Source of the DNA: a phage
Sequence record: OZ336094.1
Reading direction: 5' to 3' (one strand)
DNA length: 64,000 nt
Shown here: piece after piece, positions 1 through 64,000 of the stretch
Layout of the letters: each line of letters opens with the position of its first letter
Numbering within the stretch: the stretch's first letter is position 1
The notes under the pieces: model-generated
Database searches by the model: none
What the model was told of the DNA's origin: nothing
The model's input: only the letters and a program-made list of their open reading frames with translations
Program-made: the position numbers and the translations under genes

Positions 1-9494: not shown

Positions 9495-10901
9495 ATGGCA
9501 ACTTTTCGTGATAAGGTAGTTTCCGTAACCCTTACCTACGGTGCTACTTCAATTAGTGAAACACAGTTTGATATCCCTCTAATTCTTACAGGGCATAACG
9601 TTACTGGCAATCTTGTAGATTATTTCACTTCTTCAGACGCACTTCTGCAAGCAGGTTTTGGCACTGCCGATCCAGCTTATAAAATGGCAAAACTACTATT
9701 TGACGGTCTGTTCGCACCAGAACAAGTTATCGTCGGTAAGCGTGATGTTTCTAAAACAACTCTAACTCCAGTAGTTGAAGATAGTGCAACTTACGTTATC
9801 ACTATTAAAGCAAATTCAAAAAGCAAGGACTTCAAGTTTGTTGCCGATGATACTGCAACTGCTCAAGAGATTGTTGTTGGTTTAACAGAAATGATCAACG
9901 CAGACGTAGTGTATAAAGAATTTTTCACTGTGTCAAACGATGGTAGTGTTATCACTGTAACCCCAGTTGCAGGTAAATACGCTACTATGGATAGTTCAGG
10001 ATTCACAACTAACGTAGAATATGCAAATGATATCTTAGAAGATATTGCTAAAATTGCAGACTATGAAAACAGTTGGTTCTGGTTACTATCTGATTCTCAC
10101 GCAGAACAAGATATTATCGATCTAGCAGGTTATGTAGAAGAGCACGATAAAGTGTATTTCTTCTCTACCTCGCAACCAGGTGTTCTAACTAAAGAAGAAG
10201 ATAACATTCTAGAACGCTTAGGTGATATGGGCTACAATAACACTTGTATGGCATTGTGGATGACTAACGCTGACACAGTGTTCCCAGAGGCTGCTGTAGT
10301 TGGTTCTATCTGCTCTGCAACACCAGGTACTACTACCCTGCATGGTAAAACCCTTGTTGGTATCGAGATTGAAAAACTTGGTCAGACAGCAGAAAACTTT
10401 ATCGTTCAACAGAATGGTAATATTTACCGTAAAGAACACGGCGTTCTGTTCTACCGTGATGGCTTCATGGTTAGTGGTTTCTATGTTGACTATGTGGTAC
10501 ACGCTCTGTGGTTCAAAGCTCGCGTAGAAGAATCTCTGTTCGCTCTATTCAAACAGCAATCTATGCTTGGTAGTGGTGTTAGAGCAACTTCTGCTGGTCT
10601 TGCTTTGATTCGTCAAGCTGTTACTGCAAACCCAATCCAAGTAGGTATTAACAATGGTTCTATTGCCAATGAGGTAGTAACTTCAGAGGAAACAGGACTT
10701 CTGGTAAGCCTTAAACCTACTATCTATATCCCATCTCGTGCAGATATGACTGATGCTCAAATCAATGCACGTTTGGTTGATGGTATGGTTATTGAATACG
10801 TATATGCTGGATTCTTCCACTATGTTAAAGTGCAGGTAAACGTTCTGACGAACCGCACTGCAAATAGCCAGAATTCCAATAGCTCTACTGTATCTTCATA
10901 A
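9495..10901 (+). CDS. Tail sheath protein
   Basis: 468-aa ORF directly upstream of a tube-sized ORF and the chaperone/tape-measure block; terminator follows. Confidence 0.5.
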   Translation: MATFRDKVVSVTLTYGATSISETQFDIPLILTGHNVTGNLVDYFTSSDALLQAGFGTADPAYKMAKLLFDGLFAPEQVIVGKRDVSKTTLTPVVEDSATYVITIKANSKSKDFKFVADDTATAQEIVVGLTEMINADVVYKEFFTVSNDGSVITVTPVAGKYATMDSSGFTTNVEYANDILEDIAKIADYENSWFWLLSDSHAEQDIIDLAGYVEEHDKVYFFSTSQPGVLTKEEDNILERLGDMGYNNTCMALWMTNADTVFPEAAVVGSICSATPGTTTLHGKTLVGIEIEKLGQTAENFIVQQNGNIYRKEHGVLFYRDGFMVSGFYVDYVVHALWFKARVEESLFALFKQQSMLGSGVRATSAGLALIRQAVTANPIQVGINNGSIANEVVTSEETGLLVSLKPTIYIPSRADMTDAQINARLVDGMVIEYVYAGFFHYVKVQVNVLTNRTANSQNSNSSTVSS

Positions 10902-10906
10902 TTAAA

Positions 10907-10930
10907 AGCAGCGGGGGAAACCCCGCTTAT
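10907..10930 (+). terminator. Rho-independent terminator
   Basis: gcggggg-aaa-ccccgc hairpin followed by a T-rich tract. Confidence 0.55.
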
Positions 10931-10959
10931 ATGAAAAGTAGTATAAAAGGAGATCCACT

Positions 10960-11439
10960 TTGGATAAAATGCTTACTGGCGTAATGGCCTATGATCCTTC
11001 TCAAGTAATCCTGTCTTTGGGTGGTTGGGAACCTTGGGGTTTCGCCGCAGATACCAAAATTGTTATTAACAAAACTAACGATATCATCAACCCATATTCA
11101 GGTACTGATGGTGACGTTTCCTTGGCTCTTAGTCGTAACCGTTTAGGTACGCTAACAATGTCACTGCAACGTACTTCCCCAGCAAACGAAGTTCTTGCTG
11201 CTTATGCACAAACGATGTATTCTACTCGTCAAGTAGCGTTTAGCGTATATCTAGAAGACCCTCGCGGATATTATATCAGCACAATTGGTTGGATTCAAAG
11301 CCAACCGGACGACACTATTGGTGAAACTATTCAAGAAAACCAATGGGTAATTGGTCTTAAAGATGCAAGCCTACTTCGTTCTACTGTAGGTGTTGGTGTT
11401 AACGCACTTAACTCTATTAGTGCTCTAACTATTCAGTAA
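10960..11439 (+). CDS. Tail tube protein
   Basis: 159-aa ORF between sheath and chaperone genes. Confidence 0.5.
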   Translation: MDKMLTGVMAYDPSQVILSLGGWEPWGFAADTKIVINKTNDIINPYSGTDGDVSLALSRNRLGTLTMSLQRTSPANEVLAAYAQTMYSTRQVAFSVYLEDPRGYYISTIGWIQSQPDDTIGETIQENQWVIGLKDASLLRSTVGVGVNALNSISALTIQ

Positions 11440-11444
11440 CAAAA

Positions 11445-11468
11445 AGGGCAGAAATGCCCTTTATTTTT
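11445..11468 (+). terminator. Rho-independent terminator
   Basis: agggca-gaaa-tgccct hairpin (GNRA loop) followed by T8. Confidence 0.55.
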
Positions 11469-11482
11469 AAAGAGAGGAAATA

Positions 11483-11965
11483 ATGGAACAACAAAAAGAT
11501 AATACTATTGCAAAATTTGCTCGTCCAGAAGTAATGGTTGAAATTGATCTGGATGAAGGACGCAGTGTAAAATTTAGAGTTCTCAAGTGGAGTCCAACTA
11601 AAGTTTTTGAAAGGATTCCAGAACTAGGTAGTGTACTAGCTGTTCCTATGACAATGTATAATACTGCTCTTATGTCAGCAGATGAAGATCTAGAAGCTCG
11701 TATTGCTATGGCGCTGATCCAGTTATTCAGTGGTCTGGAAGAAAAAAACTTAGCCGCATTCTTACGTAAAATTTTAGATGAAGTTTACACAGAAGCAGGT
11801 CATAGTGTTTCCGATAATTTTGATGAATTGTTTTTTGCTCACCCAGAATTAGTTGTTGACTTAGCTGCAAAAGTTCTTGAGGTGAACTATGCCCCTTTTT
11901 TCAAACGAGGTTTCGGAAAACTGTTGACCCAATTTCAAGGAATAGAGACTCTAGCGAAGAGTTAA
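11483..11965 (+). CDS. Tail assembly chaperone (G-like)
   Basis: 160-aa acidic ORF immediately upstream of the tape-measure gene; contains a slippery heptamer near its 3' end. Confidence 0.5.
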   Translation: MEQQKDNTIAKFARPEVMVEIDLDEGRSVKFRVLKWSPTKVFERIPELGSVLAVPMTMYNTALMSADEDLEARIAMALIQLFSGLEEKNLAAFLRKILDEVYTEAGHSVSDNFDELFFAHPELVVDLAAKVLEVNYAPFFKRGFGKLLTQFQGIETLAKS

Positions 11966-12240
11966 GTCCGGCAATTAAATCAGCAATTGAAATTGCCTCA
12001 CAAACCCTTAGCTTGACATGGTATGAAGTAATTCTTTGTAAGGTAGTTAAGAATACCTCCGAAACCTTGTCCTCGTTAGATAACTACGGTGTAGATTATC
12101 TACTTAAAATTTATGAATATTTAACATTTGAAGACTATGTACAAGATCTTCACGTTAAAGATGCGGATATTAAACGTGGTCAACAGAGAACAATAAGAGA
12201 ACTGGATACGGCTATGAAAAAATTAATTCCAGATTCATAA
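11483..12240 (+). CDS. Tail assembly chaperone frameshift fusion product (GT-like)
   Basis: The -1 frame starting at the slippery site is stop-free and continues into the 12013..12240 ORF; same layout as lambda G/GT upstream of tape measure. Confidence 0.4.
11896..11902 (+). promoter_or_regulatory. Candidate -1 ribosomal frameshift site T_TTT_TTC
   Basis: X_XXY_YYZ heptamer in the zero frame of the chaperone ORF; the -1 frame is open from here to 12240. Confidence 0.45.
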
Positions 12241-12259
12241 GTAATACGGAGGATTACCC

Positions 12260-14239
12260 TTGTTAGAAATTAACACTTCCAAGATTAAGAATACAGTAAC
12301 GTTTACTGTAGATAAAGATAGTTTAAAAAATACTAAAGACGCAATTAAAAACCTTAAAACTTTTACAGAATCTATTGAACCATCTTTAAATATGACTAAA
12401 ATGCGTCGTCAGTTTAAAAGTATGGAAGAGTATGCTAAAAGAATAAGGCAGCAAATGTCAGGTCTTGGCGGCGGTAATCCTCCACCAATCCCACCAACCG
12501 GAGGTTCAAGTGGTGGTGGAAAAGGAGGAAGTGGCAGAGGTGGTTCTGGATCTTCTGGAGGACGTAAGACACCGGAGGAAAGAGCCGCAGAAGCCGCCGC
12601 TAAACGCGCAGCACTTGCTAATATGAAGCAAGACGATTTTAGTTTTAAAGCTATGCCTTTTACAAAAGCAGACAGTAGAATTCTAGAAAAATCTAAAAAG
12701 ATTGTAGAAGAAACTGTTGAACTTTATCGTAAAGGTGTAATCACTAGCCAACAAATGAATAATACTTTGGCTAGACAGTTAGAAGAACTACGCAGATCTC
12801 ATAGAGAGAAGAATGCACAACTTCTTGATGAAGAGAGAGCTAGACGTAGAATTGCCCGTCTGCAAGAAGCGGAAGATAAAAGAAGACAGCGTGTTCGAGA
12901 AAGAGAAAGAAAGGAGTTCGAACGTCAGCAAAGGAGGGAAAAAGAAGCAAGACAGCGAGATAGACAACGTAAGTTATCTGGTGTAGGTAATGCTGCTATT
13001 GCTCTTAACCCTGCTATGTTTGGTGCTGCTCTTTTAGGTGCTGGTTTATATCAAGGCATAAGCAAAATAGCTGAAAGCATCACAACTGCGGCAGAACGTA
13101 TTAATATGGTTAGTAAAGGTGGTCAGAACGTACAGGTAAACCCTAATGCAATTTTAACAATGCGTACTTGGGGTGAGATGAACGGTGTAGACTCTGCCAG
13201 CATTATTAAAGCCATTGACAATATTAAAGACGTTCGTGAACGTTTAGGTAATACTGTACTCCACTCTGAATTTGATGAAAAATCAGGTAAATGGAAAGGT
13301 GGAGATAGTGGTATTAATGAAATCATGAACCAATTTGGTTGGTCGAAAGAAGATGTTGCTAAATTCCAGAACAGACCTTTAGACTTTGTTCAAGCACTTG
13401 TTAATGAAGGTCAAAAAAGAGGAATGAACTCTGCGCAAATTGGTCGTTTGATGGAAAACCTTGGTGATGACTTAATGCACTACCAACGTATGTTTTTGGA
13501 TAACGGTAAAGAGTACATGAAAGTCTTGGATATGTTAAAAAATTCAGGAGCCACTCTTAACGATGAAAACATCAAAGCAGCACAAGATTTTGTTAAGCTA
13601 AGAGCACAAATTAGTGCAGCAGGAGAAGGTTTTACCAATAACTTACTTATAGGATTTATGGATGGTTTAAAATCTGCACCAGATTTTGCAGAGAATATGA
13701 AAACTTTCCAAGAAGCTGCTCGTGGTCTTGGTGAAATGTCTGGTAGTATTGTAAGTAGCCTTGCAAAAATTGCGAAATATTTCCTTGATTTTTCAAATAA
13801 GGTTGGGCCAAAAAACAATACTAAAGAAGCTGTAAGAGATTATTATAATGGTACGCAGTATGGGTACGATGCACAGGTTGGTGGTAATCCTTGGGCTTAT
13901 TGGCCTATTGGAAGAGATCAACATCTGCCTGAAAATCAACCTTTAGGTAACTTTGATAGTAGTTTCTTAACTAGTGCCTTAAATCCAAGTGCTTCTAGTA
14001 TTGGTTACAATAGACCTGATTTAACAGCATCTATGCTAACACCACGCCAAGGTGTTCCAATACCGTTAAGTCTAGAGAATACGGTTGTTATTCCAGACAA
14101 CGCATTCCAAATTAATGTTATTCCAGATGGTTATGGTTTTAGTAATTATCTAGATGCGACAATGAATACCAGTTTTAGTAACTTCTCACAAGGTTTAACT
14201 CTTCAGTTAAGCAGTGGACAATCTTCTACTGGTGGTTAA
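12260..14239 (+). CDS. Tail tape measure protein
   Basis: 659 aa; Gly-rich tract (GGGNPPPIPPTGGSSGGGKGGSG), Arg/Glu-rich coiled coil, Gly/Ala-rich hydrophobic segment; position after chaperones. Confidence 0.7.
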   Translation: MLEINTSKIKNTVTFTVDKDSLKNTKDAIKNLKTFTESIEPSLNMTKMRRQFKSMEEYAKRIRQQMSGLGGGNPPPIPPTGGSSGGGKGGSGRGGSGSSGGRKTPEERAAEAAAKRAALANMKQDDFSFKAMPFTKADSRILEKSKKIVEETVELYRKGVITSQQMNNTLARQLEELRRSHREKNAQLLDEERARRRIARLQEAEDKRRQRVRERERKEFERQQRREKEARQRDRQRKLSGVGNAAIALNPAMFGAALLGAGLYQGISKIAESITTAAERINMVSKGGQNVQVNPNAILTMRTWGEMNGVDSASIIKAIDNIKDVRERLGNTVLHSEFDEKSGKWKGGDSGINEIMNQFGWSKEDVAKFQNRPLDFVQALVNEGQKRGMNSAQIGRLMENLGDDLMHYQRMFLDNGKEYMKVLDMLKNSGATLNDENIKAAQDFVKLRAQISAAGEGFTNNLLIGFMDGLKSAPDFAENMKTFQEAARGLGEMSGSIVSSLAKIAKYFLDFSNKVGPKNNTKEAVRDYYNGTQYGYDAQVGGNPWAYWPIGRDQHLPENQPLGNFDSSFLTSALNPSASSIGYNRPDLTASMLTPRQGVPIPLSLENTVVIPDNAFQINVIPDGYGFSNYLDATMNTSFSNFSQGLTLQLSSGQSSTGG

Positions 14240-14245
14240 TGCATA

Positions 14246-14274
14246 AAGCCTCGCTTCGGCGGGGCTTTTTATTT
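14246..14274 (+). terminator. Rho-independent terminator after tape measure
   Basis: agcctcgc-ttcg-gcggggct hairpin (UUCG loop) followed by T5. Confidence 0.6.
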
Positions 14275-14277
14275 GTC

Positions 14278-14307
14278 TTGACAAAGAGTTGTTTTTCGTG
14301 ATAAAAT
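14278..14307 (+). promoter_or_regulatory. Sigma70-like promoter candidate with extended -10
   Basis: TTGACA, 18-nt spacer, TGaTAAAAT. Confidence 0.4.
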
Positions 14308-14354
14308 GAGTGATAAGGGAGAATGTTTCTTATCACATTAAGAGGTAAAATTAT

Positions 14355-15065
14355 ATGGCAGCAAACACTCCAGAACAACACGTTCAAGCGGTTTATAAAG
14401 CGGAACAAGATATAAATTCTACAAAAAACACAAATAACTCTGCCTCTACTGTGAAAGGGGAGAATGGTTTTTGTATTTTAGCAAGTATTTACAATAGTGC
14501 AAGTGATCAATATATTCAAAACTACCAAGCTATAGTTTTTGATGCTGTTCCAAATATCGGTGTAAAACGTCAAGCTGATGTTACTAGCTATCCTGTAGAA
14601 AATGGTGCTAATGTATCGGATCACGTTCAAGTTAAAAATAATACTTTCTCTTTATCAGGAATGATTACAGAGACACCTGTAAGATTGATGCGAGATATGT
14701 TATATAGTGCGGGTGTTAACGGTACTCGTATTAGTCAAGCAATTACTTACCTAGATAAAATCTTTGATGAAAGACAGCCTATCATCTTAATAACAGAACA
14801 TAAAGTTTATGAGAATGTTATTTTGAAAGGTATTTCTTATGAATATCAAACAGAATATGCAATGCAATTTGACTTGGAATTTGAACAAGTAAGATTAGTT
14901 TCTTACGGGGAAACAAATGCTATTGCACTTAAGACAAAACCAAATAAGAATACAGGTGTTAAGAACAAGAAAGGTACTAGTCCAGATGCTGATCTTGATG
15001 CAAGAACAGGGAAAGCAACTGGTACAGAACATCTTAGTGATCACAGTGCAGATGGTAAAAAATAA
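14355..15065 (+). CDS. Hypothetical tail / baseplate protein
   Basis: ORF with AGAGG RBS; position after tape measure. Confidence 0.4.
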   Translation: MAANTPEQHVQAVYKAEQDINSTKNTNNSASTVKGENGFCILASIYNSASDQYIQNYQAIVFDAVPNIGVKRQADVTSYPVENGANVSDHVQVKNNTFSLSGMITETPVRLMRDMLYSAGVNGTRISQAITYLDKIFDERQPIILITEHKVYENVILKGISYEYQTEYAMQFDLEFEQVRLVSYGETNAIALKTKPNKNTGVKNKKGTSPDADLDARTGKATGTEHLSDHSADGKK

Positions 15066-15076
15066 GGAGAAAATTT

Positions 15077-15496
15077 TTGGCTATTTCATCTTATTCAAAG
15101 ATCAGTAGAAGCACATCTAATAGTGGCTACAATGCAGTATTTATTGATCGAACTTTAGGCTACTATTCTTGGTACTTACCTACAGAACAGTACCCAGATC
15201 AAACATATACAGTAACTCTCGATGGAGTAGATTATGATATACGTTTGAGGTGGAATACAAGAGATCAGTCGTGGCAAATGCAATTAGGCTTATCAGGAGA
15301 TAATCCTAGTGTAACTTTTAAAGTAACCAATGGTTTAGATCTTCTAGAACCATATAAGTATATAGAATCTGTGCCGGATGGTCAACTCTATTTGGTAGAT
15401 ACTGTTAAAATAAACGGTAGACCTAATTACTATGACACAGGTGTAGATAAAAGATTTGCTTTGGTTTATATCGACGCTCTTCCATATCAAGCATGA
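15077..15496 (+). CDS. Hypothetical tail / baseplate protein
   Basis: ORF with AGGAG RBS; position. Confidence 0.4.
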   Translation: MAISSYSKISRSTSNSGYNAVFIDRTLGYYSWYLPTEQYPDQTYTVTLDGVDYDIRLRWNTRDQSWQMQLGLSGDNPSVTFKVTNGLDLLEPYKYIESVPDGQLYLVDTVKINGRPNYYDTGVDKRFALVYIDALPYQA

Positions 15497-15513
15497 TAAA
15501 AGGAGTTTTTTAA

Positions 15514-16524
15514 ATGGCAGAAAAAAGAGATTATACAAAAGCTCCTGCACCCAATCTAAACAGAGCATACAAACTGTTAATAGGTACAGCTACTAATACT
15601 AAAGAAAAAAGGACAAAAAATTCCTCTTTCAAATCTACAGTAGACTTAGATACTAAACTAGGGGATGCTAAAAAATCAACCCCTAATTTGTATGTTATTA
15701 CGGAGCACCAAATATCTTTCACAATAAGAAAAGATAATAATAAAGATCCTAATCAAGCCGAGATAACTATTTATAACCTAAGCGATGATACTGTTAATTA
15801 TATTAACAAAGGTATTCGTAACAACTTGGCGGTTGCTTTAGCGGTAGGTTATGAAGGTCAAGAGTTAATTATGATCTTTAAGGGAACGGTGCAATGGGTG
15901 AGTGATACGTTTAACAATACAGACAGACGTACAGTGTTACATTGTCTGGATGGTGGTATTAACATCTCCGAAGCAAGGACAAGCCGAAGTTATCCGAAAG
16001 GTACAAAAGTAAGTAAAGTTGTTAAAGACCTAGTTAAAGATTTAGGTACTACAGAAGGTAATATTCACGTAGACACAGAGCAAACTTTATCATCTGCAAC
16101 AGCTATGTGTGGTAACACATCACATTACTTAGAAAGTATCTGTAAAGGTATTGATCACAATGTGTCGATACAAGATGGATCTGTTTACGTGACACCAAGA
16201 TCACAAATGTCTAGTGCAAGATGCGCATATATTAGTGCAGAAACAGGTTTAATTGGTAGTCCAGAACCTTTCCACAATGATATTAAACCGACACAAAAAG
16301 TAACTAAATCTTCTAAGAAAGCTAAAAAGCCTACAGATGGTGTTAAGTTCAGATGTGAAATGAACGGTGCTATCTTACCAGAAAAAACTGTTTGGCTCAA
16401 GAGTCATAACTATGATGGTGGTTTTAAGGTGGTGTCTGTTGTTCATACAGGAGATAGGGAAGGTAAAGACTGGACAACTGAAGTAGAGTCTGTATCTGTA
16501 TCTGCAATTATTAAGAAGGGCTAG
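15514..16524 (+). CDS. Hypothetical baseplate hub-like protein
   Basis: 336-aa ORF immediately upstream of the spike gene. Confidence 0.35.
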   Translation: MAEKRDYTKAPAPNLNRAYKLLIGTATNTKEKRTKNSSFKSTVDLDTKLGDAKKSTPNLYVITEHQISFTIRKDNNKDPNQAEITIYNLSDDTVNYINKGIRNNLAVALAVGYEGQELIMIFKGTVQWVSDTFNNTDRRTVLHCLDGGINISEARTSRSYPKGTKVSKVVKDLVKDLGTTEGNIHVDTEQTLSSATAMCGNTSHYLESICKGIDHNVSIQDGSVYVTPRSQMSSARCAYISAETGLIGSPEPFHNDIKPTQKVTKSSKKAKKPTDGVKFRCEMNGAILPEKTVWLKSHNYDGGFKVVSVVHTGDREGKDWTTEVESVSVSAIIKKG

Positions 16525-16526
16525 AA

Positions 16527-17264
16527 ATGGATGCTTTAAATTTTGTAACAGCAATCCGTGGATTAATCAACGAGCAAGTTGCGGAAGTACATACATCTTT
16601 ACCTGTAAGGGTAATTGGTGTAGATTATGGATCTAAGACAGTAACTTTAGAATCTATCGTAAAAAATACCAGATCTACTGAAGATGAAATAGATTACCCA
16701 ACATTCCACGATGTTCCTTTTATGGTAAATGGTGGTGGGACAGGTAGAATTTCATTTCCAATTAAAGCAGGAGATATTGGTGTTGTTGTCTTTTCAGAAA
16801 GAGATCCGTCGAATGCTTTCCAGACAGATGGAGATACAGCCAGCAGCGGAACATTAATTCAACCTTGTGGTTTGTATCCAGCCTGTTTTATTCCTAAGAT
16901 AGCAACAGCTACAGATTCTTCAGAAGAAGTAGATTCTGAAAAAGTTGTTATCTCAAATAACAAGCAAACTTACGCTTCGTTTGATCCTAACGGTAATATA
17001 TCTGTGTACAACACACAAGGTATGAAAATAGATATGACACCAAACAGTATCGTCCTTACCGATGCAGGAGGAGGAAAACTTACACTGCAAGGTGGAACTA
17101 TGACATATAAAGGTGGTACTGTAAATTTAAACGGTTTAACAATCACACCTGACGGTCGTATGACAGATAGTGGTGGCATTGGTTTACACACACATACACA
17201 CCCTGTACGCGGTGTTGAAACTGGTGGTGGCACTGTTACTTCCGACAAACCAAATGGAGGTTAA
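16527..17264 (+). CDS. Baseplate central spike protein (P2 gpV-like)
   Basis: N-terminal region resembles OB-fold spike proteins; C-terminal Gly-rich beta-strand repeats ending with LHTHTHP (HxHxH metal-binding tip, near 17183-17203). Confidence 0.5.
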   Translation: MDALNFVTAIRGLINEQVAEVHTSLPVRVIGVDYGSKTVTLESIVKNTRSTEDEIDYPTFHDVPFMVNGGGTGRISFPIKAGDIGVVVFSERDPSNAFQTDGDTASSGTLIQPCGLYPACFIPKIATATDSSEEVDSEKVVISNNKQTYASFDPNGNISVYNTQGMKIDMTPNSIVLTDAGGGKLTLQGGTMTYKGGTVNLNGLTITPDGRMTDSGGIGLHTHTHPVRGVETGGGTVTSDKPNGG

Positions 17265-17267
17265 CAG

Positions 17268-17903
17268 ATGGGAATACCATTTGATTTAAAACTTGATGGT
17301 TCTAACGATTTAGTAATGGTGGATGGTGATTTAACACTAACCACAACTAAAAGTGAAATTGCAGCACAGACGCTTGGAATAACACTTAGAACTTTCCGTG
17401 GAGAATGGTTCCTCAACTCTAATTTTGGGGTTCCATATCTGCAAGAGATTATTGGTGTTGCCAAGAAGAAAGAGATTGTTGATCGCATTTTCTTATCAAC
17501 TATCGCAAGTAATGTTTATATAGATAATATTAATTCCTACACATCCTCTTATGATAGAGATGATAGGTATTACTCAATGAACGTTACTGTTACAGTTGGT
17601 GAACAAGTTGTTAGTGCTCTATTCAGTACACAGCCGTCTGAAGAATATATCTATCCAGAAGCTGGTGATGATAATGCAGCAATCACTTGTGAAGCATTTG
17701 AAATTGTTGAATCTGCAAATAGACTCTATCGCTTTATTAACATTGTTGGTCTTCCTAAAGATACTTATTCTACTTGGTGGAATGAGTGGTCTAACGAGGC
17801 ATTGATTGAAAAATACCTTGTTAACGAAGCCAATAAAGGTCTTGCAACCAATTACAACTATGCTATAACAGCAACAATGGGAGCTACAAATAATAATGGC
17901 TGA
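17268..17903 (+). CDS. Hypothetical baseplate protein
   Basis: Start 4 nt after the previous stop; position. Confidence 0.4.
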   Translation: MGIPFDLKLDGSNDLVMVDGDLTLTTTKSEIAAQTLGITLRTFRGEWFLNSNFGVPYLQEIIGVAKKKEIVDRIFLSTIASNVYIDNINSYTSSYDRDDRYYSMNVTVTVGEQVVSALFSTQPSEEYIYPEAGDDNAAITCEAFEIVESANRLYRFINIVGLPKDTYSTWWNEWSNEALIEKYLVNEANKGLATNYNYAITATMGATNNNG

Positions 17904-18369
17904 TTTAACTACAATCAAGGTGTCTGATCTACCTGTAACAACATCTGTTTCAGACACAGATTATTTTGTAACAGATCAATCAGGCATCACTAAGAAAACA
18001 TCATTACGTGTTCTTCTTGCGGGTGCTGGTGTTACACGAAATCGTCTTTCTGCAAGGGGTACTGTCACAAATACCCTAGCTTTAGATATTAGCACGGCAG
18101 AGTATTTCTCTGCCACTTTATCTAGTCCAACTTGCAGTATTTCATTTAGTAATGTTCCAGTTACAACTAATATTGTTCAAAACTTTACGCTATCCCTACG
18201 TCAAGGCAGTGGAGCAAATAAAGTAACGTGGCCTCAATCTGTTAAATGGAGTTTTGGTCGCGCTCCTGTTTTGAGTTATAAACAGGGAGCTACAGATATT
18301 TTTGAATTTGTTAGTTATGATAATGGAGCTACCTGGATAGGTAGTTTAGTGATGGCAGGAGTGATTTAA
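17896..18369 (+). CDS. Hypothetical baseplate / tail protein
   Basis: Overlapping start/stop coupling with neighbours. Confidence 0.4.
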   Translation: MADLTTIKVSDLPVTTSVSDTDYFVTDQSGITKKTSLRVLLAGAGVTRNRLSARGTVTNTLALDISTAEYFSATLSSPTCSISFSNVPVTTNIVQNFTLSLRQGSGANKVTWPQSVKWSFGRAPVLSYKQGATDIFEFVSYDNGATWIGSLVMAGVI

Positions 18370-21245
18370 TGTCAAGAATTAAGCACAGAATTGACAATGT
18401 TTTTCAACTGATCGATGGACATATTCAGTTCTTAGATCGTAATACAGGTTTAACTGTAGATCCTACAGTGCAACACTATGTATTAAACCCACAAAACGTT
18501 CTAGCTAATAACAGACACTTTATAAACTGGACTGCTCAAGAAGGGCAACCAAACGGGGATGCTACAACAGAAGGTCAATCCGTGCTTATTCTTGGTTGCG
18601 CTTATGCATACCTAGCTTCCGGCGATACAAAGTATTTAGACTCTGCTAAAAAATATTGGCAAGCCTATATAGATTACTTCTTTGGTGGTCAACCTATCCC
18701 AGATCCGCCAGCAAAATATCGCCCTAACTGGATTATTAACGGTAAAGAACCACGTCTTGCACACTATCCTCTTACAGATGATGGCTACCCTACACACGGA
18801 GGTTTTAAGGGTAGCTTAATGACGTGGACTAACGGTAGAACAGTTATTCCTCATGGTGCTCCACATTGGGGAGAATACCTTGATAAAGCATGGTTTGCTT
18901 TTAATGGTAATCTAGGATGGAACTCTGTAAACGCTACAGTATATGCTGTTAATGCAGATGGTACAACAGATTGGTCTAAGAATGGAGATCAATGGGATGT
19001 TGATTGGATCATTGATCGTCTAGGACGTAAGGTTGATTGGGATGGAAATATCTTAGAAGAAGGTTTTCCAACATCTCAATACGGAACAGTTCAACTAAAA
19101 AATACTTCTGTAAACGGTACATATAAATTTAACTACGCGACTTGTAACCCTGTTGAACACGGTGGTTATTTAATGGAGCGTAACACTATGTGGCATAACA
19201 GACCAGTTAACGTTCCGGTAGAAATGGGCTTTCAGGATAATGCGTCAGATGCCGAAACTTGGTGGTGTGATGCTAATTATCTGATGTACCAAATTACAGG
19301 AGAAAGAAAATATTGGTTATGCTGGCAGTCTTCACTGTTAGTGTGTCAAGATTACTCAAACATTGATATGTTTGATAAATTCTTCCGTAAGTCTACATAT
19401 GCAACTATTCCGTTTACAGATGGCATCTCTTATGATTATTCGTATCCGTCTACAGCAATACCTAAATATTCAAGAGATACTTTAGGTTATATTGTTATTA
19501 GACAAGATGTTGCTGCTCAAACAACATTAGAACAGCAAGCCATTTGGTTTAAAGTTGATCAGAACTCTAAGTTACGAGTTCAGTTTCAAGGTGTAGATGA
19601 CGCAGGACATGGTATTCTTTTCCGTCCAGAATTGGAACTAAGTAAGACCAAAGATGAAAATAACACAGTAACTTACCGTTGTGGCTTACCACTGGGTACA
19701 GCTAGTATGACAAGCATGGATATTCCATTATCCAGCTTTATGAGAAGTACCCCTCCGAATGGTGGAACATATATTATCGCAGATCCGCGAATTATTGTTG
19801 ACTGGGGTGACAATACTGTGGTACAATTTAAGTATGTAACAGGTATTGCTGGAACTAATAATGACCAGATTGTTACTGCATCAATGGATACGGATGGTGG
19901 TGTCACTGTTGGTTTTTGGTTAACTCCTACATCAAAAGCTAATGTTAAGTCTATTACATACAGAACATATGAAGATGACTTTAACATGACTATCACGGAT
20001 GCTCAAGGTTGGAGATGGTGGGCTATGCTGCCTAAAACGCAAGGAGCATGGAGTACGAAGACTTTATCAGCTTCTGATTTTCAGTTAAGTGCTTACCAGC
20101 CTAATCATCCAGATACAGATCCTAAACCTTCAGCAATAAATCTTACTGCGGTAGATCAGGTAAATTTAGTTCTTGATACGGCTCCTGTCAATGGTTTAAC
20201 AGGAACAATAGATTTCTATTGTATTAACGATGTACCTGAAAGATATTCATCATCTTCTGGTGATGATTATACCATGTACTTCCGTATCACTGTACAGGCT
20301 TCAAGTCCTCATACTGCTAAGTTAGGTGATTGTACTATTATTGACTATAAGTTAAATAGTCTTAATTACACACCAGGAATAATTCCATTCTCTAATATCA
20401 GTGACCCAAACACTGCATTATACGATGGATGGCGTGGTATTCCATACCCAGGATACCAGTATCCTTCCTTATACTGTTTTGCAGGTAGGGATATTGATTG
20501 GACACGTTTAAACAACAGTATTAATTTCTTGTATGATGCTCAAATGTGGTTTTATAACACGTTTGATCCTGTGATGCCTGGGCCTATGGCACAAGCATAT
20601 GTGTGGGATCGTTGGGATGCAAGAAAATACGGTGAACCTAATACGTTTACAATGAAACACTGGAATGAAAAAGCGTGGGATGGTTATGAAGCTCGTGCAT
20701 TCTACTGTGCTTGTCATGCTGTATACGAACTTGTACAAAGAGGAGAAACACCTCCTGAAAAACTAGTAACTGTTTGTAAAAATTGGATCAACTACCTTAA
20801 ATGGTTCCAAGACAATAATGATGGAAGAACACCAACTATCTTTAATCCAGATGGTACAGTTCTTGCACCTATAGATGACTTTACTAGTCATATGTCTGCA
20901 CTGTTTATGGCGGGTTGTTCAATCATGGGCTTGGCAGGTTATGATTCACAAATTCCAAACATTGGTATTGTAGCAGACAGATGTTTTGATCTGATTCAGC
21001 AAAACTATATTGTGCTTTCCCCTAACCATCCGATGAATGGTTCCTGGAGTGTTGCACCACGCCCAGATTCAGATAACGGAATGTTCTTTGGTTTCCACGC
21101 TGGAGAACTATTACGTGGTTTTGGTTTATATGCCTTGTATCGTAAACTAAACCCTCAAAACGCTTTACCAATTTTGGATAATAGTAACATACCAACACTA
21201 ACTGTTCTAACTATGAATGATATTAGTGTTGATGTAACCAAATAA
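18369..21245 (+). CDS. Large tail-associated protein, possible carbohydrate-active receptor-binding protein
   Basis: 958 aa; Trp/Tyr-rich; N-terminal segment (ILGCAYAYLASGDTKYLDSAKKYWQAY) resembles (alpha/alpha)6-toroid glycosidase/epimerase motifs. Confidence 0.4.
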   Translation: MSRIKHRIDNVFQLIDGHIQFLDRNTGLTVDPTVQHYVLNPQNVLANNRHFINWTAQEGQPNGDATTEGQSVLILGCAYAYLASGDTKYLDSAKKYWQAYIDYFFGGQPIPDPPAKYRPNWIINGKEPRLAHYPLTDDGYPTHGGFKGSLMTWTNGRTVIPHGAPHWGEYLDKAWFAFNGNLGWNSVNATVYAVNADGTTDWSKNGDQWDVDWIIDRLGRKVDWDGNILEEGFPTSQYGTVQLKNTSVNGTYKFNYATCNPVEHGGYLMERNTMWHNRPVNVPVEMGFQDNASDAETWWCDANYLMYQITGERKYWLCWQSSLLVCQDYSNIDMFDKFFRKSTYATIPFTDGISYDYSYPSTAIPKYSRDTLGYIVIRQDVAAQTTLEQQAIWFKVDQNSKLRVQFQGVDDAGHGILFRPELELSKTKDENNTVTYRCGLPLGTASMTSMDIPLSSFMRSTPPNGGTYIIADPRIIVDWGDNTVVQFKYVTGIAGTNNDQIVTASMDTDGGVTVGFWLTPTSKANVKSITYRTYEDDFNMTITDAQGWRWWAMLPKTQGAWSTKTLSASDFQLSAYQPNHPDTDPKPSAINLTAVDQVNLVLDTAPVNGLTGTIDFYCINDVPERYSSSSGDDYTMYFRITVQASSPHTAKLGDCTIIDYKLNSLNYTPGIIPFSNISDPNTALYDGWRGIPYPGYQYPSLYCFAGRDIDWTRLNNSINFLYDAQMWFYNTFDPVMPGPMAQAYVWDRWDARKYGEPNTFTMKHWNEKAWDGYEARAFYCACHAVYELVQRGETPPEKLVTVCKNWINYLKWFQDNNDGRTPTIFNPDGTVLAPIDDFTSHMSALFMAGCSIMGLAGYDSQIPNIGIVADRCFDLIQQNYIVLSPNHPMNGSWSVAPRPDSDNGMFFGFHAGELLRGFGLYALYRKLNPQNALPILDNSNIPTLTVLTMNDISVDVTK

Positions 21246-21253
21246 GGAAAATA

Positions 21254-23329
21254 ATGAAACAGGCTATTTTTACTGTAACTCGAAATACGAGAGTAAATGC
21301 CAGTTCATTCAGCTATAAGACCGTCGATGGAACGGCGGTCGCTGGTAGAGATTATGTAGCTAAACAGGGAACAGTAACGTTCCCTTCTGATGCAGATTCT
21401 GCTACTGTAGTGGTTGATGTATATGAACGTCCGGCAAACTCTTTAGATCTTTATTTTACTCTTGAGATTACTAGCATAAGTCAAAATAACATGATGATCA
21501 ACGAAGAAATTCGTTGTGTTATTACGACTGATCAATCGAATACAACCCCGCTAACTTGGCCTGTTGTGAAGTCTAGAATGTTTGATCCTAAGTTTTGGAC
21601 AATAGATTCTCAAGCAACAGAAAGTTGTTCTATTATCTCTAATGGTGATTCTTTCACAGCAAGAATGGTTAATAGGACAGTGGCTGGTCTTGCTGGGATT
21701 ATTTGGTCAACTTACGATAAATATGATCACAAAGGATTAGGCTACCAAGAACATTCTGACTTAAGTAAAGAGAAACTTTGGTTTAAAATGGAACTTAGTC
21801 AAGGTGTTCCTGGATTAAAAGAAGAAAAATTAATACCATCCTTAACAGTGACACTGAAGGATGAAACAGTTCATTATGTATCTCTAAACTTTTATGCAGA
21901 AGAAGTTTCAGAAGATGGTAAGACAGCAACAATCAAACTAGATTTCTCAAATTTAAAATCTGGGCCAGAAAATGATATTGTTGTTGACACTACACAGATA
22001 GATAATATGTTCTTCTCCTTGATCTCCACAAGGTATCAAGAAATTGAAGATATTATTCCTGTAGACAATGTGGATCTTTCCTTTAAGTTTACCATACTGG
22101 AGCCTGATACTGGTTACAGTATGATGAATATGGGTAATTTAAATGTTCCAGCACACACCATAAGAATGTGTACATCTTATGATGATATGTATAACCTGAC
22201 CCCAGAGCGAGTTATTTCTAACACCTACAGATTAGGTTATAGGGATATGATTAACCATTATAATGGTATGTCACACTATTATCAGTTTAGTTGGGATGCT
22301 GGTTCTAATAAATGGGTTTTGAATAGAACAGAATATTTAAACCCAGCAACAGAAGCATGGTTTGATAATTTCCACGCTAATGCAAAAGCTATGGGCTACA
22401 CAGTAATGAACTCCTTAAGTTTTGAACTTATGAGTACAGTGTGTCCTGTAGAATGGGTTCAACATACTTGGAATGATGATCTGGCTGCTACAGGTTATGA
22501 GCCACCAAGTTATGTTTTATCTCCTTCAATTGATGAAGGGATGAATTATTTACAAGGTGTAATAAATAAGATAGCTTCTATATCCGCTGCCAATGATCTT
22601 CCTGTTATTATTCAGGTTGGTGAACCGTGGTGGTGGTATAACACAGCTACCAATCTACCGTGTATTTATGATTATACAACCAAAGTTGCATTTAATAATG
22701 AAACTGGATTATATGCACAAGATGTTGGTACAGTTAAGAATTATAAAACTGGTACACCATATGATGAATATTATGCATTCCTATCTAAAACATTAGGACT
22801 GCGTGTTGCTAAATTTGCAACAGATACTAGATTAGCATATCCTGGGGCTAAAGTTACATTATTACCATTTGTGCCATCCATTTTAGGTAACGGTATGATG
22901 GAGTTTGTTAACTTCCCTAAAGATTATTATATCCCAGAAAACTTTGACTTTTATTGTTCAGAATGTTATGACTGGTTGTTGGAAGGTCAGATGGAAAGAT
23001 CTTTCGACGCTATTAAAATACCTAATGAGCAACTAGGTTTTAGTTATGATAAGATACATTATCTTGCAGGGTTTGTTCCAGATGCAACTCTAGCACCATT
23101 ATATGGCTTTGATCCTGAATCAGACTACAGAACATATTTGTGGAAAATGATTATAGGTAATATTGTATTGAATGACCAGAAGTTTGTTGGTTTGTATCAA
23201 TACATATGGGCTTATCCACAAATTATGGCAGATTCATTAACTGTTCTTAATTCAAAATCCCAAGTTTTTTATATGGGTAACGTACCTCTGAATGTCTTTT
23301 TACAAGATACAGTATATGTTTCTTCTTAA
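21254..23329 (+). CDS. Tail fibre / receptor-binding-like protein
   Basis: 691 aa; N-terminal Calx-beta-like segment (VAGRDYVAKQGTVTFPSDADSATVVV); Asn/Tyr/Trp-rich C-terminal region. Confidence 0.4.
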   Translation: MKQAIFTVTRNTRVNASSFSYKTVDGTAVAGRDYVAKQGTVTFPSDADSATVVVDVYERPANSLDLYFTLEITSISQNNMMINEEIRCVITTDQSNTTPLTWPVVKSRMFDPKFWTIDSQATESCSIISNGDSFTARMVNRTVAGLAGIIWSTYDKYDHKGLGYQEHSDLSKEKLWFKMELSQGVPGLKEEKLIPSLTVTLKDETVHYVSLNFYAEEVSEDGKTATIKLDFSNLKSGPENDIVVDTTQIDNMFFSLISTRYQEIEDIIPVDNVDLSFKFTILEPDTGYSMMNMGNLNVPAHTIRMCTSYDDMYNLTPERVISNTYRLGYRDMINHYNGMSHYYQFSWDAGSNKWVLNRTEYLNPATEAWFDNFHANAKAMGYTVMNSLSFELMSTVCPVEWVQHTWNDDLAATGYEPPSYVLSPSIDEGMNYLQGVINKIASISAANDLPVIIQVGEPWWWYNTATNLPCIYDYTTKVAFNNETGLYAQDVGTVKNYKTGTPYDEYYAFLSKTLGLRVAKFATDTRLAYPGAKVTLLPFVPSILGNGMMEFVNFPKDYYIPENFDFYCSECYDWLLEGQMERSFDAIKIPNEQLGFSYDKIHYLAGFVPDATLAPLYGFDPESDYRTYLWKMIIGNIVLNDQKFVGLYQYIWAYPQIMADSLTVLNSKSQVFYMGNVPLNVFLQDTVYVSS

Positions 23330-23340
23330 GGATCTCTAGT

Positions 23341-23586
23341 ATGAGAAAATTTTTAATAGGTATGTTTTGTACATATCCTGATAATAAAGTCAGTTCTACT
23401 AAAGTTTGGAATGCTATTGGTATGATTGTTATGTCCAGTATGTTTATTTATTTGGGAATTGATAAAGAAATTCCTGAATGGATGGGTTGGGCTTTTGTTT
23501 TTATGATCACACCATCCAGACTAATGAAGAATTTAATAGATTTACGTTGGGGCAGATCACCTGCCCCTGATAAGGAGGATAACTAA
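23341..23586 (+). CDS. Small membrane protein
   Basis: 81 aa with two hydrophobic helices (GMIVMSSMFIYLGI, WAFVFMI). Confidence 0.35.
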   Translation: MRKFLIGMFCTYPDNKVSSTKVWNAIGMIVMSSMFIYLGIDKEIPEWMGWAFVFMITPSRLMKNLIDLRWGRSPAPDKEDN

Positions 23587-25073
23587 TGGCAGATTATGGT
23601 TTAACAGATGCTGGTTTTGTCATTCCAACGTTTGATGATATTCTAAATAATTATATGACAGCATTGAAAAACACTTTCGGTGCAGATACAGCTACATCTG
23701 AAGATACTGTCTTTGGTCAACTGTTTCGTATTATTGCATATACAGATTACACCCTTTGGGAAGGTATGCAAGGTGTTTACAATACCCAAACCTTAGATGG
23801 TGCAGAAGGTATTTACCTTGATGAAATTTTCTCTAAAAGGGGTTTTTATCGTAAAGCTGCTTCTGCTGGTAGTGGTTATGCTTATGTTAAATCTAACAAT
23901 AAGGCAGCTTGGACTTATGAGCTAAGTACAGATGTTTATTTTAACGCCGATAACGATTTGACATATTATGTCAGTGCACCAACAATGTTGAATGCTAAGA
24001 TTGGAGCATATACCATTTCTAAAGCAAACGCAACAGCTTCTGGTGAAACTTCTATTACTTTCTACATTCAAAGTGCTATTGATGGTGGTCTTAACAGTAA
24101 AACACTAAGTCCTAGCAATACAAACTTTATTTTAGATCTCACGAATTTCATTAAAGCTAACGTATCAACAACAGATCGTGCTTTAGTATGGAATGATGCT
24201 AGTAATGTTTACATGGGTTATAATCCAGAAGATAATGTTAACCCAATAGGTCTAGTAACACCAGTGAAATTTTACGCATCTATTGCAATAGGTACAAAAT
24301 GGAGTGAAATTCCAGTTACGTGTTCAGACGTTGGTTATAATCCAGTAGGTACAGAAAGTATCACAGGTATTTCTTCAACGTTTACAGGCTTTTTAGATAC
24401 AGGTAACTTCTATCCATTCTCTCCAGGTACAGATGTTGAAACAGATGCAGAATTCCGTTCTCGTTTCAATGATAATATGGATGAAGCTAATGCTGCTACT
24501 CGTGCTGCTATTGTTAAAGCTCTGCTACTGACAGATGGTGTGACAAAGGTTAAGATTTATGATAACCCTACATTACATGATCAGGAACATGCTCCAGCTA
24601 TGACATTCCAGACTATTGTGTATGGTGGTACAGCAGAAGAAGTTGCACAGGTTATTTATAATACTAAGCCTATTAACACCCTAACCTATGGTACAACAGC
24701 AATTACTATCGTAACAGAAGATGGTGGTCAAGAAGTAATTCGTTTTTCTCCTGGTGACAATGCTGAATATTCACTTAAACTAGTATATCAAACTGGCAAT
24801 GGTAGTGTGTTAAGTACAACAGAAAGAGAAAATATTGTTTCTGCTCTTTCAAATCTACAGGCTTATTTTGAGTTAGGGTCAACAGTAACTAACGATCAGA
24901 TAAAAGGTGTAATTTATTCTGCACTTGCGTTCGGACGCTTGACTTCTCTCCGTGTTTATGTTAAACTTAATACTGAGGATGACAGTAAATATAATGAGGG
25001 AGATATCACTCCAGCGTACAATGTTGTACCATCCTTTGACCTTGATAATATTTCCTACGAGTACGGAGTCTAA
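23586..25073 (+). CDS. Baseplate J-like protein
   Basis: 495 aa; N-terminus (GLTDAGFVIPTFDDILNNY) typical of baseplate J-family proteins; followed by a gpI-sized ORF and fibre genes. Confidence 0.55.
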   Translation: MADYGLTDAGFVIPTFDDILNNYMTALKNTFGADTATSEDTVFGQLFRIIAYTDYTLWEGMQGVYNTQTLDGAEGIYLDEIFSKRGFYRKAASAGSGYAYVKSNNKAAWTYELSTDVYFNADNDLTYYVSAPTMLNAKIGAYTISKANATASGETSITFYIQSAIDGGLNSKTLSPSNTNFILDLTNFIKANVSTTDRALVWNDASNVYMGYNPEDNVNPIGLVTPVKFYASIAIGTKWSEIPVTCSDVGYNPVGTESITGISSTFTGFLDTGNFYPFSPGTDVETDAEFRSRFNDNMDEANAATRAAIVKALLLTDGVTKVKIYDNPTLHDQEHAPAMTFQTIVYGGTAEEVAQVIYNTKPINTLTYGTTAITIVTEDGGQEVIRFSPGDNAEYSLKLVYQTGNGSVLSTTERENIVSALSNLQAYFELGSTVTNDQIKGVIYSALAFGRLTSLRVYVKLNTEDDSKYNEGDITPAYNVVPSFDLDNISYEYGV

Positions 25074-25075
25074 AA

Positions 25076-25705
25076 ATGGCAGTGAGTGTTGACCATGTGA
25101 CAACGTGGGATAGTATCAATGAAGATGTTAAAGACCTACTGATTGAAGATTTTAAATCTTCTCCGAACATTGTCAAACTACTCTATATCATTTCTAGCGA
25201 AAAACAAAAGATAGATCAGGCAATGATCTATCTTGCCAAACACCGCTTAATCTCTACTGCAACTGGTAAGTATTTAGATCTTATTGGTGAAGAGATGGGG
25301 ATGGAAAGAAATGGTGCTACAGATGAAGAGTATCGTACAATATTAAAAATCAGGGCTTATCGTGTTGCGTCTTCTGGTACGCGAGATGATATCATTGATA
25401 TGTTCGCTCGTTTTACAGGAACAGAAAAAGAAACGATTAATACATACGTTGGATTAAATAAAACATTCGACGTATTCTTTTATAATTTGTGTCTACAATC
25501 CGATCAGGCAGTAGCACAGTTACTTAACGTTTTCCCGATCCTAAGTAGTTATCGCTTAGGTGCGAAAGCGGGTGCAGCCTTTGGTTTCACTTCCTATTAT
25601 GCCACAACTCCACCTCATGGTATAGGTGGTTTAGGTTCTCTTTACACAGAGGCTGAAGGAGATGATACAGGGCGAATGACTATGCTGATAGCTCAAATAG
25701 AATAA
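25076..25705 (+). CDS. Baseplate / tail protein (P2 gpI-like position)
   Basis: 209-aa ORF between the J-like and fibre genes. Confidence 0.35.
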   Translation: MAVSVDHVTTWDSINEDVKDLLIEDFKSSPNIVKLLYIISSEKQKIDQAMIYLAKHRLISTATGKYLDLIGEEMGMERNGATDEEYRTILKIRAYRVASSGTRDDIIDMFARFTGTEKETINTYVGLNKTFDVFFYNLCLQSDQAVAQLLNVFPILSSYRLGAKAGAAFGFTSYYATTPPHGIGGLGSLYTEAEGDDTGRMTMLIAQIE

Positions 25706-25718
25706 GGAGTTACTCTTA

Positions 25719-26702
25719 ATGGCAAAGCCACAATACTACCCTGACTGGGCGACACAAACAGTAACCCTCCCAGGAACGGGAAACACAAACAAGATTAGAC
25801 CAAAAGAAACCATCCGTAATGTTGGTATGGACTTTGGTCAGATTATGACTTGTGAAGAAATGAACTGGATCTTAAACAATATTGGGTCTTGGATTCGCTA
25901 TATGCAAGATGAATTCTTCCCAACATTGCCTACTACATATCTTCCTATAGTCGGTACTAAAATTACAATGGCAGGTGATGCTACAGGTGAAGTTACATGG
26001 AATGGTAATGCTGCTGTAACATTATCTATTCAAGTCGTAGATAACAGCCATAATCACTTATCAGCTAACATTACAGACGCAACATCAAACCAAGTTGTAG
26101 GGAATGTCCTTGTTAAGCGTGATAATGGTGGTGCTATCTATGCAGGTGATATTTATACCTGTGGTACAGGTGCTACAGATCCTGCAACATTATTTTTTAG
26201 AAACTACAACGGACAAACAGTAGGTAATATGTCCTCTGAACCAGGTGCAGGTGGTCAACTCTATATTTATAGAATGAACCCATCAACTGGAGGAACATCT
26301 TGTGCAGTCCGTTTATATGATGCAGGTTATGTTTTAATAGACAATCCTCGTTCTAATTCTGGTCAAGATACTGGCAATGGTAATGCTCTTGTAAGATTAG
26401 ATTATCTTAACTCAAGACTAAACTCATTGCAAAGCACACTGCAAAATAATATTAACAACGTTAATAGTAACTTGCAAGGCCAAATTAATAGCATTAACAA
26501 TAGAGTTTCTTCTGTTGTGTCTGCTATCCGTCTTGGAACACGTATCCAAGCTGGTGTGTCTGAGTCTCGTTTCTATGCTGGTCACGTGATCACAGGTTGG
26601 GGTTTTGGTGACAAGAAAGAACTTCGTGGTGCTTGGTATTGGTCAGCCCCGCTACAATATTATATTAATGGTAGCTGGATAACAGTAACCAACGTTTCGT
26701 AA
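25719..26702 (+). CDS. Tail fibre protein
   Basis: 327 aa; Asn/Ser/Gln-rich heptad-like segment (LNSRLNSLQSTLQNNINNVNSNLQGQINSINNRV); followed by a fibre assembly chaperone gene. Confidence 0.5.
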   Translation: MAKPQYYPDWATQTVTLPGTGNTNKIRPKETIRNVGMDFGQIMTCEEMNWILNNIGSWIRYMQDEFFPTLPTTYLPIVGTKITMAGDATGEVTWNGNAAVTLSIQVVDNSHNHLSANITDATSNQVVGNVLVKRDNGGAIYAGDIYTCGTGATDPATLFFRNYNGQTVGNMSSEPGAGGQLYIYRMNPSTGGTSCAVRLYDAGYVLIDNPRSNSGQDTGNGNALVRLDYLNSRLNSLQSTLQNNINNVNSNLQGQINSINNRVSSVVSAIRLGTRIQAGVSESRFYAGHVITGWGFGDKKELRGAWYWSAPLQYYINGSWITVTNVS

Positions 26703-26711
26703 GGAGAGTCT

Positions 26712-27263
26712 ATGAAAAAAGACGTTATTTTTACAGGTTTTGAATTGTATGAACCAGAATTAACAGAAGAAAATATTCTTTATCTTTCTGTTGGTGGTGG
26801 TTTTTTGCAAGACAAAGATGGTAATGACTGGTATCAGCTTCAAAAAACTTTGATGGTAGAATATCCCGACGCTTATTTTATTACCTTAGATGATAACAAT
26901 ATTGTACGTGGTGCTACTAAAGATGTTACTACCTATTTCCCTGCCGGACAATCTATTTTAGTTACATATAATGTACCAGATAAAATAGAAGATGAAAGTA
27001 ATATTGGCTCTTGGCAATATGTTGAAGGTAAGTTTGTTCCTCACAATAATCTTGCTATTGAAGATGCTACTCTTAGGTTAGAAAAGGAGCTAACTTGGGC
27101 TACGAATCAAGTATCTGCGATTCAAGATTTAGAGGAATTACAAGGTTTATCTGAAGAACAAAAAGATTGGTTAGGAAAAGTTAAACTCTATCGTGCAACA
27201 TTAATTCAAATTAACGTTGAAGATGCACCTAATATAACTTGGCCTACAAGACCTAAGAAATAG
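26712..27263 (+). CDS. Tail fibre assembly protein (Tfa-like chaperone)
   Basis: 183 aa; C-terminal motif ...DWLGKVKLYRATLIQINVEDAPNITWPTRP typical of Tfa chaperones; immediately downstream of a fibre gene. Confidence 0.6.
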   Translation: MKKDVIFTGFELYEPELTEENILYLSVGGGFLQDKDGNDWYQLQKTLMVEYPDAYFITLDDNNIVRGATKDVTTYFPAGQSILVTYNVPDKIEDESNIGSWQYVEGKFVPHNNLAIEDATLRLEKELTWATNQVSAIQDLEELQGLSEEQKDWLGKVKLYRATLIQINVEDAPNITWPTRPKK

Positions 27264-27272
27264 GGGCAATGT

Positions 27273-27614
27273 ATGGAGCTAACAGAAGTATGGGATATCG
27301 CTAAAGAGGCGATTATCCCTCTTATTGGCGTAATCTGGGTGGTCTTCAAACAGAAGATAGATGATATGGCAAGTGATTTGGATAAAATGGAAGACAAATA
27401 CCGCGAACTAGAAAAGAAGTTGGTGTTTGTTGAATCCACTTATGCTACCAAAGCAGAACTTGCTCAAATGCTTAACCAGATCAACTCTACATTAATGGCA
27501 AATAATACTGCCTTAGAACAGAAGATTGAAAAAATAATGGATTTAAAAAATGCTCCTGTTCAATTAATGCTAGAGGAGATTACAAAGCGCACACAAAGTA
27601 AGGACAAAAATTAA
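27273..27614 (+). CDS. Hypothetical membrane-anchored coiled-coil protein
   Basis: 113 aa; N-terminal hydrophobic helix then coiled coil. Confidence 0.35.
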   Translation: MELTEVWDIAKEAIIPLIGVIWVVFKQKIDDMASDLDKMEDKYRELEKKLVFVESTYATKAELAQMLNQINSTLMANNTALEQKIEKIMDLKNAPVQLMLEEITKRTQSKDKN

Positions 27615-30028
27615 TGGCGAATTTTCCAACATATCCTGCTACGACACTAGAACAAGGTGTTGATCTGGTTATATTCTCGTCTAACCAGATGCATGATGTT
27701 ATTAATGGAGATGCTACAGCAACTGTAGAAACCGAAACAGGTTTAATACCTACACTGCGTAAAGCACTTGTTGATAACTTCTTCTTTAAGAGTCCTGTTG
27801 CTTGGTCAGCAGGATCAACTGAAACTGTATTTAACCAGTTACGTTATTTTGAAAACGGTATCTTGAGTGGGTACTATTATGCCCCATCTGCCACTACTGC
27901 TAACCCTGTACCTATGCAGGGTACACCTGTAGGAGACAGTAACTGGACTCTGTACGCTCTTAAAACTGAACAGTTAGCTTCAGATGTGTATCCTTGGTAT
28001 TTTAAAGGTGCTACAGGATATGAAACAGAAATCAGTCCTCCTTATATCTTTGATAATGCTATTGTCACCATTAACGGTGTAATTCAGATTCAAGGTGAAG
28101 CATTTACTATCAAAGATAGTAAAATTATTCTGGCAGAACCATTAGGTTTAGATCCGTCTACTGGTCTACCTAACAAATTGTTTGCTTTTATTGGTAAAAC
28201 AACAGCCTCTACTTCCTACGTAGAGAAAAACCTTTTGTCATCTACCACTGGTGCAGCAATGATTGGTCTTCCATCTGGAGGCAACCTGTTACAAGCTCAA
28301 TACTTTGTAACGCCTGAGCAGTTTGGTGCAATTGGTGATGGAGTTACCGATGATACTCAAGCAATTTTAAAAACTATTACTTTCGCTAACACGAATAACA
28401 TTCAAGTACGTGCAGATAAGAATTATAGATTCACAAGCTCAATTGCTATGTCTGGTATTCGTTGGTATGGTGGTACATTCACTGGTAACGGTGGAACAAT
28501 GATTTCTACTGTGTCCTGTTGGATGGAAAACGTTCGCTTTGAAAAATGTTATGTTAAGATGTTAGGTGGTGATTGCCGATTCTATCGTAATATCTTCTCC
28601 AACGCAACATCTACAGCAGCATTCTTAATGCAAGCAATGACAAGTGAAGGTACGTTGGACTTCAGTTACAACGAAATGTATGGTTGTAAATATGCGATCC
28701 TGCAACAAGGTACTGGAGAAGTAATGACCTACGGGCGTTACTCTAACAACTATATTCACGATATTAAAGGTGATGCTATTGAACTTAACGTAGTTCAAAA
28801 ACACTACACTGAAGGTTTGATTATCGAGAATAACCACATTGCTAACGTAGATGCTTCTGGACAAGGGGCAAACTGGGGTATTGGTATTGGTGTAGCAGGT
28901 AGTGGCCCATATGGTGTTGATGTTCCTGATTCACAATATGTACGTAATTTCAGTATCGTTGGGAATAGGGTTTACAATTGCCGTCAATGTCTACACGTTG
29001 AAATGGGTAAAAACTTCACGATACGTGATAATGAAGTTTATCCTAACACAGCAGTTTCAACAGGTACAGGTTTAACTACTTGTGGTGTTGCATTATACGG
29101 ATGCCAAGATTTTGAAGTTGATGGTTTAACTGGTTATCTGCTTAATGATCCGTCTGTTTCAACACGCATGGTCTTTATTGACTGGGGTGTTAACAGTGGA
29201 AGATATGCGGGGCCACCAATTAACTTTACAATTAAGAATTTGGATATTCCAGAATCTTCAATTGAGATTGCAACATCTGGATCAGATGACTGGGAAAACT
29301 CTACAATTGTTAGTAATATCAATTGTAATGTTTTTAAATGGCGTGGGCTACCATCTAGCTCTACCTTTAATAATATTCGTTGCCGTAGTATTGACTTTAT
29401 TGGTCAACACGGAAGCGGAGAAGGAAGTGGTGGCGGTTTCTATACTCGCAGCCAATTCACGTATATGAAGTGGGTAGGATGTACAGCACTTAGCGGAGAT
29501 GAAACAACAGTTTCTTTTGCTAAAATCTACACTGATCGTTGCGATCAGGTTGGAAATAACTTTGGTGTTCCAACTGCTGTTGATGGTACAGGTCATCGTG
29601 GGCCAGTTTTAACTACTATTTCTGAACAATATTTTACAACTTATGATGAATTCCCAGGTGGGCGTGAATTCCCTACTGGAACAGTTATTCATTGTGCAAG
29701 CGGTAAAAAACATGTTGTTACAGTAGGTGGTGCTTTCTTTAGTGCCAACGAGAAAATAAAAGCAACTGTTACAGGTCAAACCTATCTACAGTCTAATGCT
29801 TTAAACTGGGCTAGTAATGGCTACGCTAAAGCAGCAGGTACTAAGATTGTTATTCCAGGTGCAGGTGCAAATGGCGGCGATCTTGTGACAACTATAGCAC
29901 GTGCTACATATGTGACAAATAGTTTGTACACAATAGATATTGCAGATCCAATTGTAACACCTACAGCAGAGAATACACAAATTAAAGCTCTGAACCCTGT
30001 TACTTTTGTTACTGTCAATAATGCTTAA
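27614..30028 (+). CDS. Tailspike-like protein with probable right-handed beta-helix (pectate-lyase-like)
   Basis: 804 aa; repeated Asn/Gly-rich beta-strand motifs and an FGAIGDGVTDDTQAI segment typical of pectin-lyase-fold depolymerases. Confidence 0.5.
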   Translation: MANFPTYPATTLEQGVDLVIFSSNQMHDVINGDATATVETETGLIPTLRKALVDNFFFKSPVAWSAGSTETVFNQLRYFENGILSGYYYAPSATTANPVPMQGTPVGDSNWTLYALKTEQLASDVYPWYFKGATGYETEISPPYIFDNAIVTINGVIQIQGEAFTIKDSKIILAEPLGLDPSTGLPNKLFAFIGKTTASTSYVEKNLLSSTTGAAMIGLPSGGNLLQAQYFVTPEQFGAIGDGVTDDTQAILKTITFANTNNIQVRADKNYRFTSSIAMSGIRWYGGTFTGNGGTMISTVSCWMENVRFEKCYVKMLGGDCRFYRNIFSNATSTAAFLMQAMTSEGTLDFSYNEMYGCKYAILQQGTGEVMTYGRYSNNYIHDIKGDAIELNVVQKHYTEGLIIENNHIANVDASGQGANWGIGIGVAGSGPYGVDVPDSQYVRNFSIVGNRVYNCRQCLHVEMGKNFTIRDNEVYPNTAVSTGTGLTTCGVALYGCQDFEVDGLTGYLLNDPSVSTRMVFIDWGVNSGRYAGPPINFTIKNLDIPESSIEIATSGSDDWENSTIVSNINCNVFKWRGLPSSSTFNNIRCRSIDFIGQHGSGEGSGGGFYTRSQFTYMKWVGCTALSGDETTVSFAKIYTDRCDQVGNNFGVPTAVDGTGHRGPVLTTISEQYFTTYDEFPGGREFPTGTVIHCASGKKHVVTVGGAFFSANEKIKATVTGQTYLQSNALNWASNGYAKAAGTKIVIPGAGANGGDLVTTIARATYVTNSLYTIDIADPIVTPTAENTQIKALNPVTFVTVNNA

Positions 30029-30034
30029 TTAAAA

Positions 30035-30054
30035 AGGGGCGAAAGCCCCTTTAT
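30035..30054 (+). terminator. Rho-independent terminator
   Basis: aggggc-gaaa-gcccct hairpin (GNRA loop) followed by a T-rich tract. Confidence 0.55.
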
Positions 30055-30069
30055 AAAAGGAGTAGTAAA

Positions 30070-32031
30070 GTGATTTTAACACGTCCAAATAGTGCCATTG
30101 CAGACATGGTAGAGTCTCGCTATAGAAAGCGTAGAAGTTTTGCAAGTGGTTTTACCTTAAGAGATGCTCGTGAAGCATTGCTCTTTGAAACTGACGGTAA
30201 CTACTATCAGTGGAAAGGTTCTCTACCTAAAGTTGTACCTGCTAACTCTACTCCTACATCTACTGGAGGGATTTCAGATACAGCTTGGAAAAATGTGGGT
30301 AATGCAGATGACATTGCTCAAATAGAATCAGAATTAGATGCTATTGAAGCTGAAATTGAAGATCTTAGAGAATCCATTCCAGAAGCTGGTAAATCAGCTT
30401 ACCAGATTGCCGTAGACAATGGTTTCCAAGGTACTGAGACAGAGTGGTTGGCTTCTTTAAAAGGTGATCCAGGTGCTCCATTAAAGCTGCTAGGGACGCT
30501 ATCTAATACCAACCAATTACCTACAACTGGAAACAATGCAGGAGATGCATGGATTGTAGGCGAGAATATGTATGCTTGGGATGGTACTGCTTGGAGAAAA
30601 GTAAACTCACAGGGGCCAGAAGGTAAATCGGCTTATCAAGTTTGGCTTGCAGCAGGAAACCAAGGTACAGAACTAGATTATCTTGCTTCAATTAAAGGTG
30701 ATAAAGGGGAGCCTGGCCCAGAGGGGCCACAAGGTGTACCAGGTAACAATGCTAATGGTTTTGATTACCAAGGTGCAGCTAATTCCGTTTCAGATCTTCC
30801 TTCTGCATCTCCTGGAAACACATCTCAAGCATGGAATATTGGTACATATCTATACGTGTCAAACGGTGTAGAATGGATCAATATGGGCGCTATAGTGGGG
30901 CCAAAAGGAGATAAAGGCGACAAAGGAGATAAGGGTAACACTGGTGATTCAGCTTATCAAGTCTGGTTAAACGCTGGTAACGTTGGTACTATTGACGAAT
31001 ATATTGCCTCTCTGAAAGGAGAAAAAGGTGATAAGGGAGATAAGGGTGATCAAGGTGAGCAGGGTATACAAGGCTTGACGGGGCCAACTGGTGCAGGGTT
31101 GACCATTATTGATATTCTGACTGACACTTCTGAACTACCACAAACTGGAGAAGATGGTGATGGTTATCTGATCAATAATGAACTTTGGGTTTGGTTGCAA
31201 GGAGCCACACAGTGGACAAATGTTGGTCGTTTAGCTGGTACTCCAATCACTGCAAAAGGACACGTTGCGTCTGCAAGTGCACTTCCTCCTACATCCAATT
31301 ACGGTGATGCTTATTTGACGGAAGATACAGGTCATCTTTACATTTACACCTATGATGAACAAACTCAAACTGCTGAATATGTAGATATGGGTAGTTTGAA
31401 AGGTGATAAGGGTGAGAAAGGTGACGCTGGTACTAACGGTACAGACGGTGCTACTTGGATTGTTAAAACAACAGATCCAATCTCTAGTGATGGTAAACAA
31501 GGTGATTATGCCTTTAATATCTCCACTGGCGAGGTGTTCTTAAAAACATCTGCAACTGTCTGGACTTCTCAAGGTACACTACCTAGCATCACAGATGCAC
31601 CTAGTGACGGTAAGATCTATGCTCGTAAAGATGGAGCATGGGAAGAACTCACTAGTTCTGTAGATGGTCAAGATATAGTTCCAACAAAAGTAACAACTAA
31701 TTTTATAGAGGTTACAGCATATACCAACAACTCTGTTACAGGCGACTGGACACCTCCAGGAACACATAACATGAATGTGTTGAATCTTACTGGTAACTCT
31801 ACTATAAAAGCATGGCCTGGTGTCGAAGATAGCACAAAACCTAAACCATTCTCTGCAATAGTTTATCTTATCCAAGATGCCACTGGGGGTCGTACTGTTA
31901 CTTTAGATCCATCTTACAAAGTAATTGGTTCTAGTGATATTAATACAGATCCTAACGGAGTAACAATACTACAACTAACATATTGTGGTGTTGGCGATTA
32001 CGTGGATGCTATTGTTGCTAAACGCACATAA
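30070..32031 (+). CDS. Tail fibre with collagen-like G-X-Y tracts
   Basis: 653 aa; GDKGEPGPEGPQGVPG, GPKGDKGDKGDKGNTGD, GEKGDKGDKGDQGEQGIQGLTGPTGAG, GDKGEKGDAGTNGTDGA. Confidence 0.6.
   Translation: MILTRPNSAIADMVESRYRKRRSFASGFTLRDAREALLFETDGNYYQWKGSLPKVVPANSTPTSTGGISDTAWKNVGNADDIAQIESELDAIEAEIEDLRESIPEAGKSAYQIAVDNGFQGTETEWLASLKGDPGAPLKLLGTLSNTNQLPTTGNNAGDAWIVGENMYAWDGTAWRKVNSQGPEGKSAYQVWLAAGNQGTELDYLASIKGDKGEPGPEGPQGVPGNNANGFDYQGAANSVSDLPSASPGNTSQAWNIGTYLYVSNGVEWINMGAIVGPKGDKGDKGDKGNTGDSAYQVWLNAGNVGTIDEYIASLKGEKGDKGDKGDQGEQGIQGLTGPTGAGLTIIDILTDTSELPQTGEDGDGYLINNELWVWLQGATQWTNVGRLAGTPITAKGHVASASALPPTSNYGDAYLTEDTGHLYIYTYDEQTQTAEYVDMGSLKGDKGEKGDAGTNGTDGATWIVKTTDPISSDGKQGDYAFNISTGEVFLKTSATVWTSQGTLPSITDAPSDGKIYARKDGAWEELTSSVDGQDIVPTKVTTNFIEVTAYTNNSVTGDWTPPGTHNMNVLNLTGNSTIKAWPGVEDSTKPKPFSAIVYLIQDATGGRTVTLDPSYKVIGSSDINTDPNGVTILQLTYCGVGDYVDAIVAKRT
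30391..31446 (+). repeat. Collagen-like G-X-Y triplet tracts plus three copies of a ~30-aa SAYQ...LASLKG motif
   Basis: Seen in the translation: GKSAYQIAVDNGFQGTETEWLASLKG / GKSAYQVWLAAGNQGTELDYLASIKG / GDSAYQVWLNAGNVGTIDEYIASLKG, each followed by a G-X-Y tract. Confidence 0.7.
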
Positions 32032-32034
32032 TCA

Positions 32035-32058
32035 AAGCCCCTTCGGGGGCTTATTATT
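32035..32058 (+). terminator. Rho-independent terminator
   Basis: aagcccc-ttcg-ggggctt hairpin (UUCG loop) then a T-rich tract. Confidence 0.55.
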
Positions 32059-32070
32059 TAAGGAGATTAA

Positions 32071-34890
32071 ATGTATCCTATTCCTTTATTTATGTCAACA
32101 ACATCAGCTTCAGTAGTAACAGCTACATCTATAACTACTTCCTCTATTGGTATTGCAATAGTTGGTGGTAAAAAACAACTGACATACACAGTTACACCCG
32201 AAGATGGTGCGTTATTTGATATAGCTTTTTCATCTTCAGATAATACCAAAATGGTTATAGATAATAGTGGTATGATGGAGTTTGTTGCCGAAGGTGGTTT
32301 TGATGCAATAATGACAGCTAAAAATAATTTAGGTGCTGTCTTAACTGATCAATCTGGTGGTTATGCTTCAGAATTAAGTGTGTACACTGAAAGTCTATTG
32401 GCTATGGATGTAGGCACTACTCAACAGTTGGTTGCTACAATCAGTCCAGAAGGTGCTAAAGACCTTCCAGATATGGTAATTACATACACCACAACAGATC
32501 CAGAAGTAGCTACTGTAAGCCCTACAGGATTAATAACTGCTCTTAAAGATGGCAATTGCCGTATAGGTTGTACTGCAACGTATCAAGGAACAGTTGTGGC
32601 CTCTGATAGTTCTTATTTAGGTGTTAATGCTATTCCTGTTATTTCTAATGTAACAGCCGTGGCAAACAGCTATGGAGACGTTCGTGTTGCTTGGGATGTA
32701 GCTGATCCGCTAGACGGTGATACTTATACTGTAGAAGTATTAGATTTAAGTAATAACAGTGTCCAGTGGACTACAACAACCACGAATACTTACGCCTACT
32801 TTGATATCTCTGACTCTATTCCTCTTTATGGGTTTGCTCCAACATACCTTAAAATTAGCGTTAAGAGCACCAAAGCAGCAGCCGTTATCTTTAATAACTC
32901 AATAGCTACAGATGATTCATTCATTAAAGAAGTTATTGTCTTTGCTGGACAAGATAACGTAAATGCACACTTTACAGAACTATCTGGTGCAAATAAAGCA
33001 GCAATGAGTAGCACAACAGCCCGTAATGCATATGCTACGCAACGTGGTTTAGCAAATGCTGAAGTTCTTCCGTTAAATACAGCTTCTGGATCATCAGCAG
33101 CAGATAAATATGCTGACGATAAAGCTGGAACAGGTACACCAGACAACTACTGGTATGATCTGGATAACACAGCAGATGGGCCATGCTTAACTAACTTTAT
33201 CACTAAAGTAACACCTTATGCAAGTAAGGTTAAAGCAATTATTTGGGGACAAGGTGAAAATGATGCTGTATCAGCATCTTCAACTGTTGCAGGTAGGTAC
33301 AGTAACACTACACGTTACCATGATGCTACGATAGCTATCTTTGATAAGATGCGTACAATAGTTCCTGCTTCTCAAGCAAAAATTGTTTGGCAGATCCTAG
33401 GACGTTCTTATTTATATGGTGTAGAAGTTAATGGTGTGGATTGGCAGAAGTACAGAAATGTACAAAGAACCATCTCTACAGCACGTGATGATGTTATCAT
33501 TGGTTCTTGGGTAGATGGTGCTGAACGTTACAGTGGTTATGTTTATGAAGAAGGTATTGATGGTCGTATCCATTATGTTTCTTCTGTATACCAAACAGCA
33601 GCTACAAAACTTGCTAAATCAGCAGCAGACGGTACAGACTTAACATCAACGTCACCTGTTTGGGTTGATATGGCTGTTCCAACTGGAGCAACAGCTACTT
33701 CCCAACCTAATCAAGATACAATTTTAGCATGGGATGCTCAAGGCTATAGTAAACACTACTTCCGTAATATTAACGTCTTAACCGCATCTGTATTAACTGA
33801 ACAAACGCTTAATACGAACAGTTATACGTTTACCTATGCAGATCAAGTAGAACAATATGGTTTTGCAGCAGGAACTACTATATTTGATGTTGCATATTAT
33901 GACGAAGCAAATGATGTGTTATCTCCTTTAGTACGTTTTAATGTTAACGTTACAGCAGGAACCGTAGAAGATAAACCTGTCGTGATGGACTATGATTTGA
34001 CGCAAGAAACTCTTCCATCAGATGTTAAGGTTAATGGTGGGAACTCTTTTGCTCGTGCTTCTGGAGATATACTTGTAGCCACTAACACCTTGGTTGCTCC
34101 GTTGGAGTATGTTGGTAATACCCCTGTAGGTAGACGTGTAACAGCTAACACAGCTTCACAAATTTTTGTCAACAACGCCTTAACAAGTGCAAGCCCGTGG
34201 GTAAAGACCAACTTAACTGTTGCAGCTTCATCTGATAAATCTCCGGCTGGAACTACTGCCAATGTATTCAAATTAACTCCGACTACAACCTCTGGTAGTC
34301 ATATCTTAACTGCAACATATACTAACGCGTACAACATATCTGCCGGACGTAACTGGTCTGCCTCTGTTTTCTTGAAAGCAAACGGGATTACTAAGGCCAA
34401 ACTAAGATTAAAAGCAGGAACTGAAGTTAATGAGGGTACTTTTGATTTAGCAGCAGGTACATTCACAGGAAGTGAAGCTAATATTATATCTATGGGCAAC
34501 GGTTGGTATCGTGCTATTCTGCATAAAACAGGGATAGCCAAACAGTCCTTCATAAGTTTTGAAATAATTGCCTTGGATGCAACTGGTGCGGAGATTTTCT
34601 CTGGAGATGGTACTAGTAACCTTGCAGTTTGGTTGCCACAGCTTGAAGGTGCTTCTACAGGAGAAACATCAAAAGCTGGATCGCCTTATGTCTGCACATA
34701 TCCTGGAAATTTAGGAGGAGTATCCTTCACTATACCAAGGAACGGACATACTGGTGTGGATGTTTACTATTCCAACGGAGACGTTGTTCGTGACGTATTC
34801 TCTGGTACGGCATCTACTTGGACAATAAACTACTCCAGCTTGTACGATTGGGGATCAGTCTTTATTACAGGTTTGAAATATTACGACTAA
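32071..34890 (+). CDS. Large tail fibre / receptor-binding protein with Ig-like repeats
   Basis: 939 aa; N-terminal Ig-like (BIG2-type) segments; a GQxN-containing segment (VIVFAGQDNVNAHF) reminiscent of carbohydrate esterases but without Ser at the nucleophile position; last gene of the plus-strand block. Confidence 0.5.
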   Translation: MYPIPLFMSTTSASVVTATSITTSSIGIAIVGGKKQLTYTVTPEDGALFDIAFSSSDNTKMVIDNSGMMEFVAEGGFDAIMTAKNNLGAVLTDQSGGYASELSVYTESLLAMDVGTTQQLVATISPEGAKDLPDMVITYTTTDPEVATVSPTGLITALKDGNCRIGCTATYQGTVVASDSSYLGVNAIPVISNVTAVANSYGDVRVAWDVADPLDGDTYTVEVLDLSNNSVQWTTTTTNTYAYFDISDSIPLYGFAPTYLKISVKSTKAAAVIFNNSIATDDSFIKEVIVFAGQDNVNAHFTELSGANKAAMSSTTARNAYATQRGLANAEVLPLNTASGSSAADKYADDKAGTGTPDNYWYDLDNTADGPCLTNFITKVTPYASKVKAIIWGQGENDAVSASSTVAGRYSNTTRYHDATIAIFDKMRTIVPASQAKIVWQILGRSYLYGVEVNGVDWQKYRNVQRTISTARDDVIIGSWVDGAERYSGYVYEEGIDGRIHYVSSVYQTAATKLAKSAADGTDLTSTSPVWVDMAVPTGATATSQPNQDTILAWDAQGYSKHYFRNINVLTASVLTEQTLNTNSYTFTYADQVEQYGFAAGTTIFDVAYYDEANDVLSPLVRFNVNVTAGTVEDKPVVMDYDLTQETLPSDVKVNGGNSFARASGDILVATNTLVAPLEYVGNTPVGRRVTANTASQIFVNNALTSASPWVKTNLTVAASSDKSPAGTTANVFKLTPTTTSGSHILTATYTNAYNISAGRNWSASVFLKANGITKAKLRLKAGTEVNEGTFDLAAGTFTGSEANIISMGNGWYRAILHKTGIAKQSFISFEIIALDATGAEIFSGDGTSNLAVWLPQLEGASTGETSKAGSPYVCTYPGNLGGVSFTIPRNGHTGVDVYYSNGDVVRDVFSGTASTWTINYSSLYDWGSVFITGLKYYD

Positions 34891-34897
34891 TAAAAAA

Positions 34898-34913
34898 GGA
34901 GCCATTAGGCTCC
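34898..34913. terminator. Bidirectional terminator hairpin at the strand switch
   Basis: ggagcc-atta-ggctcc hairpin flanked by A6 upstream and a T-tract downstream, between convergent gene blocks. Confidence 0.55.
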
Positions 34914-34925
34914 TTTTCTTTTATC

Positions 34926-35357
34926 TTAGTCAGTGAAAATTACGCTTACATCTTCTTTAGAAAAGAGTTTATGATCTTCACCTTTTGTCTCAAGAGTTTC
35001 ATACAGATTAAGAAGTTCTGAAACATCTTTCTCTACCAGTTTCTTCAATGTTGCAATTTTCTGTTTGCGACTCTTAATACGTTCAGCTACAACCTTACGC
35101 TGGTATCCGGCAGTACGATAACCTGAGAAAGTTACACCAGTAAGGCTTGCAGTCACAGGATCGTAGTGACGTTCAATCTGAAACTTATTAAAAGGTACAG
35201 CGTCATCACGAATAATCTTACCGCCATTACTTACTTGACGAAGACCAGTAACTTGCTCCAGTCGTGCCATAGAAATCTTTGGAGACAGACCAGAGTCCAG
35301 GTTCATACCATTGTTAATCAGTGCTTTCAGGGTGATTTTGCTGTTCAGTGTACTCAT
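34926..35357 (-). CDS. Hypothetical protein
   Basis: 143-aa ORF overlapping the 3' end region of the methyltransferase gene. Confidence 0.4.
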   Translation of the reverse strand: MSTLNSKITLKALINNGMNLDSGLSPKISMARLEQVTGLRQVSNGGKIIRDDAVPFNKFQIERHYDPVTASLTGVTFSGYRTAGYQRKVVAERIKSRKQKIATLKKLVEKDVSELLNLYETLETKGEDHKLFSKEDVSVIFTD

Positions 35358-36045
35358 TTAGTCGTTCCTCCGCTTGCTTAAAAATATTTACATCGGCTTC
35401 ACAGCCAAAGTATTCTCTACCTGTTAAAAGTGCCGCAACTTGTGTTGTTGCACTTCCAGAGAAGAAGTCTAAGACTACATCTCCTTCGTTGGTGTGTATA
35501 TTAATAAGGTCACAAAACAAAGTCAAGTGTTTTTGTGTTGGATGAAAACGATCTGCTCCTTGATAGATAGGATACTCAAACACACCCTTATGGTAGGAAG
35601 CATTGAAGGTTGGCTTCGAACCTTTAACACAAACAATAGCCATCTCTTTAGCGTTACTAAGATAGTTAACACCACTGTTGATGGGTACAGGGTTTGTTTT
35701 AATCCATTCGATAGTACGGAACATACGAAAACCAAGTGGTTCAAGGATTTCACGTAGCTCTTGGATCTTCCAGATATCATACCAAACGATGCAAGTACCA
35801 CCTTTTCTAAGCACCCTGTAGGCTTCTTTGAATACTTCTTTAAAGTAAGGAATATCTACAACATCCCAATCACCAAAGTTGTAAGATACACGGAATCTAT
35901 CCGTATCTTTTCCAGTCGGCTCTCCAGATTGAAAATTTGTGTCACGAGAAATAGCATATGGTGGGTCAGTAAGAATCAAATCTACACTATTGCTTTCGAG
36001 GGTTTGCAGGTAGTTTAATGCGGTGTTGTTTACAAATTCGCTCAT
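35314..36045 (-). CDS. DNA methyltransferase, beta-class N6-adenine or N4-cytosine type
   Basis: N-terminal DPPY motif (LILTDPPYAI) and C-terminal AdoMet motif (FFSGSATT) in the beta-class order; no adjacent restriction endonuclease, so an orphan enzyme. Confidence 0.7.
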   Translation of the reverse strand: MSEFVNNTALNYLQTLESNSVDLILTDPPYAISRDTNFQSGEPTGKDTDRFRVSYNFGDWDVVDIPYFKEVFKEAYRVLRKGGTCIVWYDIWKIQELREILEPLGFRMFRTIEWIKTNPVPINSGVNYLSNAKEMAIVCVKGSKPTFNASYHKGVFEYPIYQGADRFHPTQKHLTLFCDLINIHTNEGDVVLDFFSGSATTQVAALLTGREYFGCEADVNIFKQAEERLNEYTEQQNHPESTD

Positions 36046-36065
36046 TATATCTCCTTCAAAGAAAA

Positions 36066-36081
36066 GGAGCCGTTAGGCTCC
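36066..36081 (-). terminator. Terminator hairpin downstream of the SSB-like gene
   Basis: ggagcc-gtta-ggctcc hairpin, same stem as the 34898 hairpin; a T-tract follows on the minus strand. Confidence 0.45.
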
Positions 36082-36105
36082 TTATATTCACACAATACTT
36101 AACTA

Positions 36106-37053
36106 TTAGAAACAGTGCAGGAAGTTTCGACCATACTGCAAACCAATAGGAGCAAATGGGATATCATCATCGAAGTCTTGAACAACAGGTTCTGGTTCTT
36201 TCGGTGCTGGCTCTTTCTTCTCTACTTTTTTAGTTTCTTTCTTAACTTCTTGTACTGGGGTAGACATTCCACGGATAGCAGCAGCTACTTTATCAGACAA
36301 AGCAAGAACTTCACGAGCAGCTTCAATAATCTCTTCTGCCGTTACAGTTTTACCTGTATGATCACGACAAGCGTTAAGAATTGCGTGTCCAACTGAAGCA
36401 CCAAGATCATAGTCAGTTACATCAACGCCACGATCTTTAGCAATTTCAGCTTTCAGAGTAACAGTTGCAGATTGTACCACACCAGCCAAGTCGAAAGCAT
36501 CACCTTTTACACCAGCACGTAGAAGCTCCAGAGCGCCGTTTACAGCGTGTCCTGTTTCAATCCCTACGGTATCACGTTTTTTGTAGTTAGGCTTGCTACC
36601 GTCATTATTAGAGGGCTTATTTCCACCTTTTGAAGAGGATTGTGCTTGCTGAACACCTTCTGTTGAAAGAATAGTGATTTTACCTTTAGAGGAGTTGTAG
36701 TATGTTTTGCCATTCCATTCAGAAGGTTTAACATCCATAGTTAGTTCTACACCTTTTTCGATAGTAACCCACTTATCACCATCTTTAACTTGCAGGTTTT
36801 CATGTTCTGGGTGCAGTTTAACTTCACCTAGGCTAACCCAAACACCTTTATCATCAGCACCAGCACCTTTCTCTTTAATAAGCAGAGATGCTTTGTGAGT
36901 TGATTCAATTTTCTTATCTGGCTGACCTGCAACCTTAATATAAGAGACTTTCATTTCATCAAACTTATCTAGTTTGACATATTCAACGATACCTTCAGCC
37001 CAGAATGCTTCTTTTTTAGTACGACGGTCGATTTCAGAATTAATTACTGGCAT
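36106..37053 (-). CDS. ssb: Putative single-stranded DNA-binding protein with an SSB-Ct-like acidic motif
   Basis: DFDDDIPF matches the E. coli SSB C-terminal tip but is followed here by 15 more residues (APIGLQYGRNFLHCF); position within the replication module. Confidence 0.45.
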   Translation of the reverse strand: MPVINSEIDRRTKKEAFWAEGIVEYVKLDKFDEMKVSYIKVAGQPDKKIESTHKASLLIKEKGAGADDKGVWVSLGEVKLHPEHENLQVKDGDKWVTIEKGVELTMDVKPSEWNGKTYYNSSKGKITILSTEGVQQAQSSSKGGNKPSNNDGSKPNYKKRDTVGIETGHAVNGALELLRAGVKGDAFDLAGVVQSATVTLKAEIAKDRGVDVTDYDLGASVGHAILNACRDHTGKTVTAEEIIEAAREVLALSDKVAAAIRGMSTPVQEVKKETKKVEKKEPAPKEPEPVVQDFDDDIPFAPIGLQYGRNFLHCF

Positions 37054-37069
37054 AAATTCTCCTCTATAA

Positions 37070-37468
37070 TTACATTACTTTAACACAAAACTCTCGTAAA
37101 AGAGTAGCGTCAGTTTCTTCCAACAGGTATTTACCAAGACCAATACCAAATCCTATTTCACCACTTTCAAAATGGAGGATTTGTATCTTTTCTCCACCAA
37201 GGTTAATTACTTTTGCTTTTCCAGGATTATCCAAAACATCTCGTATTGTATCCTGTAGTAACATAAGTTCACGTTTTGTGATAGTGGTTTCAGATATCTC
37301 TTTGTTTTCTACTCTCACTGTTAAACGGTTGTATCCACCAAAGAGACATAGTATTTGAATAAAAAAGGTATTATCTTGAGGTTCAACATCTTTTTTAGTT
37401 AGCTCAAGACGATTAGTTTCTCTACTGTAGAACGTCTCGACTAAGATTTTAGAACGATTATCTGTCAT
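37070..37468 (-). CDS. Hypothetical protein
   Basis: 132-aa ORF with GAGGA RBS. Confidence 0.4.
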   Translation of the reverse strand: MTDNRSKILVETFYSRETNRLELTKKDVEPQDNTFFIQILCLFGGYNRLTVRVENKEISETTITKRELMLLQDTIRDVLDNPGKAKVINLGGEKIQILHFESGEIGFGIGLGKYLLEETDATLLREFCVKVM

Positions 37469-37511
37469 TCAAGTCCTCATAATAACACACAATTATAATG
37501 TTTGTCAACAC

Positions 37512-38105
37512 TTAAATTTTAAATTCTTCATTGTTAAATGAATCCAGTGTACGTACTTCTGGTTCTTTGGGAATGAAAACGTCTTTTACAAAGCGGAACA
37601 TGGGGAAACGTTCTGCCATTTTACGGACGTGTGCTTCTTTACCTGTGTATCGGTGATTAATAGTACAAATATTAGTTTTCAGTGCAAATTCAAAATCTGG
37701 ATGATATACATAATTTTGACCATCCCAGTAACACAAGCAAATAGCTACATCAAAGTTCCATACGATTTCACTGCGTACACCTTCTTCCATGATCATAAAG
37801 TTAAACTTAAGATCTTTATAGTATGCTTCAAATACCCATTTCAAATGTGGTAGTTCGGCATAAGTGTGTTCTGTTTGCTTAGTAAGTTGTTTAACATTAC
37901 GTGCACCAACACCCAACATCAAAAATTTCTCTACTAATACGAGTGTATTGTGGTTAGGCATACGCAAGTAAATGTCAATATCTTGCGCAGGTTTCTCTAA
38001 TCGCCAGTCACGTACAGCGCCGCCAGCTACAATTGCAAACGGATCTACCAGTTGGCACATACGTAATACTTCTAAAGCTCGTACTTTTTGATCTTCAATA
38101 TTCAT
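37512..38105 (-). CDS. Minimal pol-beta-superfamily nucleotidyltransferase (CCA-adding-enzyme head-like)
   Basis: Motif VAGGAVRDWRLEKPAQDIDIYL fits the GGxVRD...DxD signature of class II CCA/poly(A) polymerase head domains; only 197 aa. Confidence 0.5.
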   Translation of the reverse strand: MNIEDQKVRALEVLRMCQLVDPFAIVAGGAVRDWRLEKPAQDIDIYLRMPNHNTLVLVEKFLMLGVGARNVKQLTKQTEHTYAELPHLKWVFEAYYKDLKFNFMIMEEGVRSEIVWNFDVAICLCYWDGQNYVYHPDFEFALKTNICTINHRYTGKEAHVRKMAERFPMFRFVKDVFIPKEPEVRTLDSFNNEEFKI

Positions 38106-38242
38106 ATTTTCTCCTATCTCTTATGGTCTTTGCGTTATTCTAGATGTTCAAACATCTAATTATGAAATGGTTTAAAAGTGTGGAACAACCTTGGCAATAA
38201 TAGATTGTCCCACATAAAAACTCCTTTAAAATCAAAGAGATG

Positions 38243-40822
38243 TCAGTGACAACTAGCCCATGAGTTACCAACATCGTAACCAGCAGTGAGAGGTACATTA
38301 AGATTGTAATACTCACCAGCTTTATTAACAGCGATAGATGCTAATTCTCCAGCACGACTGTAGGCTGTAAACCAACCACCTTTCGGAGATTCATGTACGT
38401 TAGCCCAAATCTTGCCAGTACGTTTCTCTTCCTCTTCTTTCCAGGCATTAACTTTATCCAAACATTCTTTATCAATTTTCTTTTGTTCTTCTGGATCATC
38501 AACTTGAGTCCAACCTAAAGATTCTTTAGAGAACCATTTAAAATGCACCAGATCACGAGTTACTTCAAGCTGCGCTTCATCGTGATATGCAATCATTTGT
38601 TGAACGAATGACTTATTTTTCCAGTCATCAACAAAAAAGTCAACAGCTAATCCTTCTTCTTCGATAAGATCGTCGTAGATAACCATTGCTCTTTTTGCAC
38701 AAATAACACCACCACTCTGGAACAGAGAGTTAAGTATTGCGTGTGCAGATCGTGTAGGTACTTTTCTACCATCAATACCGAGAATGTATTTCTTACCTGT
38801 TTTAACCCAAAAATCATGCAGACGTTCTTTAAGAAGCGCAAGAGGTTTTGCAGCTTCCCAGAAAGCATCGTATACAAGCTGTCCTGTATACATATCACTA
38901 CCTATAGTTTTTGCTACTTTTGCAGCTTGAGCACCATAAGTAATACCATACTTAACAGATTTAGCAGGGCTTCGTTCAAACTTACGACCAATAGTGTCAG
39001 AAATACGTCGAGCCATCATTGTATGAACATCATTAGGTTTTTCCAATAATAGAGCATTACAATATTCGTGTGGTTCTTGCTCGTACCGCCAACAGTAGTG
39101 TGATTCTATTTTTGCCTCAAGAGAATCAAAGTCATAACCAATTTGGAAGTATTTTGGAACTTCTACACCAAATAAGTTACGCATTTCATATCCGTACAGA
39201 GATGTTACACGTGGGATATTTGCTACTAACCTATGTTTCATACGAGACGTAGCTGCATCACACGTTGCAGCAGGAGTTGGTATACGACCATCAGCCCTTA
39301 CTGCCGCCAGATAACCTTTATCGTAATCCTCTTCATCTTCTTCCCAATCAGCACCACCCCCTAGAATAGAGTTCCTACGGTGTTTATACGTAAGATACTG
39401 CACAATCTGCGTAGCATAAGGAAACTTTTCACCTAGTGCTTCCAAGTTAGGACAAATATCTTTCTCTTGCCCTTTTGTAAAGGAAGGGTTAGTAAGCACT
39501 TTAACACCACGACCTTTAGCTTTAGCAATACGATCTCTTAGTTTCCATTCCAAAGTTTCTGGTGTGCACTCTAGATGATCACATCTGTCCTGGCAGAAGT
39601 TAGATGCTAACGTTTGATCAACATAGTCACGAATAGCTTTCTCCATTTGTGCTTCATCTTTCTTAATCTTAGTGCCAGATTTAAGAGTGATATCTTTATC
39701 TTTGTATTCAGATGGACTCCAACCTAAACCAACTAACCAGTTTTTAATATGTGTAGTGTCGTCTAAAGTAGCAGGTACTGTAGGATCACAAATAGGTTCT
39801 TCTGCTGGAATAGGTAGTTTAAACTCCTTACCTAATGCAAATAGCCACCAACCATCTTCTTTTTGTACAAGTTCACCAGAATGTTTCTCTGCAAACTTTA
39901 TCATGTTACTTGAAGGTTCACCATTCTTTTTAAACTGTAGTTTAGGTGGAATGAATGATTTCAAATAACCTTTGGTAGCAGGTTTAGGAGGTAGCACAGG
40001 TTCTGCCTCTAAACGACATGCTTCCATTCGAGCATCCAGATCACGAATATTATCTTCTGCTTGTTTCATATTGAAAGCAAAGCCACGGTGCTCTTGACGT
40101 GTAATAATATCAGCTACACGTTGTTCTAAGTTAAATGGTTCAGACCACTTATTATAATCACCCCACTCTTCCATCAAATAACGGAACACTGCGGTGTTAG
40201 CTTTGTTATCGTAAATACAGTAATACAGCATATCTGCTGCAAATGTTTTAAATCTTTCAGTTTCAGGAATGTTTTTTCTAAAATCAATTTTAACATCCCC
40301 TCCAGCTTTCTTAGATAACTCTGCCAGACTATGACCACCGAAGCGATCAGGGTTTAGTGTCTTACTTAAGATCATAGTATCACAAATTTCAATGTTACTA
40401 TCACCCCAAGTATTGTACTTAACACTGTAGTTGAGTTTAAAAAATAATTTAATTGCCAGTAAGTCGAAGTTAATGATGTTGTGTCCAACTACTTTGGTAA
40501 TTTTATAGTTTGAATTACCTTTAAATTTACCTGTTCCATTTACAAAATCAGGAAAATCTTTAAGAGGGAAATGGGTATATTCTAAATGCTCATATTCCTC
40601 CAGTCGGTATTCATACTTTCCGTCAGTCTCAACATACGGACGACCATCGAAAAGATATTTATCACCATCATGGAAAGCAATAATCTCTCCAGTATCATGA
40701 CTTTCGCACACAATACAGTGCATTGCAAAACTATCTTTTAAACGATATGGACTTGCCAAGTAATCTACACTTTCGTCATTAAGCAAGTTGTTACTTTCAA
40801 TGTCGAAAGTAAAAGCTCCCAT
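38243..40822 (-). CDS. DNA polymerase, family A, with N-terminal 3'-5' exonuclease
   Basis: 859 aa; N-terminal FDIESNN Exo I-type motif; overall PolA-like polymerase motifs. Confidence 0.8.
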   Translation of the reverse strand: MGAFTFDIESNNLLNDESVDYLASPYRLKDSFAMHCIVCESHDTGEIIAFHDGDKYLFDGRPYVETDGKYEYRLEEYEHLEYTHFPLKDFPDFVNGTGKFKGNSNYKITKVVGHNIINFDLLAIKLFFKLNYSVKYNTWGDSNIEICDTMILSKTLNPDRFGGHSLAELSKKAGGDVKIDFRKNIPETERFKTFAADMLYYCIYDNKANTAVFRYLMEEWGDYNKWSEPFNLEQRVADIITRQEHRGFAFNMKQAEDNIRDLDARMEACRLEAEPVLPPKPATKGYLKSFIPPKLQFKKNGEPSSNMIKFAEKHSGELVQKEDGWWLFALGKEFKLPIPAEEPICDPTVPATLDDTTHIKNWLVGLGWSPSEYKDKDITLKSGTKIKKDEAQMEKAIRDYVDQTLASNFCQDRCDHLECTPETLEWKLRDRIAKAKGRGVKVLTNPSFTKGQEKDICPNLEALGEKFPYATQIVQYLTYKHRRNSILGGGADWEEDEEDYDKGYLAAVRADGRIPTPAATCDAATSRMKHRLVANIPRVTSLYGYEMRNLFGVEVPKYFQIGYDFDSLEAKIESHYCWRYEQEPHEYCNALLLEKPNDVHTMMARRISDTIGRKFERSPAKSVKYGITYGAQAAKVAKTIGSDMYTGQLVYDAFWEAAKPLALLKERLHDFWVKTGKKYILGIDGRKVPTRSAHAILNSLFQSGGVICAKRAMVIYDDLIEEEGLAVDFFVDDWKNKSFVQQMIAYHDEAQLEVTRDLVHFKWFSKESLGWTQVDDPEEQKKIDKECLDKVNAWKEEEEKRTGKIWANVHESPKGGWFTAYSRAGELASIAVNKAGEYYNLNVPLTAGYDVGNSWASCH

Positions 40823-40890
40823 TCTCCCTCCTTAAAATATTTCTAAAGTCTTAATTTGTTAATACTGTACCACAAATTAATTGTTTTGTA

Positions 40891-40908
40891 AAGGGGCTTT
40901 CGCCCCTT
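40891..40908. terminator. Terminator hairpin
   Basis: aaggggc-tttc-gcccctt; reverse complement of the 30035 hairpin, reading as a GAAA tetraloop on the minus transcript. Confidence 0.4.
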
Positions 40909-40912
40909 CTTG

Positions 40913-41308
40913 TTATTTATTGTCAGCACTTAGTTGTACTTTAATAAGGCAATTAGGGACACCATTGGTATTTCTCAAGCCTACACGTTCAATTTTAACA
41001 GTGCCTGTCAAACCATTAAAAGTGGAAACAATGTTATTAATGTTTTCATCCTTACTAGTGATATCAAGAATAACTTTATCACTGACATTTTTCAACATAC
41101 GATCTACAAGCTCTCCCACAAAACCACTGGTAGTTTGAATGAGAAGGTATAGACAACCATCCTCAAACCACAAATGTTCACCATAAGCATAACCGTATGG
41201 TTCTAATTCTGATCCGTCTTGAAATTTAAACTTAGCAATAGTTTTCGTATAATCATACGCTAAAGCAGAAGGGCATACCCCATAGAGGATGTTTTCGTTG
41301 TCTTTCAT
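40913..41308 (-). CDS. Hypothetical protein
   Basis: Probable start at the MKDNEN Met (AAGGAG RBS); the ORF track's longer version overlaps the helicase gene. Confidence 0.4.
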   Translation of the reverse strand: MKDNENILYGVCPSALAYDYTKTIAKFKFQDGSELEPYGYAYGEHLWFEDGCLYLLIQTTSGFVGELVDRMLKNVSDKVILDITSKDENINNIVSTFNGLTGTVKIERVGLRNTNGVPNCLIKVQLSADNK

Positions 41309-41318
41309 ATTTTTCTCC

Positions 41319-43091
41319 TTAATAAGAACCAGCAGAAATATTTTCTGGGTTACTTGTGTATTGATCGTAATCGTGAAGTGTAGCTGTTTTAATCTCATAG
41401 AAGAAACTACCTGCTGCACCAGTCTCTGAGAACTCACGGTTCTTTAGAATGTAGCAATATGTGCGGTTACGTTCCATAGGATCTTCAGCTTGTTTATCCC
41501 GCTCCAGCGCAATTGTAATACCAGCACCTTTAGCAAGGAAGCTACTACCCATTGCATCATCTTCTACAATATGTTCATTACTATTGTTAGAAGACTTTTT
41601 AACGTGTGAAATTACAACAATGGTTATTGCGTACTCTTTCATAATGCGTTTCAGCCACGTCGCAAGTTCCTCTTGTTGTGACACGTCCATACCAGAAAGC
41701 AAGTCAGAATAAGGGTCGATAACAAGAATGGTTACTCCGAAATAAATAATCATTTCCAGAACCTTCTCTTTAATCACATCTACGTTAGCTCCACGATCAT
41801 CACAAACATAGAAACGTGGTGTTCCATCTTCCCGTTCGTAAAAATCACGAATCTTTTCTTCATTATCTTTTAAAATCTTTTCCTTCTCTTCTTTCGTTTT
41901 ACGGTGAAGAGGGATATGCAAGAATGAAGACAGTAAGTTACGAGAATACTTCTTATACGTTGCCTCCAAAGATAAAATACCAAGAGTATGTTCTGGGTGT
42001 GCAAGAATAATGTGTTTCGTAATCTCGTTAACCAACAGTGTCTTACCGATACTTGTTTTTGCAAGTATAACAGTAATTTCTTCTTCTACCAAGCCTCCAC
42101 CTAACATATTCGAAGCAACACGCATGAATGGAGGAAGGGTGATCATTTTAGCTTCCAGGCATTCCAAGGCTGCTTCATACAGTACGTTAGAAGCGTAAAC
42201 ACCAGCAGGTGTGTACAGTTTAGCTTTGAAAAAGCGATCAATAAAATGATCAATTTTTCCTTCTACTAGTGCCTGGTTAGGATCTTTAACATCCGTTAGT
42301 TCCATCACGTAAACTTTATTACGTGGTAAGATTTTAACACATTTCTCAACTGCTGCACGTCCAGCTTCATCATTATCCATACATAGAACAATCTTTTTAA
42401 ATTGATCTAAGAATTTATAACGATGTTGAAGCTGCTTATGCAGAGATGTTTCGCCACAAGTACCAGATACTACAGCAGGAACAGGATATTTACCACCCTT
42501 GTTATAATCTTTTAGCATCTGTGTTGCAGCCAGCATATCATGTTCACCACCAACGATTAGAATAGTACCGCTGTGGTTACGATATTTAAACTCACCAAAA
42601 AGATCACAATCCTTTCCTGTTTCACCGATAGGATGTGAGAAATCTTTTGGATCGATACGTTGTTTATACCCAGCAATATTGTAATCTTTAGTTGTAGGGT
42701 ATAGTGTTGAAATTACTTCGCCAGTAGCTTCATCGTACATATAGCGTACACCGAAAGGCTTAGAGATATCTTCACGAATACCGCGATAACCTTTTGGATT
42801 AGTTCCAGTGCTGGCTTTTAGTTTATCATGTACTTCTGGATTAAACTCACTACCCAAGATATCCTCCTCTTCAATTTCTTCGCCGTGTGCATTTAACCAT
42901 TTTTGATCAGGGATAGTAAAGCCACAAGAAAAACAATGTGCGCCTCGATGATCTTCATCGGCATCTAAGCCATATACCATCAAATTGTTTTGTGATCGAT
43001 CACGCCCTCCTTTCATACAACGAGGACACCCAGTATGTCCTTCTTGACTTAAATCAATGTTATACCCATATTTATTTACAACATAAGACAC
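41319..43091 (-). CDS. Primase-helicase (T7 gp4-like)
   Basis: N-terminal zinc ribbon (CPRC...CFSC), central primase-like region, C-terminal RecA/DnaB-like helicase region. Confidence 0.7.
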   Translation of the reverse strand: MSYVVNKYGYNIDLSQEGHTGCPRCMKGGRDRSQNNLMVYGLDADEDHRGAHCFSCGFTIPDQKWLNAHGEEIEEEDILGSEFNPEVHDKLKASTGTNPKGYRGIREDISKPFGVRYMYDEATGEVISTLYPTTKDYNIAGYKQRIDPKDFSHPIGETGKDCDLFGEFKYRNHSGTILIVGGEHDMLAATQMLKDYNKGGKYPVPAVVSGTCGETSLHKQLQHRYKFLDQFKKIVLCMDNDEAGRAAVEKCVKILPRNKVYVMELTDVKDPNQALVEGKIDHFIDRFFKAKLYTPAGVYASNVLYEAALECLEAKMITLPPFMRVASNMLGGGLVEEEITVILAKTSIGKTLLVNEITKHIILAHPEHTLGILSLEATYKKYSRNLLSSFLHIPLHRKTKEEKEKILKDNEEKIRDFYEREDGTPRFYVCDDRGANVDVIKEKVLEMIIYFGVTILVIDPYSDLLSGMDVSQQEELATWLKRIMKEYAITIVVISHVKKSSNNSNEHIVEDDAMGSSFLAKGAGITIALERDKQAEDPMERNRTYCYILKNREFSETGAAGSFFYEIKTATLHDYDQYTSNPENISAGSY

Positions 43092-43103
43092 ATGATTCTC
43101 CTA

Positions 43104-43373
43104 CTAAAATGATTCGTTTGTCTCCATAATATATTGCATTTCCAAATCTTCCATATGTTTCTTAAATTGGTAAACAATTTCCGATGGGGAAATATCTATA
43201 TCAAAAAGTTCTTTTGTACCAGAATAAAATCTAATACCATCAACAATAAGACCACCATAATAATCCCAATCACTTTCTCGTGAGAAAGGATTAGGTTCTT
43301 CATAATAGTAATCTACTTCAACAATAATAGGTTCTTTATTATCTTGTTTATACTCAAAATCAAAAGTGTTCAT
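43104..43373 (-). CDS. Hypothetical protein
   Basis: 89-aa acidic ORF. Confidence 0.35.
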   Translation of the reverse strand: MNTFDFEYKQDNKEPIIVEVDYYYEEPNPFSRESDWDYYGGLIVDGIRFYSGTKELFDIDISPSEIVYQFKKHMEDLEMQYIMETNESF

Positions 43374-44317
43374 TATAAATCCTCGATAAGCAGTCTGCGG
43401 GTTTCATTTAAATCATCAATATTGTAGTTATCTCTTACATACTTAGCAAGAGCCAATCCTTTCTCAATACAAACATCAGGAGATTCGATTAAGTATTCTA
43501 CAATATCTTTCCACTCTTTAACTGAATCAGCAAAGAAGATTAGATCTTTAAATTCTTCAGTATAATAGTTCTCTCGTGGAGAACAGACGAGTGGCAAACC
43601 TTTAGCACCAGCTTCAAGAATTTTTAAATTACTTTTGGCATTATTAAAATGATTATTTACTAATGGAGCTATGGAGATTTGATGACCATCGTATGCTTCC
43701 ATATAACACTCATAAGGACGAATACCTTCATAAACACAATCTGGTTGAATATCTTCTTTAATTTGCAACCATTGAGCACTACTTAACTCTTCGTGATCTC
43801 TACGAAATCCACATAAAGTTAAATCTTTACCAAAACCAGGAAGAATTGCTAAATCATGTTTATGTGTTTCACTTCCCGCCCAAACCAGTGGACTTTTAGA
43901 ATAACGGTCTTTCGTAAGAACAAACTGTCCTTCATCAAAAGGTAGTCCGTTAGGCACAATATGTACATTATCATTGTATTGGCTTAATTCAACCTTTAAT
44001 GCCGGAGTTGTTGTAGTTACAAGATCGCTTCTTTCAAGGAACCATTTTAGGTCATCTCGGATTTGATTTTCAAATAATCCTTCAAGCATATGCCCTTCAG
44101 GAATAATTAAAGAATCATCCAGATCCATTACCAATTTAAACCCAAGTTGTTTAAGAGCCAGGAAACCTGGCTTTCCACGTGTTGGTACTCCATTGAACAC
44201 AAAAATATTATGCTTAGGATTAATGGTCAGTTTGCGTTTATATGGCAAAATGATTCTATGAAAATCACATACACTATACTTTTCATTTCCGCGTGTGTCA
44301 AGAATAATATTAGGCAT
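43373..44317 (-). CDS. Glycosyltransferase, GT-B fold (paralog 1)
   Basis: C-terminal nucleotide-sugar-binding-like motif NAKSNLKILEAGAKGLPLVCSP; clear paralog of the adjacent gene (shared PYDEGQFTLTKDRYS, IAPLV-N-FNN-KSNLKILEAGAKGLP). Confidence 0.5.
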   Translation of the reverse strand: MPNIILDTRGNEKYSVCDFHRIILPYKRKLTINPKHNIFVFNGVPTRGKPGFLALKQLGFKLVMDLDDSLIIPEGHMLEGLFENQIRDDLKWFLERSDLVTTTTPALKVELSQYNDNVHIVPNGLPFDEGQFVLTKDRYSKSPLVWAGSETHKHDLAILPGFGKDLTLCGFRRDHEELSSAQWLQIKEDIQPDCVYEGIRPYECYMEAYDGHQISIAPLVNNHFNNAKSNLKILEAGAKGLPLVCSPRENYYTEEFKDLIFFADSVKEWKDIVEYLIESPDVCIEKGLALAKYVRDNYNIDDLNETRRLLIEDL

Positions 44318-44328
44318 ATAGCTCCTTA

Positions 44329-45342
44329 TTAAAGACTTTCAATAACTTGACGACGCAGTTCATTGGCATCTGCAAGATTATAATTAAGACGAACGTGTTC
44401 TGCAAGCATCATACCACGATCTTCTGTGTATCTAGGGTTCCTCATTAGCTTGACAACTTCATAATGCCAAGATGCTTTAGAGTCTGCATAGATAACAGCC
44501 TTTGCATCTACCGGATTGAAGTACGGCAGCACAGGAGAACAGATAATAGGAAGACCCTTTGCACCTGCTTCCAAAATCTTCAAATTGCTTTTACAGTTGT
44601 TGAAGTCATTATCTACCAGAGGAGCAATTGCAATACTGTGACCGTCATACACAGACATATACTCACCTAAATTTTTAATAGCTGGTTTATACTGTGCATT
44701 TGGAATTTTACGTTTTATTTTAACCCACTCCGCAGTAGTTAGATACTGACTGTTATTTCCAACAGGTGCAGAAGGATACACTTCATACCCTGCAATTGTC
44801 AATAGTGTATCATCAAATGTATTAGCTACAAGAGATAAATCAGGTTCATGGCTTGCTCCTCCAGCCCAAACAATAGGTGTGTCAGAATAACGGTCTTTTG
44901 TTAAAGTAAATTGACCTTCGTCGTAAGGCAGTGCGTTTCTAATAACGACAACATTACGATTTAAATGACGAATTTTGTAAGCTAGGTATTCTGTTGTTAC
45001 TGTAACAACATCTGCTAACTTAACCATCTCTACAATAGTTTTTGAGTGATTAGTAAATACGCCAGCCATATAATGTTCAGGATTAAGCGAATAAAAATCA
45101 TCTAAATCAACAATAATCTTAACACCTTGTGCCTTCAGGCGTTTAACTTCGTCTGATCCACGAGAATACACTCTATTAAAAACTAAAACGTCTTTCTTAG
45201 GCTTAAACGTATTTCCCGCAAATGGCATTACAATACGATGGTAATCACAACCACTGCCTAACTTATTATCACACTTAAGTACAGGAGTATTAGGATTTAC
45301 CATATTTTTGAGCCTCCTCATAAGAGATAAAAGTTTTACCAT
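44329..45342 (-). CDS. Glycosyltransferase, GT-B fold (paralog 2)
   Basis: Paralog of 43373..44317 with the same conserved blocks. Confidence 0.5.
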   Translation of the reverse strand: MVKLLSLMRRLKNMVNPNTPVLKCDNKLGSGCDYHRIVMPFAGNTFKPKKDVLVFNRVYSRGSDEVKRLKAQGVKIIVDLDDFYSLNPEHYMAGVFTNHSKTIVEMVKLADVVTVTTEYLAYKIRHLNRNVVVIRNALPYDEGQFTLTKDRYSDTPIVWAGGASHEPDLSLVANTFDDTLLTIAGYEVYPSAPVGNNSQYLTTAEWVKIKRKIPNAQYKPAIKNLGEYMSVYDGHSIAIAPLVDNDFNNCKSNLKILEAGAKGLPIICSPVLPYFNPVDAKAVIYADSKASWHYEVVKLMRNPRYTEDRGMMLAEHVRLNYNLADANELRRQVIESL

Positions 45343-46053
45343 TGCGAAGATCCTCCAGTGATTGTTTATATTGTTCCCAGTTTACACCAATCCCCTGTTC
45401 TTTCTCTTCTTTTGACAGATTCGCAAAAGGTAAAGGATTATCTCCAAACACATCGTCAGGATGGATAAACGCCATAATTCGAATAGGACATGGTACACCG
45501 AGAATGCCTCGGTTCAAACCTGCCAGTGGAACGCGCTGAATCCACTCTGCATCTTCATATCCATAACCGTGGGTGTATGAGCGGAAATAGCCAGCTTTCT
45601 CAATAACTGCACGGGAATACATACCAAACTGGCACATACCTAGTTCCCAAATAACCACCTCCCCTTCAATACCTTTTACTTTATCTTTAAAGTATTCAGG
45701 CATACCAAAGAAATCCCAACCATTTTCCTTTGCCTCTCCCCTTCAATACCTTTTACTTTATCTTTAAAGTATTCAGGCATACCAAAGAAATCCCAACCAT
45801 TTTCCTTTGCCTGTTTTACAAAATATGTTTCCCACCCTGGAACAACAGGATAGCAATCATCATCAAAAATAAACCAGTAGTCATACCCTTCATCATAAAA
45901 CTTTTTCATCAGTTCATTACGGGCATATGCAACACCTTTTCGTTCACGATCATACTGTACAACAAAAGTAGCATTAGGATCAGTCACAAGATAATCTTTA
46001 AGAGGACGCTTACCTACAGTAATAACACCAACACCAATTTTTGTATTTTCCAA
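45290..46053 (-). pseudogene. GT-A (DxD) glycosyltransferase-like gene split by a 77-bp tandem duplication
   Basis: Upstream ORF (MENTK...FIFDDDCYP...GMPEYFKDKVKGIEGE) runs into a shifted frame and stops; the downstream ORF restarts with the same peptide MPEYFKDKVKGIEGE...; deleting one copy gives a continuous 229-codon frame. Confidence 0.55.
45659..45812. repeat. Perfect 77-bp tandem direct duplication (2 copies)
   Basis: 45659-45735 and 45736-45812 are identical base for base; 77 is not a multiple of 3. Confidence 0.9.
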
Positions 46054-46062
46054 AATAACTCC

Positions 46063-46626
46063 TTAAATAATTTTATTCATGTCTTGACAATGTAAAAGGT
46101 GTGAAACAGCTTTTCTAGGATCATCATTACCTAAACGGTATGTGTGAAATAAATATAACCCACGTAGTAAACCTAGCCTTTTATTGTTAGCGTGCAATGC
46201 TTTAGAGAAAATTATATCAAACTGTATTGATCTTTCCTCAAAAGGGATTTCATTCCACAGACTCTTACGAAAGAGAAGAAAGAATCCTGCTAAGATAGCA
46301 TCTGTAGGTACTTCCTCTATTGAGTTTCCCCATTCTAGATGTGCTCTTTTTGCAATCTCAATGTGGTGTAATATATTCGGATCTTCACTTCTTTCATTAT
46401 TAAATAATTGATATGTTGATCCCAATCTGTTACAAGATGCACCAAGAACATCAAAATCAGGATTTGAACGGACAATTGATTCCAGCCAAGCAGGTTGTTC
46501 TGGAAGAAGAAACATTGTATCAATGTCTCTTAGGCAAATCCAACTATCTTCTGGTAAGACACTTATTGTGTCATTGATACCTTTTCCAATATCTCCAGAA
46601 AGATAGGGAGTTATGTGAAATATCAT
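46063..46626 (-). CDS. Hypothetical protein, possibly glycosyltransferase-related
   Basis: 187-aa ORF co-linear with the glycosyltransferase genes; LRDIDTMF may be a DxD-like motif (weak). Confidence 0.3.
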   Translation of the reverse strand: MIFHITPYLSGDIGKGINDTISVLPEDSWICLRDIDTMFLLPEQPAWLESIVRSNPDFDVLGASCNRLGSTYQLFNNERSEDPNILHHIEIAKRAHLEWGNSIEEVPTDAILAGFFLLFRKSLWNEIPFEERSIQFDIIFSKALHANNKRLGLLRGLYLFHTYRLGNDDPRKAVSHLLHCQDMNKII

Positions 46627-46683
46627 ACTCCCTCCGTATTATTACTTTAGCATTTTTAGACTAAAAAGTCCAAATGGTTTTAC

Positions 46684-46878
46684 CTATTGATTACGTTTTG
46701 CGAGTTCCATTTGGATAGCTAAACTGTGATCTCGTGCTTCCATATACTCTTTATATGTTTCATTAAGATGATCACGACAAACATCACGCAGTTTAATCAG
46801 TTTATCTGTAGGGATACCACTAAGATCATCCCAAGATTTTACAACTTCACCAGTATCATTGATCCCAATGGTTTTCAT
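46684..46878 (-). CDS. Hypothetical small protein
   Basis: 64-aa ORF in the minus-strand array. Confidence 0.3.
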   Translation of the reverse strand: MKTIGINDTGEVVKSWDDLSGIPTDKLIKLRDVCRDHLNETYKEYMEARDHSLAIQMELAKRNQ

Positions 46879-47134
46879 CTACAACCTCCTTAATTGCTAC
46901 AGCACAGTTTTTGCAGATACACTGCCCTTTACCTTTAGAAATCTGGATGTAAGGTTCATTTTCATTTTCGCCCTTACGTGAGTCATATATTACAGTATTG
47001 AAGCACACAACGCAAATATTTTTTAAGATTGTATACTTATCAACTTTCTTTTTTGTTTTAAAGTTAACTTCAATAACATCAGCCATCAGTGTAACACTCC
47101 CAGTATGTTGCTTTGTGACATAACCATAGAACAT
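46856..47134 (-). CDS. Hypothetical zinc-ribbon protein
   Basis: 92 aa with CVVC ... CICKNC cysteine pairs. Confidence 0.35.
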   Translation of the reverse strand: MFYGYVTKQHTGSVTLMADVIEVNFKTKKKVDKYTILKNICVVCFNTVIYDSRKGENENEPYIQISKGKGQCICKNCAVAIKEVVDENHWDQ

Positions 47135-47364
47135 TCAACATTATCGTGACTACGTGAAAAACGTTCCCAAACCTCTTCATCGACTCGTAAAGCTATACAA
47201 GGATAGACGTTATCATTGATCATTTCAATTGAATAAACATCCATATTGTCTTCGTCTTCGATGAACATCATTGCAAACTGTTCTAAATGTTTCCTAATGT
47301 AATGTACATCCTCTTCTGTAAGACCAATAACAAGATAACTTGCAACGATAACGCCATCTTTCAT
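47086..47364 (-). CDS. Hypothetical protein
   Basis: 92-aa acidic ORF. Confidence 0.3.
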   Translation of the reverse strand: MKDGVIVASYLVIGLTEEDVHYIRKHLEQFAMMFIEDEDNMDVYSIEMINDNVYPCIALRVDEEVWERFSRSHDNVECSMVMSQSNILGVLH

Positions 47365-47374
47365 CTATATCTCC

Positions 47375-47884
47375 TTAGCGATAGAATTGATGTTCTTTGT
47401 AGCGGTACACTAGAACCATATCTTTTTCCCAGTGTGCTCTTATTGTAGATTTTTTAAAGTATAATGCTCCTTTTGTAATATCTAATGCAATTCGTAATTC
47501 TGGAAAATGCGTATCGAGATAAAGTAGACGTTCTGCTATAGCCTTAGCTTCCTTCCACTTATCACGTTCCATAACGTTGAATGTCTTTGTGTAAGAGAAT
47601 TGTCCTTTTTGAAACAAAACTTCTTTTATAGTATCAGGGAAATATGAATCTCTAGCCCTATTCAATACTACATTACCAACAGCAGACATACCGCGCTTTC
47701 CTTGATTACGACTTTCTGCATAGATTGCACAAGCTAATAGATTTTCTTTACTATCACGCTTTGTACACTTGTGAACTACTTTAGCAGTTTTTACGTTTGC
47801 AGCTTCGGCTTGCGCCACAACAGGTGTAAATGTAAAAGCAGTTAAGGATAGTAACGCAATTGCGACAAAGGTTTTTATTGACAA
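47375..47884 (-). CDS. Secreted cell-wall hydrolase (SleB/Hydrolase_2-like), candidate endolysin
   Basis: N-terminal signal peptide (MSIKTFVAIALLSLTAFTFTPVVAQA); motifs ACAIYAESRNQG and GMSAVGNVVLNR. Confidence 0.5.
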   Translation of the reverse strand: MSIKTFVAIALLSLTAFTFTPVVAQAEAANVKTAKVVHKCTKRDSKENLLACAIYAESRNQGKRGMSAVGNVVLNRARDSYFPDTIKEVLFQKGQFSYTKTFNVMERDKWKEAKAIAERLLYLDTHFPELRIALDITKGALYFKKSTIRAHWEKDMVLVYRYKEHQFYR

Positions 47885-47947
47885 ACTTGCCTCCTATTTT
47901 GTTAAACGAACTTTTATTGTAACACAGAAGAGGCTGTTTTGCAAGTG

Positions 47948-47967
47948 GAGGGGGATAATCCCCCCTC
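47948..47967 (-). terminator. Hairpin, possible terminator
   Basis: gaggggg-ataat-cccccctc stem-loop downstream of 47978..48580; weak T-tract. Confidence 0.3.
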
Positions 47968-47977
47968 TTACACCCTG

Positions 47978-48580
47978 TTAGATGTTGTAAACCTTCGTAT
48001 GAGTTACTACACCATCTTCTACAAAATCAATACGTTCTTGATCCGTAACTAGTGCAGACAATACTTTAAATTTAATTGTTACACGTTCAAAAGCTGGTTG
48101 ACCATCTTTAAGATAATTATGTTCAGTTGTTACTGTCTTGTTTACAAAATCAACTTTTGCTTTACCGTTTTCGCGTAGGTGGAATGTTTTTCCTGCTTTG
48201 TACACAATTTCAACATTACCTTCGAGAGTAATTCCTTCAAAAAGTTCACCCTCTTCTTCATTTTCTTCATTTTTGAACAGACGACGAAACTCTTCCATAT
48301 CAAGATAAACAACATCTTCAGAATAACTATCAGTAAGGTATGTCTTACCATCCATTAACCCGAAATATTGCCAGATTGCAGAATAAACATCACTAGTTGA
48401 TCCAAGGGTTTCTCTGAGTTTAGTTCCACGGATTACTTCATAAACTTCAAAATTGAAACCAGACTGCAAAGCATTAAACAGTACATCACTAACTTCTAAA
48501 GCATAATCTTCATTGTTGTCAATATCCACAAGAAAATTACCGCTACGAATAAGTTTTTGACCTTCTAAAGTAATACCCAT
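47978..48580 (-). CDS. Hypothetical protein
   Basis: 200-aa acidic ORF. Confidence 0.4.
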   Translation of the reverse strand: MGITLEGQKLIRSGNFLVDIDNNEDYALEVSDVLFNALQSGFNFEVYEVIRGTKLRETLGSTSDVYSAIWQYFGLMDGKTYLTDSYSEDVVYLDMEEFRRLFKNEENEEEGELFEGITLEGNVEIVYKAGKTFHLRENGKAKVDFVNKTVTTEHNYLKDGQPAFERVTIKFKVLSALVTDQERIDFVEDGVVTHTKVYNI

Positions 48581-48607
48581 TGTTTTCTCCTCTTTTATTT
48601 AAAATAT

Positions 48608-48623
48608 GCGCCCCGAAGGGCGC
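48608..48623 (-). terminator. Terminator hairpin downstream of the TerD-like gene
   Basis: gcgccc-cgaa-gggcgc (UUCG loop on the minus transcript) followed by an A/T-rich tract. Confidence 0.45.
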
Positions 48624-48632
48624 TATGATTTA

Positions 48633-49229
48633 TTACTCGAACCAATCGTCGCCAGCGCCAAACGCTTTAACTACATCATAAATGTCAAGTCCAGCTTTAC
48701 CTACACCATATGCTTTCAGTTTCCATTCGCTATCTTCCCGCACCAGGGAGGCAACGTGGCAAATGGTGTTACCTGCAAGTTCTGGAGCCAAGAAATCAAA
48801 ATCCAGCAGTTCAACGTTACGTTCATCATCGAAGATTTTAAGGAAACCTTCGGTAGCGTGACCAAGGCGTTTTTTACCCGTTTCGTCATCAATAGTAATT
48901 ACGAATGCAATTTCCTGTGCTTCAGCAGAGATATTATCCAGTGTAACATCAATCTGCTCCATCTGTCCTACACCGTCACGAACATCTTCACCTGCAAAAG
49001 TAGAACGTTCAGGATCAAATTTCTGTGCGTAGCATACCAGGTGGCGAGGAGACAACAGTTCCGGCAGACCAGATGCATTGTGTCGGCAAATCAGAGCACT
49101 AACATCCAGATCCAGTTTTTCGTTAGATTTCCAAGAGAATTCCAGACGAATGCGTTTCAGTGCTGGTGCAATCTTTTTCAGAGAAACTTTTTCGCTAGAA
49201 CCTTTTTTCAGGGAAATTTTCTGAGTCAT
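48633..49229 (-). CDS. terD: TerD-family protein
   Basis: ISLKKGSSEKVSLKK, LDLDVSALI, ITIDD and EWKLKAYGVG align with hallmark TerD blocks (VSLSKG..VSLSK, FDLDASAFL, VTIHD, EWKFRAVGQG). Confidence 0.75.
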   Translation of the reverse strand: MTQKISLKKGSSEKVSLKKIAPALKRIRLEFSWKSNEKLDLDVSALICRHNASGLPELLSPRHLVCYAQKFDPERSTFAGEDVRDGVGQMEQIDVTLDNISAEAQEIAFVITIDDETGKKRLGHATEGFLKIFDDERNVELLDFDFLAPELAGNTICHVASLVREDSEWKLKAYGVGKAGLDIYDVVKAFGAGDDWFE

Positions 49230-49301
49230 AATTTATTATCTCCTTTGTTGTTAATTTACGTTGTCTATTTTACTAATCTTTTCTACAAAGTCAAGCGTTT
49301 T

Positions 49302-50096
49302 TTACGCTTTTGCTCCAAATTTTTTAACCCACTCACCAAACTCTTCGGATAGCAGTTTATCGTAAAGTTCTTCGTCAGACAAGGACAAATCTGCAATACC
49401 GATAAAATCAACATTATCGTATTCTTTTGCCAAGTCTTTCAGGAATTTAAAGTTTGCATTGCCTACACCAACCATAAACCAGTAAACAGGAGTGTTGCGG
49501 TGTTTGTTCAGCAAACTACGTACTGCTGAAGTATCCATGTTCTCCCCGTCAGTTTGGAAGAAAATCATTGCAGGAGTACGATCAACTTGTGCATCAGTAT
49601 CTACAACCTGTTCTACAACAGTACGTGTAACTTCTACACGTTCTTTTTTACCAGTTAGTTTAGCAAGGAAACCCTTAGCCGGAACTTCTTCATACTCAAC
49701 GACTTCGCGTGTAATATTTTTCATAGGTACACTACCGAAGTATGTATCATAGATCTCTTGCATTACTGGGGCATAAGCTGTACCACCATTGATGCAAACA
49801 TTAGACATACAAGAGCCGACATAATCATCATATACATCAGCCGTTGCAGGAGGCAGTTCAAAAGAAGAACTATTGAAAGCCCACATGTCAATCTGTGCAT
49901 TATCATCAAACTTCATACCAAACGGCAGCAGTTTACCTACAAAATCACTAACAGTGCCATCACGATACAGCTCACACATACTACCCGAAATATCTAAGGC
50001 ACTACCGACACGAAGAACAACATCGTTAATCTTTTTCTTACGCAGAGATACGGTAAGAGTTTCTTGACGTTTTTTAAGACTGATTTTATTGGACAT
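49302..50096 (-). CDS. vWA-domain protein (TerY-like)
   Basis: MIDAS-like motifs: ALDISGSM, GGTAYAPV, IFFQTDGEN. Confidence 0.5.
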   Translation of the reverse strand: MSNKISLKKRQETLTVSLRKKKINDVVLRVGSALDISGSMCELYRDGTVSDFVGKLLPFGMKFDDNAQIDMWAFNSSSFELPPATADVYDDYVGSCMSNVCINGGTAYAPVMQEIYDTYFGSVPMKNITREVVEYEEVPAKGFLAKLTGKKERVEVTRTVVEQVVDTDAQVDRTPAMIFFQTDGENMDTSAVRSLLNKHRNTPVYWFMVGVGNANFKFLKDLAKEYDNVDFIGIADLSLSDEELYDKLLSEEFGEWVKKFGAKA

Positions 50097-50097
50097 A

Positions 50098-50367
50098 TTA
50101 TTTCTCCTTTCTGAGTGTAATGTTAGTAACTTCTAAATCCACTTCTACCATTTCTGTATCATACGAAATACAGCTAAGTTGACCTCTTTGCGAACCGTTC
50201 AGACACATTGCTTGGTTTGTATTAACCTTAATAAACACTAAGTTTCTGAACGTATCTAAACCAGAATCTTGATAGGCAACATAATATACAAATGTATCAC
50301 CTACGTCAAGTTCTCCAAAACATTTAGGTTCATCTGATTTGTCGTCTTTGATATTAAATTTAAGCAC
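50098..50367 (-). CDS. Hypothetical protein
   Basis: 89-aa ORF translationally coupled to neighbours. Confidence 0.3.
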   Translation of the reverse strand: MLKFNIKDDKSDEPKCFGELDVGDTFVYYVAYQDSGLDTFRNLVFIKVNTNQAMCLNGSQRGQLSCISYDTEMVEVDLEVTNITLRKEK

Positions 50368-50923
50368 TGTCTTCTCCTTTACCTGCTCTCAAGCCTAAAT
50401 AGAAAGCCTCTCTGGTGATCTTTTGCAACTCGTTTAAAGAGATAGTTACAACTAAATCATCTTCAATTTCTAGCTTTGAGTCTTCTTCTGTCTCAATGCA
50501 AGTATTATGCACTTTGTGGTAAGGATTGTCAACACGTTTAAATTTATTATTTTCAGTGCTGAAGAAGCAATCTGGATCTTCTTCCCCATCACCCCAACCC
50601 TGGTTAGGATCTTCTTCAGATCTTTCTGTTGGGATCTCGCCTGTAAAGTGCTCTTCTAATACCAGAGCAATCCCATCTCCAAGATCGGAAGAGAACATCA
50701 AATTACAAACTTCTTCCCAAGGCATAGACCACTTAAATCTTTTACGATTGCCATGTTTATCTTCTTCGTTAGAGAAAACACTACCATAGCTATCATAATT
50801 CCCATACATCTCTTCGACTACCTTACCACCTTTCAAAAGAAATAGGTAGCAAGGAGAGCCATCGAAAGAGGTAGAAAGAGCAGCATTACCAGACTCTTTG
50901 CACAAGAAACTAAAACACCCCAT
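50360..50923 (-). CDS. Hypothetical acidic protein
   Basis: 187-aa ORF. Confidence 0.35.
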   Translation of the reverse strand: MGCFSFLCKESGNAALSTSFDGSPCYLFLLKGGKVVEEMYGNYDSYGSVFSNEEDKHGNRKRFKWSMPWEEVCNLMFSSDLGDGIALVLEEHFTGEIPTERSEEDPNQGWGDGEEDPDCFFSTENNKFKRVDNPYHKVHNTCIETEEDSKLEIEDDLVVTISLNELQKITREAFYLGLRAGKGEDSA

Positions 50924-51123
50924 TATACACCAGCCTTAAGATCAATTAAAGCCAAAGTTGTTTCAGAGTGTGTTTGCTCGTCTACAGGTGCAGTCATATG
51001 ATAATACAAAAAATCTTCGGCATCATACCAATCTGATTCTTGACCTTGTTTCCAACCATCAATGAAAGCATCTTCCACAATGGTTTGCAATTCTTCACGA
51101 GTTAAGTGAATATCTTTACTCAT
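50923..51123 (-). CDS. Hypothetical small protein
   Basis: 66-aa ORF, coupled. Confidence 0.3.
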   Translation of the reverse strand: MSKDIHLTREELQTIVEDAFIDGWKQGQESDWYDAEDFLYYHMTAPVDEQTHSETTLALIDLKAGV

Positions 51124-51356
51124 TACACATTCTCCTCTTTTACCAATTCCATTGTTGAATTGTCAAAACCATCTTTAGAAGAATAGGTATAGACAGAACG
51201 TAGTTCTCGCAGGACAGTGAATACATTAGGATCATCTAACCAAGCATCCTGGAGGAGAACATAACGATCTTCATTGTCATATTGAACAGCAATCATAGAA
51301 CCAGACAGTTTGTAAATTTTAATATTCATAATATATTTCTCCTTAAAGTAGACCAC
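51123..51356 (-). CDS. Hypothetical small protein
   Basis: 77-aa ORF, coupled. Confidence 0.3.
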   Translation of the reverse strand: MVYFKEKYIMNIKIYKLSGSMIAVQYDNEDRYVLLQDAWLDDPNVFTVLRELRSVYTYSSKDGFDNSTMELVKEENV

Positions 51357-52446
51357 GTTTAACAGTTTGAATCATACCATCTTCAAGAGATTGCACTTCT
51401 TGAATGTAATCAATACGAGCAGCACGGGCTTCAGTGTTGATTCGGTTAGTTTCTTCCAACATTTTAACTAAGTTTTCTTGATCACGACGCAATGTTTCAA
51501 TATCCAATACTTGACGATTAGCAAGTTGTGTAGCTTCAATTTGGTTTTGTGCAGCCAGATCACTACCCATTGCAATAGCAGCATTAAATTCATTCAGTAC
51601 ATTGTTCTGTGTATCGGCTGCTTTCTTCTGGCGTAGACTTTCAATATACATAGAAAAGTTTGCAGAGTAAGCAGGAATAACATTATTCACAATATTACGG
51701 GCTGATCGCATCAAACTTGCAGATACTTTCTGCATACTTTGTACACGTGGCCCCATCTGAACACACAGTAAACGCAAGGCTTTCAGATCTGCAATACGAA
51801 TTTCAAGCAGATCCATAGTATCACGAGTACGTTGACGCTCTTCTACTTCATTTTCAGGTAGTGTATTAAGGCGAACTTCTTCTTTTTCATAAGTAGCTGT
51901 TAGAAGCTCTATATCCCTGTTTAAGCTAAGAGCATATTTTGCAATAGCTTCCTCTAAACGTTGCAGATATCGTAAAGAATCTTCTTCTTTTTTCAAGTCT
52001 GTTTGGAGTGTCTTTACCAAACCTTCAATACGGTTATTGATGGTGTCAAATTCTCCAAACAAATCTTCTTTCATACCTAAAACTTTCTTAACTAGTTTAC
52101 CTAAACCTTTAGATTGTTTAATAGAGTTAGGATCAAGTTGCTTTGCTTGCTTAATAAGCGCAGTTAAACGTTCACTCATTTCATCTCCCTGAGATGAACG
52201 CTGGTGTTTAAGCACTTCAGCATTAAGGTTACGAAGAGTAAGTCCTGCATCAGCACCAACCTGTTCAATCTCTTCACGAGACATTGGAGGCAGCATTTGT
52301 ACAGGGCGTGCAACAGCAGGGGCATATACAGGGCTTGCATCCATAGCACTTGGAGCAAACAAAGACTTACTTTTTTCTGTTGTTGCCGTGAATACACTCA
52401 TTTCAGACGGTTTGCTTTTTACGGCACTGATAAAAGGACTGGACAT
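51343..52446 (-). CDS. TelA-like toxic-anion-resistance family protein (tentative)
   Basis: 367-aa, mostly helical/coiled-coil with a disordered N-terminus; size, composition and neighbourhood (TerD, TerC) fit TelA/KlaB, but no diagnostic motif was verified. Confidence 0.4.
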   Translation of the reverse strand: MSSPFISAVKSKPSEMSVFTATTEKSKSLFAPSAMDASPVYAPAVARPVQMLPPMSREEIEQVGADAGLTLRNLNAEVLKHQRSSQGDEMSERLTALIKQAKQLDPNSIKQSKGLGKLVKKVLGMKEDLFGEFDTINNRIEGLVKTLQTDLKKEEDSLRYLQRLEEAIAKYALSLNRDIELLTATYEKEEVRLNTLPENEVEERQRTRDTMDLLEIRIADLKALRLLCVQMGPRVQSMQKVSASLMRSARNIVNNVIPAYSANFSMYIESLRQKKAADTQNNVLNEFNAAIAMGSDLAAQNQIEATQLANRQVLDIETLRRDQENLVKMLEETNRINTEARAARIDYIQEVQSLEDGMIQTVKRGLL

Positions 52447-52514
52447 TCAATTTCCTCCATATTCTTTAGTAAATGGTGATACCTCTGTACCACCATCATA
52501 ACACAAGTTAAGTA

Positions 52515-53366
52515 TTAAACAAACATATCTAAATAATTTGTAGTAATAAATGCTCCATCTGCTTCCAGATTAACATAACCCGTGGTATTAGTAGTTAAGA
52601 AATCCAGATCGAAGGACTCTTTAACACCCCGTACCTCAACACGAGAGATATCGAATACAGGTAGTGTAACAGCCTCTTCGTGCAATACCGTACCTTTGTA
52701 GGTTGCCTTAATGATAAACTTGATATTACCTGTTCCAGCATCATATAAAACACTTTCAAACCCTTTGAGAGTATATTTATCACCAGAAGTGAAGTGCAAA
52801 GTTGCTTTGTTTACAGTACGTTTCTTACGAGGAGTTCCTTTCACACGTTTATGATCACTACGTTTTTTGTATTTAGGAATGAATACAAACGATACACTCT
52901 CAAGAAAGGTATCAACATCAAGGATTTTAATATCCTCTGTTGCAGCAAATTTTGAAGTCGTTGCATCAAAATGCTTTTCCCTGCGATCATACATAAAGAT
53001 ATCAAACCGATCTTCTAAATCAAACAAATTATGTATTTTAATTTCAGAATGCTTGCGCATTGCAGCAACCTTGAACTCTTCAAAACGTGGGTGTTCTACA
53101 AGTTCTTCAAGTTTTACACCAAAGACAGTATATTGCTTCGAAGTCTTTTCTGGTGTTGGCATTACAGAAGCATAGTCCCCGATTGCGCTCTTAAAGCAAA
53201 ATTGTTCTTGACCTGTATTTTTACCAACGAATTTACAGTATTCGTCATTGTGCATACTTTCCTTAGTAGTACCAACAAACTCAAAACCATCTTTATTCTT
53301 CTCAAGAATTTCTTGATTAAAAATCCAACCTTCCAGGCGATACACTTTACCAACTTCTAGTTTCAT
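52515..53366 (-). CDS. Hypothetical protein
   Basis: 283-aa ORF. Confidence 0.4.
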   Translation of the reverse strand: MKLEVGKVYRLEGWIFNQEILEKNKDGFEFVGTTKESMHNDEYCKFVGKNTGQEQFCFKSAIGDYASVMPTPEKTSKQYTVFGVKLEELVEHPRFEEFKVAAMRKHSEIKIHNLFDLEDRFDIFMYDRREKHFDATTSKFAATEDIKILDVDTFLESVSFVFIPKYKKRSDHKRVKGTPRKKRTVNKATLHFTSGDKYTLKGFESVLYDAGTGNIKFIIKATYKGTVLHEEAVTLPVFDISRVEVRGVKESFDLDFLTTNTTGYVNLEADGAFITTNYLDMFV

Positions 53367-53401
53367 CTGTTTCTCCTTCTTATTTAATCTGTATTAAATT
53401 A

Positions 53402-53992
53402 TTAACGACGACGTGAGCTACTAAAACTACGTTTCGACGAAGAATAACTTTTCGAAGACTTACTATAAGAGCTAATAGGGCTTGAGTAAGACTTACGAGC
53501 AGAGTAATCACTATTCACTTTTGTTGTTGACGGGCGTGAATACGTTTGTACACTTTGCTGCTTAATTGTGTTTTGTTTAGTGGTTGTATATGTATTCCCT
53601 TGTTTATCATAAAAACGATGCTTTTGTGTTGTATATGCTTTACTATTAGTTGTAGGAGCAGCGTTGTTATTGATAATTGTTGTATTGCTACCGCCATCTC
53701 TATAACCACCACCGCCACTATTACCACTCAACATATGACCAAGAAGCATACCTGTAGCAAACTCACCTACACCAGAAGAACCACTACCGCCTCCTTGCAC
53801 AACAACTGTTGAAGGTTGTGCAGGTGCTGCTTGAACAACTTGAGGTGCAGGCTGATTTACATATTGTTCATCTACCATCTGATTTGGTGTTTGTTGGTAA
53901 CGTTGATTTTGTACATTTTCAGAATCATCACAACCTACCAGCAATGCACTACCTAAAACAACTGCAACAATAAAAGATTTAATGTTTTTCAT
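53402..53992 (-). CDS. Putative lipoprotein with Ser/Tyr-rich low-complexity tail
   Basis: Start at MKNIKS (GAGAGGG RBS); signal peptide with lipobox LLVGC; C-terminus SYSSPISSYSKSSKSYSSSKRSFSSSRRR. Confidence 0.5.
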   Translation of the reverse strand: MKNIKSFIVAVVLGSALLVGCDDSENVQNQRYQQTPNQMVDEQYVNQPAPQVVQAAPAQPSTVVVQGGGSGSSGVGEFATGMLLGHMLSGNSGGGGYRDGGSNTTIINNNAAPTTNSKAYTTQKHRFYDKQGNTYTTTKQNTIKQQSVQTYSRPSTTKVNSDYSARKSYSSPISSYSKSSKSYSSSKRSFSSSRRR

Positions 53993-54078
53993 TTGTAACC
54001 CTCTCATTTAAAGTCTCAACACAATTTTTAAAATCCCTAGAGAAACAATACATCTGTTCTCCGTTCCTGTTGATAGTA

Positions 54079-54107
54079 ATTGTATGGTTATCAATATATG
54101 TTGTCAA
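54079..54107 (-). promoter_or_regulatory. Near-consensus sigma70 promoter on the minus strand
   Basis: Minus strand reads TTGACA, 17-nt spacer, TACAAT; about 80 nt upstream of the lipoprotein start codon. Confidence 0.5.
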
Positions 54108-54200
54108 GATAAAAATCAAACAAAACAACCCTAGAGCAAAACAAATATTTTCAAACAGAATCCAAAGAACACGTAAAACCACCATCAGATCACCTCAACA

Positions 54201-54218
54201 AAGCCCCCGAAGGGGCTT
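54201..54218 (-). terminator. Terminator hairpin downstream of terC
   Basis: aagcccc-cgaa-ggggctt; exact reverse complement of the 32035 hairpin. Confidence 0.5.
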
Positions 54219-54224
54219 AATGAA

Positions 54225-55202
54225 TTAAGCAACAGTCTGGTCTTCTTTTTCAGGGAAGATTAAACTTGCAACAACACCCAACCCAAGAGTACCTAACACA
54301 ATATACATACTGATCGTCGGATCAATGTGTGCTGGCAGGAAACTGACTTTTGCGTGCAGAGTTTCTGCAAACGGGTGATACATCAGTTTTACACCCACAA
54401 ACACCAGGACTACGATAACTGCTTTCTCCAGATGAACCAAATACTTCAGTGCAACACTAAGAACAAAGAACAGAGCACGTAAACCTAAGATTGCACAGAG
54501 CATCGAAGAGAACACCAGTAGAGGTTCTTGTGTCACTGCAATTACTGCTGGAACAGAGTCTACTGCAAAGATTACGTCAACCATTTCCATTACAAACACA
54601 CAAACCAGAGCCGGAGTTGCTACACGAACACCATTTTTGATTGTGAAGAACTTCTCACCATCCATCTGATCAGATACAGGGAACAGCTTACGAACAATGC
54701 GAGTAGCCCAGTGTTTAGAGTAATCAACTTCTGCATCATTATCTCCAGCGAATACCATTTTAGCCGCACAGAAAAGGATGACAGCACCGAAGAAGATATT
54801 AACATACCAGCCCAAACTCAACAAGTAAGTACCTACTGCTACAAACACACCTCGGAAGACAATCGCACCTGCAATACCCCAAAGTAGAATCTTGTGCTGC
54901 AAGTGTGTGCTTTTAATACCAAAACTTGCGAAGACTGCCACAAATACTACTAAGTTATCTACAGAAAGAGATTTCTCCAACACATACCCACTCAAAAACA
55001 AGCTCGCAAAATCAGCACCGTGTTGGAAGTATACAAAACCATAGTAGGCTAATGATACCCCAATCCAGAAAATTGACCAGCCAATTGCAGATTTAAATGA
55101 AATTTCTTTGTTTTCTCTGTGTCCAAAGAAGTCAATACAAATCGACAAGACTAAAATACCCACTAAAACAACCACATCAATAATTGGGAAACCCAGTTGC
55201 AT
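54225..55202 (-). CDS. terC: TerC-family integral membrane protein
   Basis: Multi-pass membrane protein with TerC signature blocks (YVLEKSLSVDNLVVFVAVF and EMVDVIFAVDSVPAVIAVT). Confidence 0.7.
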   Translation of the reverse strand: MQLGFPIIDVVVLVGILVLSICIDFFGHRENKEISFKSAIGWSIFWIGVSLAYYGFVYFQHGADFASLFLSGYVLEKSLSVDNLVVFVAVFASFGIKSTHLQHKILLWGIAGAIVFRGVFVAVGTYLLSLGWYVNIFFGAVILFCAAKMVFAGDNDAEVDYSKHWATRIVRKLFPVSDQMDGEKFFTIKNGVRVATPALVCVFVMEMVDVIFAVDSVPAVIAVTQEPLLVFSSMLCAILGLRALFFVLSVALKYLVHLEKAVIVVLVFVGVKLMYHPFAETLHAKVSFLPAHIDPTISMYIVLGTLGLGVVASLIFPEKEDQTVA

Positions 55203-55220
55203 TCTTTTCTCCTCTTTAAT

Positions 55221-55239
55221 GCGGAGGACAATCCTCCGC
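55221..55239 (-). promoter_or_regulatory. Hairpin between the upstream gene and the terC RBS
   Basis: gcggagg-acaa-tcctccgc stem-loop; no clear T-tract. Confidence 0.3.
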
Positions 55240-55279
55240 TCTATGTCTTATACTATAAACTGTTTTTAAAGAAAGTCAA

Positions 55280-55528
55280 CTAGTTCAGTTCTGTAATTTT
55301 AAGTTTATCTTCTTTGTTAATGATAGGGAAAGCTACAGCATCACCTACGTCATCAATAAAGCAAATAGCAATACCACCTTCCACTTTGCTAATCTGACCA
55401 TTAAAGGCGTGATACGGGGCAGGAACTTGATCTCCATCTTCAAGGAGAATAGCCTCGTAAACCTTGCCGATAGTACAATCACGAGTGTTTCTAAATTTTT
55501 CAAGCACTTCAACATTTACTTTACGCAT
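55280..55528 (-). CDS. Hypothetical protein
   Basis: 82-aa ORF. Confidence 0.35.
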   Translation of the reverse strand: MRKVNVEVLEKFRNTRDCTIGKVYEAILLEDGDQVPAPYHAFNGQISKVEGGIAICFIDDVGDAVAFPIINKEDKLKITELN

Positions 55529-55542
55529 ATAAAAATCCTCTC

Positions 55543-55749
55543 TTATTTGTTAGATTGAAAGATACCACGAAGTACCGCAAGAATGAACGTCACACAGACT
55601 ACACTCCAAAACGTTACAGGAACATGATGCCAGTCTAAGCCGATAATGTCAATCATATAATTGTATGCTAAAAGCAGTAGCCAACTAGGGATTAACACAA
55701 TCAAGAACACAACAATAAAACAACCTAATACTGCTAAAACACCTGCCAT
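55543..55749 (-). CDS. Small membrane protein
   Basis: 68 aa, two hydrophobic helices. Confidence 0.35.
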   Translation of the reverse strand: MAGVLAVLGCFIVVFLIVLIPSWLLLLAYNYMIDIIGLDWHHVPVTFWSVVCVTFILAVLRGIFQSNK

Positions 55750-55758
55750 ACTTTCTCC

Positions 55759-56475
55759 TTATTTCAGTTTGTAAACAATTACATTTAAACCTTTGTTTAC
55801 TAGAGTTTCTTCGATCATAAGTTTTACAATATTCCAAGAACCTCCAGCCAAACCACAACCAAGCATTGGTAAACCTACAATTTTACCGCCTGAAGATACA
55901 ACATCGTCTCCCATACTATCTAACGCATTGTAGATAGCTTCATAATTCAGGTCACGCTTACCTTCCTCACGACGACTATAACCATATTGTCCATATAAAT
56001 TATAAATTGTCAAATTGTTTTCTGTATACTTGGTAAACGTACCTAATTTTTTATAATCACCACGTTTAGTGGCACAATCTGCTTTAAACGCACCAGGCCA
56101 CTTACTTTTAATTTTTGGTGCAATACCACTACCCATAGTGCAAAAACAGTTACAGCAGTGTGCTATAGCGTCTATATCGCCTCTCTCGGCTGCTGCTAAA
56201 AGATCACCGTATACCTCAATGATACCTGCTGGATAACTTGTTACAATTTCATCTTCCCAGTACATTTTCTCTACACCACCGATCAGTGCAAAGTTTTGTG
56301 TAATGCGATCATCAATATAGTTAAGACCTGAAACATACACAGCATATTCATCCTGTGCTGTAATACCTTGTACACGAATTCTTAAGACACCATCTTTATC
56401 TGTTGCTACACGCCCAAAATCTTTTTCTGTAATATTGGTGATAGGATCTCCGAAAGTCATTACTTTATTAGACAT
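55759..56475 (-). CDS. Macro-domain protein (ADP-ribose-binding/processing type)
   Basis: DAIAHCCNCFCTMGSGIAPKI resembles the macro motif DAIVNAAN..LxGGGGV..AI; GLPMLGCGLAGGSW resembles the IAFP.ISTG.YG block; start chosen at MSNKV (AAAGGGGA RBS). Confidence 0.45.
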   Translation of the reverse strand: MSNKVMTFGDPITNITEKDFGRVATDKDGVLRIRVQGITAQDEYAVYVSGLNYIDDRITQNFALIGGVEKMYWEDEIVTSYPAGIIEVYGDLLAAAERGDIDAIAHCCNCFCTMGSGIAPKIKSKWPGAFKADCATKRGDYKKLGTFTKYTENNLTIYNLYGQYGYSRREEGKRDLNYEAIYNALDSMGDDVVSSGGKIVGLPMLGCGLAGGSWNIVKLMIEETLVNKGLNVIVYKLK

Positions 56476-57325
56476 AATAATCCCCTTTAACATTAGATTT
56501 GTTGATAATGTTGCTTTCAAAAAATTGACGTAGGAAATCAAAGTTCTCTTTATATTTTTCAATATTATTGTAGCCTTCTGCAAGGCAACCAAAGAACAGT
56601 TGTTCTACATAATACAAAGGAAGCTGTGAAAGTGCAATTTTAAAATCAACTTCGCTTTGACTCATTAGATACTTAATAGGACGAACCAAACATTTAGCAT
56701 CAGTTTCTTGCTTAATCATTTTAATAAAAGCTGCCAGGTTATTGATGTAGTTGAAGTTAAGTGCAGCTTCGGTGTTGGCTTCTGTACCTTCATACTTTGC
56801 AAAGTACAGGAAAAACGTATCGTTTTCAACACCTTCTTTGTCTAAAATTTCAATAAGTTTTTCTTCGTGCGTTCCTGTAATATTAACATCATCAATGAAA
56901 ATCAGAGTTTTATTACCCCAGAAATCACGATTGATAGAGAAAGTGTCACCATCGATCAAAGCCTTACGATCTTCTTTGCTAAGAAATCCATAATCATTGA
57001 TATAGCTCACTTTACGATGAACGATATCCCACTCCACGGCTTTACCTCCTTTGATAGAGATTAGGTAGTTGAGGTGATCTACAAAATGTTCAGATAACAC
57101 TGTAGCTGCATTTTTCACATAGTTATATGGAGATGGAATAACAACAAAACTTTCATTTACCAGTCGTTCTTCATACTTGGAAAAGAAACTTTCAGCCAGA
57201 ATGCGCCCCATTCTTTTTGCTGCCTGGTTACTACCAAACTTTAGCTTGGAATAATCTGCAATGTTAAATTTTGCTTCCTTCAGGTTAGTAAAAGTATTAG
57301 CAAAATGTTGAATTTGATTACGCAT
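56468..57325 (-). CDS. Type I phosphoribosyltransferase
   Basis: PRPP-binding loop LIFIDDVNITGTHEEK. Confidence 0.55.
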   Translation of the reverse strand: MRNQIQHFANTFTNLKEAKFNIADYSKLKFGSNQAAKRMGRILAESFFSKYEERLVNESFVVIPSPYNYVKNAATVLSEHFVDHLNYLISIKGGKAVEWDIVHRKVSYINDYGFLSKEDRKALIDGDTFSINRDFWGNKTLIFIDDVNITGTHEEKLIEILDKEGVENDTFFLYFAKYEGTEANTEAALNFNYINNLAAFIKMIKQETDAKCLVRPIKYLMSQSEVDFKIALSQLPLYYVEQLFFGCLAEGYNNIEKYKENFDFLRQFFESNIINKSNVKGDYYV

Positions 57326-57974
57326 TAATAAGTTCCTCTTTTTTAAGTTTAGCCAACAAGTCTTCTGGATTAATAATATGACAGAACTTCATCCCTATGT
57401 CAACAGCTTTTCCATCATAAATCAAACTATCTCCAACGTGTAAAATCTCCTCTGGTGCGAGATCAAACGTTACCATTTCATCAAAAGAGAGTTTAAAAAA
57501 CCTGGGATCTGGTTTACACAAGCAAAACTCATCAGAAAAATGCATAAAATCGAATGGTAATTTTGTCAAGCCAGAATATACAGCTAAGAAACTACCAGGT
57601 ACAAAATTGGTATTGCTCTTAATACTCAAAGAATAGGTTGAACTTAGCTCTTCCAACTTCTTGCAAAGTTCAGGATTCAATGTTGGAGGATGTTTTATAA
57701 ACATTGCTAAACAGTCTCTTTTTAACCCATCCACTTTATCAAGATCAATGTTCAAACGAGTAGAAAGTGTTACCCAAGCATCCTTAGACGTTCCACAAAT
57801 GCCTTTTTCTGCTTTTAAATCCAGGAGAGTTTTTACCTCTTTATATACGGTAGCTGCTTCTACCTCAGAACAAGAGGCATACTCGGCAATAACCTTGTTG
57901 CGTTCTTCTGCATACAAAGGATTAGCAGTAATAAGAGTATTCCATACATCAAAAGAAATATGCTTAACAGTCAT
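57318..57974 (-). CDS. HAD-superfamily hydrolase (phosphatase-like)
   Basis: N-terminal ISFDVWNTL (HAD motif I) and C-terminal HVGDS; start at MTVKH after a GGAGGA RBS. Confidence 0.55.
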   Translation of the reverse strand: MTVKHISFDVWNTLITANPLYAEERNKVIAEYASCSEVEAATVYKEVKTLLDLKAEKGICGTSKDAWVTLSTRLNIDLDKVDGLKRDCLAMFIKHPPTLNPELCKKLEELSSTYSLSIKSNTNFVPGSFLAVYSGLTKLPFDFMHFSDEFCLCKPDPRFFKLSFDEMVTFDLAPEEILHVGDSLIYDGKAVDIGMKFCHIINPEDLLAKLKKEELINA

Positions 57975-58143
57975 TTTTAATCCTCCGTCCAAAAGAATAT
58001 CATCTGCTTAATTTTATTGATCTCTTGATGTAGTAACTTTCCAGCATGTGATTGATCTTTAATATTGACAGCAAGAATTTCAAGCTCCGTTAGTTTTTCT
58101 TGGATAGCTTTATATTCATCATCTGTAAGCATTTTCTTCCCCT

Positions 58144-58347
58144 TTAGAATGGTAATCTTTGTATGTCACTTATCCCCACACCAAGAAGTCTAGCAATATC
58201 CTTATCTAAAAGCAACTCTTTTTGTTCTAAAATGTTAATCAGATCTCCTAATACTTCTTTAATGTCACGATCATTTTTAGCAACGTGACCACCTGCGGTA
58301 TCAACTTTATCTTTAAAAACAAAATAATGATCCATAATACCCTCCAT
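58144..58347 (-). CDS. Hypothetical small protein
   Basis: 67-aa ORF. Confidence 0.3.
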   Translation of the reverse strand: MEGIMDHYFVFKDKVDTAGGHVAKNDRDIKEVLGDLINILEQKELLLDKDIARLLGVGISDIQRLPF

Positions 58348-58353
58348 ATAAAT

Positions 58354-58375
58354 AAAGGAGGCTTTCGCCTCCTTT
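58354..58375. terminator. Terminator hairpin
   Basis: aaaggaggc-tttc-gcctccttt with T-rich flanks on both strands. Confidence 0.4.
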
Positions 58376-58381
58376 TATCAC

Positions 58382-59542
58382 TTAGTAAGAACGACCACCA
58401 AACACATACTCTGTGTAGTTTTTACGTTCTTTGTTTTTAATAACAACTTCAATGTTGTTACCTTTATCATCGGTGAACATAAAGTGATAACCGTCACCAC
58501 CCATTGTACGAATGTGTTTTTCATCATACGTTAGCAAGATACGGTCTACACCCCAGTAGTAGTCACCTTCTTCATCTTTATCTTCTACAGTAACGATCCC
58601 TTCCATTTCAGGAAGATGCTCTTCTCCTGACTTATGATCTACAGCTACAACATAACGATTACCGCTAAACAAACCTTGTGCTGTCATACCGTCAATATCG
58701 GTATCTGACGAAACATCTCCTGTACGATCTACACCGTTAACTTTCAGAAGTTTAACTTCTTTTGCAGCATAGCGGTGTTCAGTAATACTGATACCCATTA
58801 ATGCAAGTGCATCAGAGAATTTGTCATTAGGGTAACGGTTAAGTTCTTCTACTAATGACTGAACAATATCAAAGTTCAAATCCACGGAGAGATTATAAAG
58901 CGTTTCAAAATCTGGTAAGAAGGCTTTGTTCTCCAGATTTTTAGCCAGATAATCATCCATAGTAGCTTTAGGTAGTTTCTTATAGCTAAAACTGTAGAAA
59001 ATACGGCTAGGACGATTACGCAAAAATTCTGATACATAACCATCATTTTTAGTCAATACAAACAGTTTGTCGTAGCCACCAACACCATCCAGCAGGGTAA
59101 GCAAACCATCTTGTGCATCTTTTTCAGCATACAGTTTATCAAATTCATCGATCATAATCATCACAGGTTGTGTGATTTTAGACATAAAGTTGATAAAGCC
59201 TTCACCATTAAAAGCACTACCGATAGAAATAGTAGGAATACCCATTTCACGAAGAGCAGAAGACAGCATTTTAGCTTGCAAAGTTTTACCGCTACCTTTC
59301 GTACCCTCAAGGAGAACACCTGTGTTTTTACCTTTGCGGCTAAGGAACGTCTTGATAATACGTTCTGATTTATCATCAGTATCACCGTATGTTACTGAAG
59401 GGACTTCCATATCGTTTTTAGGATACAGGAAGAACTCGCCACTTTGAGTAACACCTACACCAAAAGTTCCTGCTGGAATTTCTTCAATATCTGTACCAGA
59501 CTTCTGACGCAGGAAGATTTGATTGCCGAATACTGTAAACAT
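58382..59542 (-). CDS. P-loop ATPase of unknown function
   Basis: Walker A GTKGSGKT and Walker B-like IMIDEFDK; 386 aa. Confidence 0.45.
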   Translation of the reverse strand: MFTVFGNQIFLRQKSGTDIEEIPAGTFGVGVTQSGEFFLYPKNDMEVPSVTYGDTDDKSERIIKTFLSRKGKNTGVLLEGTKGSGKTLQAKMLSSALREMGIPTISIGSAFNGEGFINFMSKITQPVMIMIDEFDKLYAEKDAQDGLLTLLDGVGGYDKLFVLTKNDGYVSEFLRNRPSRIFYSFSYKKLPKATMDDYLAKNLENKAFLPDFETLYNLSVDLNFDIVQSLVEELNRYPNDKFSDALALMGISITEHRYAAKEVKLLKVNGVDRTGDVSSDTDIDGMTAQGLFSGNRYVVAVDHKSGEEHLPEMEGIVTVEDKDEEGDYYWGVDRILLTYDEKHIRTMGGDGYHFMFTDDKGNNIEVVIKNKERKNYTEYVFGGRSY

Positions 59543-59562
59543 AGTTTTCTCCTCTATTTAAT

Positions 59563-60033
59563 TTAGTCAGATTCCCAAATGTTGTCTTTCTTAACCCACA
59601 TTCGTTGATTATCTGAACCTCTATAACGTTTCGTTGTTGGTTGATTCATATCATACTTACCATCTATCACTATGTCAACCAGTTTTTTAATTTTTTCTGG
59701 AATTTCTTCAAAAAGATATCCTGTATATAAAACAATATCTTTTTTGTTTCCAAAACAATCTCTTACCTTCTCAAGAACATACTCTACAGTATCAATGTTC
59801 TCTTTGTCAAGAGGTTCACCACCTAAAACTGTTAATCCTTTAATGAAAGGTCGAGATAAATCTTTCAAGATAAGATCTAATGTTTCAGCAGTGAACTCTT
59901 GTCCGTAGTTATACGACCAGGCTTTCTGGTTAAAGCAGCCACGGCAACCGTGGCTACAACCGCTCACCCACAAAGAGCATCTTACACCGTCACCGTTGAG
60001 CATGTCAACAGGTTCATATCCGGCGTAATTCAA
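59563..60033 (-). CDS. nrdG: Anaerobic ribonucleotide reductase activating protein (radical SAM)
   Basis: CxxxCxxC cluster (CSHGCRGCFN); overlaps and follows nrdD. Confidence 0.7.
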   Translation of the reverse strand: MNYAGYEPVDMLNGDGVRCSLWVSGCSHGCRGCFNQKAWSYNYGQEFTAETLDLILKDLSRPFIKGLTVLGGEPLDKENIDTVEYVLEKVRDCFGNKKDIVLYTGYLFEEIPEKIKKLVDIVIDGKYDMNQPTTKRYRGSDNQRMWVKKDNIWESD

Positions 60034-61829
60034 AAGTGTTTCTCCCTTTCTAGTACCTCTTGCATTTTACCTTTATTATAAGGGCGAGAGTTAGGGGCAG
60101 AAAGGTATCCTGACACTCTTCTGATCACAGATATGGATTCTTCTTCATGATTACCGCAACTTGGACACTCGAAGCCTTTAGCCGTTGCTTTAAATTCACC
60201 ATGAAAACCACATTTGAAACACTGATCTACAGGTTGGTTCACACCAAAATAAGGAATTTTGTTGTAGGCATAATCTACAAGAGTTTCCAGTGCTTGCAAG
60301 TTATGTTTAAGGTTTGGTGTTTCTACATAACCTATGTTCCCACCATTACTGATTTGTGCAAAACCTTCCTCATAATCCCACTTTTGGAACGGGGTAGTGT
60401 GCATCCACACAGGTTGATGGAAAGAGTTTGTCAAGTAGTCACGATCAATAGAACCAGGATAGCGATCATTTAATGCTTTGGCAAATTTATAGCACAAGGA
60501 TTCTGCTGGTGTTCCATACAAACTAAAAGCTAAACCAGAACGTTCTTTAAATGTGCCACAGATATCCTTCATATATTGAAGGATGTTTTTACCCATTGCT
60601 TTTGGATTGGTGTTACCTGGGTATAAAATCTCCATAGCTTCTGCTAAACCTACATAACCGATACTAATAGAGGCATAACCACCTTCAAATAGTTTACCAA
60701 TCTCTTCATTAGCTTCTAGTCGAGCTAAAGCCCCTTCCATAAACAATGTAGGGTTTTGAGATGCTTTGGTATGTCTGATACGGTTAACACGTAGCATATG
60801 TGCCTTATACGCCATCTCCATATGTTGTTCCAACAATTCAGTAAATAAGATGCCCTTTTCACGGGACTCTGCTGCAATGATAGGTAAGTTTAAAGAAACT
60901 ACGCCTAAGTTGAAACGACCATCATATTTTTCACCTTGCTCTGTTGCATAGTATGACAAGAAGCTACGGCAACCCATGCTTGTGACGCGACCATCTGAAG
61001 ATCCTGTAACTTCTTTGTTTAAAGGTACAGAGATAAAATCAGGATAAATGCGTTCAGCACAACACTCCATCGCCAGTTGCTTCAGATCATAATTTGGATC
61101 GCCAGCTTTCATGTTAACACCATCTTCCAAGAAGAAGATAACTTTAGGAAACACAGGAGTTACCCTATCTTTTCCTAATCCTTGTTTGTGCACCATTAGG
61201 TAGTTTTTAGTGATCATTCTACCAAAAGCAGAGGTATCCAAACCTAAACTAATTGTTATAAAAGGTGACTGACCATTTACACTCATTAGAGTGTTCACCT
61301 GGTAGATTAAAGTTTGCATTGCATCATAGACCTGTTTATCTACCATACGCATAGCAATATCATAATCGCCAACATCGGCATATATTTTATTAAAACTTGC
61401 TTTAACGTATTGACTAAGCCCAGTATCAACATGTGCACAAGTTTGTCCACCATATTGGCTAGAAGCTACTGCTTGAATAATTTGAGTTAGGACAGTAGTC
61501 GCTACACCGATAGATTTTGGTTTTTCAATATGTGCATTACCAATACGGAAACCGTTCTCAAGCATATCTTGGTAATTTACCAGGCAACAATTAGTTAAAG
61601 GTGAGAGTAAATAATCTAAATCGTGGATGTGACCATACCCACTTTTATGCCATTCTGCTAAATCTTCCGGTAAAATATGGGTCATTGCCATGTGCTTGCT
61701 TAGGATACCTGCTAGTAAATCTCGGTGAGTATTAACAATCATTGCAGGTTTGTTTGCATTTTCACGAGTAAATTCTTCGGATGTTTGTTCGAGGAATCCG
61801 ATTACATCCTCATATAGTTTTTGGGTCAT
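60030..61829 (-). CDS. nrdD: Anaerobic ribonucleoside-triphosphate reductase
   Basis: 599 aa; C-terminal glycyl-radical motif (IRRVSGYL) and zinc ribbon (CFKCGFHGEF ... CPSCG). Confidence 0.8.
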   Translation of the reverse strand: MTQKLYEDVIGFLEQTSEEFTRENANKPAMIVNTHRDLLAGILSKHMAMTHILPEDLAEWHKSGYGHIHDLDYLLSPLTNCCLVNYQDMLENGFRIGNAHIEKPKSIGVATTVLTQIIQAVASSQYGGQTCAHVDTGLSQYVKASFNKIYADVGDYDIAMRMVDKQVYDAMQTLIYQVNTLMSVNGQSPFITISLGLDTSAFGRMITKNYLMVHKQGLGKDRVTPVFPKVIFFLEDGVNMKAGDPNYDLKQLAMECCAERIYPDFISVPLNKEVTGSSDGRVTSMGCRSFLSYYATEQGEKYDGRFNLGVVSLNLPIIAAESREKGILFTELLEQHMEMAYKAHMLRVNRIRHTKASQNPTLFMEGALARLEANEEIGKLFEGGYASISIGYVGLAEAMEILYPGNTNPKAMGKNILQYMKDICGTFKERSGLAFSLYGTPAESLCYKFAKALNDRYPGSIDRDYLTNSFHQPVWMHTTPFQKWDYEEGFAQISNGGNIGYVETPNLKHNLQALETLVDYAYNKIPYFGVNQPVDQCFKCGFHGEFKATAKGFECPSCGNHEEESISVIRRVSGYLSAPNSRPYNKGKMQEVLEREKHF

Positions 61830-61848
61830 TAATCCTCCGTGGAAAATA

Positions 61849-61871
61849 AAAGCCAGCTTAATGCTGGCTTT
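61849..61871 (-). terminator. Rho-independent terminator (minus strand)
   Basis: aaagccagc-ttaat-gctggcttt hairpin followed on the minus strand by TTTTATTTT. Confidence 0.5.
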
Positions 61872-61918
61872 AGGGTGGATCTTTATTTTAAATCTTTTTC
61901 GTAAGATTGTCCTTGATC

Positions 61919-62869
61919 TTAGTCAAGGTTTTTGGTAATACGTGTACAACCGTCAGAAGTCAAACCGTCAACTTGAGTTTCCCAAGTGCCATGAATATTT
62001 CGGAACAATGTTGTTACACCTTTTGGTTCATTAATAATGATTGCCATAACAAGTTTAGGATCGATAACAGACATAATCTTTTCCTCAATACCCTCTGTAA
62101 TAACATTATTACGCACAATATTAATTACATCTTCTTGTACAGTAAGAGTGCTTACGTTCTTAAGAGTATATACCTGCTGCGTAGTGTAAATGATACGAAC
62201 ATAACTTACAGAACGAGTAGGCACAGGTTTACGTGGACGACGAAAACGTGGTTTTGGTGAAGATTCAGTCTTACTTTCATTTTTTGAATAATACTCCTCA
62301 AACAGTTTAGTAAATGTTTTTACATCAACTACAAACCGATCTTTCCTATATGGAGAATTCTTATGTGCACCATTAATACCACTGTTTTCATCGAAGAAAG
62401 TAATGTTTTCTTCAGTTGAATATGTTAGATAATGGTCTGCATCTTTCCAATGTGGTTGTGGACAATGCGGATTACAAACGGAAAGCAGATAACTAATATC
62501 TTCTTCCGTTGCACTAGTATCCAGGAAACACGTATTATGCACAGTCAGTTGTACTTTTGCAACCATATCCATTTCTTTATCCTCGTTGGCAAGATATTCA
62601 GTACGAATAATCTCCAGAAAACCTTCAGGTGTTACTTCCATAAATGTGTATTCAGGGTGAAGTTCCATATATTCAAATCCACAACCATCTAATTGCTGTA
62701 GGAAGTTAGGATAGAAGAACAAGTCATTAACACTATGAATCAGATCATTGATTTCTGCTTCAGATGTGTAACCAAAACTTTTGTGAATTGCTTCATTAAG
62801 AATATGCAGGATACCCATCTCTTCTGCTGCTTTTTTAACTTCCAGTTTATTAGCGTAAAATGCAATCAT
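61919..62869 (-). CDS. Hypothetical protein
   Basis: 316-aa ORF. Confidence 0.4.
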   Translation of the reverse strand: MIAFYANKLEVKKAAEEMGILHILNEAIHKSFGYTSEAEINDLIHSVNDLFFYPNFLQQLDGCGFEYMELHPEYTFMEVTPEGFLEIIRTEYLANEDKEMDMVAKVQLTVHNTCFLDTSATEEDISYLLSVCNPHCPQPHWKDADHYLTYSTEENITFFDENSGINGAHKNSPYRKDRFVVDVKTFTKLFEEYYSKNESKTESSPKPRFRRPRKPVPTRSVSYVRIIYTTQQVYTLKNVSTLTVQEDVINIVRNNVITEGIEEKIMSVIDPKLVMAIIINEPKGVTTLFRNIHGTWETQVDGLTSDGCTRITKNLD

Positions 62870-62886
62870 TATGTTCTCCTTCTAAA

Positions 62887-63321
62887 TTAGTTTAAAATTT
62901 CTTTGGCAATGGTAGAAGCAAGTTTTCCATCATATTGATTAGGATACTCTGCTTTAAGGTGTTTCATCATATCTGGCATTTTCTTGCCTGTCAAGGCAAA
63001 TTCTTCAGCAATCGCTCGAAGGTCATCTTCAGATAGCATTTCTGGTAAATATTTTTCCAGGGTGGTGATATCACGCATAGCTCGCTCACATTTGCTAATG
63101 GAGGCATTAACTTTCTTAAGCGAGTCTAGTTCCTCTTTAGCGTGTGCAATACCAATCTTAACAATGTTAATCATAATATCATCTTCTGATTTATTCAGAT
63201 TTGCCTTTTGAGTACGAGCAAGGTCAAACTCACCAATAATATTAGTTAACAAAGCAAAAGCACCCTTATCGGTTGTACGTGCTAAGATACGATCTGCTTT
63301 CATTTGTGTCACAATAGACAT
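62887..63321 (-). CDS. GatB/YqeY-domain protein
   Basis: 144-aa helical protein; composition and size resemble YqeY-like proteins (MKA.D..R...L...I). Confidence 0.4.
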   Translation of the reverse strand: MSIVTQMKADRILARTTDKGAFALLTNIIGEFDLARTQKANLNKSEDDIMINIVKIGIAHAKEELDSLKKVNASISKCERAMRDITTLEKYLPEMLSEDDLRAIAEEFALTGKKMPDMMKHLKAEYPNQYDGKLASTIAKEILN

Positions 63322-63333
63322 TCTATTCTCCTC

Positions 63334-63906
63334 TTATTTGCTAATGCTTTGAATCTTATTTACAACACGGTTTATTGCCAGTGAAGCCCTAGGCTCCGCA
63401 ATACCTGTTGCATAGATATAAGGATGACCTTTTGGAGACTCCCTCATACCGAATGAACCTAATTCTAAACCATATTCATCCTCTACGTCAACCCCAATAT
63501 TAGTGGGTACTAAATATGTTTTAACTCCATAATAAGTAGAGAAGAAACAGCGCATAGAGTTAGCATACTCTTCAATTGTAGCATCAGGGTAGAACTCAAT
63601 CAACTCCAATTTCAAGAAAATATTAAAATGGGTATCATCTAAATTTTCTTCTGTGCGGTAACATGGTGTTAGTGCCATATACGGATTACCTGCTGCAAAT
63701 TCAAAACCATCCTTCTCCATTTGCAGGAAAGATTGTTCTGCACTAGCTACATAGTATTTACCGTTAGGATGCCCTAATGGGCGATCCTCTTTATTTTCTG
63801 GTAGTGTATACGCCAGTATATCAGCATCCACGAGATATGGAACTTCTAACATTTGTGCAAATCGACCATAGTAATCAATAGCTTGAGCTATTACTGCAAC
63901 ATTCAT
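63334..63906 (-). CDS. Hypothetical protein with weak class-II aminoacyl-tRNA-synthetase-like motifs
   Basis: CYRTEENLDDTHFNIFLKLELIEF (motif-2-like) and ATGIAEPRASLAI (motif-3-like); only 190 aa, so tentative. Confidence 0.3.
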   Translation of the reverse strand: MNVAVIAQAIDYYGRFAQMLEVPYLVDADILAYTLPENKEDRPLGHPNGKYYVASAEQSFLQMEKDGFEFAAGNPYMALTPCYRTEENLDDTHFNIFLKLELIEFYPDATIEEYANSMRCFFSTYYGVKTYLVPTNIGVDVEDEYGLELGSFGMRESPKGHPYIYATGIAEPRASLAINRVVNKIQSISK

Positions 63907-64000
63907 GATCGACCTCCATTGCGGAATGCACGTTTAGTAATGTTTGACATAGTGATCAAATCTTGAAGCGTCATACCAGGAAAATGCTGTTCAAGAACAC

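What the first reader, a model, noticed from the sequence alone, without database searches (positions are those of the whole stretch)
18369..34890. Unusually large adsorption apparatus with at least six fibre, tailspike or depolymerase-like proteins
After the baseplate core the phage encodes a 958-aa carbohydrate-enzyme-like protein, a 691-aa Calx-beta-containing protein, a 327-aa fibre with chaperone, an 804-aa beta-helix tailspike, a 653-aa collagen-like fibre and a 939-aa Ig-like-repeat fibre. Three of these are separated by their own terminators. This suggests a multivalent host-range apparatus that recognises several surface polysaccharides.
Basis: inference. Interest (0 to 1): 0.45.

Follow-up and report, generated by a model that had tools for sequence, protein, structure and literature searches.

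The report
Known phi92-type multi-fibre host-recognition gene cluster
This stretch is the already published tail-fibre and tailspike gene cluster of Escherichia phage Paula, a phi92-like phage whose "Swiss army knife" set of sugar-binding and sugar-cutting tail proteins is a described explanation for its broad host range, so the finding is correct but ordinary.

Summary
All six ORFs exist with exactly the stated sizes, and the stated domains are real. GC-rich hairpins follow the last three genes. The region is 100% identical to Escherichia phage Paula (LR865361, Justusliebigvirus). Each gene is the orthologue (97-100% aa) of phi92 gp140-gp151, the published "multivalent adsorption apparatus".

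Per protein:
- 691 aa: Calx-beta plus phage N4 sheath gp65/gp64-like domains, the glycan-deacetylase-like module linked in the literature to the NGR glycan.
- 327 aa plus chaperone: phi92 gp147, assigned to fibre III by cryo-EM.
- 804 aa: the phi92 gp150 colanidase (crystal 6E0V).
- 653 aa: a docking domain plus a collagen-like fibre.
- 939 aa: Ig-like domains, an N4 gp65-like SGNH-fold domain and a GTA-spike-like tip.

Corrections:
- The wedge genes gp145/gp146 lie inside the region, not before it.
- Paula lacks the phi92 endosialidase cassette.
- phi92 cryo-EM shows three fibre types, so the six proteins probably build composite fibres rather than six separate ones.
- The size is normal for this lineage.

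Novelty: already known. Interest is low.

The parts
17896..18369 (+). 157-aa small fibre-like structural protein (phi92 gp140 orthologue)
   Evidence: PHROG 9017 'tail fiber protein', E 1.3e-69. 100% aa identity to phi92 gp140. Listed among fibre-like candidates in the phi92 cryo-EM paper.
18369..21245 (+). 958-aa tail protein with an (alpha/alpha)6 glycoside-hydrolase-like barrel interrupted by large beta-sandwich inserts (phi92 gp141 orthologue)
21254..23329 (+). 691-aa protein: Calx-beta + NCTSP_N + NCTSP TIM barrel (phi92 gp142 orthologue; N4 sheath gp65/gp64-like glycan-deacetylase-type module)
   Evidence: Pfam PF03160, PF23844 and PF23845, all above cutoff. PDB sequence matches to N4 Gp64 (7e-28) and N4 sheath gp65 (4e-12). 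The literature links this module to NGR-glycan dependence. It lacks the last ~34 residues (identity ends at residue 685 of 691, against 719) seen in relatives that carry the gp143 cassette.
23341..23586 (+). 81-aa hydrophobic small protein (phi92 gp144 orthologue)
   Evidence: PHROG 1322 'membrane protein'. Translation. Annotated as a conserved phage structural protein in the Paula record.
23586..25073 (+). 495-aa baseplate wedge protein (Baseplate_J-like; phi92 gp145 orthologue)
   Evidence: Pfam PF04865 and PHROG 6. 100% identical to phi92 gp145, which is modelled in the phi92 wedge and carries fibres I and III.
25076..25705 (+). 209-aa baseplate wedge protein (DUF2612; phi92 gp146 orthologue)
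   Evidence: Pfam PF11041 and PHROG 4056. 100% identical to phi92 gp146, a wedge subunit in the cryo-EM model.
25719..26702 (+). 327-aa short tail fibre (phi92 gp147 orthologue, fibre III)
   Evidence: PHROG 4465 tail fibre, 2e-108. 98.5% identical to phi92 gp147, which cryo-EM identifies as fibre III. The N-terminus (residues 2-72) is homologous to the phiTE short tail fibre joint that binds wedge 1.
26712..27263 (+). 183-aa tail fibre assembly chaperone (phi92 gp148 orthologue)
   Evidence: Pfam Caudo_TAP PF02413 and PHROG 136.
27273..27614 (+). 113-aa protein with an N-terminal hydrophobic segment and a coiled-coil-like remainder (phi92 gp149 orthologue)
   Evidence: PHROG 15210 is labelled 'lipoprotein', but the translation has no cysteine at all, so it cannot be a lipoprotein.
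27614..30028 (+). 804-aa beta-helix tailspike, colanidase (phi92 gp150 orthologue)
   Evidence: Residues 180-804 match PDB 6E0V phi92 gp150 (1425 bits). 99.3% identical to phi92 gp150. WcaM-like region, 1.5e-28. PHROG 6117 colanic acid degradation. The N-terminus (residues 12-126) is homologous to the phiTE long tail fibre anchor that binds wedge 2A and the sheath initiator.
30035..30052 (+). GC-rich hairpin after the tailspike gene (weak or leaky terminator)
   Evidence: Sequence. MFE -14.5 kcal/mol, z -3.1. The Paula record annotates a terminator here on the opposite strand.
30070..32031 (+). 653-aa fibre: TSP1/Gp66-type N-terminal docking domain, three repeated fibre motifs with collagen G-X-Y runs, and a C-terminal tip (phi92 gp151 orthologue)
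   Evidence: Pfam Tail_spike_N 3.6e-21, Collagen 7.3e-8 and a weak Fibritin_C hit. The N-terminal domain matches CBA120 and G7C-type tailspike docking domains in the PDB. Translation. GTG start codon.
32035..32052 (+). GC-rich UUCG-loop hairpin after the collagen-like fibre gene
   Evidence: MFE -13.1 kcal/mol, z -2.2.
32071..34890 (+). 939-aa protein: Ig-like/Big_2 domains (about 20-280), SGNH/SASA-fold domain (about 285-530), FN3-like domain (about 540-626) and a GTA-head-spike-fibre-like C-terminal domain (about 700-863)
34894..34917 (+). Strong intrinsic terminator ending the + strand structural operon; transcription direction switches here
   Evidence: 10-bp stem followed by TTTTCTTTT. 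MFE -15.4 kcal/mol, z -4.1. The GC-skew sign changes at about 34-36 kb. Terminators are annotated here in the Paula record.

Best explanation
The region is the baseplate-periphery and receptor-binding module of a phi92-like myovirus. The window is Escherichia phage Paula, genus Justusliebigvirus.

Gene content. One late operon encodes two wedge proteins (gp145- and gp146-like), a fibre chaperone, two small proteins and seven host-surface-directed proteins.

Assembly (inferred by homology with the phi92 virion). These proteins assemble on the six wedges as a few composite or branched fibres, not as six independent appendages.
- The 327-aa Mu gpS-type fibre binds the lower face of the wedge. It makes the final contact with the LPS core that triggers contraction.
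- The 804-aa tailspike is anchored by a phiTE-LTF-like N-terminus near the sheath initiator. It binds and cuts colanic acid.
- The 691-aa and 939-aa proteins carry phage N4 sheath (gp64/gp65)-type carbohydrate-esterase or deacetylase-like domains. They engage the NGR exopolysaccharide, which lets these phages bypass O-antigen.
- The 958-aa protein is a conserved wedge-attached (alpha/alpha)6 glycosidase-like enzyme.
- The 653-aa collagen-like fibre docks through a CBA120/G7C-type N-terminal domain.

Shown here or in the literature: gene identity, domain and fold assignments, the colanidase structure of the 99%-identical orthologue, fibre III = gp147, and NGR (wecB/nfrB) dependence of phi92-like phages.

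Inferred: which protein targets which glycan, the composite architecture, and enzymatic activity of the 958, 691 and 939-aa proteins.
For: - Identity: 100% nucleotide identity over all 16,522 bases to phage Paula. 52 records cover at least 80% of the query, and all 25 listed best hits are Justusliebigvirus phages at 96-100% identity. The Paula record maps each gene to phi92 gp140-gp151.
- Orthology: per-protein identity to phi92 is 97.9-100%, except 81% for the chaperone.
- Domains: Pfam and PHROG assignments.
- PDB sequence matches: phi92 gp150 6E0V, N4 Gp64 and gp65, phiTE short and long tail fibre anchors, CBA120/G7C docking domains.
- Folds: (alpha/alpha)6 GH-like for the 958-aa protein; N4 gp65-like and SGNH-like for the 939-aa protein.
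- Further family hits: WcaM-like and GTA-spike-like.
- Fusion proteins elsewhere link gp141-like to NCTSP domains and to Tail_P2_I, and link the gp142-like architecture to the middle of the 939-aa protein.
- Modularity: N-terminal anchors are conserved and distal domains swapped between genera and within the genus.
- Literature: Swiss-army-knife model and conserved deacetylase-type fibre; NGR dependence; phi92 baseplate and fibres; the N4 gp64/gp65 sheath as receptor-binding protein; attachment sites of the phiTE fibres.
Against: - phi92 cryo-EM resolves only three fibre types. It could assign only gp147 firmly and gp143 tentatively. Predicted gp150, gp151 and gp140 did not fit the fibre II density, and gp141 and gp142 were not placed at all.
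- The 958-aa protein has no sequence-level match to any CAZy-type family. It is far more conserved than typical receptor-binding proteins, so a mainly structural role is possible.
- The SGNH-like domain of the 939-aa protein has Asp where its N4-like homologues have the block-I Ser, so it may be catalytically dead.
- Paula lacks the phi92 endosialidase gp143, the enzyme of this locus whose activity the sources I read describe biochemically.
- I found no experimental data for Paula itself.
Confidence: 0.9

Rival explanations
1. Several of the large proteins, above all the 958-aa gp141-like protein and possibly the 691- and 939-aa proteins, are mainly structural scaffolds or adaptors of the baseplate periphery. 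They would form the proximal 'arms' that carry the true receptor-binding tips. Their enzyme-like folds would be relics used for binding or architecture, not for catalysis.
For: - The 958-aa protein keeps about 45% identity and constant length across very distant hosts, unlike variable receptor-binding proteins.
- It is fused to the wedge protein Tail_P2_I in some phages.
- It has no sequence match to any glycoside hydrolase family.
- The 939-aa SGNH-like domain has Asp in place of the block-I Ser, and SASA scores below the Pfam cutoff.
- phi92 fibre I is described as an L-shaped arm with the enzyme at its tip.
Against: - Invariant acidic residues lie at inner-helix N-termini of the barrel (E68, D294/E296, D750, E913) together with many invariant Trp, Tyr and Arg. 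That pattern suggests a preserved active site.
- The same module serves as the receptor-binding sheath in N4.
- NGR dependence correlates with the shared deacetylase-type protein.
Confidence: 0.3
2. Some of the proteins (653 aa, 157 aa, perhaps 939 aa) are head, neck or whisker fibres rather than baseplate fibres. The baseplate apparatus would then be smaller than the gene count suggests.
For: - The phi92 cryo-EM paper reports that gp140 and gp151 resemble the head spike gp52 of phage Pa223.
- The 939-aa C-terminal domain matches the 'phage head spike fiber' family NF048003.
- Big_2 Ig-like domains are common in capsid decoration and major tail proteins (PHROG hits).
- The three genes are set apart by hairpins at the end of the operon.
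Against: - All of them lie inside the tail/baseplate module, downstream of the hub, spike and wedge genes.
- The 653-aa N-terminus is a tailspike docking domain found in baseplate- or tail-attached tailspikes of CBA120 and G7C.
- The best structural homologue of the 939-aa protein is the N4 tail sheath gp65.
Confidence: 0.12
3. The locus encodes six independent appendage types, each present as its own six-fold set on the baseplate. This is the literal reading of the finding's title.
For: - There are six or seven distinct non-paralogous fibre-like genes.
- At least two different anchor types are homologous to fibres that bind the wedge directly in phiTE.
Against: - Cryo-EM of phi92 shows three fibre types per wedge, with fibre II attached to the base of fibre I.
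- The docking-domain architecture of the 653-aa protein and the fusion proteins that join gp141-, gp142- and 939-like parts point to composite or branched fibres.
Confidence: 0.1

Closest known systems
Escherichia phage phi92 multivalent adsorption apparatus (gp140-gp153; Schwarzer et al. 2012, J Virol 86:10384, cited; cryo-EM in PMC13450770)
   Same: - The gene order is the same and the proteins are 97.9-100% identical for gp140, gp141, gp142 (to residue 685), gp144-gp147 and gp149-gp151.
- It has the same colanidase tailspike (PDB 6E0V).
- It has the same wedge proteins and the same fibre III protein.
   Different: - Paula has no gp143 endosialidase cassette and lacks the last ~34 residues of gp142.
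- Paula has an intact 939-aa gene where phi92 has the fragments gp152 and gp153 and no C-terminal domain.
- The chaperone allele is only 81% identical.
Other Justusliebigvirus phages (PaulScherrer/Bas60, KMB37, alia, inny, BME3, Eryne) and Phapecoctavirus phAPEC8
   Same: The locus is syntenic at 97-99% nucleotide identity within the genus. The 939-aa protein is shared with PaulScherrer, KMB37, alia, inny and others. The locus is described in the literature as a multivalent, NGR-targeting apparatus.
   Different: - Many relatives carry an extra, variable tailspike gene at the gp143 position.
- phAPEC8 keeps the anchors but has a different catalytic part of the colanidase (33% identity) and a different middle part of the 939-aa protein.
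Phage N4 non-contractile tail sheath gp64/gp65 (PDB 9LC0, 9YF4), the N4 receptor-binding protein
   Same: - The 691-aa protein contains NCTSP_N and the NCTSP TIM barrel, homologous to parts of gp65 and to gp64.
- The 939-aa protein contains the gp65-type SGNH-like and FN3-like repeats.
- Both phage groups depend on the NGR glycan pathway.
   Different: - Here the domains are split over two proteins on the baseplate of a contractile tail, instead of forming a sheath around a short tail.
- The block-I Ser of the SGNH-like domain is Asp in this lineage.
- There is no evidence for NfrA binding or plug gating.
Branched tailspike complexes of Ackermannviridae (CBA120 TSP1-4) and G7C gp63.1/gp66
   Same: Several different glycan-specific receptor-binding proteins are present on one virion. 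The 653-aa protein carries the same N-terminal Tail_spike_N docking domain.
   Different: No T4 gp10-like branching domains were detected by Pfam in any protein here. The distal parts are a collagen-like fibre, an (alpha/alpha)6 barrel and N4-type domains rather than four beta-helix tailspikes.
Flagellotropic myophage phiTE baseplate fibres (PDB 9CUY)
   Same: The N-terminal anchors of the 327-aa fibre and the 804-aa tailspike are homologous to the phiTE short and long tail fibre anchors. Those bind wedge 1, and wedge 2A plus the sheath initiator, respectively.
   Different: The distal receptor-binding parts are unrelated.

Membership tests
phi92-type (Justusliebigvirus) receptor-binding locus | Synteny and orthology of gp140-gp151 between the baseplate hub/spike genes and the oppositely transcribed replication module | tested here: met
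   100% nucleotide identity to phage Paula. The gene-by-gene phi92 mapping is in the Paula record. tblastn identities to phi92 are 97.9-100%, with the chaperone at 81%.
phi92-type (Justusliebigvirus) receptor-binding locus | Endosialidase tailspike gp143 (K1/K92 capsule depolymerase) | tested here: not met
   There is no gene between the gp142 and gp144 homologues. About 30 nt replace the ~2.3-kb cassette found in PaulScherrer, and phi92 carries its 2.76-kb gp143 gene at this position. The cassette is variable within the genus, so its absence does not exclude membership.
phi92-type (Justusliebigvirus) receptor-binding locus | Three co-expressed fibre types on each baseplate wedge | not testable with these tools
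   This is known only from cryo-EM of phi92.
Beta-helix tailspike depolymerase (phi92 gp150 colanidase) | Sequence identity to the solved colanidase and a conserved N-terminal virion anchor | tested here: met
   6E0V matches residues 180-804 at 1425 bits. 99.3% identity to phi92 gp150. WcaM-like region. TSP_Ig-like C-terminal domain. Activity itself was not tested.
Glycoside hydrolase with (alpha/alpha)6 barrel (GH8, GH76, GH105, GH88-like), for the 958-aa protein | (alpha/alpha)6 barrel fold | tested here: met
Glycoside hydrolase with (alpha/alpha)6 barrel (GH8, GH76, GH105, GH88-like), for the 958-aa protein | Sequence membership in a curated GH family | tested here: not met
   No Pfam or NCBIfam hit, even at E up to 10 or with a barrel-only construct. 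The profile against the PDB gives only a GH76 chain at E 0.052.
Glycoside hydrolase with (alpha/alpha)6 barrel (GH8, GH76, GH105, GH88-like), for the 958-aa protein | Catalytic acid/base residues in the barrel centre, and activity | tested here: inconclusive
   Invariant E68, D294, E296, D750 and E913 lie at or near helix N-termini. No residue-level superposition was possible, and activity cannot be tested here.
N4-type non-contractile tail sheath proteins (NCTSP; gp64/gp65), for the 691-aa protein | NCTSP_N and NCTSP TIM-barrel domains above the Pfam gathering score | tested here: met
   PF23844 at 75.6 bits and PF23845 at 275.5 bits, both with cutoff 27. PDB matches to N4 Gp64 (7e-28) and gp65 (4e-12).
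N4-type non-contractile tail sheath proteins (NCTSP; gp64/gp65), for the 691-aa protein | Forms a sheath around a short non-contractile tail and gates the tail plug | not testable with these tools
   This phage has a contractile sheath protein (DUF3383/PHROG 205). The module therefore most likely sits on the baseplate (inference).
SGNH / SASA (CE6-like) carbohydrate esterases, for the middle domain of the 939-aa protein | SGNH alpha/beta fold | tested here: met
SGNH / SASA (CE6-like) carbohydrate esterases, for the middle domain of the 939-aa protein | Pfam SASA score above the gathering threshold | tested here: not met
   PF03629 scores 16.1 bits against a cutoff of 24.8.
SGNH / SASA (CE6-like) carbohydrate esterases, for the middle domain of the 939-aa protein | Block I nucleophile Ser (GDS / GQSN) | tested here: not met
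   Paula has VFAGQDN. The N4-like homologues have FAGQSN or FAGQSH, and N4 gp65 has FAGESQ at the aligned position. The assignment of this Ser as the nucleophile rests on general knowledge of SGNH hydrolases, not on a superposition.
Collagen-like phage fibre, for the 653-aa protein | Runs of G-X-Y triplets flanked by trimerising fibre motifs | tested here: met
   Pfam Collagen at 32.5 bits, cutoff 27.2. Four G-X-Y runs of 5-9 triplets are visible in the translation. Scl/Lcl-like hits are far below their family cutoffs.
Tail fibre plus Caudo_TAP chaperone pair (Mu gpS/gpU, lambda/P2 type) | A fibre gene immediately followed by a Caudo_TAP gene | tested here: met
   The 327-aa fibre matches PHROG 4465. 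The 183-aa protein matches PF02413 at 38.9 bits, cutoff 22.1. The homology to Mu GpS/GpU is stated.
Rho-independent terminators | GC-rich hairpin followed directly by a U-tract | tested here: inconclusive
   All three hairpins are stable. Only 34894-34917 has a clean T-run. The other two have TTTATAAAA and ATTATTT tails. The simple scan found the second and third but not the first.

The most novel reading that the evidence does not exclude
The 958-, 691- and 939-aa proteins are not three separate receptor-binding proteins. They would be parts of one composite, wedge-anchored fibre that processes a single N-acetylated exopolysaccharide (the NGR glycan or a related polymer). In this reading:
- the 958-aa protein is a new sequence family of (alpha/alpha)6 glycanase;
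- the 691-aa protein is an N4 gp64-type deacetylase-like TIM barrel;
- the 939-aa protein carries an SGNH-fold domain whose nucleophile Ser has become Asp, and so acts as a lectin.

The module would be mobile between SU10/N4-like podoviruses and rV5/phi92-like myoviruses. It would correspond to the unassigned proximal arm of phi92 fibre I or to fibre II.
Probability: 0.25. Interest if true: 0.45.

Novelty: already known. Interest (0 to 1): 0.13.

Why it matters
Multivalent receptor-binding sets explain why phi92-like phages lyse unusually many E. coli and Salmonella strains, and they are templates for host-range engineering. That is already established for this lineage, and this exact sequence is a deposited, annotated genome, so the finding adds nothing new at the level at which it was stated.

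The open question is which protein builds which fibre and which glycan each one targets. The phi92 cryo-EM study could not place gp141, gp142, gp150 or gp151. The fold assignments, anchor homologies and fusion proteins collected here give testable guesses for that question.

Tried and rejected
- All-against-all BLASTP of the 12 module proteins, to test whether the fibres are paralogues or share anchors: no cross-hits at E <= 0.01.
- Sequence-family assignment of the 958-aa protein: nothing significant from Pfam, NCBIfam, PDB phmmer, a 47-sequence profile against the PDB, or a barrel-only construct against Pfam at E <= 10. Only the fold search worked.
- From memory, the 'TEGQS' and 'ASDAE' segments resemble GH8 signature blocks. 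I could not verify this with any tool, so I do not claim GH8 membership.
- The PHROG and RefSeq label 'lipoprotein' for the 113-aa protein is rejected, because the protein has no cysteine.
- The promoter scan shows no enrichment over shuffles (70 found against 60.9 +/- 7.9), so I make no promoter claims.
- The original phi92 paper (PMC3457257) is not held in the library. Its content is cited only through papers that quote it.
- A first mixed alignment for the 939-aa protein (A2, 2367 columns) was too mosaic and was replaced by A3.
- The AF2 model of the 939-aa protein is poor for residues 630-713 and only moderate in the C-terminal domain. I draw no fold conclusion there beyond the NCBIfam hit.

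Full report

Yes. The + strand carries tightly packed ORFs of 958, 691, 81, 495, 209, 327, 183, 113, 804, 653 and 939 aa between 18369 and 34890. Gaps between genes are at most 13 nt up to the 804-aa gene. Only the last three genes are followed by 38-41-nt spacers, and each spacer holds a GC-rich hairpin directly after the stop codon:
- 30035-30052, -14.5 kcal/mol
- 32035-32052, -13.1 kcal/mol
- 34894-34917, -15.4 kcal/mol

The z-scores against dinucleotide shuffles are -3.1, -2.2 and -4.1. Only the last hairpin has a clean T-run. The other two look like leaky terminators or stabilising hairpins. At about 34.9 kb the GC skew changes sign and the genes switch to the - strand.

**2. What is it?**

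Megablast shows that the 16.5-kb region is 100% identical to Escherichia phage Paula (LR865361; Stephanstirmvirinae, Justusliebigvirus). The 25 best-ranked records are all Justusliebigvirus phages at 96-100% identity. The Paula record already maps every gene to phi92 gp140-gp151. Its labels include 'potential tail fiber protein with glycosidase activity or carbohydrate binding module' (twice), 'potential T4 baseplate gp6 ortholog', 'potential tail fiber chaperon' and 'colanidase tailspike'. My tblastn comparison gives 97.9-100% aa identity to phi92 for all proteins except the chaperone, which is 81% identical.

Upstream lie the sheath, tube, tape measure, Dit-like tube initiator, plug, hub, central spike and sheath-initiator genes. 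Two wedge proteins sit inside the region, not before it: the 495-aa Baseplate_J-like protein (phi92 gp145) and the 209-aa DUF2612 protein (phi92 gp146).

**3. Protein by protein**

*958 aa (gp141-like).*
- It has no Pfam, NCBIfam or PDB sequence match.
- It has full-length homologues at about 45% identity in phages and prophages of Pseudomonas, Stenotrophomonas, Gluconobacter, marine bacteria and Enterobacter. Many Trp, Tyr, Arg, His, Asp and Glu residues are invariant.
- An AF2 model built from 47 sequences is confident (pLDDT 86.6, pTM 0.81).
- The barrel is split by large beta-sandwich inserts.
- Sequence-level membership of any GH family could not be shown.
- 'Carbohydrate-enzyme-like' is therefore supported at the fold level only.

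*691 aa (gp142-like).*
- Pfam finds Calx-beta, NCTSP_N and the NCTSP TIM barrel, all above cutoff.
- PDB sequence matches are to N4 Gp64 and to the N4 sheath protein gp65.
- N4 gp64/gp65 form the receptor-binding sheath.
- The BASEL study and Sellner et al. note that N4, the Vequintavirinae and the phi92-like phages share a homologous glycan-deacetylase-type fibre. They also show that all of them depend on wecB/nfrB, that is, on the NGR glycan.

*327 aa plus 183 aa.*
- This is a Mu gpS/gpU-type short fibre with a Caudo_TAP chaperone.
- The phi92 orthologue gp147 was identified as fibre III, attached to the bottom of gp145.
- Its first 72 residues match the phiTE short-fibre joint that binds wedge 1.

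*804 aa.*
- Residues 180-804 match the phi92 gp150 crystal structure 6E0V.
- A WcaM-like segment fits a colanic-acid specificity.

*653 aa.*
- It has an N-terminal TSP1/Gp66-type docking domain shared with CBA120 and G7C-type tailspikes.
- It then has three repeats of a fibre motif interleaved with four G-X-Y runs, followed by a C-terminal tip.

*939 aa.*
- It has Big_2/Ig-like domains.
- It has a middle domain whose best structural and profile match is N4 gp65.
- At the block-I position the Justusliebigvirus proteins read GQDN. N4-like homologues read GQSN or GQSH, and N4 gp65 reads GESQ. The canonical nucleophile Ser is therefore replaced by Asp, which suggests a binding rather than a catalytic role (inference).

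The six proteins are not paralogues.

**4. Comparison with relatives**

- Many Justusliebigvirus genomes (PaulScherrer, KMB37, phi92) carry an extra, variable tailspike gene at the gp143 position. In phi92 this is the endosialidase. Paula and several others lack it. In Paula about 30 nt replace the cassette, and gp142 is identical only to residue 685, so about 34 residues of the relatives' C-terminus are missing.
- Conversely, phi92 has only frameshifted fragments (gp152, gp153) of the 939-aa gene and no C-terminal domain. The BME3 paper has already noted this difference.
- The C-terminal third of the 939-aa protein is exchanged among relatives, while residues 1-628 stay about 95% identical.
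- Against phAPEC8, anchors are conserved and distal parts diverge. For example, gp150 is 75% identical at the N-terminus and 33% in the catalytic part.
- This is the usual modular pattern of receptor-binding proteins.

**5. Fusion proteins elsewhere**

- P0099 (1557 aa) joins a gp141-like protein to NCTSP_N and the NCTSP TIM barrel. It is encoded next to the head-tail adaptor of an SU10-like podovirus contig.
- P0086 carries an N-terminal Tail_P2_I wedge domain followed by a gp141-like protein.
- P0157 has the full gp142 architecture followed by the SGNH-like and FN3 part of the 939-aa protein. P0156 adds a Mu Gp48 wedge domain.
- These fusions suggest that the 958-, 691- and 939-aa proteins act together and sit directly on the wedge (inference).

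**6. Mechanism**

The best-supported reading is the published one. A set of co-expressed glycan-binding and glycan-cutting proteins on the baseplate lets the virion bind and traverse different exopolysaccharides: colanic acid, NGR, and capsules where a suitable cassette is present. The short fibre then reaches the LPS core, and wedge rearrangement triggers contraction.

phi92 cryo-EM sees three fibre types. It could not place gp141, gp142, gp150 or gp151. The six proteins therefore most likely form composite fibres rather than six separate appendages.

**7. Novelty and score**

The sequence is a deposited, annotated phage genome. The interpretation repeats a concept published in 2012 and elaborated in 2021-2026. 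The finding is correct and ordinary.

Small residual points of interest are the unclassified (alpha/alpha)6 family, the Ser-to-Asp change in the SGNH-like domain, and the anchor homologies that could help assign the phi92 fibres.

Noticed in passing
window 32071-34890 (residues about 285-530 of the 939-aa protein): The SGNH/SASA-fold domain has 'VFAGQDN' at the block-I position. N4-like homologues have 'FAGQSN' or 'FAGQSH', and N4 gp65 has 'FAGESQ'. The expected nucleophile Ser is Asp in the Justusliebigvirus proteins and in the closest ~645-aa homologues (GGDN), so this may be an inactivated esterase used as a lectin.
   Followed up: partly
window 23300-23345, compared with L003 6400-8790: Paula lacks the variable gp143-position tailspike cassette (the endosialidase in phi92) and the last ~34 residues of gp142 that accompany it in relatives. 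About 30 nt replace roughly 2.3 kb. The co-occurrence hints that the gp142 C-terminus may be the docking site for the cassette-encoded tailspike.
   Followed up: partly
L004 13321-14983 (phi92 gp152/gp153) compared with window 32071-34890: In the type phage phi92 the 939-aa gene is broken into frameshifted pieces (residues 1-198, 273-335 and 335-628) and lacks the C-terminal domain. It is intact in Paula, PaulScherrer and KMB37.
   Followed up: yes
window 27273-27614: The 113-aa gp149-like protein is labelled 'lipoprotein' in PHROGs and in the phi92 RefSeq record, but it contains no cysteine. It has an N-terminal hydrophobic segment and a coiled-coil-like remainder, with weak Rz-like spanin PHROG hits. 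Its role between the fibre chaperone and the tailspike gene is unknown.
   Followed up: partly
window 26712-27263: The fibre chaperone is mosaic. It is 99% identical to PaulScherrer but only 81% identical to phi92 and KMB37, although the adjacent fibre gene is 98-99% identical in all three.
   Followed up: no
L007 6691-11364 (Logan SRR10874396 contig): A 1557-aa fusion of a gp141-like (alpha/alpha)6 protein with N4-type NCTSP domains sits right after an SU10-type adaptor gene in a podovirus-like contig. The module is therefore shared between podoviruses and myoviruses.
   Followed up: partly
window 18369-21245: The gp141-like protein family is unusually conserved for a tail-periphery protein: about 45% identity over about 940 aa across phages of very different Proteobacteria, and 55% in Enterobacter/E. 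coli assemblies. It has no Pfam family.
   Followed up: partly
window 16527-17264: The central spike protein matches two Pfam families whose names are printed as 'xxxxx_N' and 'xxxxx_C'. The same masking appears in the text of the Paula record and of the phi92 paper. This looks like a masking artefact of the tools, not a feature of the sequence.
   Followed up: no

What the first reader, a model, noticed from the sequence alone, without database searches (positions are those of the whole stretch)
45659..45812. Perfect 77-bp tandem duplication that frameshifts a glycosyltransferase gene
Positions 45659-45735 and 45736-45812 are identical base for base. The duplication lies inside a GT-A-like coding sequence and, being 77 bp, shifts the frame: the peptide GMPEYFKDKVKGIEGE is encoded twice, the upstream ORF stops 19 codons into the second copy, and a second ORF restarts at the Met in the repeat. 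Removing one copy restores one 229-codon frame. This is either a recent inactivating or phase-variable mutation, or an assembly artefact.
Basis: seen in the sequence. Interest (0 to 1): 0.6.

Follow-up and report, generated by a model that had tools for sequence, protein, structure and literature searches.

The report
Assembler overlap left inside rotated genome
The exact 77-bp doubling that seems to break a phage glycosyltransferase gene is almost certainly a leftover of the genome assembly software, not a mutation, so the gene should be read as intact.

Summary
Window 45659-45735 and 45736-45812 are identical, and the repeat splits the phi92 gp165-type glycosyltransferase gene (minus strand, 45290..46053) into 125-aa and 137-aa ORFs. 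Removing one copy gives a 228-aa protein identical to that of phage Paula.

The mutation reading is very unlikely.
- 77 bp is the terminal overlap that SPAdes leaves on contigs of circular or circularly permuted genomes (PMC9409062).
- The repeat is exactly 77 bp, with no microhomology.
- The window starts on the first base of the terminase start codon, so the contig was rotated after assembly.
- Rotating an untrimmed contig places its two ends side by side and creates exactly this tandem.
- The sister genome Paula (7 differences in about 59 kb outside one recombination patch) has one copy. Its record is a raw SPAdes contig with the same artefact unrotated: an exact 127-bp overlap at its ends, cutting a gene.
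- All 56 related phage records and 10 independent contigs have one copy.

One oddity remains. A metagenome scaffold of the same clade has a 252-bp deletion that rejoins at the first base of the unit, so the unit equals the k=77 graph vertex of such a variant. Read-level proof was not available. Verdict: not a real feature, about 0.88.

The parts
45659..45735 (.). Copy 1 of the 77-bp unit. It is inferred to be the 3' end of the original assembler contig, in window orientation.
   Evidence: TRF; exact identity and exact 154-bp periodic range.
45736..45812 (.). Copy 2 of the 77-bp unit. It is inferred to be the 5' end of the original contig. The join 45735|45736 is where the two contig ends were placed side by side on rotation.
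   Evidence: The junction 31-mer is not found in any collection searched. All relatives have one copy.
45290..46053 (-). Gene for the phi92 gp165 / PAULA_0153 homolog, a GT-A-like glycosyltransferase. It is intact (687 bp, 228 aa) once one 77-bp copy is removed.
   Evidence: The restored protein is identical to CAD2070376.1, QHR67475.1 and QXV83785.1. It gives a full-length match to phrog_2456 glycosyltransferase, E 1.2e-78, and a sub-threshold Pfam TAGT match. For the phi92 annotation.
45676..46053 (-). Apparent N-terminal fragment ORF (125 aa, TTG start): 106 native residues, including the FDDDC motif, plus 19 out-of-frame residues.
   Evidence: This exact protein is absent from the 15-billion-protein collection.
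45290..45703 (-). Apparent C-terminal fragment ORF (137 aa) starting at the Met inside the repeat.
   Evidence: The exact sequence occurs only on two damaged ENA contigs, L006 and L007, and neither carries the duplication.
1..2085 (+). Large terminase gene. Its GTG start codon is window base 1, which shows the genome was re-oriented after assembly.
   Evidence: Open frame from base 1 to a stop at 2083-2085. It corresponds to PAULA_0197 terminase, 115038..117122. Records ZYD and Eryne start at the same base. The convention is described for Eryne in PMC11984140.
46063..46626 (-). Upstream neighbour, the gp166-homolog glycosyltransferase (187 aa). It was used as the anchor to fetch independent contigs.
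   Evidence: phrog_14179. In 10/10 contigs that encode it, an intact 228-aa gene follows.
43373..45342 (-). Downstream neighbours, the gp164 and gp163 homologs. They are paralogous GT-B-like glycosyltransferases and complete a four-glycosyltransferase cluster.
   Evidence: Both match phrog_7162. They are 41% identical to each other. For the phi92 annotation.

Best explanation
The duplication is an assembly and re-orientation artefact, not part of the phage DNA. The genome was assembled from short reads with SPAdes at a final k of 77. Because this phage's reads form a circle in the assembly graph, the single contig began and ended with the same 77-mer. The contig was then rotated so that it starts at the terminase large-subunit start codon, a common convention, without first trimming the overlap. 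That placed the two contig ends next to each other at window 45735|45736 and produced an exact 2 x 77 bp tandem. The join happens to fall inside the gp165-type glycosyltransferase gene and, because 77 mod 3 = 2, appears to frameshift it. The real gene is intact (228 aa).

What is shown: the exactness and length of the repeat, the rotation, its absence from all relatives, and the same artefact in unrotated form in the sister record.

What is inferred: that SPAdes with k=77 was used for this genome, and that no reads span the junction.

A secondary, weaker inference (about 0.3) concerns why the contig ends sat at this base. A minority variant with the 252-bp deletion seen in scaffold L006 would create a branch in the k=77 graph whose convergence vertex is exactly this 77-mer, and a circular path can remain anchored at such a vertex.
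For: 1. The length is exactly 77 bp, the copies are 100% identical, and the periodic range is exactly 154 bp, so the unit is unambiguously 77.
2. [quoted passage not shown] From my own knowledge, SPAdes' automatic k lists end at 77 for reads of 150 bp or more and at 127 for reads of 250 bp or more.
3. Window base 1 is the first base of the terL GTG start codon. [quoted passage not shown]
4. The nearest relative, Paula (LR865361.1), differs from the window by 43 substitutions in 64 kb, 36 of them in one 4.6-kb patch, and has a single copy. Paula's record carries a SPAdes contig label (NODE_1_length_146554_cov_304). Its first 127 bp equal its last 127 bp exactly and no further, cutting gene PAULA_0001. 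That is the same artefact with k=127, not rotated.
5. All 56 related phage records have one copy. So do 10/10 independent ENA, Logan and NCBI contigs.
6. The frameshifted 125-aa product exists nowhere among about 15 billion proteins, while the restored 228-aa protein is on 38 contigs.
7. At k=77, and at none of the other k values tested (55, 99, 127), the vertex at which the L006 deletion path rejoins the wild-type path equals the duplicated unit.
Against: - No reads, assembly graph or methods for the source genome were available, so the use of SPAdes with k=77 and the absence of junction-spanning reads are not shown.
- A real tandem duplication of exactly 77 bp is possible. SPAdes would report a real two-copy loop the same way.
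- L006 shares a breakpoint with the unit boundary at single-base resolution. That could instead mean this base is a real rearrangement hot spot.
- The negative junction searches carry little weight, because even the single-copy 30-mer of this clade is missing from those collections.
Confidence: 0.88

Rival explanations
1. It is a real, very recent tandem duplication in this isolate that knocks out the gp165-type glycosyltransferase. It might have arisen during laboratory propagation on a host where the enzyme is dispensable.
For: The sequence as given contains it. The glycosyltransferase cluster does vary in nature: L011 has a gp163/gp164 paralog fusion and L006 a 252-bp deletion in this very gene. 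Zero divergence between the copies fits a recent event.
Against: - The length equals the assembler k exactly.
- There is no microhomology at the boundaries, which replication slippage would normally leave.
- The genome was rotated.
- The near-identical sister Paula and every other relative have one copy.
- The frameshifted product is seen nowhere else.
- The coincidence of length 77 alone costs roughly two orders of magnitude in likelihood. This is my estimate, not a computed value.
Confidence: 0.08
2. It is a real rearrangement hot spot or reversible switch. A site-specific break or nick at C|AGGCAAAGG in gp165 repeatedly seeds rearrangements (the 77-bp duplication here, the 252-bp deletion in L006). 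The duplication acts as a reversible off state that homologous recombination between the two copies can revert.
For: The L006 deletion rejoins at exactly the first base of the unit. L006 belongs to the same narrow clade: it is 100% identical to the window across its aligned pieces and has the window's allele at 47961.
Against: - Only one such scaffold exists. It is gappy and low quality, with four runs of N.
- There is no copy-number variation in 66 relatives.
- No inverted repeat, hairpin or notable motif lies at the boundaries.
- This reading explains the position but not why the length is exactly 77, whereas the artefact reading with a variant-anchored graph vertex explains both.
Confidence: 0.03
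3. It is another kind of artefact. One option is two contigs, or two assemblies, merged by hand with a 77-bp overlap left in. Another is a genuine short direct terminal repeat of the packaged DNA collapsed into the map.
For: Adjacent SPAdes contigs also overlap by k, so a manual join would give the same picture (my own knowledge of de Bruijn assemblers).
Against: A physical terminal repeat in the middle of a conserved enzyme gene is implausible, and no relative's record starts or ends here. A manual join is a variant of the main explanation and has the same consequence: the gene is intact.
Confidence: 0.01

Closest known systems
SPAdes k-mer terminal overlap on contigs of circular or circularly permuted phage genomes (77 bp or 127 bp)
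   Same: The repeat is exact, its length equals the final k, it falls at an arbitrary place including inside genes, and it is absent from the real DNA. It is described for Salmonella phages (77 bp, PMC9409062), therapeutic phages (127 bp, PMC5923482) and U136B (127 bp, PMC8104045). It is present in the sister record Paula (127 bp).
   Different: Here the two copies are adjacent and internal (45.7 kb from the start) rather than at the two ends of the record, because the contig was rotated to the terminase start before trimming. The usual end-versus-end check therefore misses it, and it looks like a frameshifting mutation.
phi92 gp165 / PAULA_0153 / PaulScherrer bas60_0050 glycosyltransferase (PHROG 2456)
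   Same: After one copy is removed, the protein is 100% identical to the Paula, arall and PaulScherrer proteins. It has the same position in the gp163-gp166 four-glycosyltransferase cluster.
   Different: In this record the reading frame is split in two. The function of the family has not been tested. There is only a fold-level annotation in the phi92 RefSeq record and a sub-threshold Pfam TAGT match.
Genuine tandem duplications by replication slippage or unequal recombination in phage genomes
   Same: Head-to-tail identical copies that change the reading frame.
   Different: Genuine events usually show short homology at the boundaries and have no reason to match an assembler parameter. Here microhomology is 0 nt and the length equals k.

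Membership tests
Assembler k-mer overlap artefact (SPAdes), internalised by rotation | Repeat length equals a final k used by the assembler (77 or 127 by default) | tested here: met
   Period 77, and a periodic range of exactly 154 bp. The 77-bp overlap is documented in PMC9409062.
Assembler k-mer overlap artefact (SPAdes), internalised by rotation | The two copies are identical base for base | tested here: met
   77/77 identical.
Assembler k-mer overlap artefact (SPAdes), internalised by rotation | The sequence has been re-oriented relative to the raw contig | tested here: met
   Window base 1 is the first base of the terL start codon. The convention is documented.
Assembler k-mer overlap artefact (SPAdes), internalised by rotation | The extra copy is absent from close relatives and independent assemblies | tested here: met
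   56/56 phage records, 10/10 contigs, and Paula at 99.9% identity.
Assembler k-mer overlap artefact (SPAdes), internalised by rotation | Genomes of this type assemble as a circle and leave a k-sized overlap | tested here: met
   Paula's SPAdes contig has an exact 127-bp overlap between its start and end.
Assembler k-mer overlap artefact (SPAdes), internalised by rotation | No sequencing reads span the copy-to-copy junction, and depth is uniform on a one-copy reference | not testable with these tools
   The source reads are not available. The window's own genotype was not found in any collection.
Assembler k-mer overlap artefact (SPAdes), internalised by rotation | The source genome was assembled with SPAdes at k=77 | not testable with these tools
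   The source record and its methods were not identified.
Slippage-type genuine tandem duplication | Short direct homology at the two boundaries of the duplicated segment | tested here: not met
   The register does not extend by even one base on either side.
Phase-variable repeat switch | Copy number varies among relatives or populations | tested here: not met
   One copy in all 66 relatives examined.
Physical direct terminal repeat of the packaged genome | It lies at the genome ends, outside conserved coding sequence | tested here: not met
   It lies inside a conserved enzyme gene that is contiguous in every relative.
GT-A-fold glycosyltransferase (the gene that is hit) | Full-length match to a glycosyltransferase family and an acidic DXD-type motif | tested here: met
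   phrog_2456 matches residues 3-221 at E 1.2e-78. An FDDDC motif is present in the sequence. The phi92 RefSeq note reads 'polypeptide N-acetyl-galactosaminyl-transferase 2 fold'.
Pfam TAGT (TET-associated glycosyltransferase, PF20691) | Score above Pfam's gathering threshold | tested here: not met
   23.3 bits against a cut-off of 27.5, covering residues 16-75 only.

The most novel reading that the evidence does not exclude
The duplication is real, and window 45812/45813 is a site-specific break point in the gp165 glycosyltransferase gene of Paula-clade phages. It would seed both the 77-bp duplication here and the 252-bp deletion in metagenome scaffold L006. The duplication would then be a reversible off switch for a phage glycosyltransferase.
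Probability: 0.04. Interest if true: 0.45.

Novelty: not a real feature. Interest (0 to 1): 0.07.

Why it matters
As biology it matters little: the gene is most likely intact and ordinary.

As data quality it is useful. Rotating an untrimmed SPAdes contig hides the tell-tale end overlap inside the genome. There it adds 77 bp to the genome length, splits a gene into two false ORFs, and can be mistaken for a loss-of-function or phase-variable mutation. A simple screen would catch this class of error in deposited phage genomes: look for exact tandem repeats whose period is 55, 77, 99 or 127 in records that start at terL. The record should be corrected to one copy and the gene annotated at 45290..45976.

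Tried and rejected
- **Junction searches.** I searched three public collections for the copy-to-copy junction and found no hits. A control 30-mer from the single-copy unit is also absent, so these negatives say little.
- **Independent assembly of the same genotype.**
  - The gp166 anchor returned only relatives about 98% identical.
  - The polymerase, which separates the window from Paula, led to one 4-kb Logan contig that is only 99.3% identical at the DNA level.
  - Complete E. coli genomes and plasmids gave no match.
- **Source record.** A literature search did not find it. vB_EcoM_AMO3598 is a different lineage sequenced with 2x300 reads.
- **Exact 137-aa fragment.** I checked whether it marks other carriers of the duplication. 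It does not: L007 has an unrelated 22-bp gap at 1.4x coverage, and L006 has a deletion.
- **Local DNA features.** I looked for hairpins, inverted repeats or microhomology that could explain a real event and found only short chance repeats.
- **PDB sequence search.** It gave nothing meaningful for the protein.
- **Rejected readings.** Phase variation is rejected because there is no copy-number variation. A physical terminal repeat is rejected because the site lies inside a conserved gene.
- **Not done.** I did not run structure prediction, because the fold does not bear on the verdict.

Full report
**1. Observation**

Tandem Repeats Finder reports one array at 45659-45812: period 77, 2.0 copies, 100% matches, no indels. 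A direct comparison shows the two 77-mers are identical, and the period-77 register does not extend by one base on either side. The unit is therefore unambiguously 77 bp, with no microhomology at its boundaries. It is the only long tandem in the window.

- A 125-aa ORF (45676..46053) ends 19 out-of-frame codons into the second copy.
- A 137-aa ORF (45290..45703) starts at the Met inside the repeat.
- Removing one copy gives a single 228-aa frame.

**2. What the region is**

The window is a phi92-like Justusliebigvirus genome. The gene is the homolog of phi92 gp165, also known as PAULA_0153 and bas60_0050. It is the third gene of a four-glycosyltransferase cluster, gp163-gp166.

The restored protein is identical to the proteins of phages Paula, arall and PaulScherrer. 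It matches PHROG 2456 'glycosyltransferase' over its full length (E 1.2e-78). Pfam gives only a sub-threshold TAGT match, and a PDB sequence search gives nothing. It is a single-domain enzyme, and the duplication cuts that domain in the middle.

**3. Relatives**

All 56 related records in the phage collection align over a span 77 bp shorter than the query, so each has one copy. Ten independent contigs (ENA, Logan, NCBI), fetched through the adjacent gp166-homolog gene, all carry an intact 228-aa gene and one copy. The frameshifted 125-aa product occurs nowhere among about 15 billion proteins.

The closest relative, Paula (LR865361.1), differs from the window by 43 substitutions in 64 kb. Thirty-six of them lie in one 4.6-kb patch over the DNA polymerase region, leaving 7 differences in the other 59 kb or so. 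Paula has one copy.

**4. Why this is an artefact**

Three facts fit together.

First, the length. SPAdes leaves an overlap of exactly k bases at the two ends of a contig that closes on itself. [quoted passage not shown] From my own knowledge, 77 and 127 are the last values of SPAdes' automatic k lists for reads of at least 150 and at least 250 bp.

Second, the rotation. [quoted passage not shown] Two other records of the genus start at the same base. [quoted passage not shown] Rotating a contig that still carries its k-overlap puts its two ends side by side and creates an exact k-bp tandem at the old ends.

Third, the sister record shows the same artefact before rotation. Paula is a raw SPAdes contig (label NODE_1_length_146554_cov_304). 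Its first 127 bp equal its last 127 bp exactly and no further, and this overlap cuts through gene PAULA_0001. If that record were rotated untrimmed, it would show a 127-bp 'frameshifting duplication'.

**5. The one oddity**

The exact 137-aa fragment exists on two ENA contigs.
- L007 is a 1.4x-coverage contig with an unrelated 22-bp gap.
- L006 is a gappy infant-gut metagenome scaffold of the same narrow clade. It is 100% identical to the window in its aligned pieces and has the window's allele at 47961. It lacks 252 bp, running from the gp166 stop codon to exactly the first base of the 77-bp unit.

L006 was found because it yields the same ORF, so I estimate the chance of a base-exact coincidence at roughly 1 in 200.

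An explicit k-mer walk shows that, for k=77 only, the first k-mer that the deletion path shares again with the wild-type path is the duplicated unit itself. This suggests why the contig ends sat here. A minority deletion variant in the reads would create a branch at that vertex, and after the weak edge is removed a circular path can stay anchored there. This step is inference; the variant has not been shown in the source reads.

The alternative reading is a real break-prone site. It explains the position but not the length.

**6. Rivals**

- A real recent knock-out duplication (0.08) needs a coincidence of length with k, lacks boundary homology, and is absent from a sister genome that differs at only 7 sites outside the patch.
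- A hot spot or reversible switch (0.03) rests on one low-quality scaffold. No copy-number variation is seen in 66 relatives, and no structure-forming sequence lies at the boundaries.
- A manual contig join or a physical terminal repeat (0.01) either reduces to the same conclusion or is implausible inside a conserved gene.

**7. Limits**

The source record, its methods and its reads were not found. The junction searches were uninformative because the collections lack this clade's sequence altogether. The decisive test, junction-spanning reads or a PCR product of 194 versus 271 bp, could not be run.

**8. Verdict**

The mutation interpretation is very probably wrong, and the artefact alternative is right, through a specific, known and easily screened mechanism. 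The gene should be annotated intact at 45290..45976 after removal of one copy. Interest is low.

Noticed in passing
L006 3470-3621 (ENA ERZ28591284, HAYD20-1_SAMN10722261_METAG-scaffold_75); corresponds to window 45812-46064: A metagenome scaffold of the Paula/window clade lacks 252 bp of the gp165 gene. Its junction TTATTT(A)GGCAAAGG rejoins at exactly the first base of the 77-bp unit. At k=77 the convergence vertex of this variant equals the duplicated unit.
   Followed up: partly
L019 1-127 and L020 474-600 (LR865361.1 1-127 and 146428-146554): The Paula record keeps an exact 127-bp SPAdes end overlap. The depositors annotated it as 'Paula_Repeat'. It splits the glucose-1-phosphate thymidylyltransferase gene PAULA_0001, and the true genome is 127 bp shorter than the record.
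   Followed up: yes
window 36047-40633: 36 of the 43 substitutions between the window and Paula lie in this 4.6-kb stretch (gp156 homolog to DNA polymerase). The 11 in ORF 36106..37053 are all synonymous, and the polymerase has 5 amino-acid changes. This looks like a recombination patch in otherwise near-identical genomes.
   Followed up: partly
L011 11247-12191 (Logan SRR16555215_5163): This relative has one glycosyltransferase fewer. A single 314-aa gene, 72% identical to the gp163 homolog and 67% to the gp164 homolog, replaces the two paralogs, as if they had recombined.
   Followed up: partly
phage records MG065639.1, MG065645.1, MG065656.1, MG065689.1: Four records named 'Campylobacter phage', with host Campylobacter jejuni, are 97.6% identical to this E. 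coli phage genus over the region. They are probably mislabelled or contaminant genomes.
   Followed up: no
phage record PV682554.1 88147-88420: In Escherichia phage 92CQ the gp165-homolog glycosyltransferase is annotated as 'ribonucleotide reductase', an apparent annotation error.
   Followed up: no
window 31018-31055: This is the only other tandem array in the window: an 18-bp unit GGAGAAAAAGGTGATCAAG, 2.1 copies, 85% matches. It lies in the tail-fibre gene region.
   Followed up: no
window 38243-40822 versus L009, L012, L017: The DNA polymerase is 859 aa here, but 1104 aa in PaulScherrer and two other contigs. PaulScherrer's record annotates an intein-containing precursor.
   Followed up: no
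window 45290-45342: The longest ORF of the gp164 homolog (337 aa, 44329..45342) overlaps the 3' end of the gp165 homolog by 53 bp. Paula and phi92 annotate a later start (324 aa), while PaulScherrer annotates 337 aa.
   Followed up: no

Follow-up and report, generated by a model that had tools for sequence, protein, structure and literature searches.

By gene identity and composition, the gene block between TerD and an AAA ATPase is almost certainly a reduced Ter-type gene set in the genome of a virulent phi92-like myophage. The window, which is the whole 64,000-nucleotide stretch analyzed, differs only slightly from Escherichia phage Paula (Justusliebigvirus, a phi92-like E. coli phage), with 100% identity to Paula (LR865361.1) across 48600-59600. 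The cluster genes of phi92-like phages are identical in kind and share 98-100% DNA identity. The conserved core consists of TerD, a vWA-TerF-like protein, TelA, an Alx-type TerC and a translationally coupled HAD/PRTase_3 pair. The gene set as such is already known, and what the present survey adds is the tie between the HAD/PRTase pair and the phi92-type Ter genes together with the exclusion of the macro and AAA genes. All eight named genes, from TerD to AAA, are encoded on the minus strand, and the features of the region are as follows.

48623-48608, minus strand: terminator-like hairpin after terD (from sequence)
48633..49229, minus strand: TerD-domain protein, equivalent of phi92 gp172 (Pfam TerD, E 5e-28)
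49294-49267, minus strand: sigma70-like promoter of terD itself (from sequence)
49302..50096, minus strand: vWA-TerF-like protein (Pfam PF10138, E 7e-39)
50098..51329, minus strand: four small lineage-specific ORFs, gp174-gp177 equivalents (only PHROGs without assigned function)
51343..52446, minus strand: TelA-like protein (Pfam TelA, E 5e-34; phrog_5890 'tellurite resistance', E 1e-136)
52515..53366, minus strand: fast-evolving gp179 equivalent (synteny only within Stephanstirmvirinae)
53402..53992, minus strand: predicted inner-membrane lipoprotein, gp180 equivalent (sequence and hydropathy)
53979..54185, minus strand: small single-pass membrane protein, gp181 equivalent (hydropathy; weak DUF6693 match, 3e-4)
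54225..55202, minus strand: TerC/Alx-family integral membrane protein (Pfam TerC, E 1e-38)
55221..55279, minus strand: immediately upstream of terC, a sigma70-like promoter TTGACT-16-TATAGT and after it a GC-rich 5'-UTR hairpin
55280..55749, minus strand: two small ORFs, gp183 and gp184 equivalents (PHROGs without assigned function)
55759..56475, minus strand: Macro-domain protein of the TARG1/DarG/SCO6735 class (Pfam Macro, E 3e-7)
56468..57325, minus strand: PRTase_3, a ComF-like type I phosphoribosyltransferase (Pfam PRTase_3, PF15610, E 1e-41)
57318..57974, minus strand: HAD-IA hydrolase (Pfam Hydrolase, E 1e-5; NCBIfam HAD type II, 5e-8)
57977..58335, minus strand: two small ORFs, gp188 and gp189 equivalents, at the head of the HAD-PRTase-macro run (annotations, phrog_17780)
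58382..59542, minus strand: AAA ATPase, equivalent of phi92 gp190 (Pfam AAA, E 1e-6; phrog_2376)

Profile-HMM searches upheld the TerD, TerC, TelA, VWA, Macro, phosphoribosyltransferase, HAD and ATPase calls of the preliminary description, and Pfam matches confirmed its eight genes in place on the minus strand. Two gene starts were revised: the macro ORF reaches 56592 with a likely true start at the ATG at 56475, and the HAD ORF reaches 57992 with a likely start at 57974. The replication/metabolism setting it proposed is right, since the cluster lies between NrdD/NrdG and a stretch with glycosyltransferases, an endolysin and primase/helicase. Its 'whole ensemble' of Ter components is instead a reduced set. 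No gene of 47978-60033 had a Pfam match to TerB, TerA/TerZ or ATP-grasp at E<=0.01, and rescanning ten unassigned ORFs at E<=10 still yielded none. TerB is essential in classical ter operons.

TerC is placed in the Alx subfamily by NCBIfam TIGR03718 (323 bits against a cutoff of 246), and both of its signature motifs, EKSLSVDN and MVDVIFAVDSVPA, are intact in the sequence. TerC/Alx proteins export Mn2+. The vWA protein has an intact MIDAS motif (D-I-S-G-S ... T ... D, from sequence). TerD matches Klebsiella TerD (PDB 2kxt) weakly (E 9e-15, 58 bits), and its Ca2+-site motif GDNxTGxGDGDDE is degenerate, reading GEDVRDG--GQME in the Paula-like phage; most of this acidic motif is lost in Stephanstirmvirinae TerD. 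The TelA-like protein is all-helical with very long helices (its AF2 model has a low pLDDT of 57), and it falls in a phage-specific clade of 39-99% identity that is only 21-27% identical to cellular TelA. The dN/dS values of the Ter module genes are 0.09-0.15 (TerD 0.13 versus phAPEC8, vWA 0.15, TelA 0.10 and TerC 0.12) compared to 0.05 for the phage's own NrdD. The module is under purifying selection comparable to that on NrdD.

The PRPP loop of PRTase_3 (LIFIDDVNITGTHE) is intact, and the protein ends in a helical domain. It has no sequence match to any characterised PRTase, and its nearest structure is ComFC. The public-record label 'putative orotate phosphoribosyltransferase' is very unlikely to hold because the family is PF15610 and not PyrE, and the closest structure is not OPRT. 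The HAD protein lies directly upstream of PRTase_3 in 21/21 non-redundant phage loci and is its obligate upstream partner. Its motif I reads FDVWNT, with Trp in place of the general acid/base Asp, and DxW occurs in 48/48 family members (DxY once) versus DxD in phosphatases. To our knowledge, the Asp+2 general acid/base is present in essentially all HAD phosphatases, so a scheme in which a PRTase and then a phosphatase give a nucleoside may be wrong in detail. The best PDB relative, 2om6 (E 9e-25), shares the FDVWNTL motif. The two-enzyme logic and the order of HAD then PRTase-fold enzyme are the same as in the Hib capsule Bcs3 CriT/CrpP and in the T. composti ribofuranosyltransferase 7SHG, where PRPP-dependent ribosylation is followed by HAD dephosphorylation (PMC10299916). 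The phage HAD profile matches the HAD domain of 7SHG at 1.4e-8, but the transferase domain of 7SHG and PRTase_3 are not similar in sequence, and the Asp+2 that marks true phosphatases is missing from the phage HAD.

The Ter proteins and the HAD/PRTase_3 pair are linked by recurring gene context, as the preliminary description proposed. Of 18 HAD-PRTase_3 phage loci outside Stephanstirmvirinae, about half have Ter genes within 10 kb of the pair (TerD in 9, TerC in 9, vWA in 5 and TelA in 5), and gene orders differ between these divergent phages. The identical pair is also embedded in chromosomal TerD/TelA/TerC loci of Bacteroidota, namely in Mucilaginibacter, Bacteroidales, Tannerella and Chitinophagales. 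TelA, TerC and PRTase_3 each occur in 0.3-0.5% of 50,697 phage records, yet the three are packed into <9 kb in the Paula-like window, a grouping far beyond chance. In some Rhizobium and Caulobacter phages, and on plasmids of Rhizobium, the pair has no Ter gene within 10 kb, which indicates it can work without Ter proteins. No phage-type PRTase_3 turned up on plasmids of enterobacteria.

The macro and AAA genes drop out of the core that recurs across related phages, and the single ensemble earlier drawn around all eight genes does not hold. The Macro protein matches DarG models (5e-13 and 1e-13), PDB 5e3b (3e-15) and T4 Tk.4 (30% identity, E 9e-18), and genes of this type are present in 2,991 phage records. 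T4 Tk.4 is AdfM, an anti-DarTG2 factor (bioRxiv 10.1101/2025.11.20.689424). The Paula protein differs from Tk.4/AdfM by about 85 additional residues at its N-terminus, and its gene by an 8-nt overlap with the PRTase gene stop. The macro gene is a stand-alone Tk.4/AdfM homolog of putative anti-DarT function that adjoins the Ter core but is not a member. The AAA ATPase is limited to Justusliebigvirus and its near relatives among Klebsiella phages; phAPEC8 lacks it, and a terminator-like hairpin (58375-58354) comes after it. It is a separate lineage-specific gene outside the Ter ensemble.

Small membrane proteins specific to the lineage (the gp180 lipoprotein, gp181 and gp184) surround the Ter core. 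The gp180 equivalent has a lipobox (LLVG-C, with D at +2), a low-complexity body rich in Q/S/T/G and a tail of basic residues; a signal peptide is annotated in phi92, and a weak homolog (1e-8) lies beside the Ter genes of a divergent phage. The gp181 equivalent is conserved within the subfamily, and hydropathy gives the gp184 equivalent two transmembrane segments. TerC, the predicted lipoprotein and the two small transmembrane proteins are interleaved and form a membrane focus of the cluster. The gp179 equivalent has no Pfam, PDB or PADLOC assignment and only near-identical homologs were found; identity between genera is 31-38% with a dN/dS of about 0.5. The gp175 equivalent (50360-50923) has a widespread uncharacterised N-terminal domain (227 cluster representatives at E<=1e-3) with an invariant MGCFS..C start and no Pfam match, and is absent from one of the phage loci compared (L007). 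The gp189 equivalent, annotated as a helix-turn-helix protein in phi92, is kept across the subfamily.

The promoter and hairpin upstream of terC are found at the same place in phAPEC8 with compensatory stem changes (GCGGAGGA/TCCTCCGC vs GCGGGGA/TCCCCGC), and the phAPEC8 promoter is annotated as host-dependent. This conservation favors early expression by the host polymerase, as judged from sequence. Across the whole region, the number of promoter-like sites is no higher than expected (46 vs 41 +/- 7 in shuffles).

Phage Ter sets are not an undescribed system, as had been suggested. The 2012 phi92 annotations already list gp172, gp178 and gp182 as stress or tellurium-resistance proteins, a 2024 Justusliebigvirus paper reports 'alx-like ter cluster genes' in phi92-like phages including phi92/vKMB37 (PMC11162368), and the jumbo-phage survey of the Aravind group (Iyer et al. 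2021, PMC7824862) describes phage Ter systems with PRTase and HAD, gives component roles and proposes superinfection exclusion. Other sets are known from Acinetobacter phage ME3 and Caulobacter jumbo phages (PMC7824862), phiPsa374 (PMC9796965), phiKp34 (PMC8386662) and Privateer (PMC7881722). The present set is of the same kind, is likewise carried by a lytic phage and consists of literally the same genes as in phi92-like phages. None of the later papers named here connects the PRTase/HAD pair of phi92-type phages with their Ter genes. The function of the phage set is stated to be uncharacterised in PMC7881722, PMC11162368 and PMC13282480, in line with the preliminary description.

Bacterial Ter systems (Anantharaman, Iyer & Aravind 2012) share with the phage set the TerD, TerC, TelA, vWA-TerF-like, PRTase_3 and HAD families, their tight linkage and, within Bacteroidota loci, the HAD-PRTase_3 pair itself. 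The phage set differs in its single TerD with a degenerate Ca2+ motif, the missing TerB, TerA/TerZ and ATP-grasp matches, its carriage by a virulent phage and the lineage-specific membrane partners gp179-gp181 and gp184. TerC, TerD and the TerF-type vWA domain are shared with the classical terZABCDEF operon, known from IncHI2 plasmids and from islands of E. coli O157, but the phage set has no TerB, TerA, TerZ or TerE match. The terZABCDEF phenotypes of inhibiting phages and resisting colicins and tellurite provide the functional lead. Whelan et al. are said to have described phage inhibition and colicin resistance from plasmid ter operons in 1995.

The reading preferred here, tentatively and with a probability of about 0.4, is an early-expressed module that would act at the inner membrane in exclusion and in protecting the envelope. 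Host-type sigma70 promoters would drive the terC-to-vWA run and, separately, terD, so that both are made early. PRTase_3 would transfer ribose-5-phosphate from PRPP onto some acceptor, and HAD would process the product to a ribosylated small molecule, the putative 'nucleoside-like metabolite' of the Anantharaman-Iyer-Aravind model. TerD, with the MIDAS-containing vWA protein, may bind this ligand and/or divalent cations, TelA may form a sub-membrane coiled-coil assembly, and TerC may alter how divalent cations (Mn2+/Ca2+ type) cross the inner membrane. Counted for the mechanism are the intact PRTase, vWA and TerC motifs, the Ter/HAD-PRTase linkage, the membrane proteins, purifying selection, the conserved promoter and hairpin of terC, the exclusion proposal of Iyer et al., the strong transcription of TerD genes in gut jumbo phages (PMC12880540) and the phenotypes of plasmid ter operons. 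Counted against it are the degenerate TerD motif, the HAD without Asp+2, the pair without Ter genes, the lack of promoter enrichment over shuffles and the missing TerB match.

A possible but less probable reading is host-physiology upkeep with no role in conflict, in which Ter proteins stabilise Mn2+/Ca2+, pH and the envelope during the long infection by a large phage, the PRTase/HAD pair tunes them through a metabolite and burst is maximised. The Alx metal-homeostasis affiliation of TerC is consistent with this, as are the PHROGs class of TelA and TerC ('moron, auxiliary metabolic gene and host takeover') and the size of nearly all carrier contigs (about 130-500 kb where complete). TerD genes of gut jumbo (Jug) phages are among the most highly transcribed in situ and adjoin a pspA-like gene and a Ca2+-ATPase gene (PMC12880540). 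However, the 5'-UTR of the phage terC has no Rfam match, including an Mn2+ or other riboswitch, the phenotypes of bacterial Ter sets point to resistance against phages and colicins and not to housekeeping, and the tight linkage of a dedicated small-molecule enzyme pair is left unexplained.

Counter-defence is unlikely. The phage copies would neutralise membrane-acting abortive-infection effectors or jam host Ter as a decoy or by signal hijack, with PRTase/HAD consuming or mimicking an immune signal. A ter-operon terC is present in 999/5,426 complete E. coli genomes, so phi92-like phages often meet Ter-positive hosts; the adjoining macro gene is from a family with a proven counter-defence role, and a NAMPT gene lies near two divergent phage Ter loci. 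Against this, no PADLOC or defence model matched any Ter core protein, and phages that infect many unrelated hosts carry the same set. The phage proteins are also far from E. coli ter proteins (the TerD score above; terC similar over 170-200 bp at 68-70% DNA similarity, no more), which argues against mimicry of host partners. Least likely is a mosaic of ordinary nucleotide salvage (an orotate-PRT-like PRTase with a HAD nucleotidase) beside independently acquired Ter morons: the adjoining NrdD/NrdG, the orotate label and the Ter-free pairs of some phages fit it, but the PRTase family and structure, the HAD motif, non-canonical for a nucleotidase, and the recurrence of Ter co-localisation in shuffled orders in divergent phages and Bacteroidota chromosomes do not.

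If the exclusion and envelope-protection reading is correct, the net result would be a changed inner-membrane state in the infected cell. Such a membrane would exclude secondary invaders, namely superinfecting phage DNA and pore-forming colicins, and would buffer envelope stress up to programmed lysis. The Phi/PacB phenotypes known from plasmid ter operons would then be put to use on the side of the phage.

The region 48600-59600 is 100% identical at the DNA level to Escherichia phage Paula (LR865361.1; Justusliebigvirus, Stephanstirmvirinae, phi92-like), and more than 50 further phi92-like phages match it at 98-99% identity. Across all 64 kb, the window is set apart from GenBank Paula by 43 substitutions and a tandem duplication of 77 bp, none of them within 48600-59600. 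The minus strand carries every gene of this region, in agreement with the co-directional array of the preliminary description. The domains named there (TerD, vWA, TelA, TerC, macro, PRTase, HAD and ATPase) were recovered with Pfam matches of 3e-7 or better, except for HAD at 1e-5 and AAA at 1e-6. The genes and elements are as follows.

43373-46626, four consecutive glycosyltransferase genes (phi92 gp163-166 equivalents), directly downstream of the Ter genes
47375-47884, SleB-like endolysin, directly downstream of the Ter genes
48633-49229, minus strand, TerD (PF02342, E 5e-28; PDB TerD 2kxt, 9e-15)
49302-50096, minus strand, vWA-TerF-like protein (PF10138, E 7e-39; MIDAS motif DISGS..T..D read from the sequence)
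51343-52446, minus strand, TelA (PF05816, E 5e-34; 318/332 profile positions covered)
between terC and telA, minus strand, gp179 equivalent, lineage-specific, fast-evolving, 283 aa
between terC and telA, minus strand, gp180 equivalent, lineage-specific predicted lipoprotein (lipobox LLVG-C, Asp at +2)
between terC and telA, minus strand, gp181 equivalent, lineage-specific single-pass membrane protein
54225-55202, minus strand, TerC (PF03741, E 1e-38; TIGR03718 above cutoff; both signature motifs present)
55221-55279, upstream of terC, sigma70-like promoter TTGACT-16-TATAGT and GC-rich 5'-UTR hairpin
just upstream of terC, minus strand, gp184 equivalent, peptide with two transmembrane segments
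55759-56475, minus strand, macro domain (Pfam E 3e-7)
56468-57325, minus strand, PRTase_3, 'ComF-like' (PF15610, E 1e-41)
57318-57974, minus strand, HAD (Pfam E 1e-5)
58382-59542, minus strand, AAA ATPase (Pfam E 1e-6)
59563-61829, NrdG/NrdD

The TerC protein exceeds the trusted NCBIfam cutoff for the Alx subfamily. The PRPP loop of the PRTase (LIFIDDVNITGTHE), the vWA MIDAS motif and both TerC signatures are intact. Comparison with the orthologs of the related phage phAPEC8 gave dN/dS values of 0.09-0.15 for TerD, vWA, TelA, TerC and PRTase and 0.05 for NrdD, all of which are rough because dS is saturated. Intact motifs and low dN/dS indicate, at the level of sequence, that these are working genes and not relics. 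The Ca2+-binding motif GDNxTGxGDGDDE is degenerate in 4/4 Stephanstirmvirinae TerD proteins, which read G(E/D)DVRDG--GxxE; the window TerD has GEDVRDG--GQME and has lost most of the canonical motif. Several other phage TerDs retain it. The AF2 model of TelA is poor (pLDDT 57, pTM 0.40).

Loci containing PRTase_3 were pooled from 157 GenBank phage records, 22 IMG/VR loci and 24 loci in one-per-species bacterial genomes, and their ORFs were searched with the window proteins and with profiles built from them. In 21/21 non-redundant phage loci PRTase_3 is directly preceded by a HAD gene, and the two genes overlap by 8 nt in the window and in several other loci. Within 10 kb of the pair, the 18 loci outside Stephanstirmvirinae contain TerD (9), TerC (9), vWA (5) and TelA (5) in varying order: TerD-HAD-PRT-vWA-TerC, TerC-HAD-PRT-..-TelA-..-TerD and vWA-TerD-..-TelA-HAD-PRT in the collected loci L025, L027 and L014, respectively. 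Overall, about half of the divergent phage loci have Ter genes at this distance. TelA occurs in only 246, TerC in 177 and PRTase_3 in 157 of 50,697 phage records, and at such rarity chance does not account for the co-localization. Nine divergent phage Ter loci were examined for other partners; the only ones that recur are extra TerD, TerC, DUF475 and TelA; NAMPT, RNA ligase, R2K ATP-grasp and Band_7 are sporadic. In cellular genomes of Mucilaginibacter, Bacteroidales, Tannerella and Chitinophagales the pair is surrounded by between two and four TerD genes, some of these loci also have TelA and TerC, and Ter genes lie within 10 kb of the pair in 6 Bacteroidota loci. This survey supports {HAD, PRTase_3} plus {TerD, TerC, vWA, TelA} as a conserved unit. 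It corresponds exactly to the Ter hub and biosynthetic module that the Aravind group reportedly defined computationally.

No Ter gene was found within 10 kb of the pair in Rhizobiaceae chromosomes and plasmids or in Rhizobium and Caulobacter phages. Stand-alone HAD-PRTase_3 pairs adjoin repA on large Rhizobium plasmids, as at 7370-8843 of the collected locus from Rhizobium johnstonii pRL10 (L055), and no Ter genes are found near them. The pair is therefore able to function outside Ter clusters.

The preliminary description had also treated the block as a single, whole ensemble. The TerD, vWA, TelA, TerC, PRTase and HAD genes are linked as it proposed; the macro and AAA genes fall outside the set. 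The macro protein belongs to the TARG1/DarG/SCO6735 class, matching DarG models at 5e-13 and 1e-13, PDB 5e3b at 3e-15 and human TARG1 at 3e-10, and it is homologous to T4 Tk.4 (30% identity, E 9e-18). Relatives are spread over 2,991 phage records from many families, and outside Stephanstirmvirinae a macro gene accompanies PRTase_3 only in Xanthomonas phage XaC1, at a distance of 8 kb. On these grounds it is read as an independent, putative anti-ADP-ribosylation gene, although the 8 nt by which it overlaps the stop of the PRTase gene are notable. In a 2025 preprint T4 tk.4 proved conditionally essential in hosts with DarTG2 and received the name adfM; protection from DarTG2 has been shown for T4 Tk.4 alone (bioRxiv 10.1101/2025.11.20.689424). 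The AAA ATPase (phrog_2376) is unrelated to the Ter set. Its distribution is confined to Justusliebigvirus and the related Klebsiella phages; phAPEC8 lacks it and has a different gene at the position. In the window a terminator-like hairpin (58375-58354) lies after the gene.

Nor is the set whole by the standard of the classical terZABCDEF operon, which has TerB and several TerD paralogues (TerA/Z/D/E). A single TerD was found in 47978-60033, and no gene of this interval matches TerB in Pfam at E<=0.01, nor does any of ten unassigned ORFs at E<=10. A hidden TerB or ATP-grasp in gp171, gp174-177, gp179, gp180, gp183 or gp184 was rejected, since Pfam (E<=10), PDB and PADLOC searches returned nothing. 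NAD+ reconstitution (NARP1/2/3) was likewise rejected as a role for the macro, PRTase and HAD proteins: NamPRT/Namat, Adps, NMNAT and PnuC+NadR domains are absent from the block, NARP3 being PnuC plus NadR (PMC13464706).

Motif I of the HAD partner is (F/L)D(V/L/F)W.T in 48/48 phage and bacterial sequences (homologs in the collected loci L003-L051), with Tyr replacing Trp once, and the +2 position is never Asp. In HAD phosphatases (DxD) an Asp at +2 is the general acid/base. In its remaining motifs (SN, KP.P, GD...D) the family conforms to subfamily IA. Among solved structures the best match is an uncharacterised archaeal protein, P. horikoshii 2om6, with the same FDVWNTL motif, and haloacid dehalogenases (DxY) likewise score. 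Because the HAD partner is DxW and not DxD, the textbook scheme, in which the PRTase makes a nucleotide and the HAD removes its 5'-phosphate, may be wrong in detail. PRPP-dependent ribofuranosyl transfer followed by HAD dephosphorylation is experimentally proven in capsule/O-antigen synthesis (Bcs3 CriT/CrpP; 7SHG; PMC10299916). The HAD profile matches the HAD domain of 7SHG at 1.4e-8, and the PRTase_3 profile has no match to the 7SHG transferase. The two-step chemistry is a useful analogy; the phage PRTase_3 has no sequence relation to the CriT/7SHG transferases, and that system uses a DxD HAD phosphatase whereas the phage HAD is DxW. A further, improbable reading is that the pair is a PRPP-dependent ribosyl-transfer machine with unusual HAD chemistry rather than a nucleoside-making one. 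Its product or modified target (membrane lipid, protein or TerD ligand) would switch a TerD/vWA/TelA/TerC inner-membrane assembly that serves phages as a dedicated seal against superinfection or membrane-acting abortive infection. If true, the decades-old problem of Ter function would for the first time have a tractable entry point, namely the compact phi92-type cluster of phages that infect K-12.

Smaller genes accompany the core. By the Lol-avoidance rules, Asp at +2 of a lipoprotein causes inner-membrane retention, and the gp180 equivalent is predicted to be retained there for this reason. Homolog searches with the gp179 equivalent returned near-identical proteins alone and detected no relatives outside the subfamily. 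The N-terminal ~115 aa of the gp175 equivalent (50360-50923) form a widespread domain (227 cluster representatives) without a Pfam family. It has an invariant N-terminus, MGCFS.xC, and conserved motifs YDSYG and DPxQGWG; its conserved cysteines may bind metal or supply an N-terminal nucleophile.

The terC promoter and hairpin are kept between Justusliebigvirus and Phapecoctavirus (13552-13620 of collected locus L003), and in phAPEC8 the arrangement has compensatory stem changes and an annotated host-dependent promoter. The terC 5' UTR is ~50 nt with a simple hairpin. Control of the Alx-type terC by a riboswitch, whether of the Mn2+ type (yybP-ykoY) or another, was rejected, since Rfam has no match anywhere in the window. 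In Paula, terD has its own promoter (TTGACT-16-TAAAAT) and a strong hairpin terminator, an arrangement not conserved in phAPEC8. These elements suggest that host RNA polymerase transcribes the Ter genes, which would make them early. Since promoter-like sites are not enriched overall in the region, early expression is something we infer.

We assign a probability of roughly 0.4 to an early-expressed inner-membrane module. PRTase_3 and HAD would produce a PRPP-derived ribosylated ligand, TerD and vWA would sense the ligand and/or cations, TelA would build a sub-membrane coiled-coil layer, and TerC would alter divalent-cation flux. Secondary invaders would be excluded and the envelope protected until lysis. 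The identity of the genes and their linkage are shown, and each functional step is inferred from the known properties of the families and from plasmid ter operon phenotypes. Pure maintenance of host homeostasis is possible, if doubtful, as the function of the same genes. Counter-defence against membrane-acting or Ter-based immunity is unlikely. PADLOC, including TerY-P, has no match for TerD, vWA, TelA, TerC, PRTase or HAD, and on this basis a phage-carried known defence system was rejected; the only meaningful match in the block is macro to DarG, AAA and gp179 being marginal. An unrelated salvage pair beside the Ter genes is very improbable, the tie between Ter components and PRTase/HAD in the preliminary description being borne out by shuffled orders in divergent phages and Bacteroidota loci.

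Recent capture from an E. coli ter operon or alx was rejected on terC DNA distance, TelA clade and the absence of this PRTase_3 from enterobacterial plasmids. Phage terC aligns with E. coli ter-operon terC over only 170-200 bp at 68-70%; no full-length match exists in 5,426 E. coli genomes, of which 999 have ter-operon terC. TelA forms a phage clade at 39-99% identity, against 21-27% to cellular TelA, and this PRTase_3 type was not found on enterobacterial plasmids. The terC genes of some Phapecoctavirus (P3322, ESCO37, phiWec190, EP57) are 94-95% identical to Paula instead of the usual 71%, indicating exchange by recombination between the two genera. Three records named 'Campylobacter phage' A145, B15 and C3 (MG065645, MG065650 and MG065656; database hits H28, H69 and H189) contain genes 99-100% identical to E. 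coli Justusliebigvirus or at the identity level typical of Phapecoctavirus. Their host labels are probably wrong or from contaminants.

Endolysin, the four glycosyltransferase genes and a primase/helicase lie below 47900. Maffei et al. noted a 'putative dTDP glycosylation machinery' in phi92-like phages, though these are RM-sensitive. One of the glycosyltransferase genes, the phi92 gp165 homolog, contains two perfect tandem copies of a 77-bp segment (45659-45735 and 45736-45812) and is thereby split in two, giving ORFs 45290-45703 and 45676-46053. The segment is present once in GenBank Paula and in each of the 55 other related public records; its duplication may be natural variation, an error of assembly or an introduced change. 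The structural-gene half (1-42623) holds 41 ungapped substitutions relative to GenBank Paula, with 2 more elsewhere. NrdD (60030-61829) is an intact 599-aa ORF in the window; in phi92 (collected locus L002, 17449-19527) it is annotated as split, two pieces joined by intervening sequence.

The phage Ter gene set is real, conserved, functional and already described, so the preliminary description's view of it as an undescribed system does not stand. In phi92, gp172, gp178 and gp182 carry annotations for stress, toxic-anion resistance and tellurium resistance. Phage Ter systems were described by Iyer, Anantharaman, Krishnan, Burroughs and Aravind (2021), who included the PRTase and HAD enzymes for 'signal biosynthesis' of Acinetobacter phage ME3, mentioned 'certain other related smaller tailed phages' and suggested that the systems serve to compete with superinfecting phages (PMC7824862); a 2026 review restates this exclusion idea (PMC13282480). 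Similar sets were reported in phiPsa374 (PMC9796965), phiKp34 (PMC8386662) and Privateer (PMC7881722), and in gut jumbo phages transcription of TerD genes is very high (2026; PMC12880540). Our literature search turned up no experiment that tests a phage Ter gene. What this analysis contributes for the phi92-like lineage is threefold: the mis-annotated 'orotate PRTase' and 'hydrolase' are explicitly joined to the Ter genes, macro and AAA are removed from the set, and the degenerate TerD Ca2+ and DxW HAD motifs are recorded.

Annotations of phi92-like phages can be corrected: 'orotate phosphoribosyltransferase' and 'hydrolase' go with the Ter genes, and the neighboring 'phosphatase' is a Tk.4/AdfM-type macrodomain. 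The link of Ter gene sets to tellurite, colicin and phage resistance dates from the 1980s-90s, and to our knowledge no mechanism has been established. The phage versions are compact, under strongly purifying selection and found in easily manipulated E. coli K-12 phages, among them the phi92-like BASEL Bas60-62 (Bas63 is a Felixounavirus, not phi92-like). The value of the set is low as a discovery and moderate as a tractable model. Being compact, conserved and present in K-12 phages, it offers genetics, metabolomics and biochemistry a practical entry to the PRTase_3/HAD product and to the membrane function of TerD, TelA and TerC.

Follow-up and report, generated by a model that had tools for sequence, protein, structure and literature searches.

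A Predicted Ter-Linked HAD–PRTase_3 Module and Its Macro-Domain and ATPase Neighbours in Escherichia Phage Paula

Introduction

A module consisting of a phosphoribosyltransferase (PRTase) and a HAD-fold hydrolase, linked to Ter genes and making a "nucleoside-like metabolite", was predicted by Anantharaman, Iyer & Aravind (2012, Mol Biosyst 8:3142), as quoted in PMC7824862 (section 3.4.10) and PMC8115787; its occurrence in phages was noted by Iyer et al. (2021, Viruses 13:63). According to PMC7824862, PRTase and HAD "signal biosynthesis" enzymes belong to the Ter system, which phage ME3 carries along with "certain other related smaller tailed phages". Macro-domain proteins of the SCO6735/BT1257/TARG1/DarG class act on ADP-ribosylated proteins and on ADP-ribosylated thymidine in ssDNA, removing the ADP-ribose; SCO6735, in which Gln85 is essential, does so for thymidine that DarT has modified in ssDNA (PMC9411070). 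A proven phage counterpart is AdfM (PhiKZ gp104; Cell Rep 2026, PMC13309987), an anti-DarT2 macro protein that removes DarT2-made ADP-ribose from DNA. PRPP is also used by the phage NAD+ salvage or reconstitution systems (NadV/NAMPT with NadM/NMNAT; NARP-type), which likewise belong to NAD/ADP-ribose conflicts.

Here, we analyze a 64,000-nt stretch of DNA (record OZ336094.1; the window), which is Escherichia phage Paula, a phi92-like Justusliebigvirus (100% identity). An earlier note, made from the DNA letters, had flagged four of its genes as one coupled set of enzymes that could act together on a ribose-phosphate molecule. On balance, we favor the view that the flagged interval combines three parts with separate functions, namely a Ter-linked HAD and PRTase_3 module, an independent macro gene, and an unrelated ATPase gene.

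Results and Discussion

Gene Organization of the Window

All four flagged genes are present on the minus strand, and profile searches upheld each of the domain calls (macro, PRTase, HAD, and AAA ATPase) made for them (Table 1). Their description as tightly packed and translationally coupled holds for three. Overlaps of 8 nt occur at both the HAD/PRTase and the PRTase/macro junctions (ATGCGTAA and ATGTCTAA), which makes translational coupling of these three genes plausible; the claim does not extend to the ATPase gene, because two small ORFs and a terminator-like hairpin stand between it and the HAD gene. Terminators are annotated at the position of this hairpin in the Paula GenBank record LR865361.1.

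The tightly packed block comprises seven genes: the gp189-like ORF, the gp188-like ORF (which terminates 2 nt ahead of the HAD start), the HAD, PRTase, and macro genes, and the small ORFs gp184 and gp183. It ends at a promoter-like site and hairpin upstream of TerC, where phAPEC8 also has an annotated promoter. Small ORFs of the block are also conserved in that phage, the gp189-like one directly after NrdG with 49% identity and gp184 with 60% identity.

Table 1. Features of the flagged interval and of the adjoining Ter region (window coordinates)
Feature	phi92 gene	Coordinates	Strand	Details
AAA+ ATPase	gp190	58382..59542	-	PF00004 E = 1e-6; phrog_2376
Terminator-like hairpin		58354..58375	-	AAAGGAGGC-GAAA-GCCTCCTTT; between ATPase gene and seven-gene block
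Small ORF, 67 aa	gp189-like	58144..58347	-	phrog_17780; opens block
Small ORF, 51 aa	gp188-like	57977..58132	-	phrog_24275
HAD-fold hydrolase	gp187	57318..57974	-	PF00702 26.2 bits; phrog_14393 7e-119
Type I phosphoribosyltransferase, PRTase_3 / "PRTase ComF-like"	gp186	56468..57325	-	PF15610 E = 1e-41
Macro-domain protein	gp185	55759..56475	-	PF01661 E = 2e-7
Small hydrophobic (membrane-type) ORF, 68 aa	gp184	55543..55749	-	phrog_16065
Small ORF, 82 aa	gp183	55280..55528	-	phrog_17459; closes block
Promoter-like site, then GC-rich hairpin		55221..55279	-	TTGACT-16-TATAGT, then GCGGAGGAttgtCCTCCGC; upstream of TerC
TerC/Alx-family integral membrane protein	gp182	54225..55202	-	PF03741 1e-38; TIGR03718 1.6e-96, above cut-off
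TelA-family protein	gp178	51343..52446	-	PF05816 5e-34
vWA domain protein, TerF C-terminal type	gp173	49302..50096	-	PF10138 7e-39
TerD-domain protein	gp172	48633..49229	-	PF02342 5e-28

The AAA ATPase gene is unrelated to the module near which it lies and has a transcription unit of its own. In phAPEC8 and in a second locus (L003), it was not found between the NrdG and gp189-like genes; in the sister genus Phapecoctavirus, it lies ~15 kb from the PRTase gene; and its family (303 phage records, with Lactococcus, Bacillus, and crAss-like phages among them) is present in many phages that lack the PRTase.

The HAD–PRTase_3 Pair and Its Ter Neighbourhood

The true conserved unit is a HAD gene followed by a PRTase_3 (PF15610) gene. 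The HAD gene lies directly upstream of the PRTase gene in about 28 of the 29 phage and bacterial loci examined; this arrangement is found in the window, phAPEC8, Xanthomonas phage XaC1, Rhizobium phage RHph_Y65, Caulobacter phage CcrColossus, and three metagenomic phage contigs, as well as in Rhizobium/Ensifer, Bacteroidales, Peribacteria, and Pedococcus genomes. Many of these loci sit inside Ter clusters with TerC, TerD, TerF-type vWA, and TelA genes. The order in Pedococcus is TerC/DUF475, vWA-TerF, TerD, TerD, HAD, PRTase_3, PRTase_3, that in Bacteroidales is HAD, PRTase_3, P-type ATPase, three TerD, and three vWA/TerY genes, and in four phage loci TelA, vWA-TerF, TerC, and TerD lie less than 10 kb from the pair. 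The Ter genes of the window are placed just downstream of the flagged genes, at 48.6–55.2 kb; the earlier note had overlooked them. Window-type TerD occurs in 144 phage records and the PRTase in 157, with almost equal taxon counts (TerD vs PRTase: Escherichia, 106 vs 105; Campylobacter, 5 vs 5; Caulobacter, 4 vs 4). The Ter linkage is frequent and not obligatory, since the pair stands without nearby Ter genes on Rhizobium plasmids and in Rhizobium phage RHph_Y65. A tblastn search of PLSDB plasmids returned homologues of the pair only in Rhizobium, Sinorhizobium, Hymenobacter, and Paraburkholderia and none in Enterobacteriaceae plasmids; thus, no relationship of the pair to enterobacterial ter plasmids was detectable.

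The flagged genes had been said to match no known layout, which does not hold for HAD–PRTase_3, a conserved pair embedded in bacterial and phage Ter clusters. The pair in the window is the Ter-linked biosynthetic module already predicted in 2012, with which it shares the PRTase_3 family, the adjacent HAD partner, and a neighbourhood of TerC, TerD, TerF-type vWA, and TelA; direct homologues lie in the Pedococcus and Bacteroidales Ter clusters. The suggestion of a nucleoside-like effector made by PRTase and HAD coincides with that published prediction. The window version differs in being minimal, as no ATP-grasp, TIM-barrel lyase, TerB, or TerY-kinase/phosphatase genes were found nearby; in its carrier, a virulent 146-kb Escherichia coli myovirus rather than a cell or jumbo phage; and in the macro gene and small ORFs that Stephanstirmvirinae have inserted between PRTase and TerC.

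We propose that gp187 and gp186 form a two-gene biosynthetic module that accompanies Ter stress/conflict systems and here belongs to a phage-borne Ter cluster (TerC, TelA, TerF-type vWA, and TerD). The type I PRTase would join PRPP to a base or nucleophile to give a 5'-phosphoribosyl compound, and the HAD enzyme would then process its phosphoester to yield a nucleoside-like small molecule. Made in the infected cell, this molecule may be sensed by, or act with, a membrane-associated TerD/TerC/TelA/vWA complex; published speculation has it altering envelope or ion handling, for example in superinfection exclusion or infected-cell protection. A different product, a non-canonical base or nucleotide for hypermodification of phage DNA, is suggested by the adjoining nucleotide-metabolism genes NrdD and NrdG, and PRTase-type chemistry could in principle supply modified nucleotides; however, the same pair occurs in bacterial Ter clusters and on Rhizobium plasmids and lacks an attached kinase or polymerase-linked modification genes, and we regard such a role as extremely unlikely.

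Active-Site Motifs of the PRTase and HAD Proteins

The PF15610 match of gp186 scores 143 bits against a cut-off of 28.7. Its PRPP loop (LIFIDDVNITGTHE) is intact and invariant across 21 PRTase homologues of 44–100% identity. The fold is that of a type I PRTase, nearest to ComF, and gp186 has a C-terminal helical domain of its own (residues ~185–280). Relative to ComF/ComFC (H. pylori ComF, PDB 7p0h; 13% identity), gp186 lacks the N-terminal zinc-finger region and the competence-gene context. Phage NAD+ salvage is not indicated, as the earlier note had also held: gp186 is a ComF-like type I PRTase and not a type II NAMPT barrel, and the block contains no NAMPT, no NMNAT or other adenylyltransferase, and no PRPP-synthetase-like gene.

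ComF, the nearest structural relative of gp186, is not known to have transferase activity; gp186 may therefore bind PRPP or a nucleotide as a sensor or regulator, in the manner of PurR, PyrR, or ComF, or consume PRPP as an effector, and the HAD protein would then act on a different substrate. The PurR and PyrR regulators and the PRPP-binding toxin ShosT are indeed among the fold matches of gp186, and the HAD partner lacks Asp+2, as described below. We nevertheless consider this interpretation unlikely: the full PRPP-loop acidic pair, the TG motif, and many other residues are invariant in PRTase_3 homologues, PRTase_3 strictly accompanies a hydrolase even in very distant taxa, in keeping with a two-step pathway, and the tandem PRTase_3 paralogues of Pedococcus and Peribacteria suggest substrate diversification.

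The HAD assignment of gp187 comes with a PF00702 score just under the cut-off of 26.4 bits and with matches to the HAD-IA subfamily (NCBIfam). Motif I reads FDVWNTL, in which the Asp nucleophile is kept and Trp replaces Asp+2, which serves HAD phosphatases as a conserved general acid/base (PMC4081830); this Trp is invariant in a motif alignment of 30 HAD homologues. That the enzyme dephosphorylates is less certain than had been supposed, and a simple reaction of this kind is not assured because the general acid/base is missing. The two proteins could also be ordinary nucleotide-salvage enzymes, an orotate phosphoribosyltransferase and a nucleotidase: many GenBank records annotate them in this way, with the wording "putative orotate phosphoribosyltransferase", and gp187 is weakly similar to the YjjG and pyrimidine 5'-nucleotidase families (NCBIfam). 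These similarities fall far below cut-off, and we judge a salvage function very improbable.

The Macro Protein and the Question of a Shared Pathway

In gp185, an N-terminal extension of ~85 aa, which the SCO6735/BT1257/TARG1/DarG class lacks, precedes a macro domain of the TARG1/SCO6735 (ALC1-like) class. That class supplies its best sequence and fold matches and its nearest solved relatives: PDB sequence matches are to SCO6735 (3e-15), BT1257, and TARG1, and the top Foldseek match is TARG1 (1.7e-12). The PADLOC DarG model matches at 1e-13 and the NCBIfam DarG model at 5e-13, with 48.9 bits, far below the 250-bit cut-off. Active-site motifs are intact: N109 and Q163 are invariant, the GCGLAGG loop is conserved, and at the position matching the essential Gln85 of SCO6735 the Gln is invariant. 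By comparison with TARG1, gp185 lacks the Lys84/Asp125 dyad; by comparison with DarG, it lacks a DarT partner, the C-terminal domain, and Lys80 (PMC9411070).

By analogy with these relatives, gp185 is most likely an independent ADP-ribosylhydrolase and probably a counter-defence gene, which would remove ADP-ribose placed on phage DNA or proteins by DarT-type host ADP-ribosyltransferase defences, independently of the PRTase. AdfM, by removing DarT2-made ADP-ribose, provides a precedent for such a role; both are stand-alone phage macro domains, although their similarity is marginal (BLASTP E = 0.004, 24% identity) and gp185 falls in the SCO6735/TARG1 branch and not in the DarG2-like one. A homologous macro gene in another phage contig adjoins NAMPT, NUDIX, and SIR2 genes, a point of likeness to phage NAD+ salvage.

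A shared three-enzyme pathway is not supported, because the macro family, with 2,934 phage records that mostly lack the PRTase, is ~19 times as widespread in phages as the PRTase (157 records) and adjoins it only in Stephanstirmvirinae; next to the HAD–PRTase_3 pair, a macro gene was not found in bacteria or in the five other phage lineages examined. It is conceivable that in Stephanstirmvirinae the HAD and PRTase proteins build a ribose-phosphate or nucleoside compound and that the macro protein binds or trims this compound or an ADP-ribose-like derivative. The start/stop overlaps at both junctions would fit such a scheme, as would the lineage-specific N-terminal extension of phi92-like macro proteins and the order PRTase, macro, and, further on, TerC, which is shared by phAPEC8, whose PRTase is 65% identical, and by contig L033, whose macro protein is 53% identical. 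We think this improbable in view of the distribution above, of an active site in gp185 that is that of a de-ADP-ribosylating hydrolase, and of the phAPEC8 macro protein, a plain 157-aa domain encoded after a 13-nt gap from the PRTase gene. An independent macro protein thus remains our preferred reading, and in phi92-like phages macro and PRTase may have a functional tie peculiar to that lineage, since the macro start overlaps the PRTase stop and the PRTase–macro–TerC order is retained in a 53–76% identical relative.

Gene Layout around the Phosphoribosyltransferase

The 6.1-kb stretch around the macro, phosphoribosyltransferase (PRTase) and HAD genes is 100% identical to Escherichia phage Paula (LR865361.1), a phi92-like phage classified in Stephanstirmvirinae, Justusliebigvirus, and 98-99% identical to more than 50 sister phages, among them phi92 itself and three phages of the BASEL collection. 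Its genes all lie on the minus strand and carry varying GenBank labels ("putative orotate phosphoribosyltransferase", "putative phosphoribosyltransferase", "putative macrodomain protein", "phosphatase", "HAD-like", "ATPase"); we use the phi92 gene names. The earlier note had described a tightly packed operon of macro, PRTase, HAD and ATPase genes. Profile searches bore out the four open reading frames and their domain calls, those of the macro domain and the PRPP loop included, but not the four-gene packing. The HAD and PRTase genes overlap by 8 nt (ATGCGTAA), as do the PRTase and macro genes (ATGTCTAA); the ATPase gene is set apart from the HAD gene by two small, conserved ORFs together with a hairpin (AAAGGAGGC-GAAA-GCCTCCTTT) that is annotated as a terminator in the Paula record. 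Nor is the ATPase adjacency conserved: phAPEC8 and a phAPEC8-like phage contig (L003) have no ATPase gene between NrdG and the gp189-like gene, and the ATPase-to-PRTase distance in Phapecoctavirus is ~15 kb. The ATPase family occurs in 303 phage records, many of them from Gram-positive-infecting and crAss-like phages without the PRTase. The AAA ATPase is outside the HAD/PRTase module.

Positions and assignments of features in the phage window
Feature	Coordinates	Strand	Assignment
TerD	48633-49229	-	profile search
TerF-type vWA protein	49302-50096	-	profile search
gp175	50360-50923		
TelA	51343-52446	-	profile search
gp179	52515-53366		
gp180	53402-54007		
TerC/Alx membrane protein	54225-55202	-	TIGR03718, 1.6e-96
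Promoter-like site and hairpin before TerC	55221-55279		
Macro (gp185)	55759-56475	-	PF01661, 2e-7
N-terminal extension of gp185	56221-56475		
PRTase (gp186)	56468-57325	-	PF15610 "PRTase ComF-like", 1e-41
HAD (gp187)	57318-57974	-	PF00702 marginal; phrog_14393, 7e-119; several NCBIfam HAD-IA subfamilies
Hairpin between ATPase and HAD genes	58354-58375		
AAA ATPase (gp190)	58382-59542	-	PF00004

The compact block runs gp189-gp188-HAD-PRTase-macro-gp184-gp183 and ends at a 77-nt gap before TerC, which holds a promoter-like TTGACT-16-TATAGT and a GC-rich hairpin (GCGGAGGAttgtCCTCCGC); phAPEC8 has an annotated promoter at the matching position. This hairpin would either belong to the TerC leader or terminate the upstream block. 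Riboswitch control is common for bacterial TerC/Alx genes; the phage TerC leader is only ~77 nt long, and no Rfam family reached threshold upstream of TerC or anywhere else in the window. On the scale of the whole window, the cumulative GC skew has its maximum at ~32-34 kb (window ~32000-36000), with a sign change that coincides with the switch from plus-strand to minus-strand genes.

The PRTase Belongs to the PRTase_3 Family

gp186 matches PRTase_3 (PF15610) over its full length; the score is 143.5 bits (E = 1.1e-41), where the cut-off lies at 28.7. Its PRPP loop, comprising the acidic pair and the TG motif, is intact (LIFIDDVNITGTHE), and the loop LIFIDDVxITGTHE is invariant in an alignment of 21 homologues of 44-100% identity, including residues D145, D146, T150, G151, H153 and E154. 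To judge from these residues, the loop appears compatible with catalysis. The AlphaFold model has a type I PRTase fold (pLDDT 89.7), to which a family-specific C-terminal helical domain is added. A sequence search returned no solved structure for PRTase_3, and no NCBIfam model matched gp186; the "orotate PRTase" label is therefore unsupported, and the OPRT/PyrE family models likewise gave no match.

Several ordinary roles for the enzymes were considered. Nucleotide salvage by gp186 and gp187 is not supported by the profile and fold searches. For NAD salvage or reconstitution, Pfam and NCBIfam gave no hits in the block to a NAMPT-type PRTase with an NMN adenylyltransferase, nor to an ADPR-PP synthetase with Namat, and PRPP-synthetase-like genes were not matched either; gp186 has a type I fold, whereas NAMPT is type II. 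The earlier note was right that this is not a NAD-salvage layout. DNA hypermodification is unlikely, since phi92-like phages are unusually (highly) RM-sensitive.

The HAD Protein Carries an Invariant Tryptophan at Asp+2

An alignment of 30 homologues of gp187 defines motif I as SFD[VLF]WxTL, motif II as SN[TS], motif III as KP and motif IV as GDxxxxD; gp187 itself has FDVWNTL, with D9 as the nucleophile, and SNT. At the Asp+2 position, all 29 homologues with an intact motif I region have Trp (D-x-W), and every intact HAD homologue paired with PRTase_3 (loci L003-L032 of the comparison) has this D-x-W motif. HAD members that do without Asp+2 include dehalogenases, which have an aromatic residue there, as well as phosphonatase (Ala) and P-type ATPases (Thr). 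In HAD phosphatases, Asp+2 is the conserved general acid/base (PMC4081830). Among solved proteins, FDVWNTL occurs elsewhere only in the uncharacterised PDB entry 2om6. The homologues retain the nucleophile, the Lys and the acidic residues that bind metal, which argues for phosphoryl-transfer chemistry; dephosphorylation of the PRTase product by the HAD protein would be a reasonable predicted step.

The HAD-PRTase Pair Is Conserved and Frequently Linked to Ter Genes

Homologues of gp186 were detectable in 306 cases. When prokaryotes were scanned with one genome per species, 21 loci came back; they belong to Rhizobium/Ensifer/Sinorhizobium, Bacteroidales, Peribacteria and the actinobacterium Pedococcus. 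When all window proteins were searched against these loci by tblastn, a HAD homologue directly preceded the PRTase in practically all of them, and macro and ATPase genes were absent except in L003, the phAPEC8-like phage contig, which had been binned into a MAG. Three metagenomic phage contigs show this order too, as do phAPEC8, Xanthomonas phage XaC1, Rhizobium phage RHph_Y65 and Caulobacter phage CcrColossus. Across phages and four bacterial phyla, the HAD gene is directly upstream of the PRTase gene in ~28 of 29 loci.

Genes of the tellurite-resistance (Ter) type recur beside this pair. The Pedococcus locus reads TerC/DUF475 - vWA-TerF - TerD - TerD - HAD - PRTase_3 - PRTase_3, and a Bacteroidales MAG reads HAD - PRTase_3 - P-type ATPase - TerD x3 - vWA/TerY x3; in the metagenomic phage contigs, TelA, vWA-TerF, TerC and TerD lie within 10 kb of the pair. 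Linkage was found in loci L018, L023 (Pedococcus), L024-L026 and L028. Among 50,697 phage records, the PRTase is present in 157 and the window-type TerD in 144, with nearly identical taxon counts. XaC1 and CcrColossus carry their Ter genes elsewhere in the genome. Ter linkage is not obligatory or universal: on Rhizobium plasmids and in RHph_Y65 the pair has no Ter genes nearby.

The plasmids that carry the pair alone, without Ter genes, are large conjugative elements of Rhizobium and Sinorhizobium; on pRL10 of Rhizobium johnstonii (L032) the pair lies ~1 kb from repA, and in related Rhizobium phages it is followed by a NUDIX gene. An origin of the phage pair from an enterobacterial ter island or plasmid was rejected: a PLSDB tblastn of PRTase and HAD against 72,556 plasmids gave no match in Enterobacteriaceae, the matches being limited to Rhizobium, Sinorhizobium, Hymenobacter and Paraburkholderia. 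In Pedococcus (L023, 9908-11628) and Peribacteria (L022, 1911-3604), the HAD gene is succeeded by two divergent PRTase_3 paralogues in tandem; this suggests that there is more than a single acceptor substrate, or that the two proteins form a heteromer. The Pedococcus Ter cluster is flanked by a GmrSD-type restriction gene (L023, 12466-13311). A gene of the Acb2/Tad1-hairpin type (an anti-CBASS/anti-Thoeris sponge type), at 19368-19592 of the metagenomic phage contig L024, is separated by ~9 kb from the Ter/PRTase genes.

Four Ter Genes Lie Downstream of the Pair

In the window itself, four Ter genes, overlooked in the earlier note, lie within 9 kb downstream, so that PRTase and HAD lead a Ter cluster carried by the phage. 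A Pfam scan of the ORFs at 44.3-59.5 kb, from which the small ORFs gp174, gp176, gp177 and gp181 were left out, gave no match to ATP-grasp amidoligases, to a TIM-barrel C-C lyase or to TerB. Because these extended biosynthetic partners were not matched, we regard the module as a minimal version. Between the Ter genes lie two conserved proteins without a Pfam match, gp175 (76% identical to its phAPEC8 counterpart) and gp179, possibly uncharacterised members of the phage Ter cluster. A third protein within the cluster, gp180, also without a Pfam match, has a lipoprotein-like signal sequence (…LLVGC), after which comes a long low-complexity tail rich in Q, S, G, N and T.

The Macro Protein Is Most Likely an Independent Gene

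The sequence relatives of gp185 among solved proteins (phmmer) are SCO6735 (3e-15), BT1257 (4e-15) and TARG1 (3e-10), with DarG weaker, and Foldseek returned the same four as fold relatives, TARG1 at 1.7e-12 with a TM-score of 0.90 normalised to the target. Asn109 and Gln163 are invariant in the family alignment, Gln163 in 28 members. gp185 lacks Lys80 of DarG and the Lys84/Asp125 dyad of TARG1, Lys84 being replaced by Gln and Asp125 by Ala (GCGLAGG) in the alignments, one of which used an assumed TARG1 sequence. The GQ of its NLYGQYG aligns with the GQ of the SCO6735 motif GQHG, which we take to contain Gln85. SCO6735 takes off the ADP-ribose that DarT puts on thymidine in ssDNA, and it has activity on proteins too; its Gln85 is essential and stands in the place of the catalytic Lys of TARG1 and DarG (PMC9411070).

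Screening with the PADLOC defence models gave a single match, of the gp185 macro domain to DarG, and nothing for the PRTase, HAD, ATPase or Ter proteins. Compared with full-length DarG, gp185 scores only 48.9 bits in NCBIfam NF048014 (cut-off 250), over positions 4-147 of 338, and it has no DarT-like neighbour. Phage anti-DarT factors are established, an example being the PhiKZ macro protein AdfM (PMC13309987), to which gp185 is only marginally similar. T4-like, Felix O1-like and Pseudomonas phages are among the 2,934 phage records with the macro domain, compared with 157 for the PRTase, and macro-PRTase adjacency was seen only in Stephanstirmvirinae and close metagenomic relatives. Judged by these relationships, gp185 is most likely an independent counter-defence gene that would reverse ADP-ribosylation and was inserted at the PRTase by chance. 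A lineage-specific tie between macro and PRTase may nevertheless exist in phi92-like phages. The N-terminal extension of ~85 aa is found only in these phages and in a metagenomic relative (P0122, 53% identical); the phAPEC8 protein is a bare 157-aa domain, and the remaining family members are bare domains of ~150 aa. AlphaFold gave residues 1-80 a pLDDT below 55, so no fold was assigned to the extension. Two tandem gp185 homologues also occur on a 368-kb phage-like contig (L034), amid NAMPT, NUDIX, SIR2, a SAK_2-type HAD and a deaminase; this cluster is a NAD/ADP-ribose conflict island without PRTase_3.

Relation to the Predicted Ter Metabolite

The Ter system confers resistance to tellurite, colicins and phages, and a nucleoside-like metabolite made by Ter-linked PRTase and HAD enzymes was reportedly predicted by Anantharaman, Iyer and Aravind in 2012. 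That prediction is repeated in other papers, for example in a passage of PMC8115787. A section of Iyer et al. (PMC7824862) describes a fairly complete Ter version in Acinetobacter phage ME3, places the system in "certain other related smaller tailed phages" as well, and proposes competition with superinfecting phages, citing the 2012 work. A literature search found no experimental work on PF15610/PRTase_3 and no identification of a PRTase/HAD product. The idea that PRTase and HAD would make a nucleoside-like effector, which the earlier note had advanced for a module that included the ATPase, coincides with this published prediction, already noted in phages; the ATPase drops out of it. The discovery is modest, because both the gene association and its occurrence in phages are in the literature: the window pair is a minimal, experimentally convenient form of a known, uncharacterised Ter module.

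What interest remains is in the product, in the HAD with its D-x-W motif, and in the macro gene inserted in this lineage, together with the N-terminal extension of its protein. It is conceivable, though we think it improbable, that phi92-like phages have a minimal, self-contained signalling system in which HAD and PRTase_3, perhaps joined by the macro protein with its overlapping gene and its extension, make or edit a novel ribosylated signal inside the infected cell, and that this signal switches a membrane complex of phage TerD, TerC, TelA and vWA proteins. If that were true, the phage system would be the simplest one for identifying the long-predicted metabolite, and the atypical HAD would catalyse something other than simple phosphate hydrolysis. 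With two core enzymes and four Ter proteins in a virulent, genetically tractable E. coli phage, the cluster is a compact place to find the product, and a phi92-like phage could reveal what Ter proteins do for a virus.

The analysis also bears on existing records. gp186 should not be annotated as an orotate PRTase, and gp185 is a putative TARG1/SCO6735-type ADP-ribosylhydrolase rather than a "phosphatase". The host labels of three records titled "Campylobacter phage A145/B15/D1" (MG065645.1, MG065650.1 and MG065646.1) look doubtful, as the gp186, TerD or macro proteins that they encode match those of E. coli Stephanstirmvirinae exactly or almost exactly.
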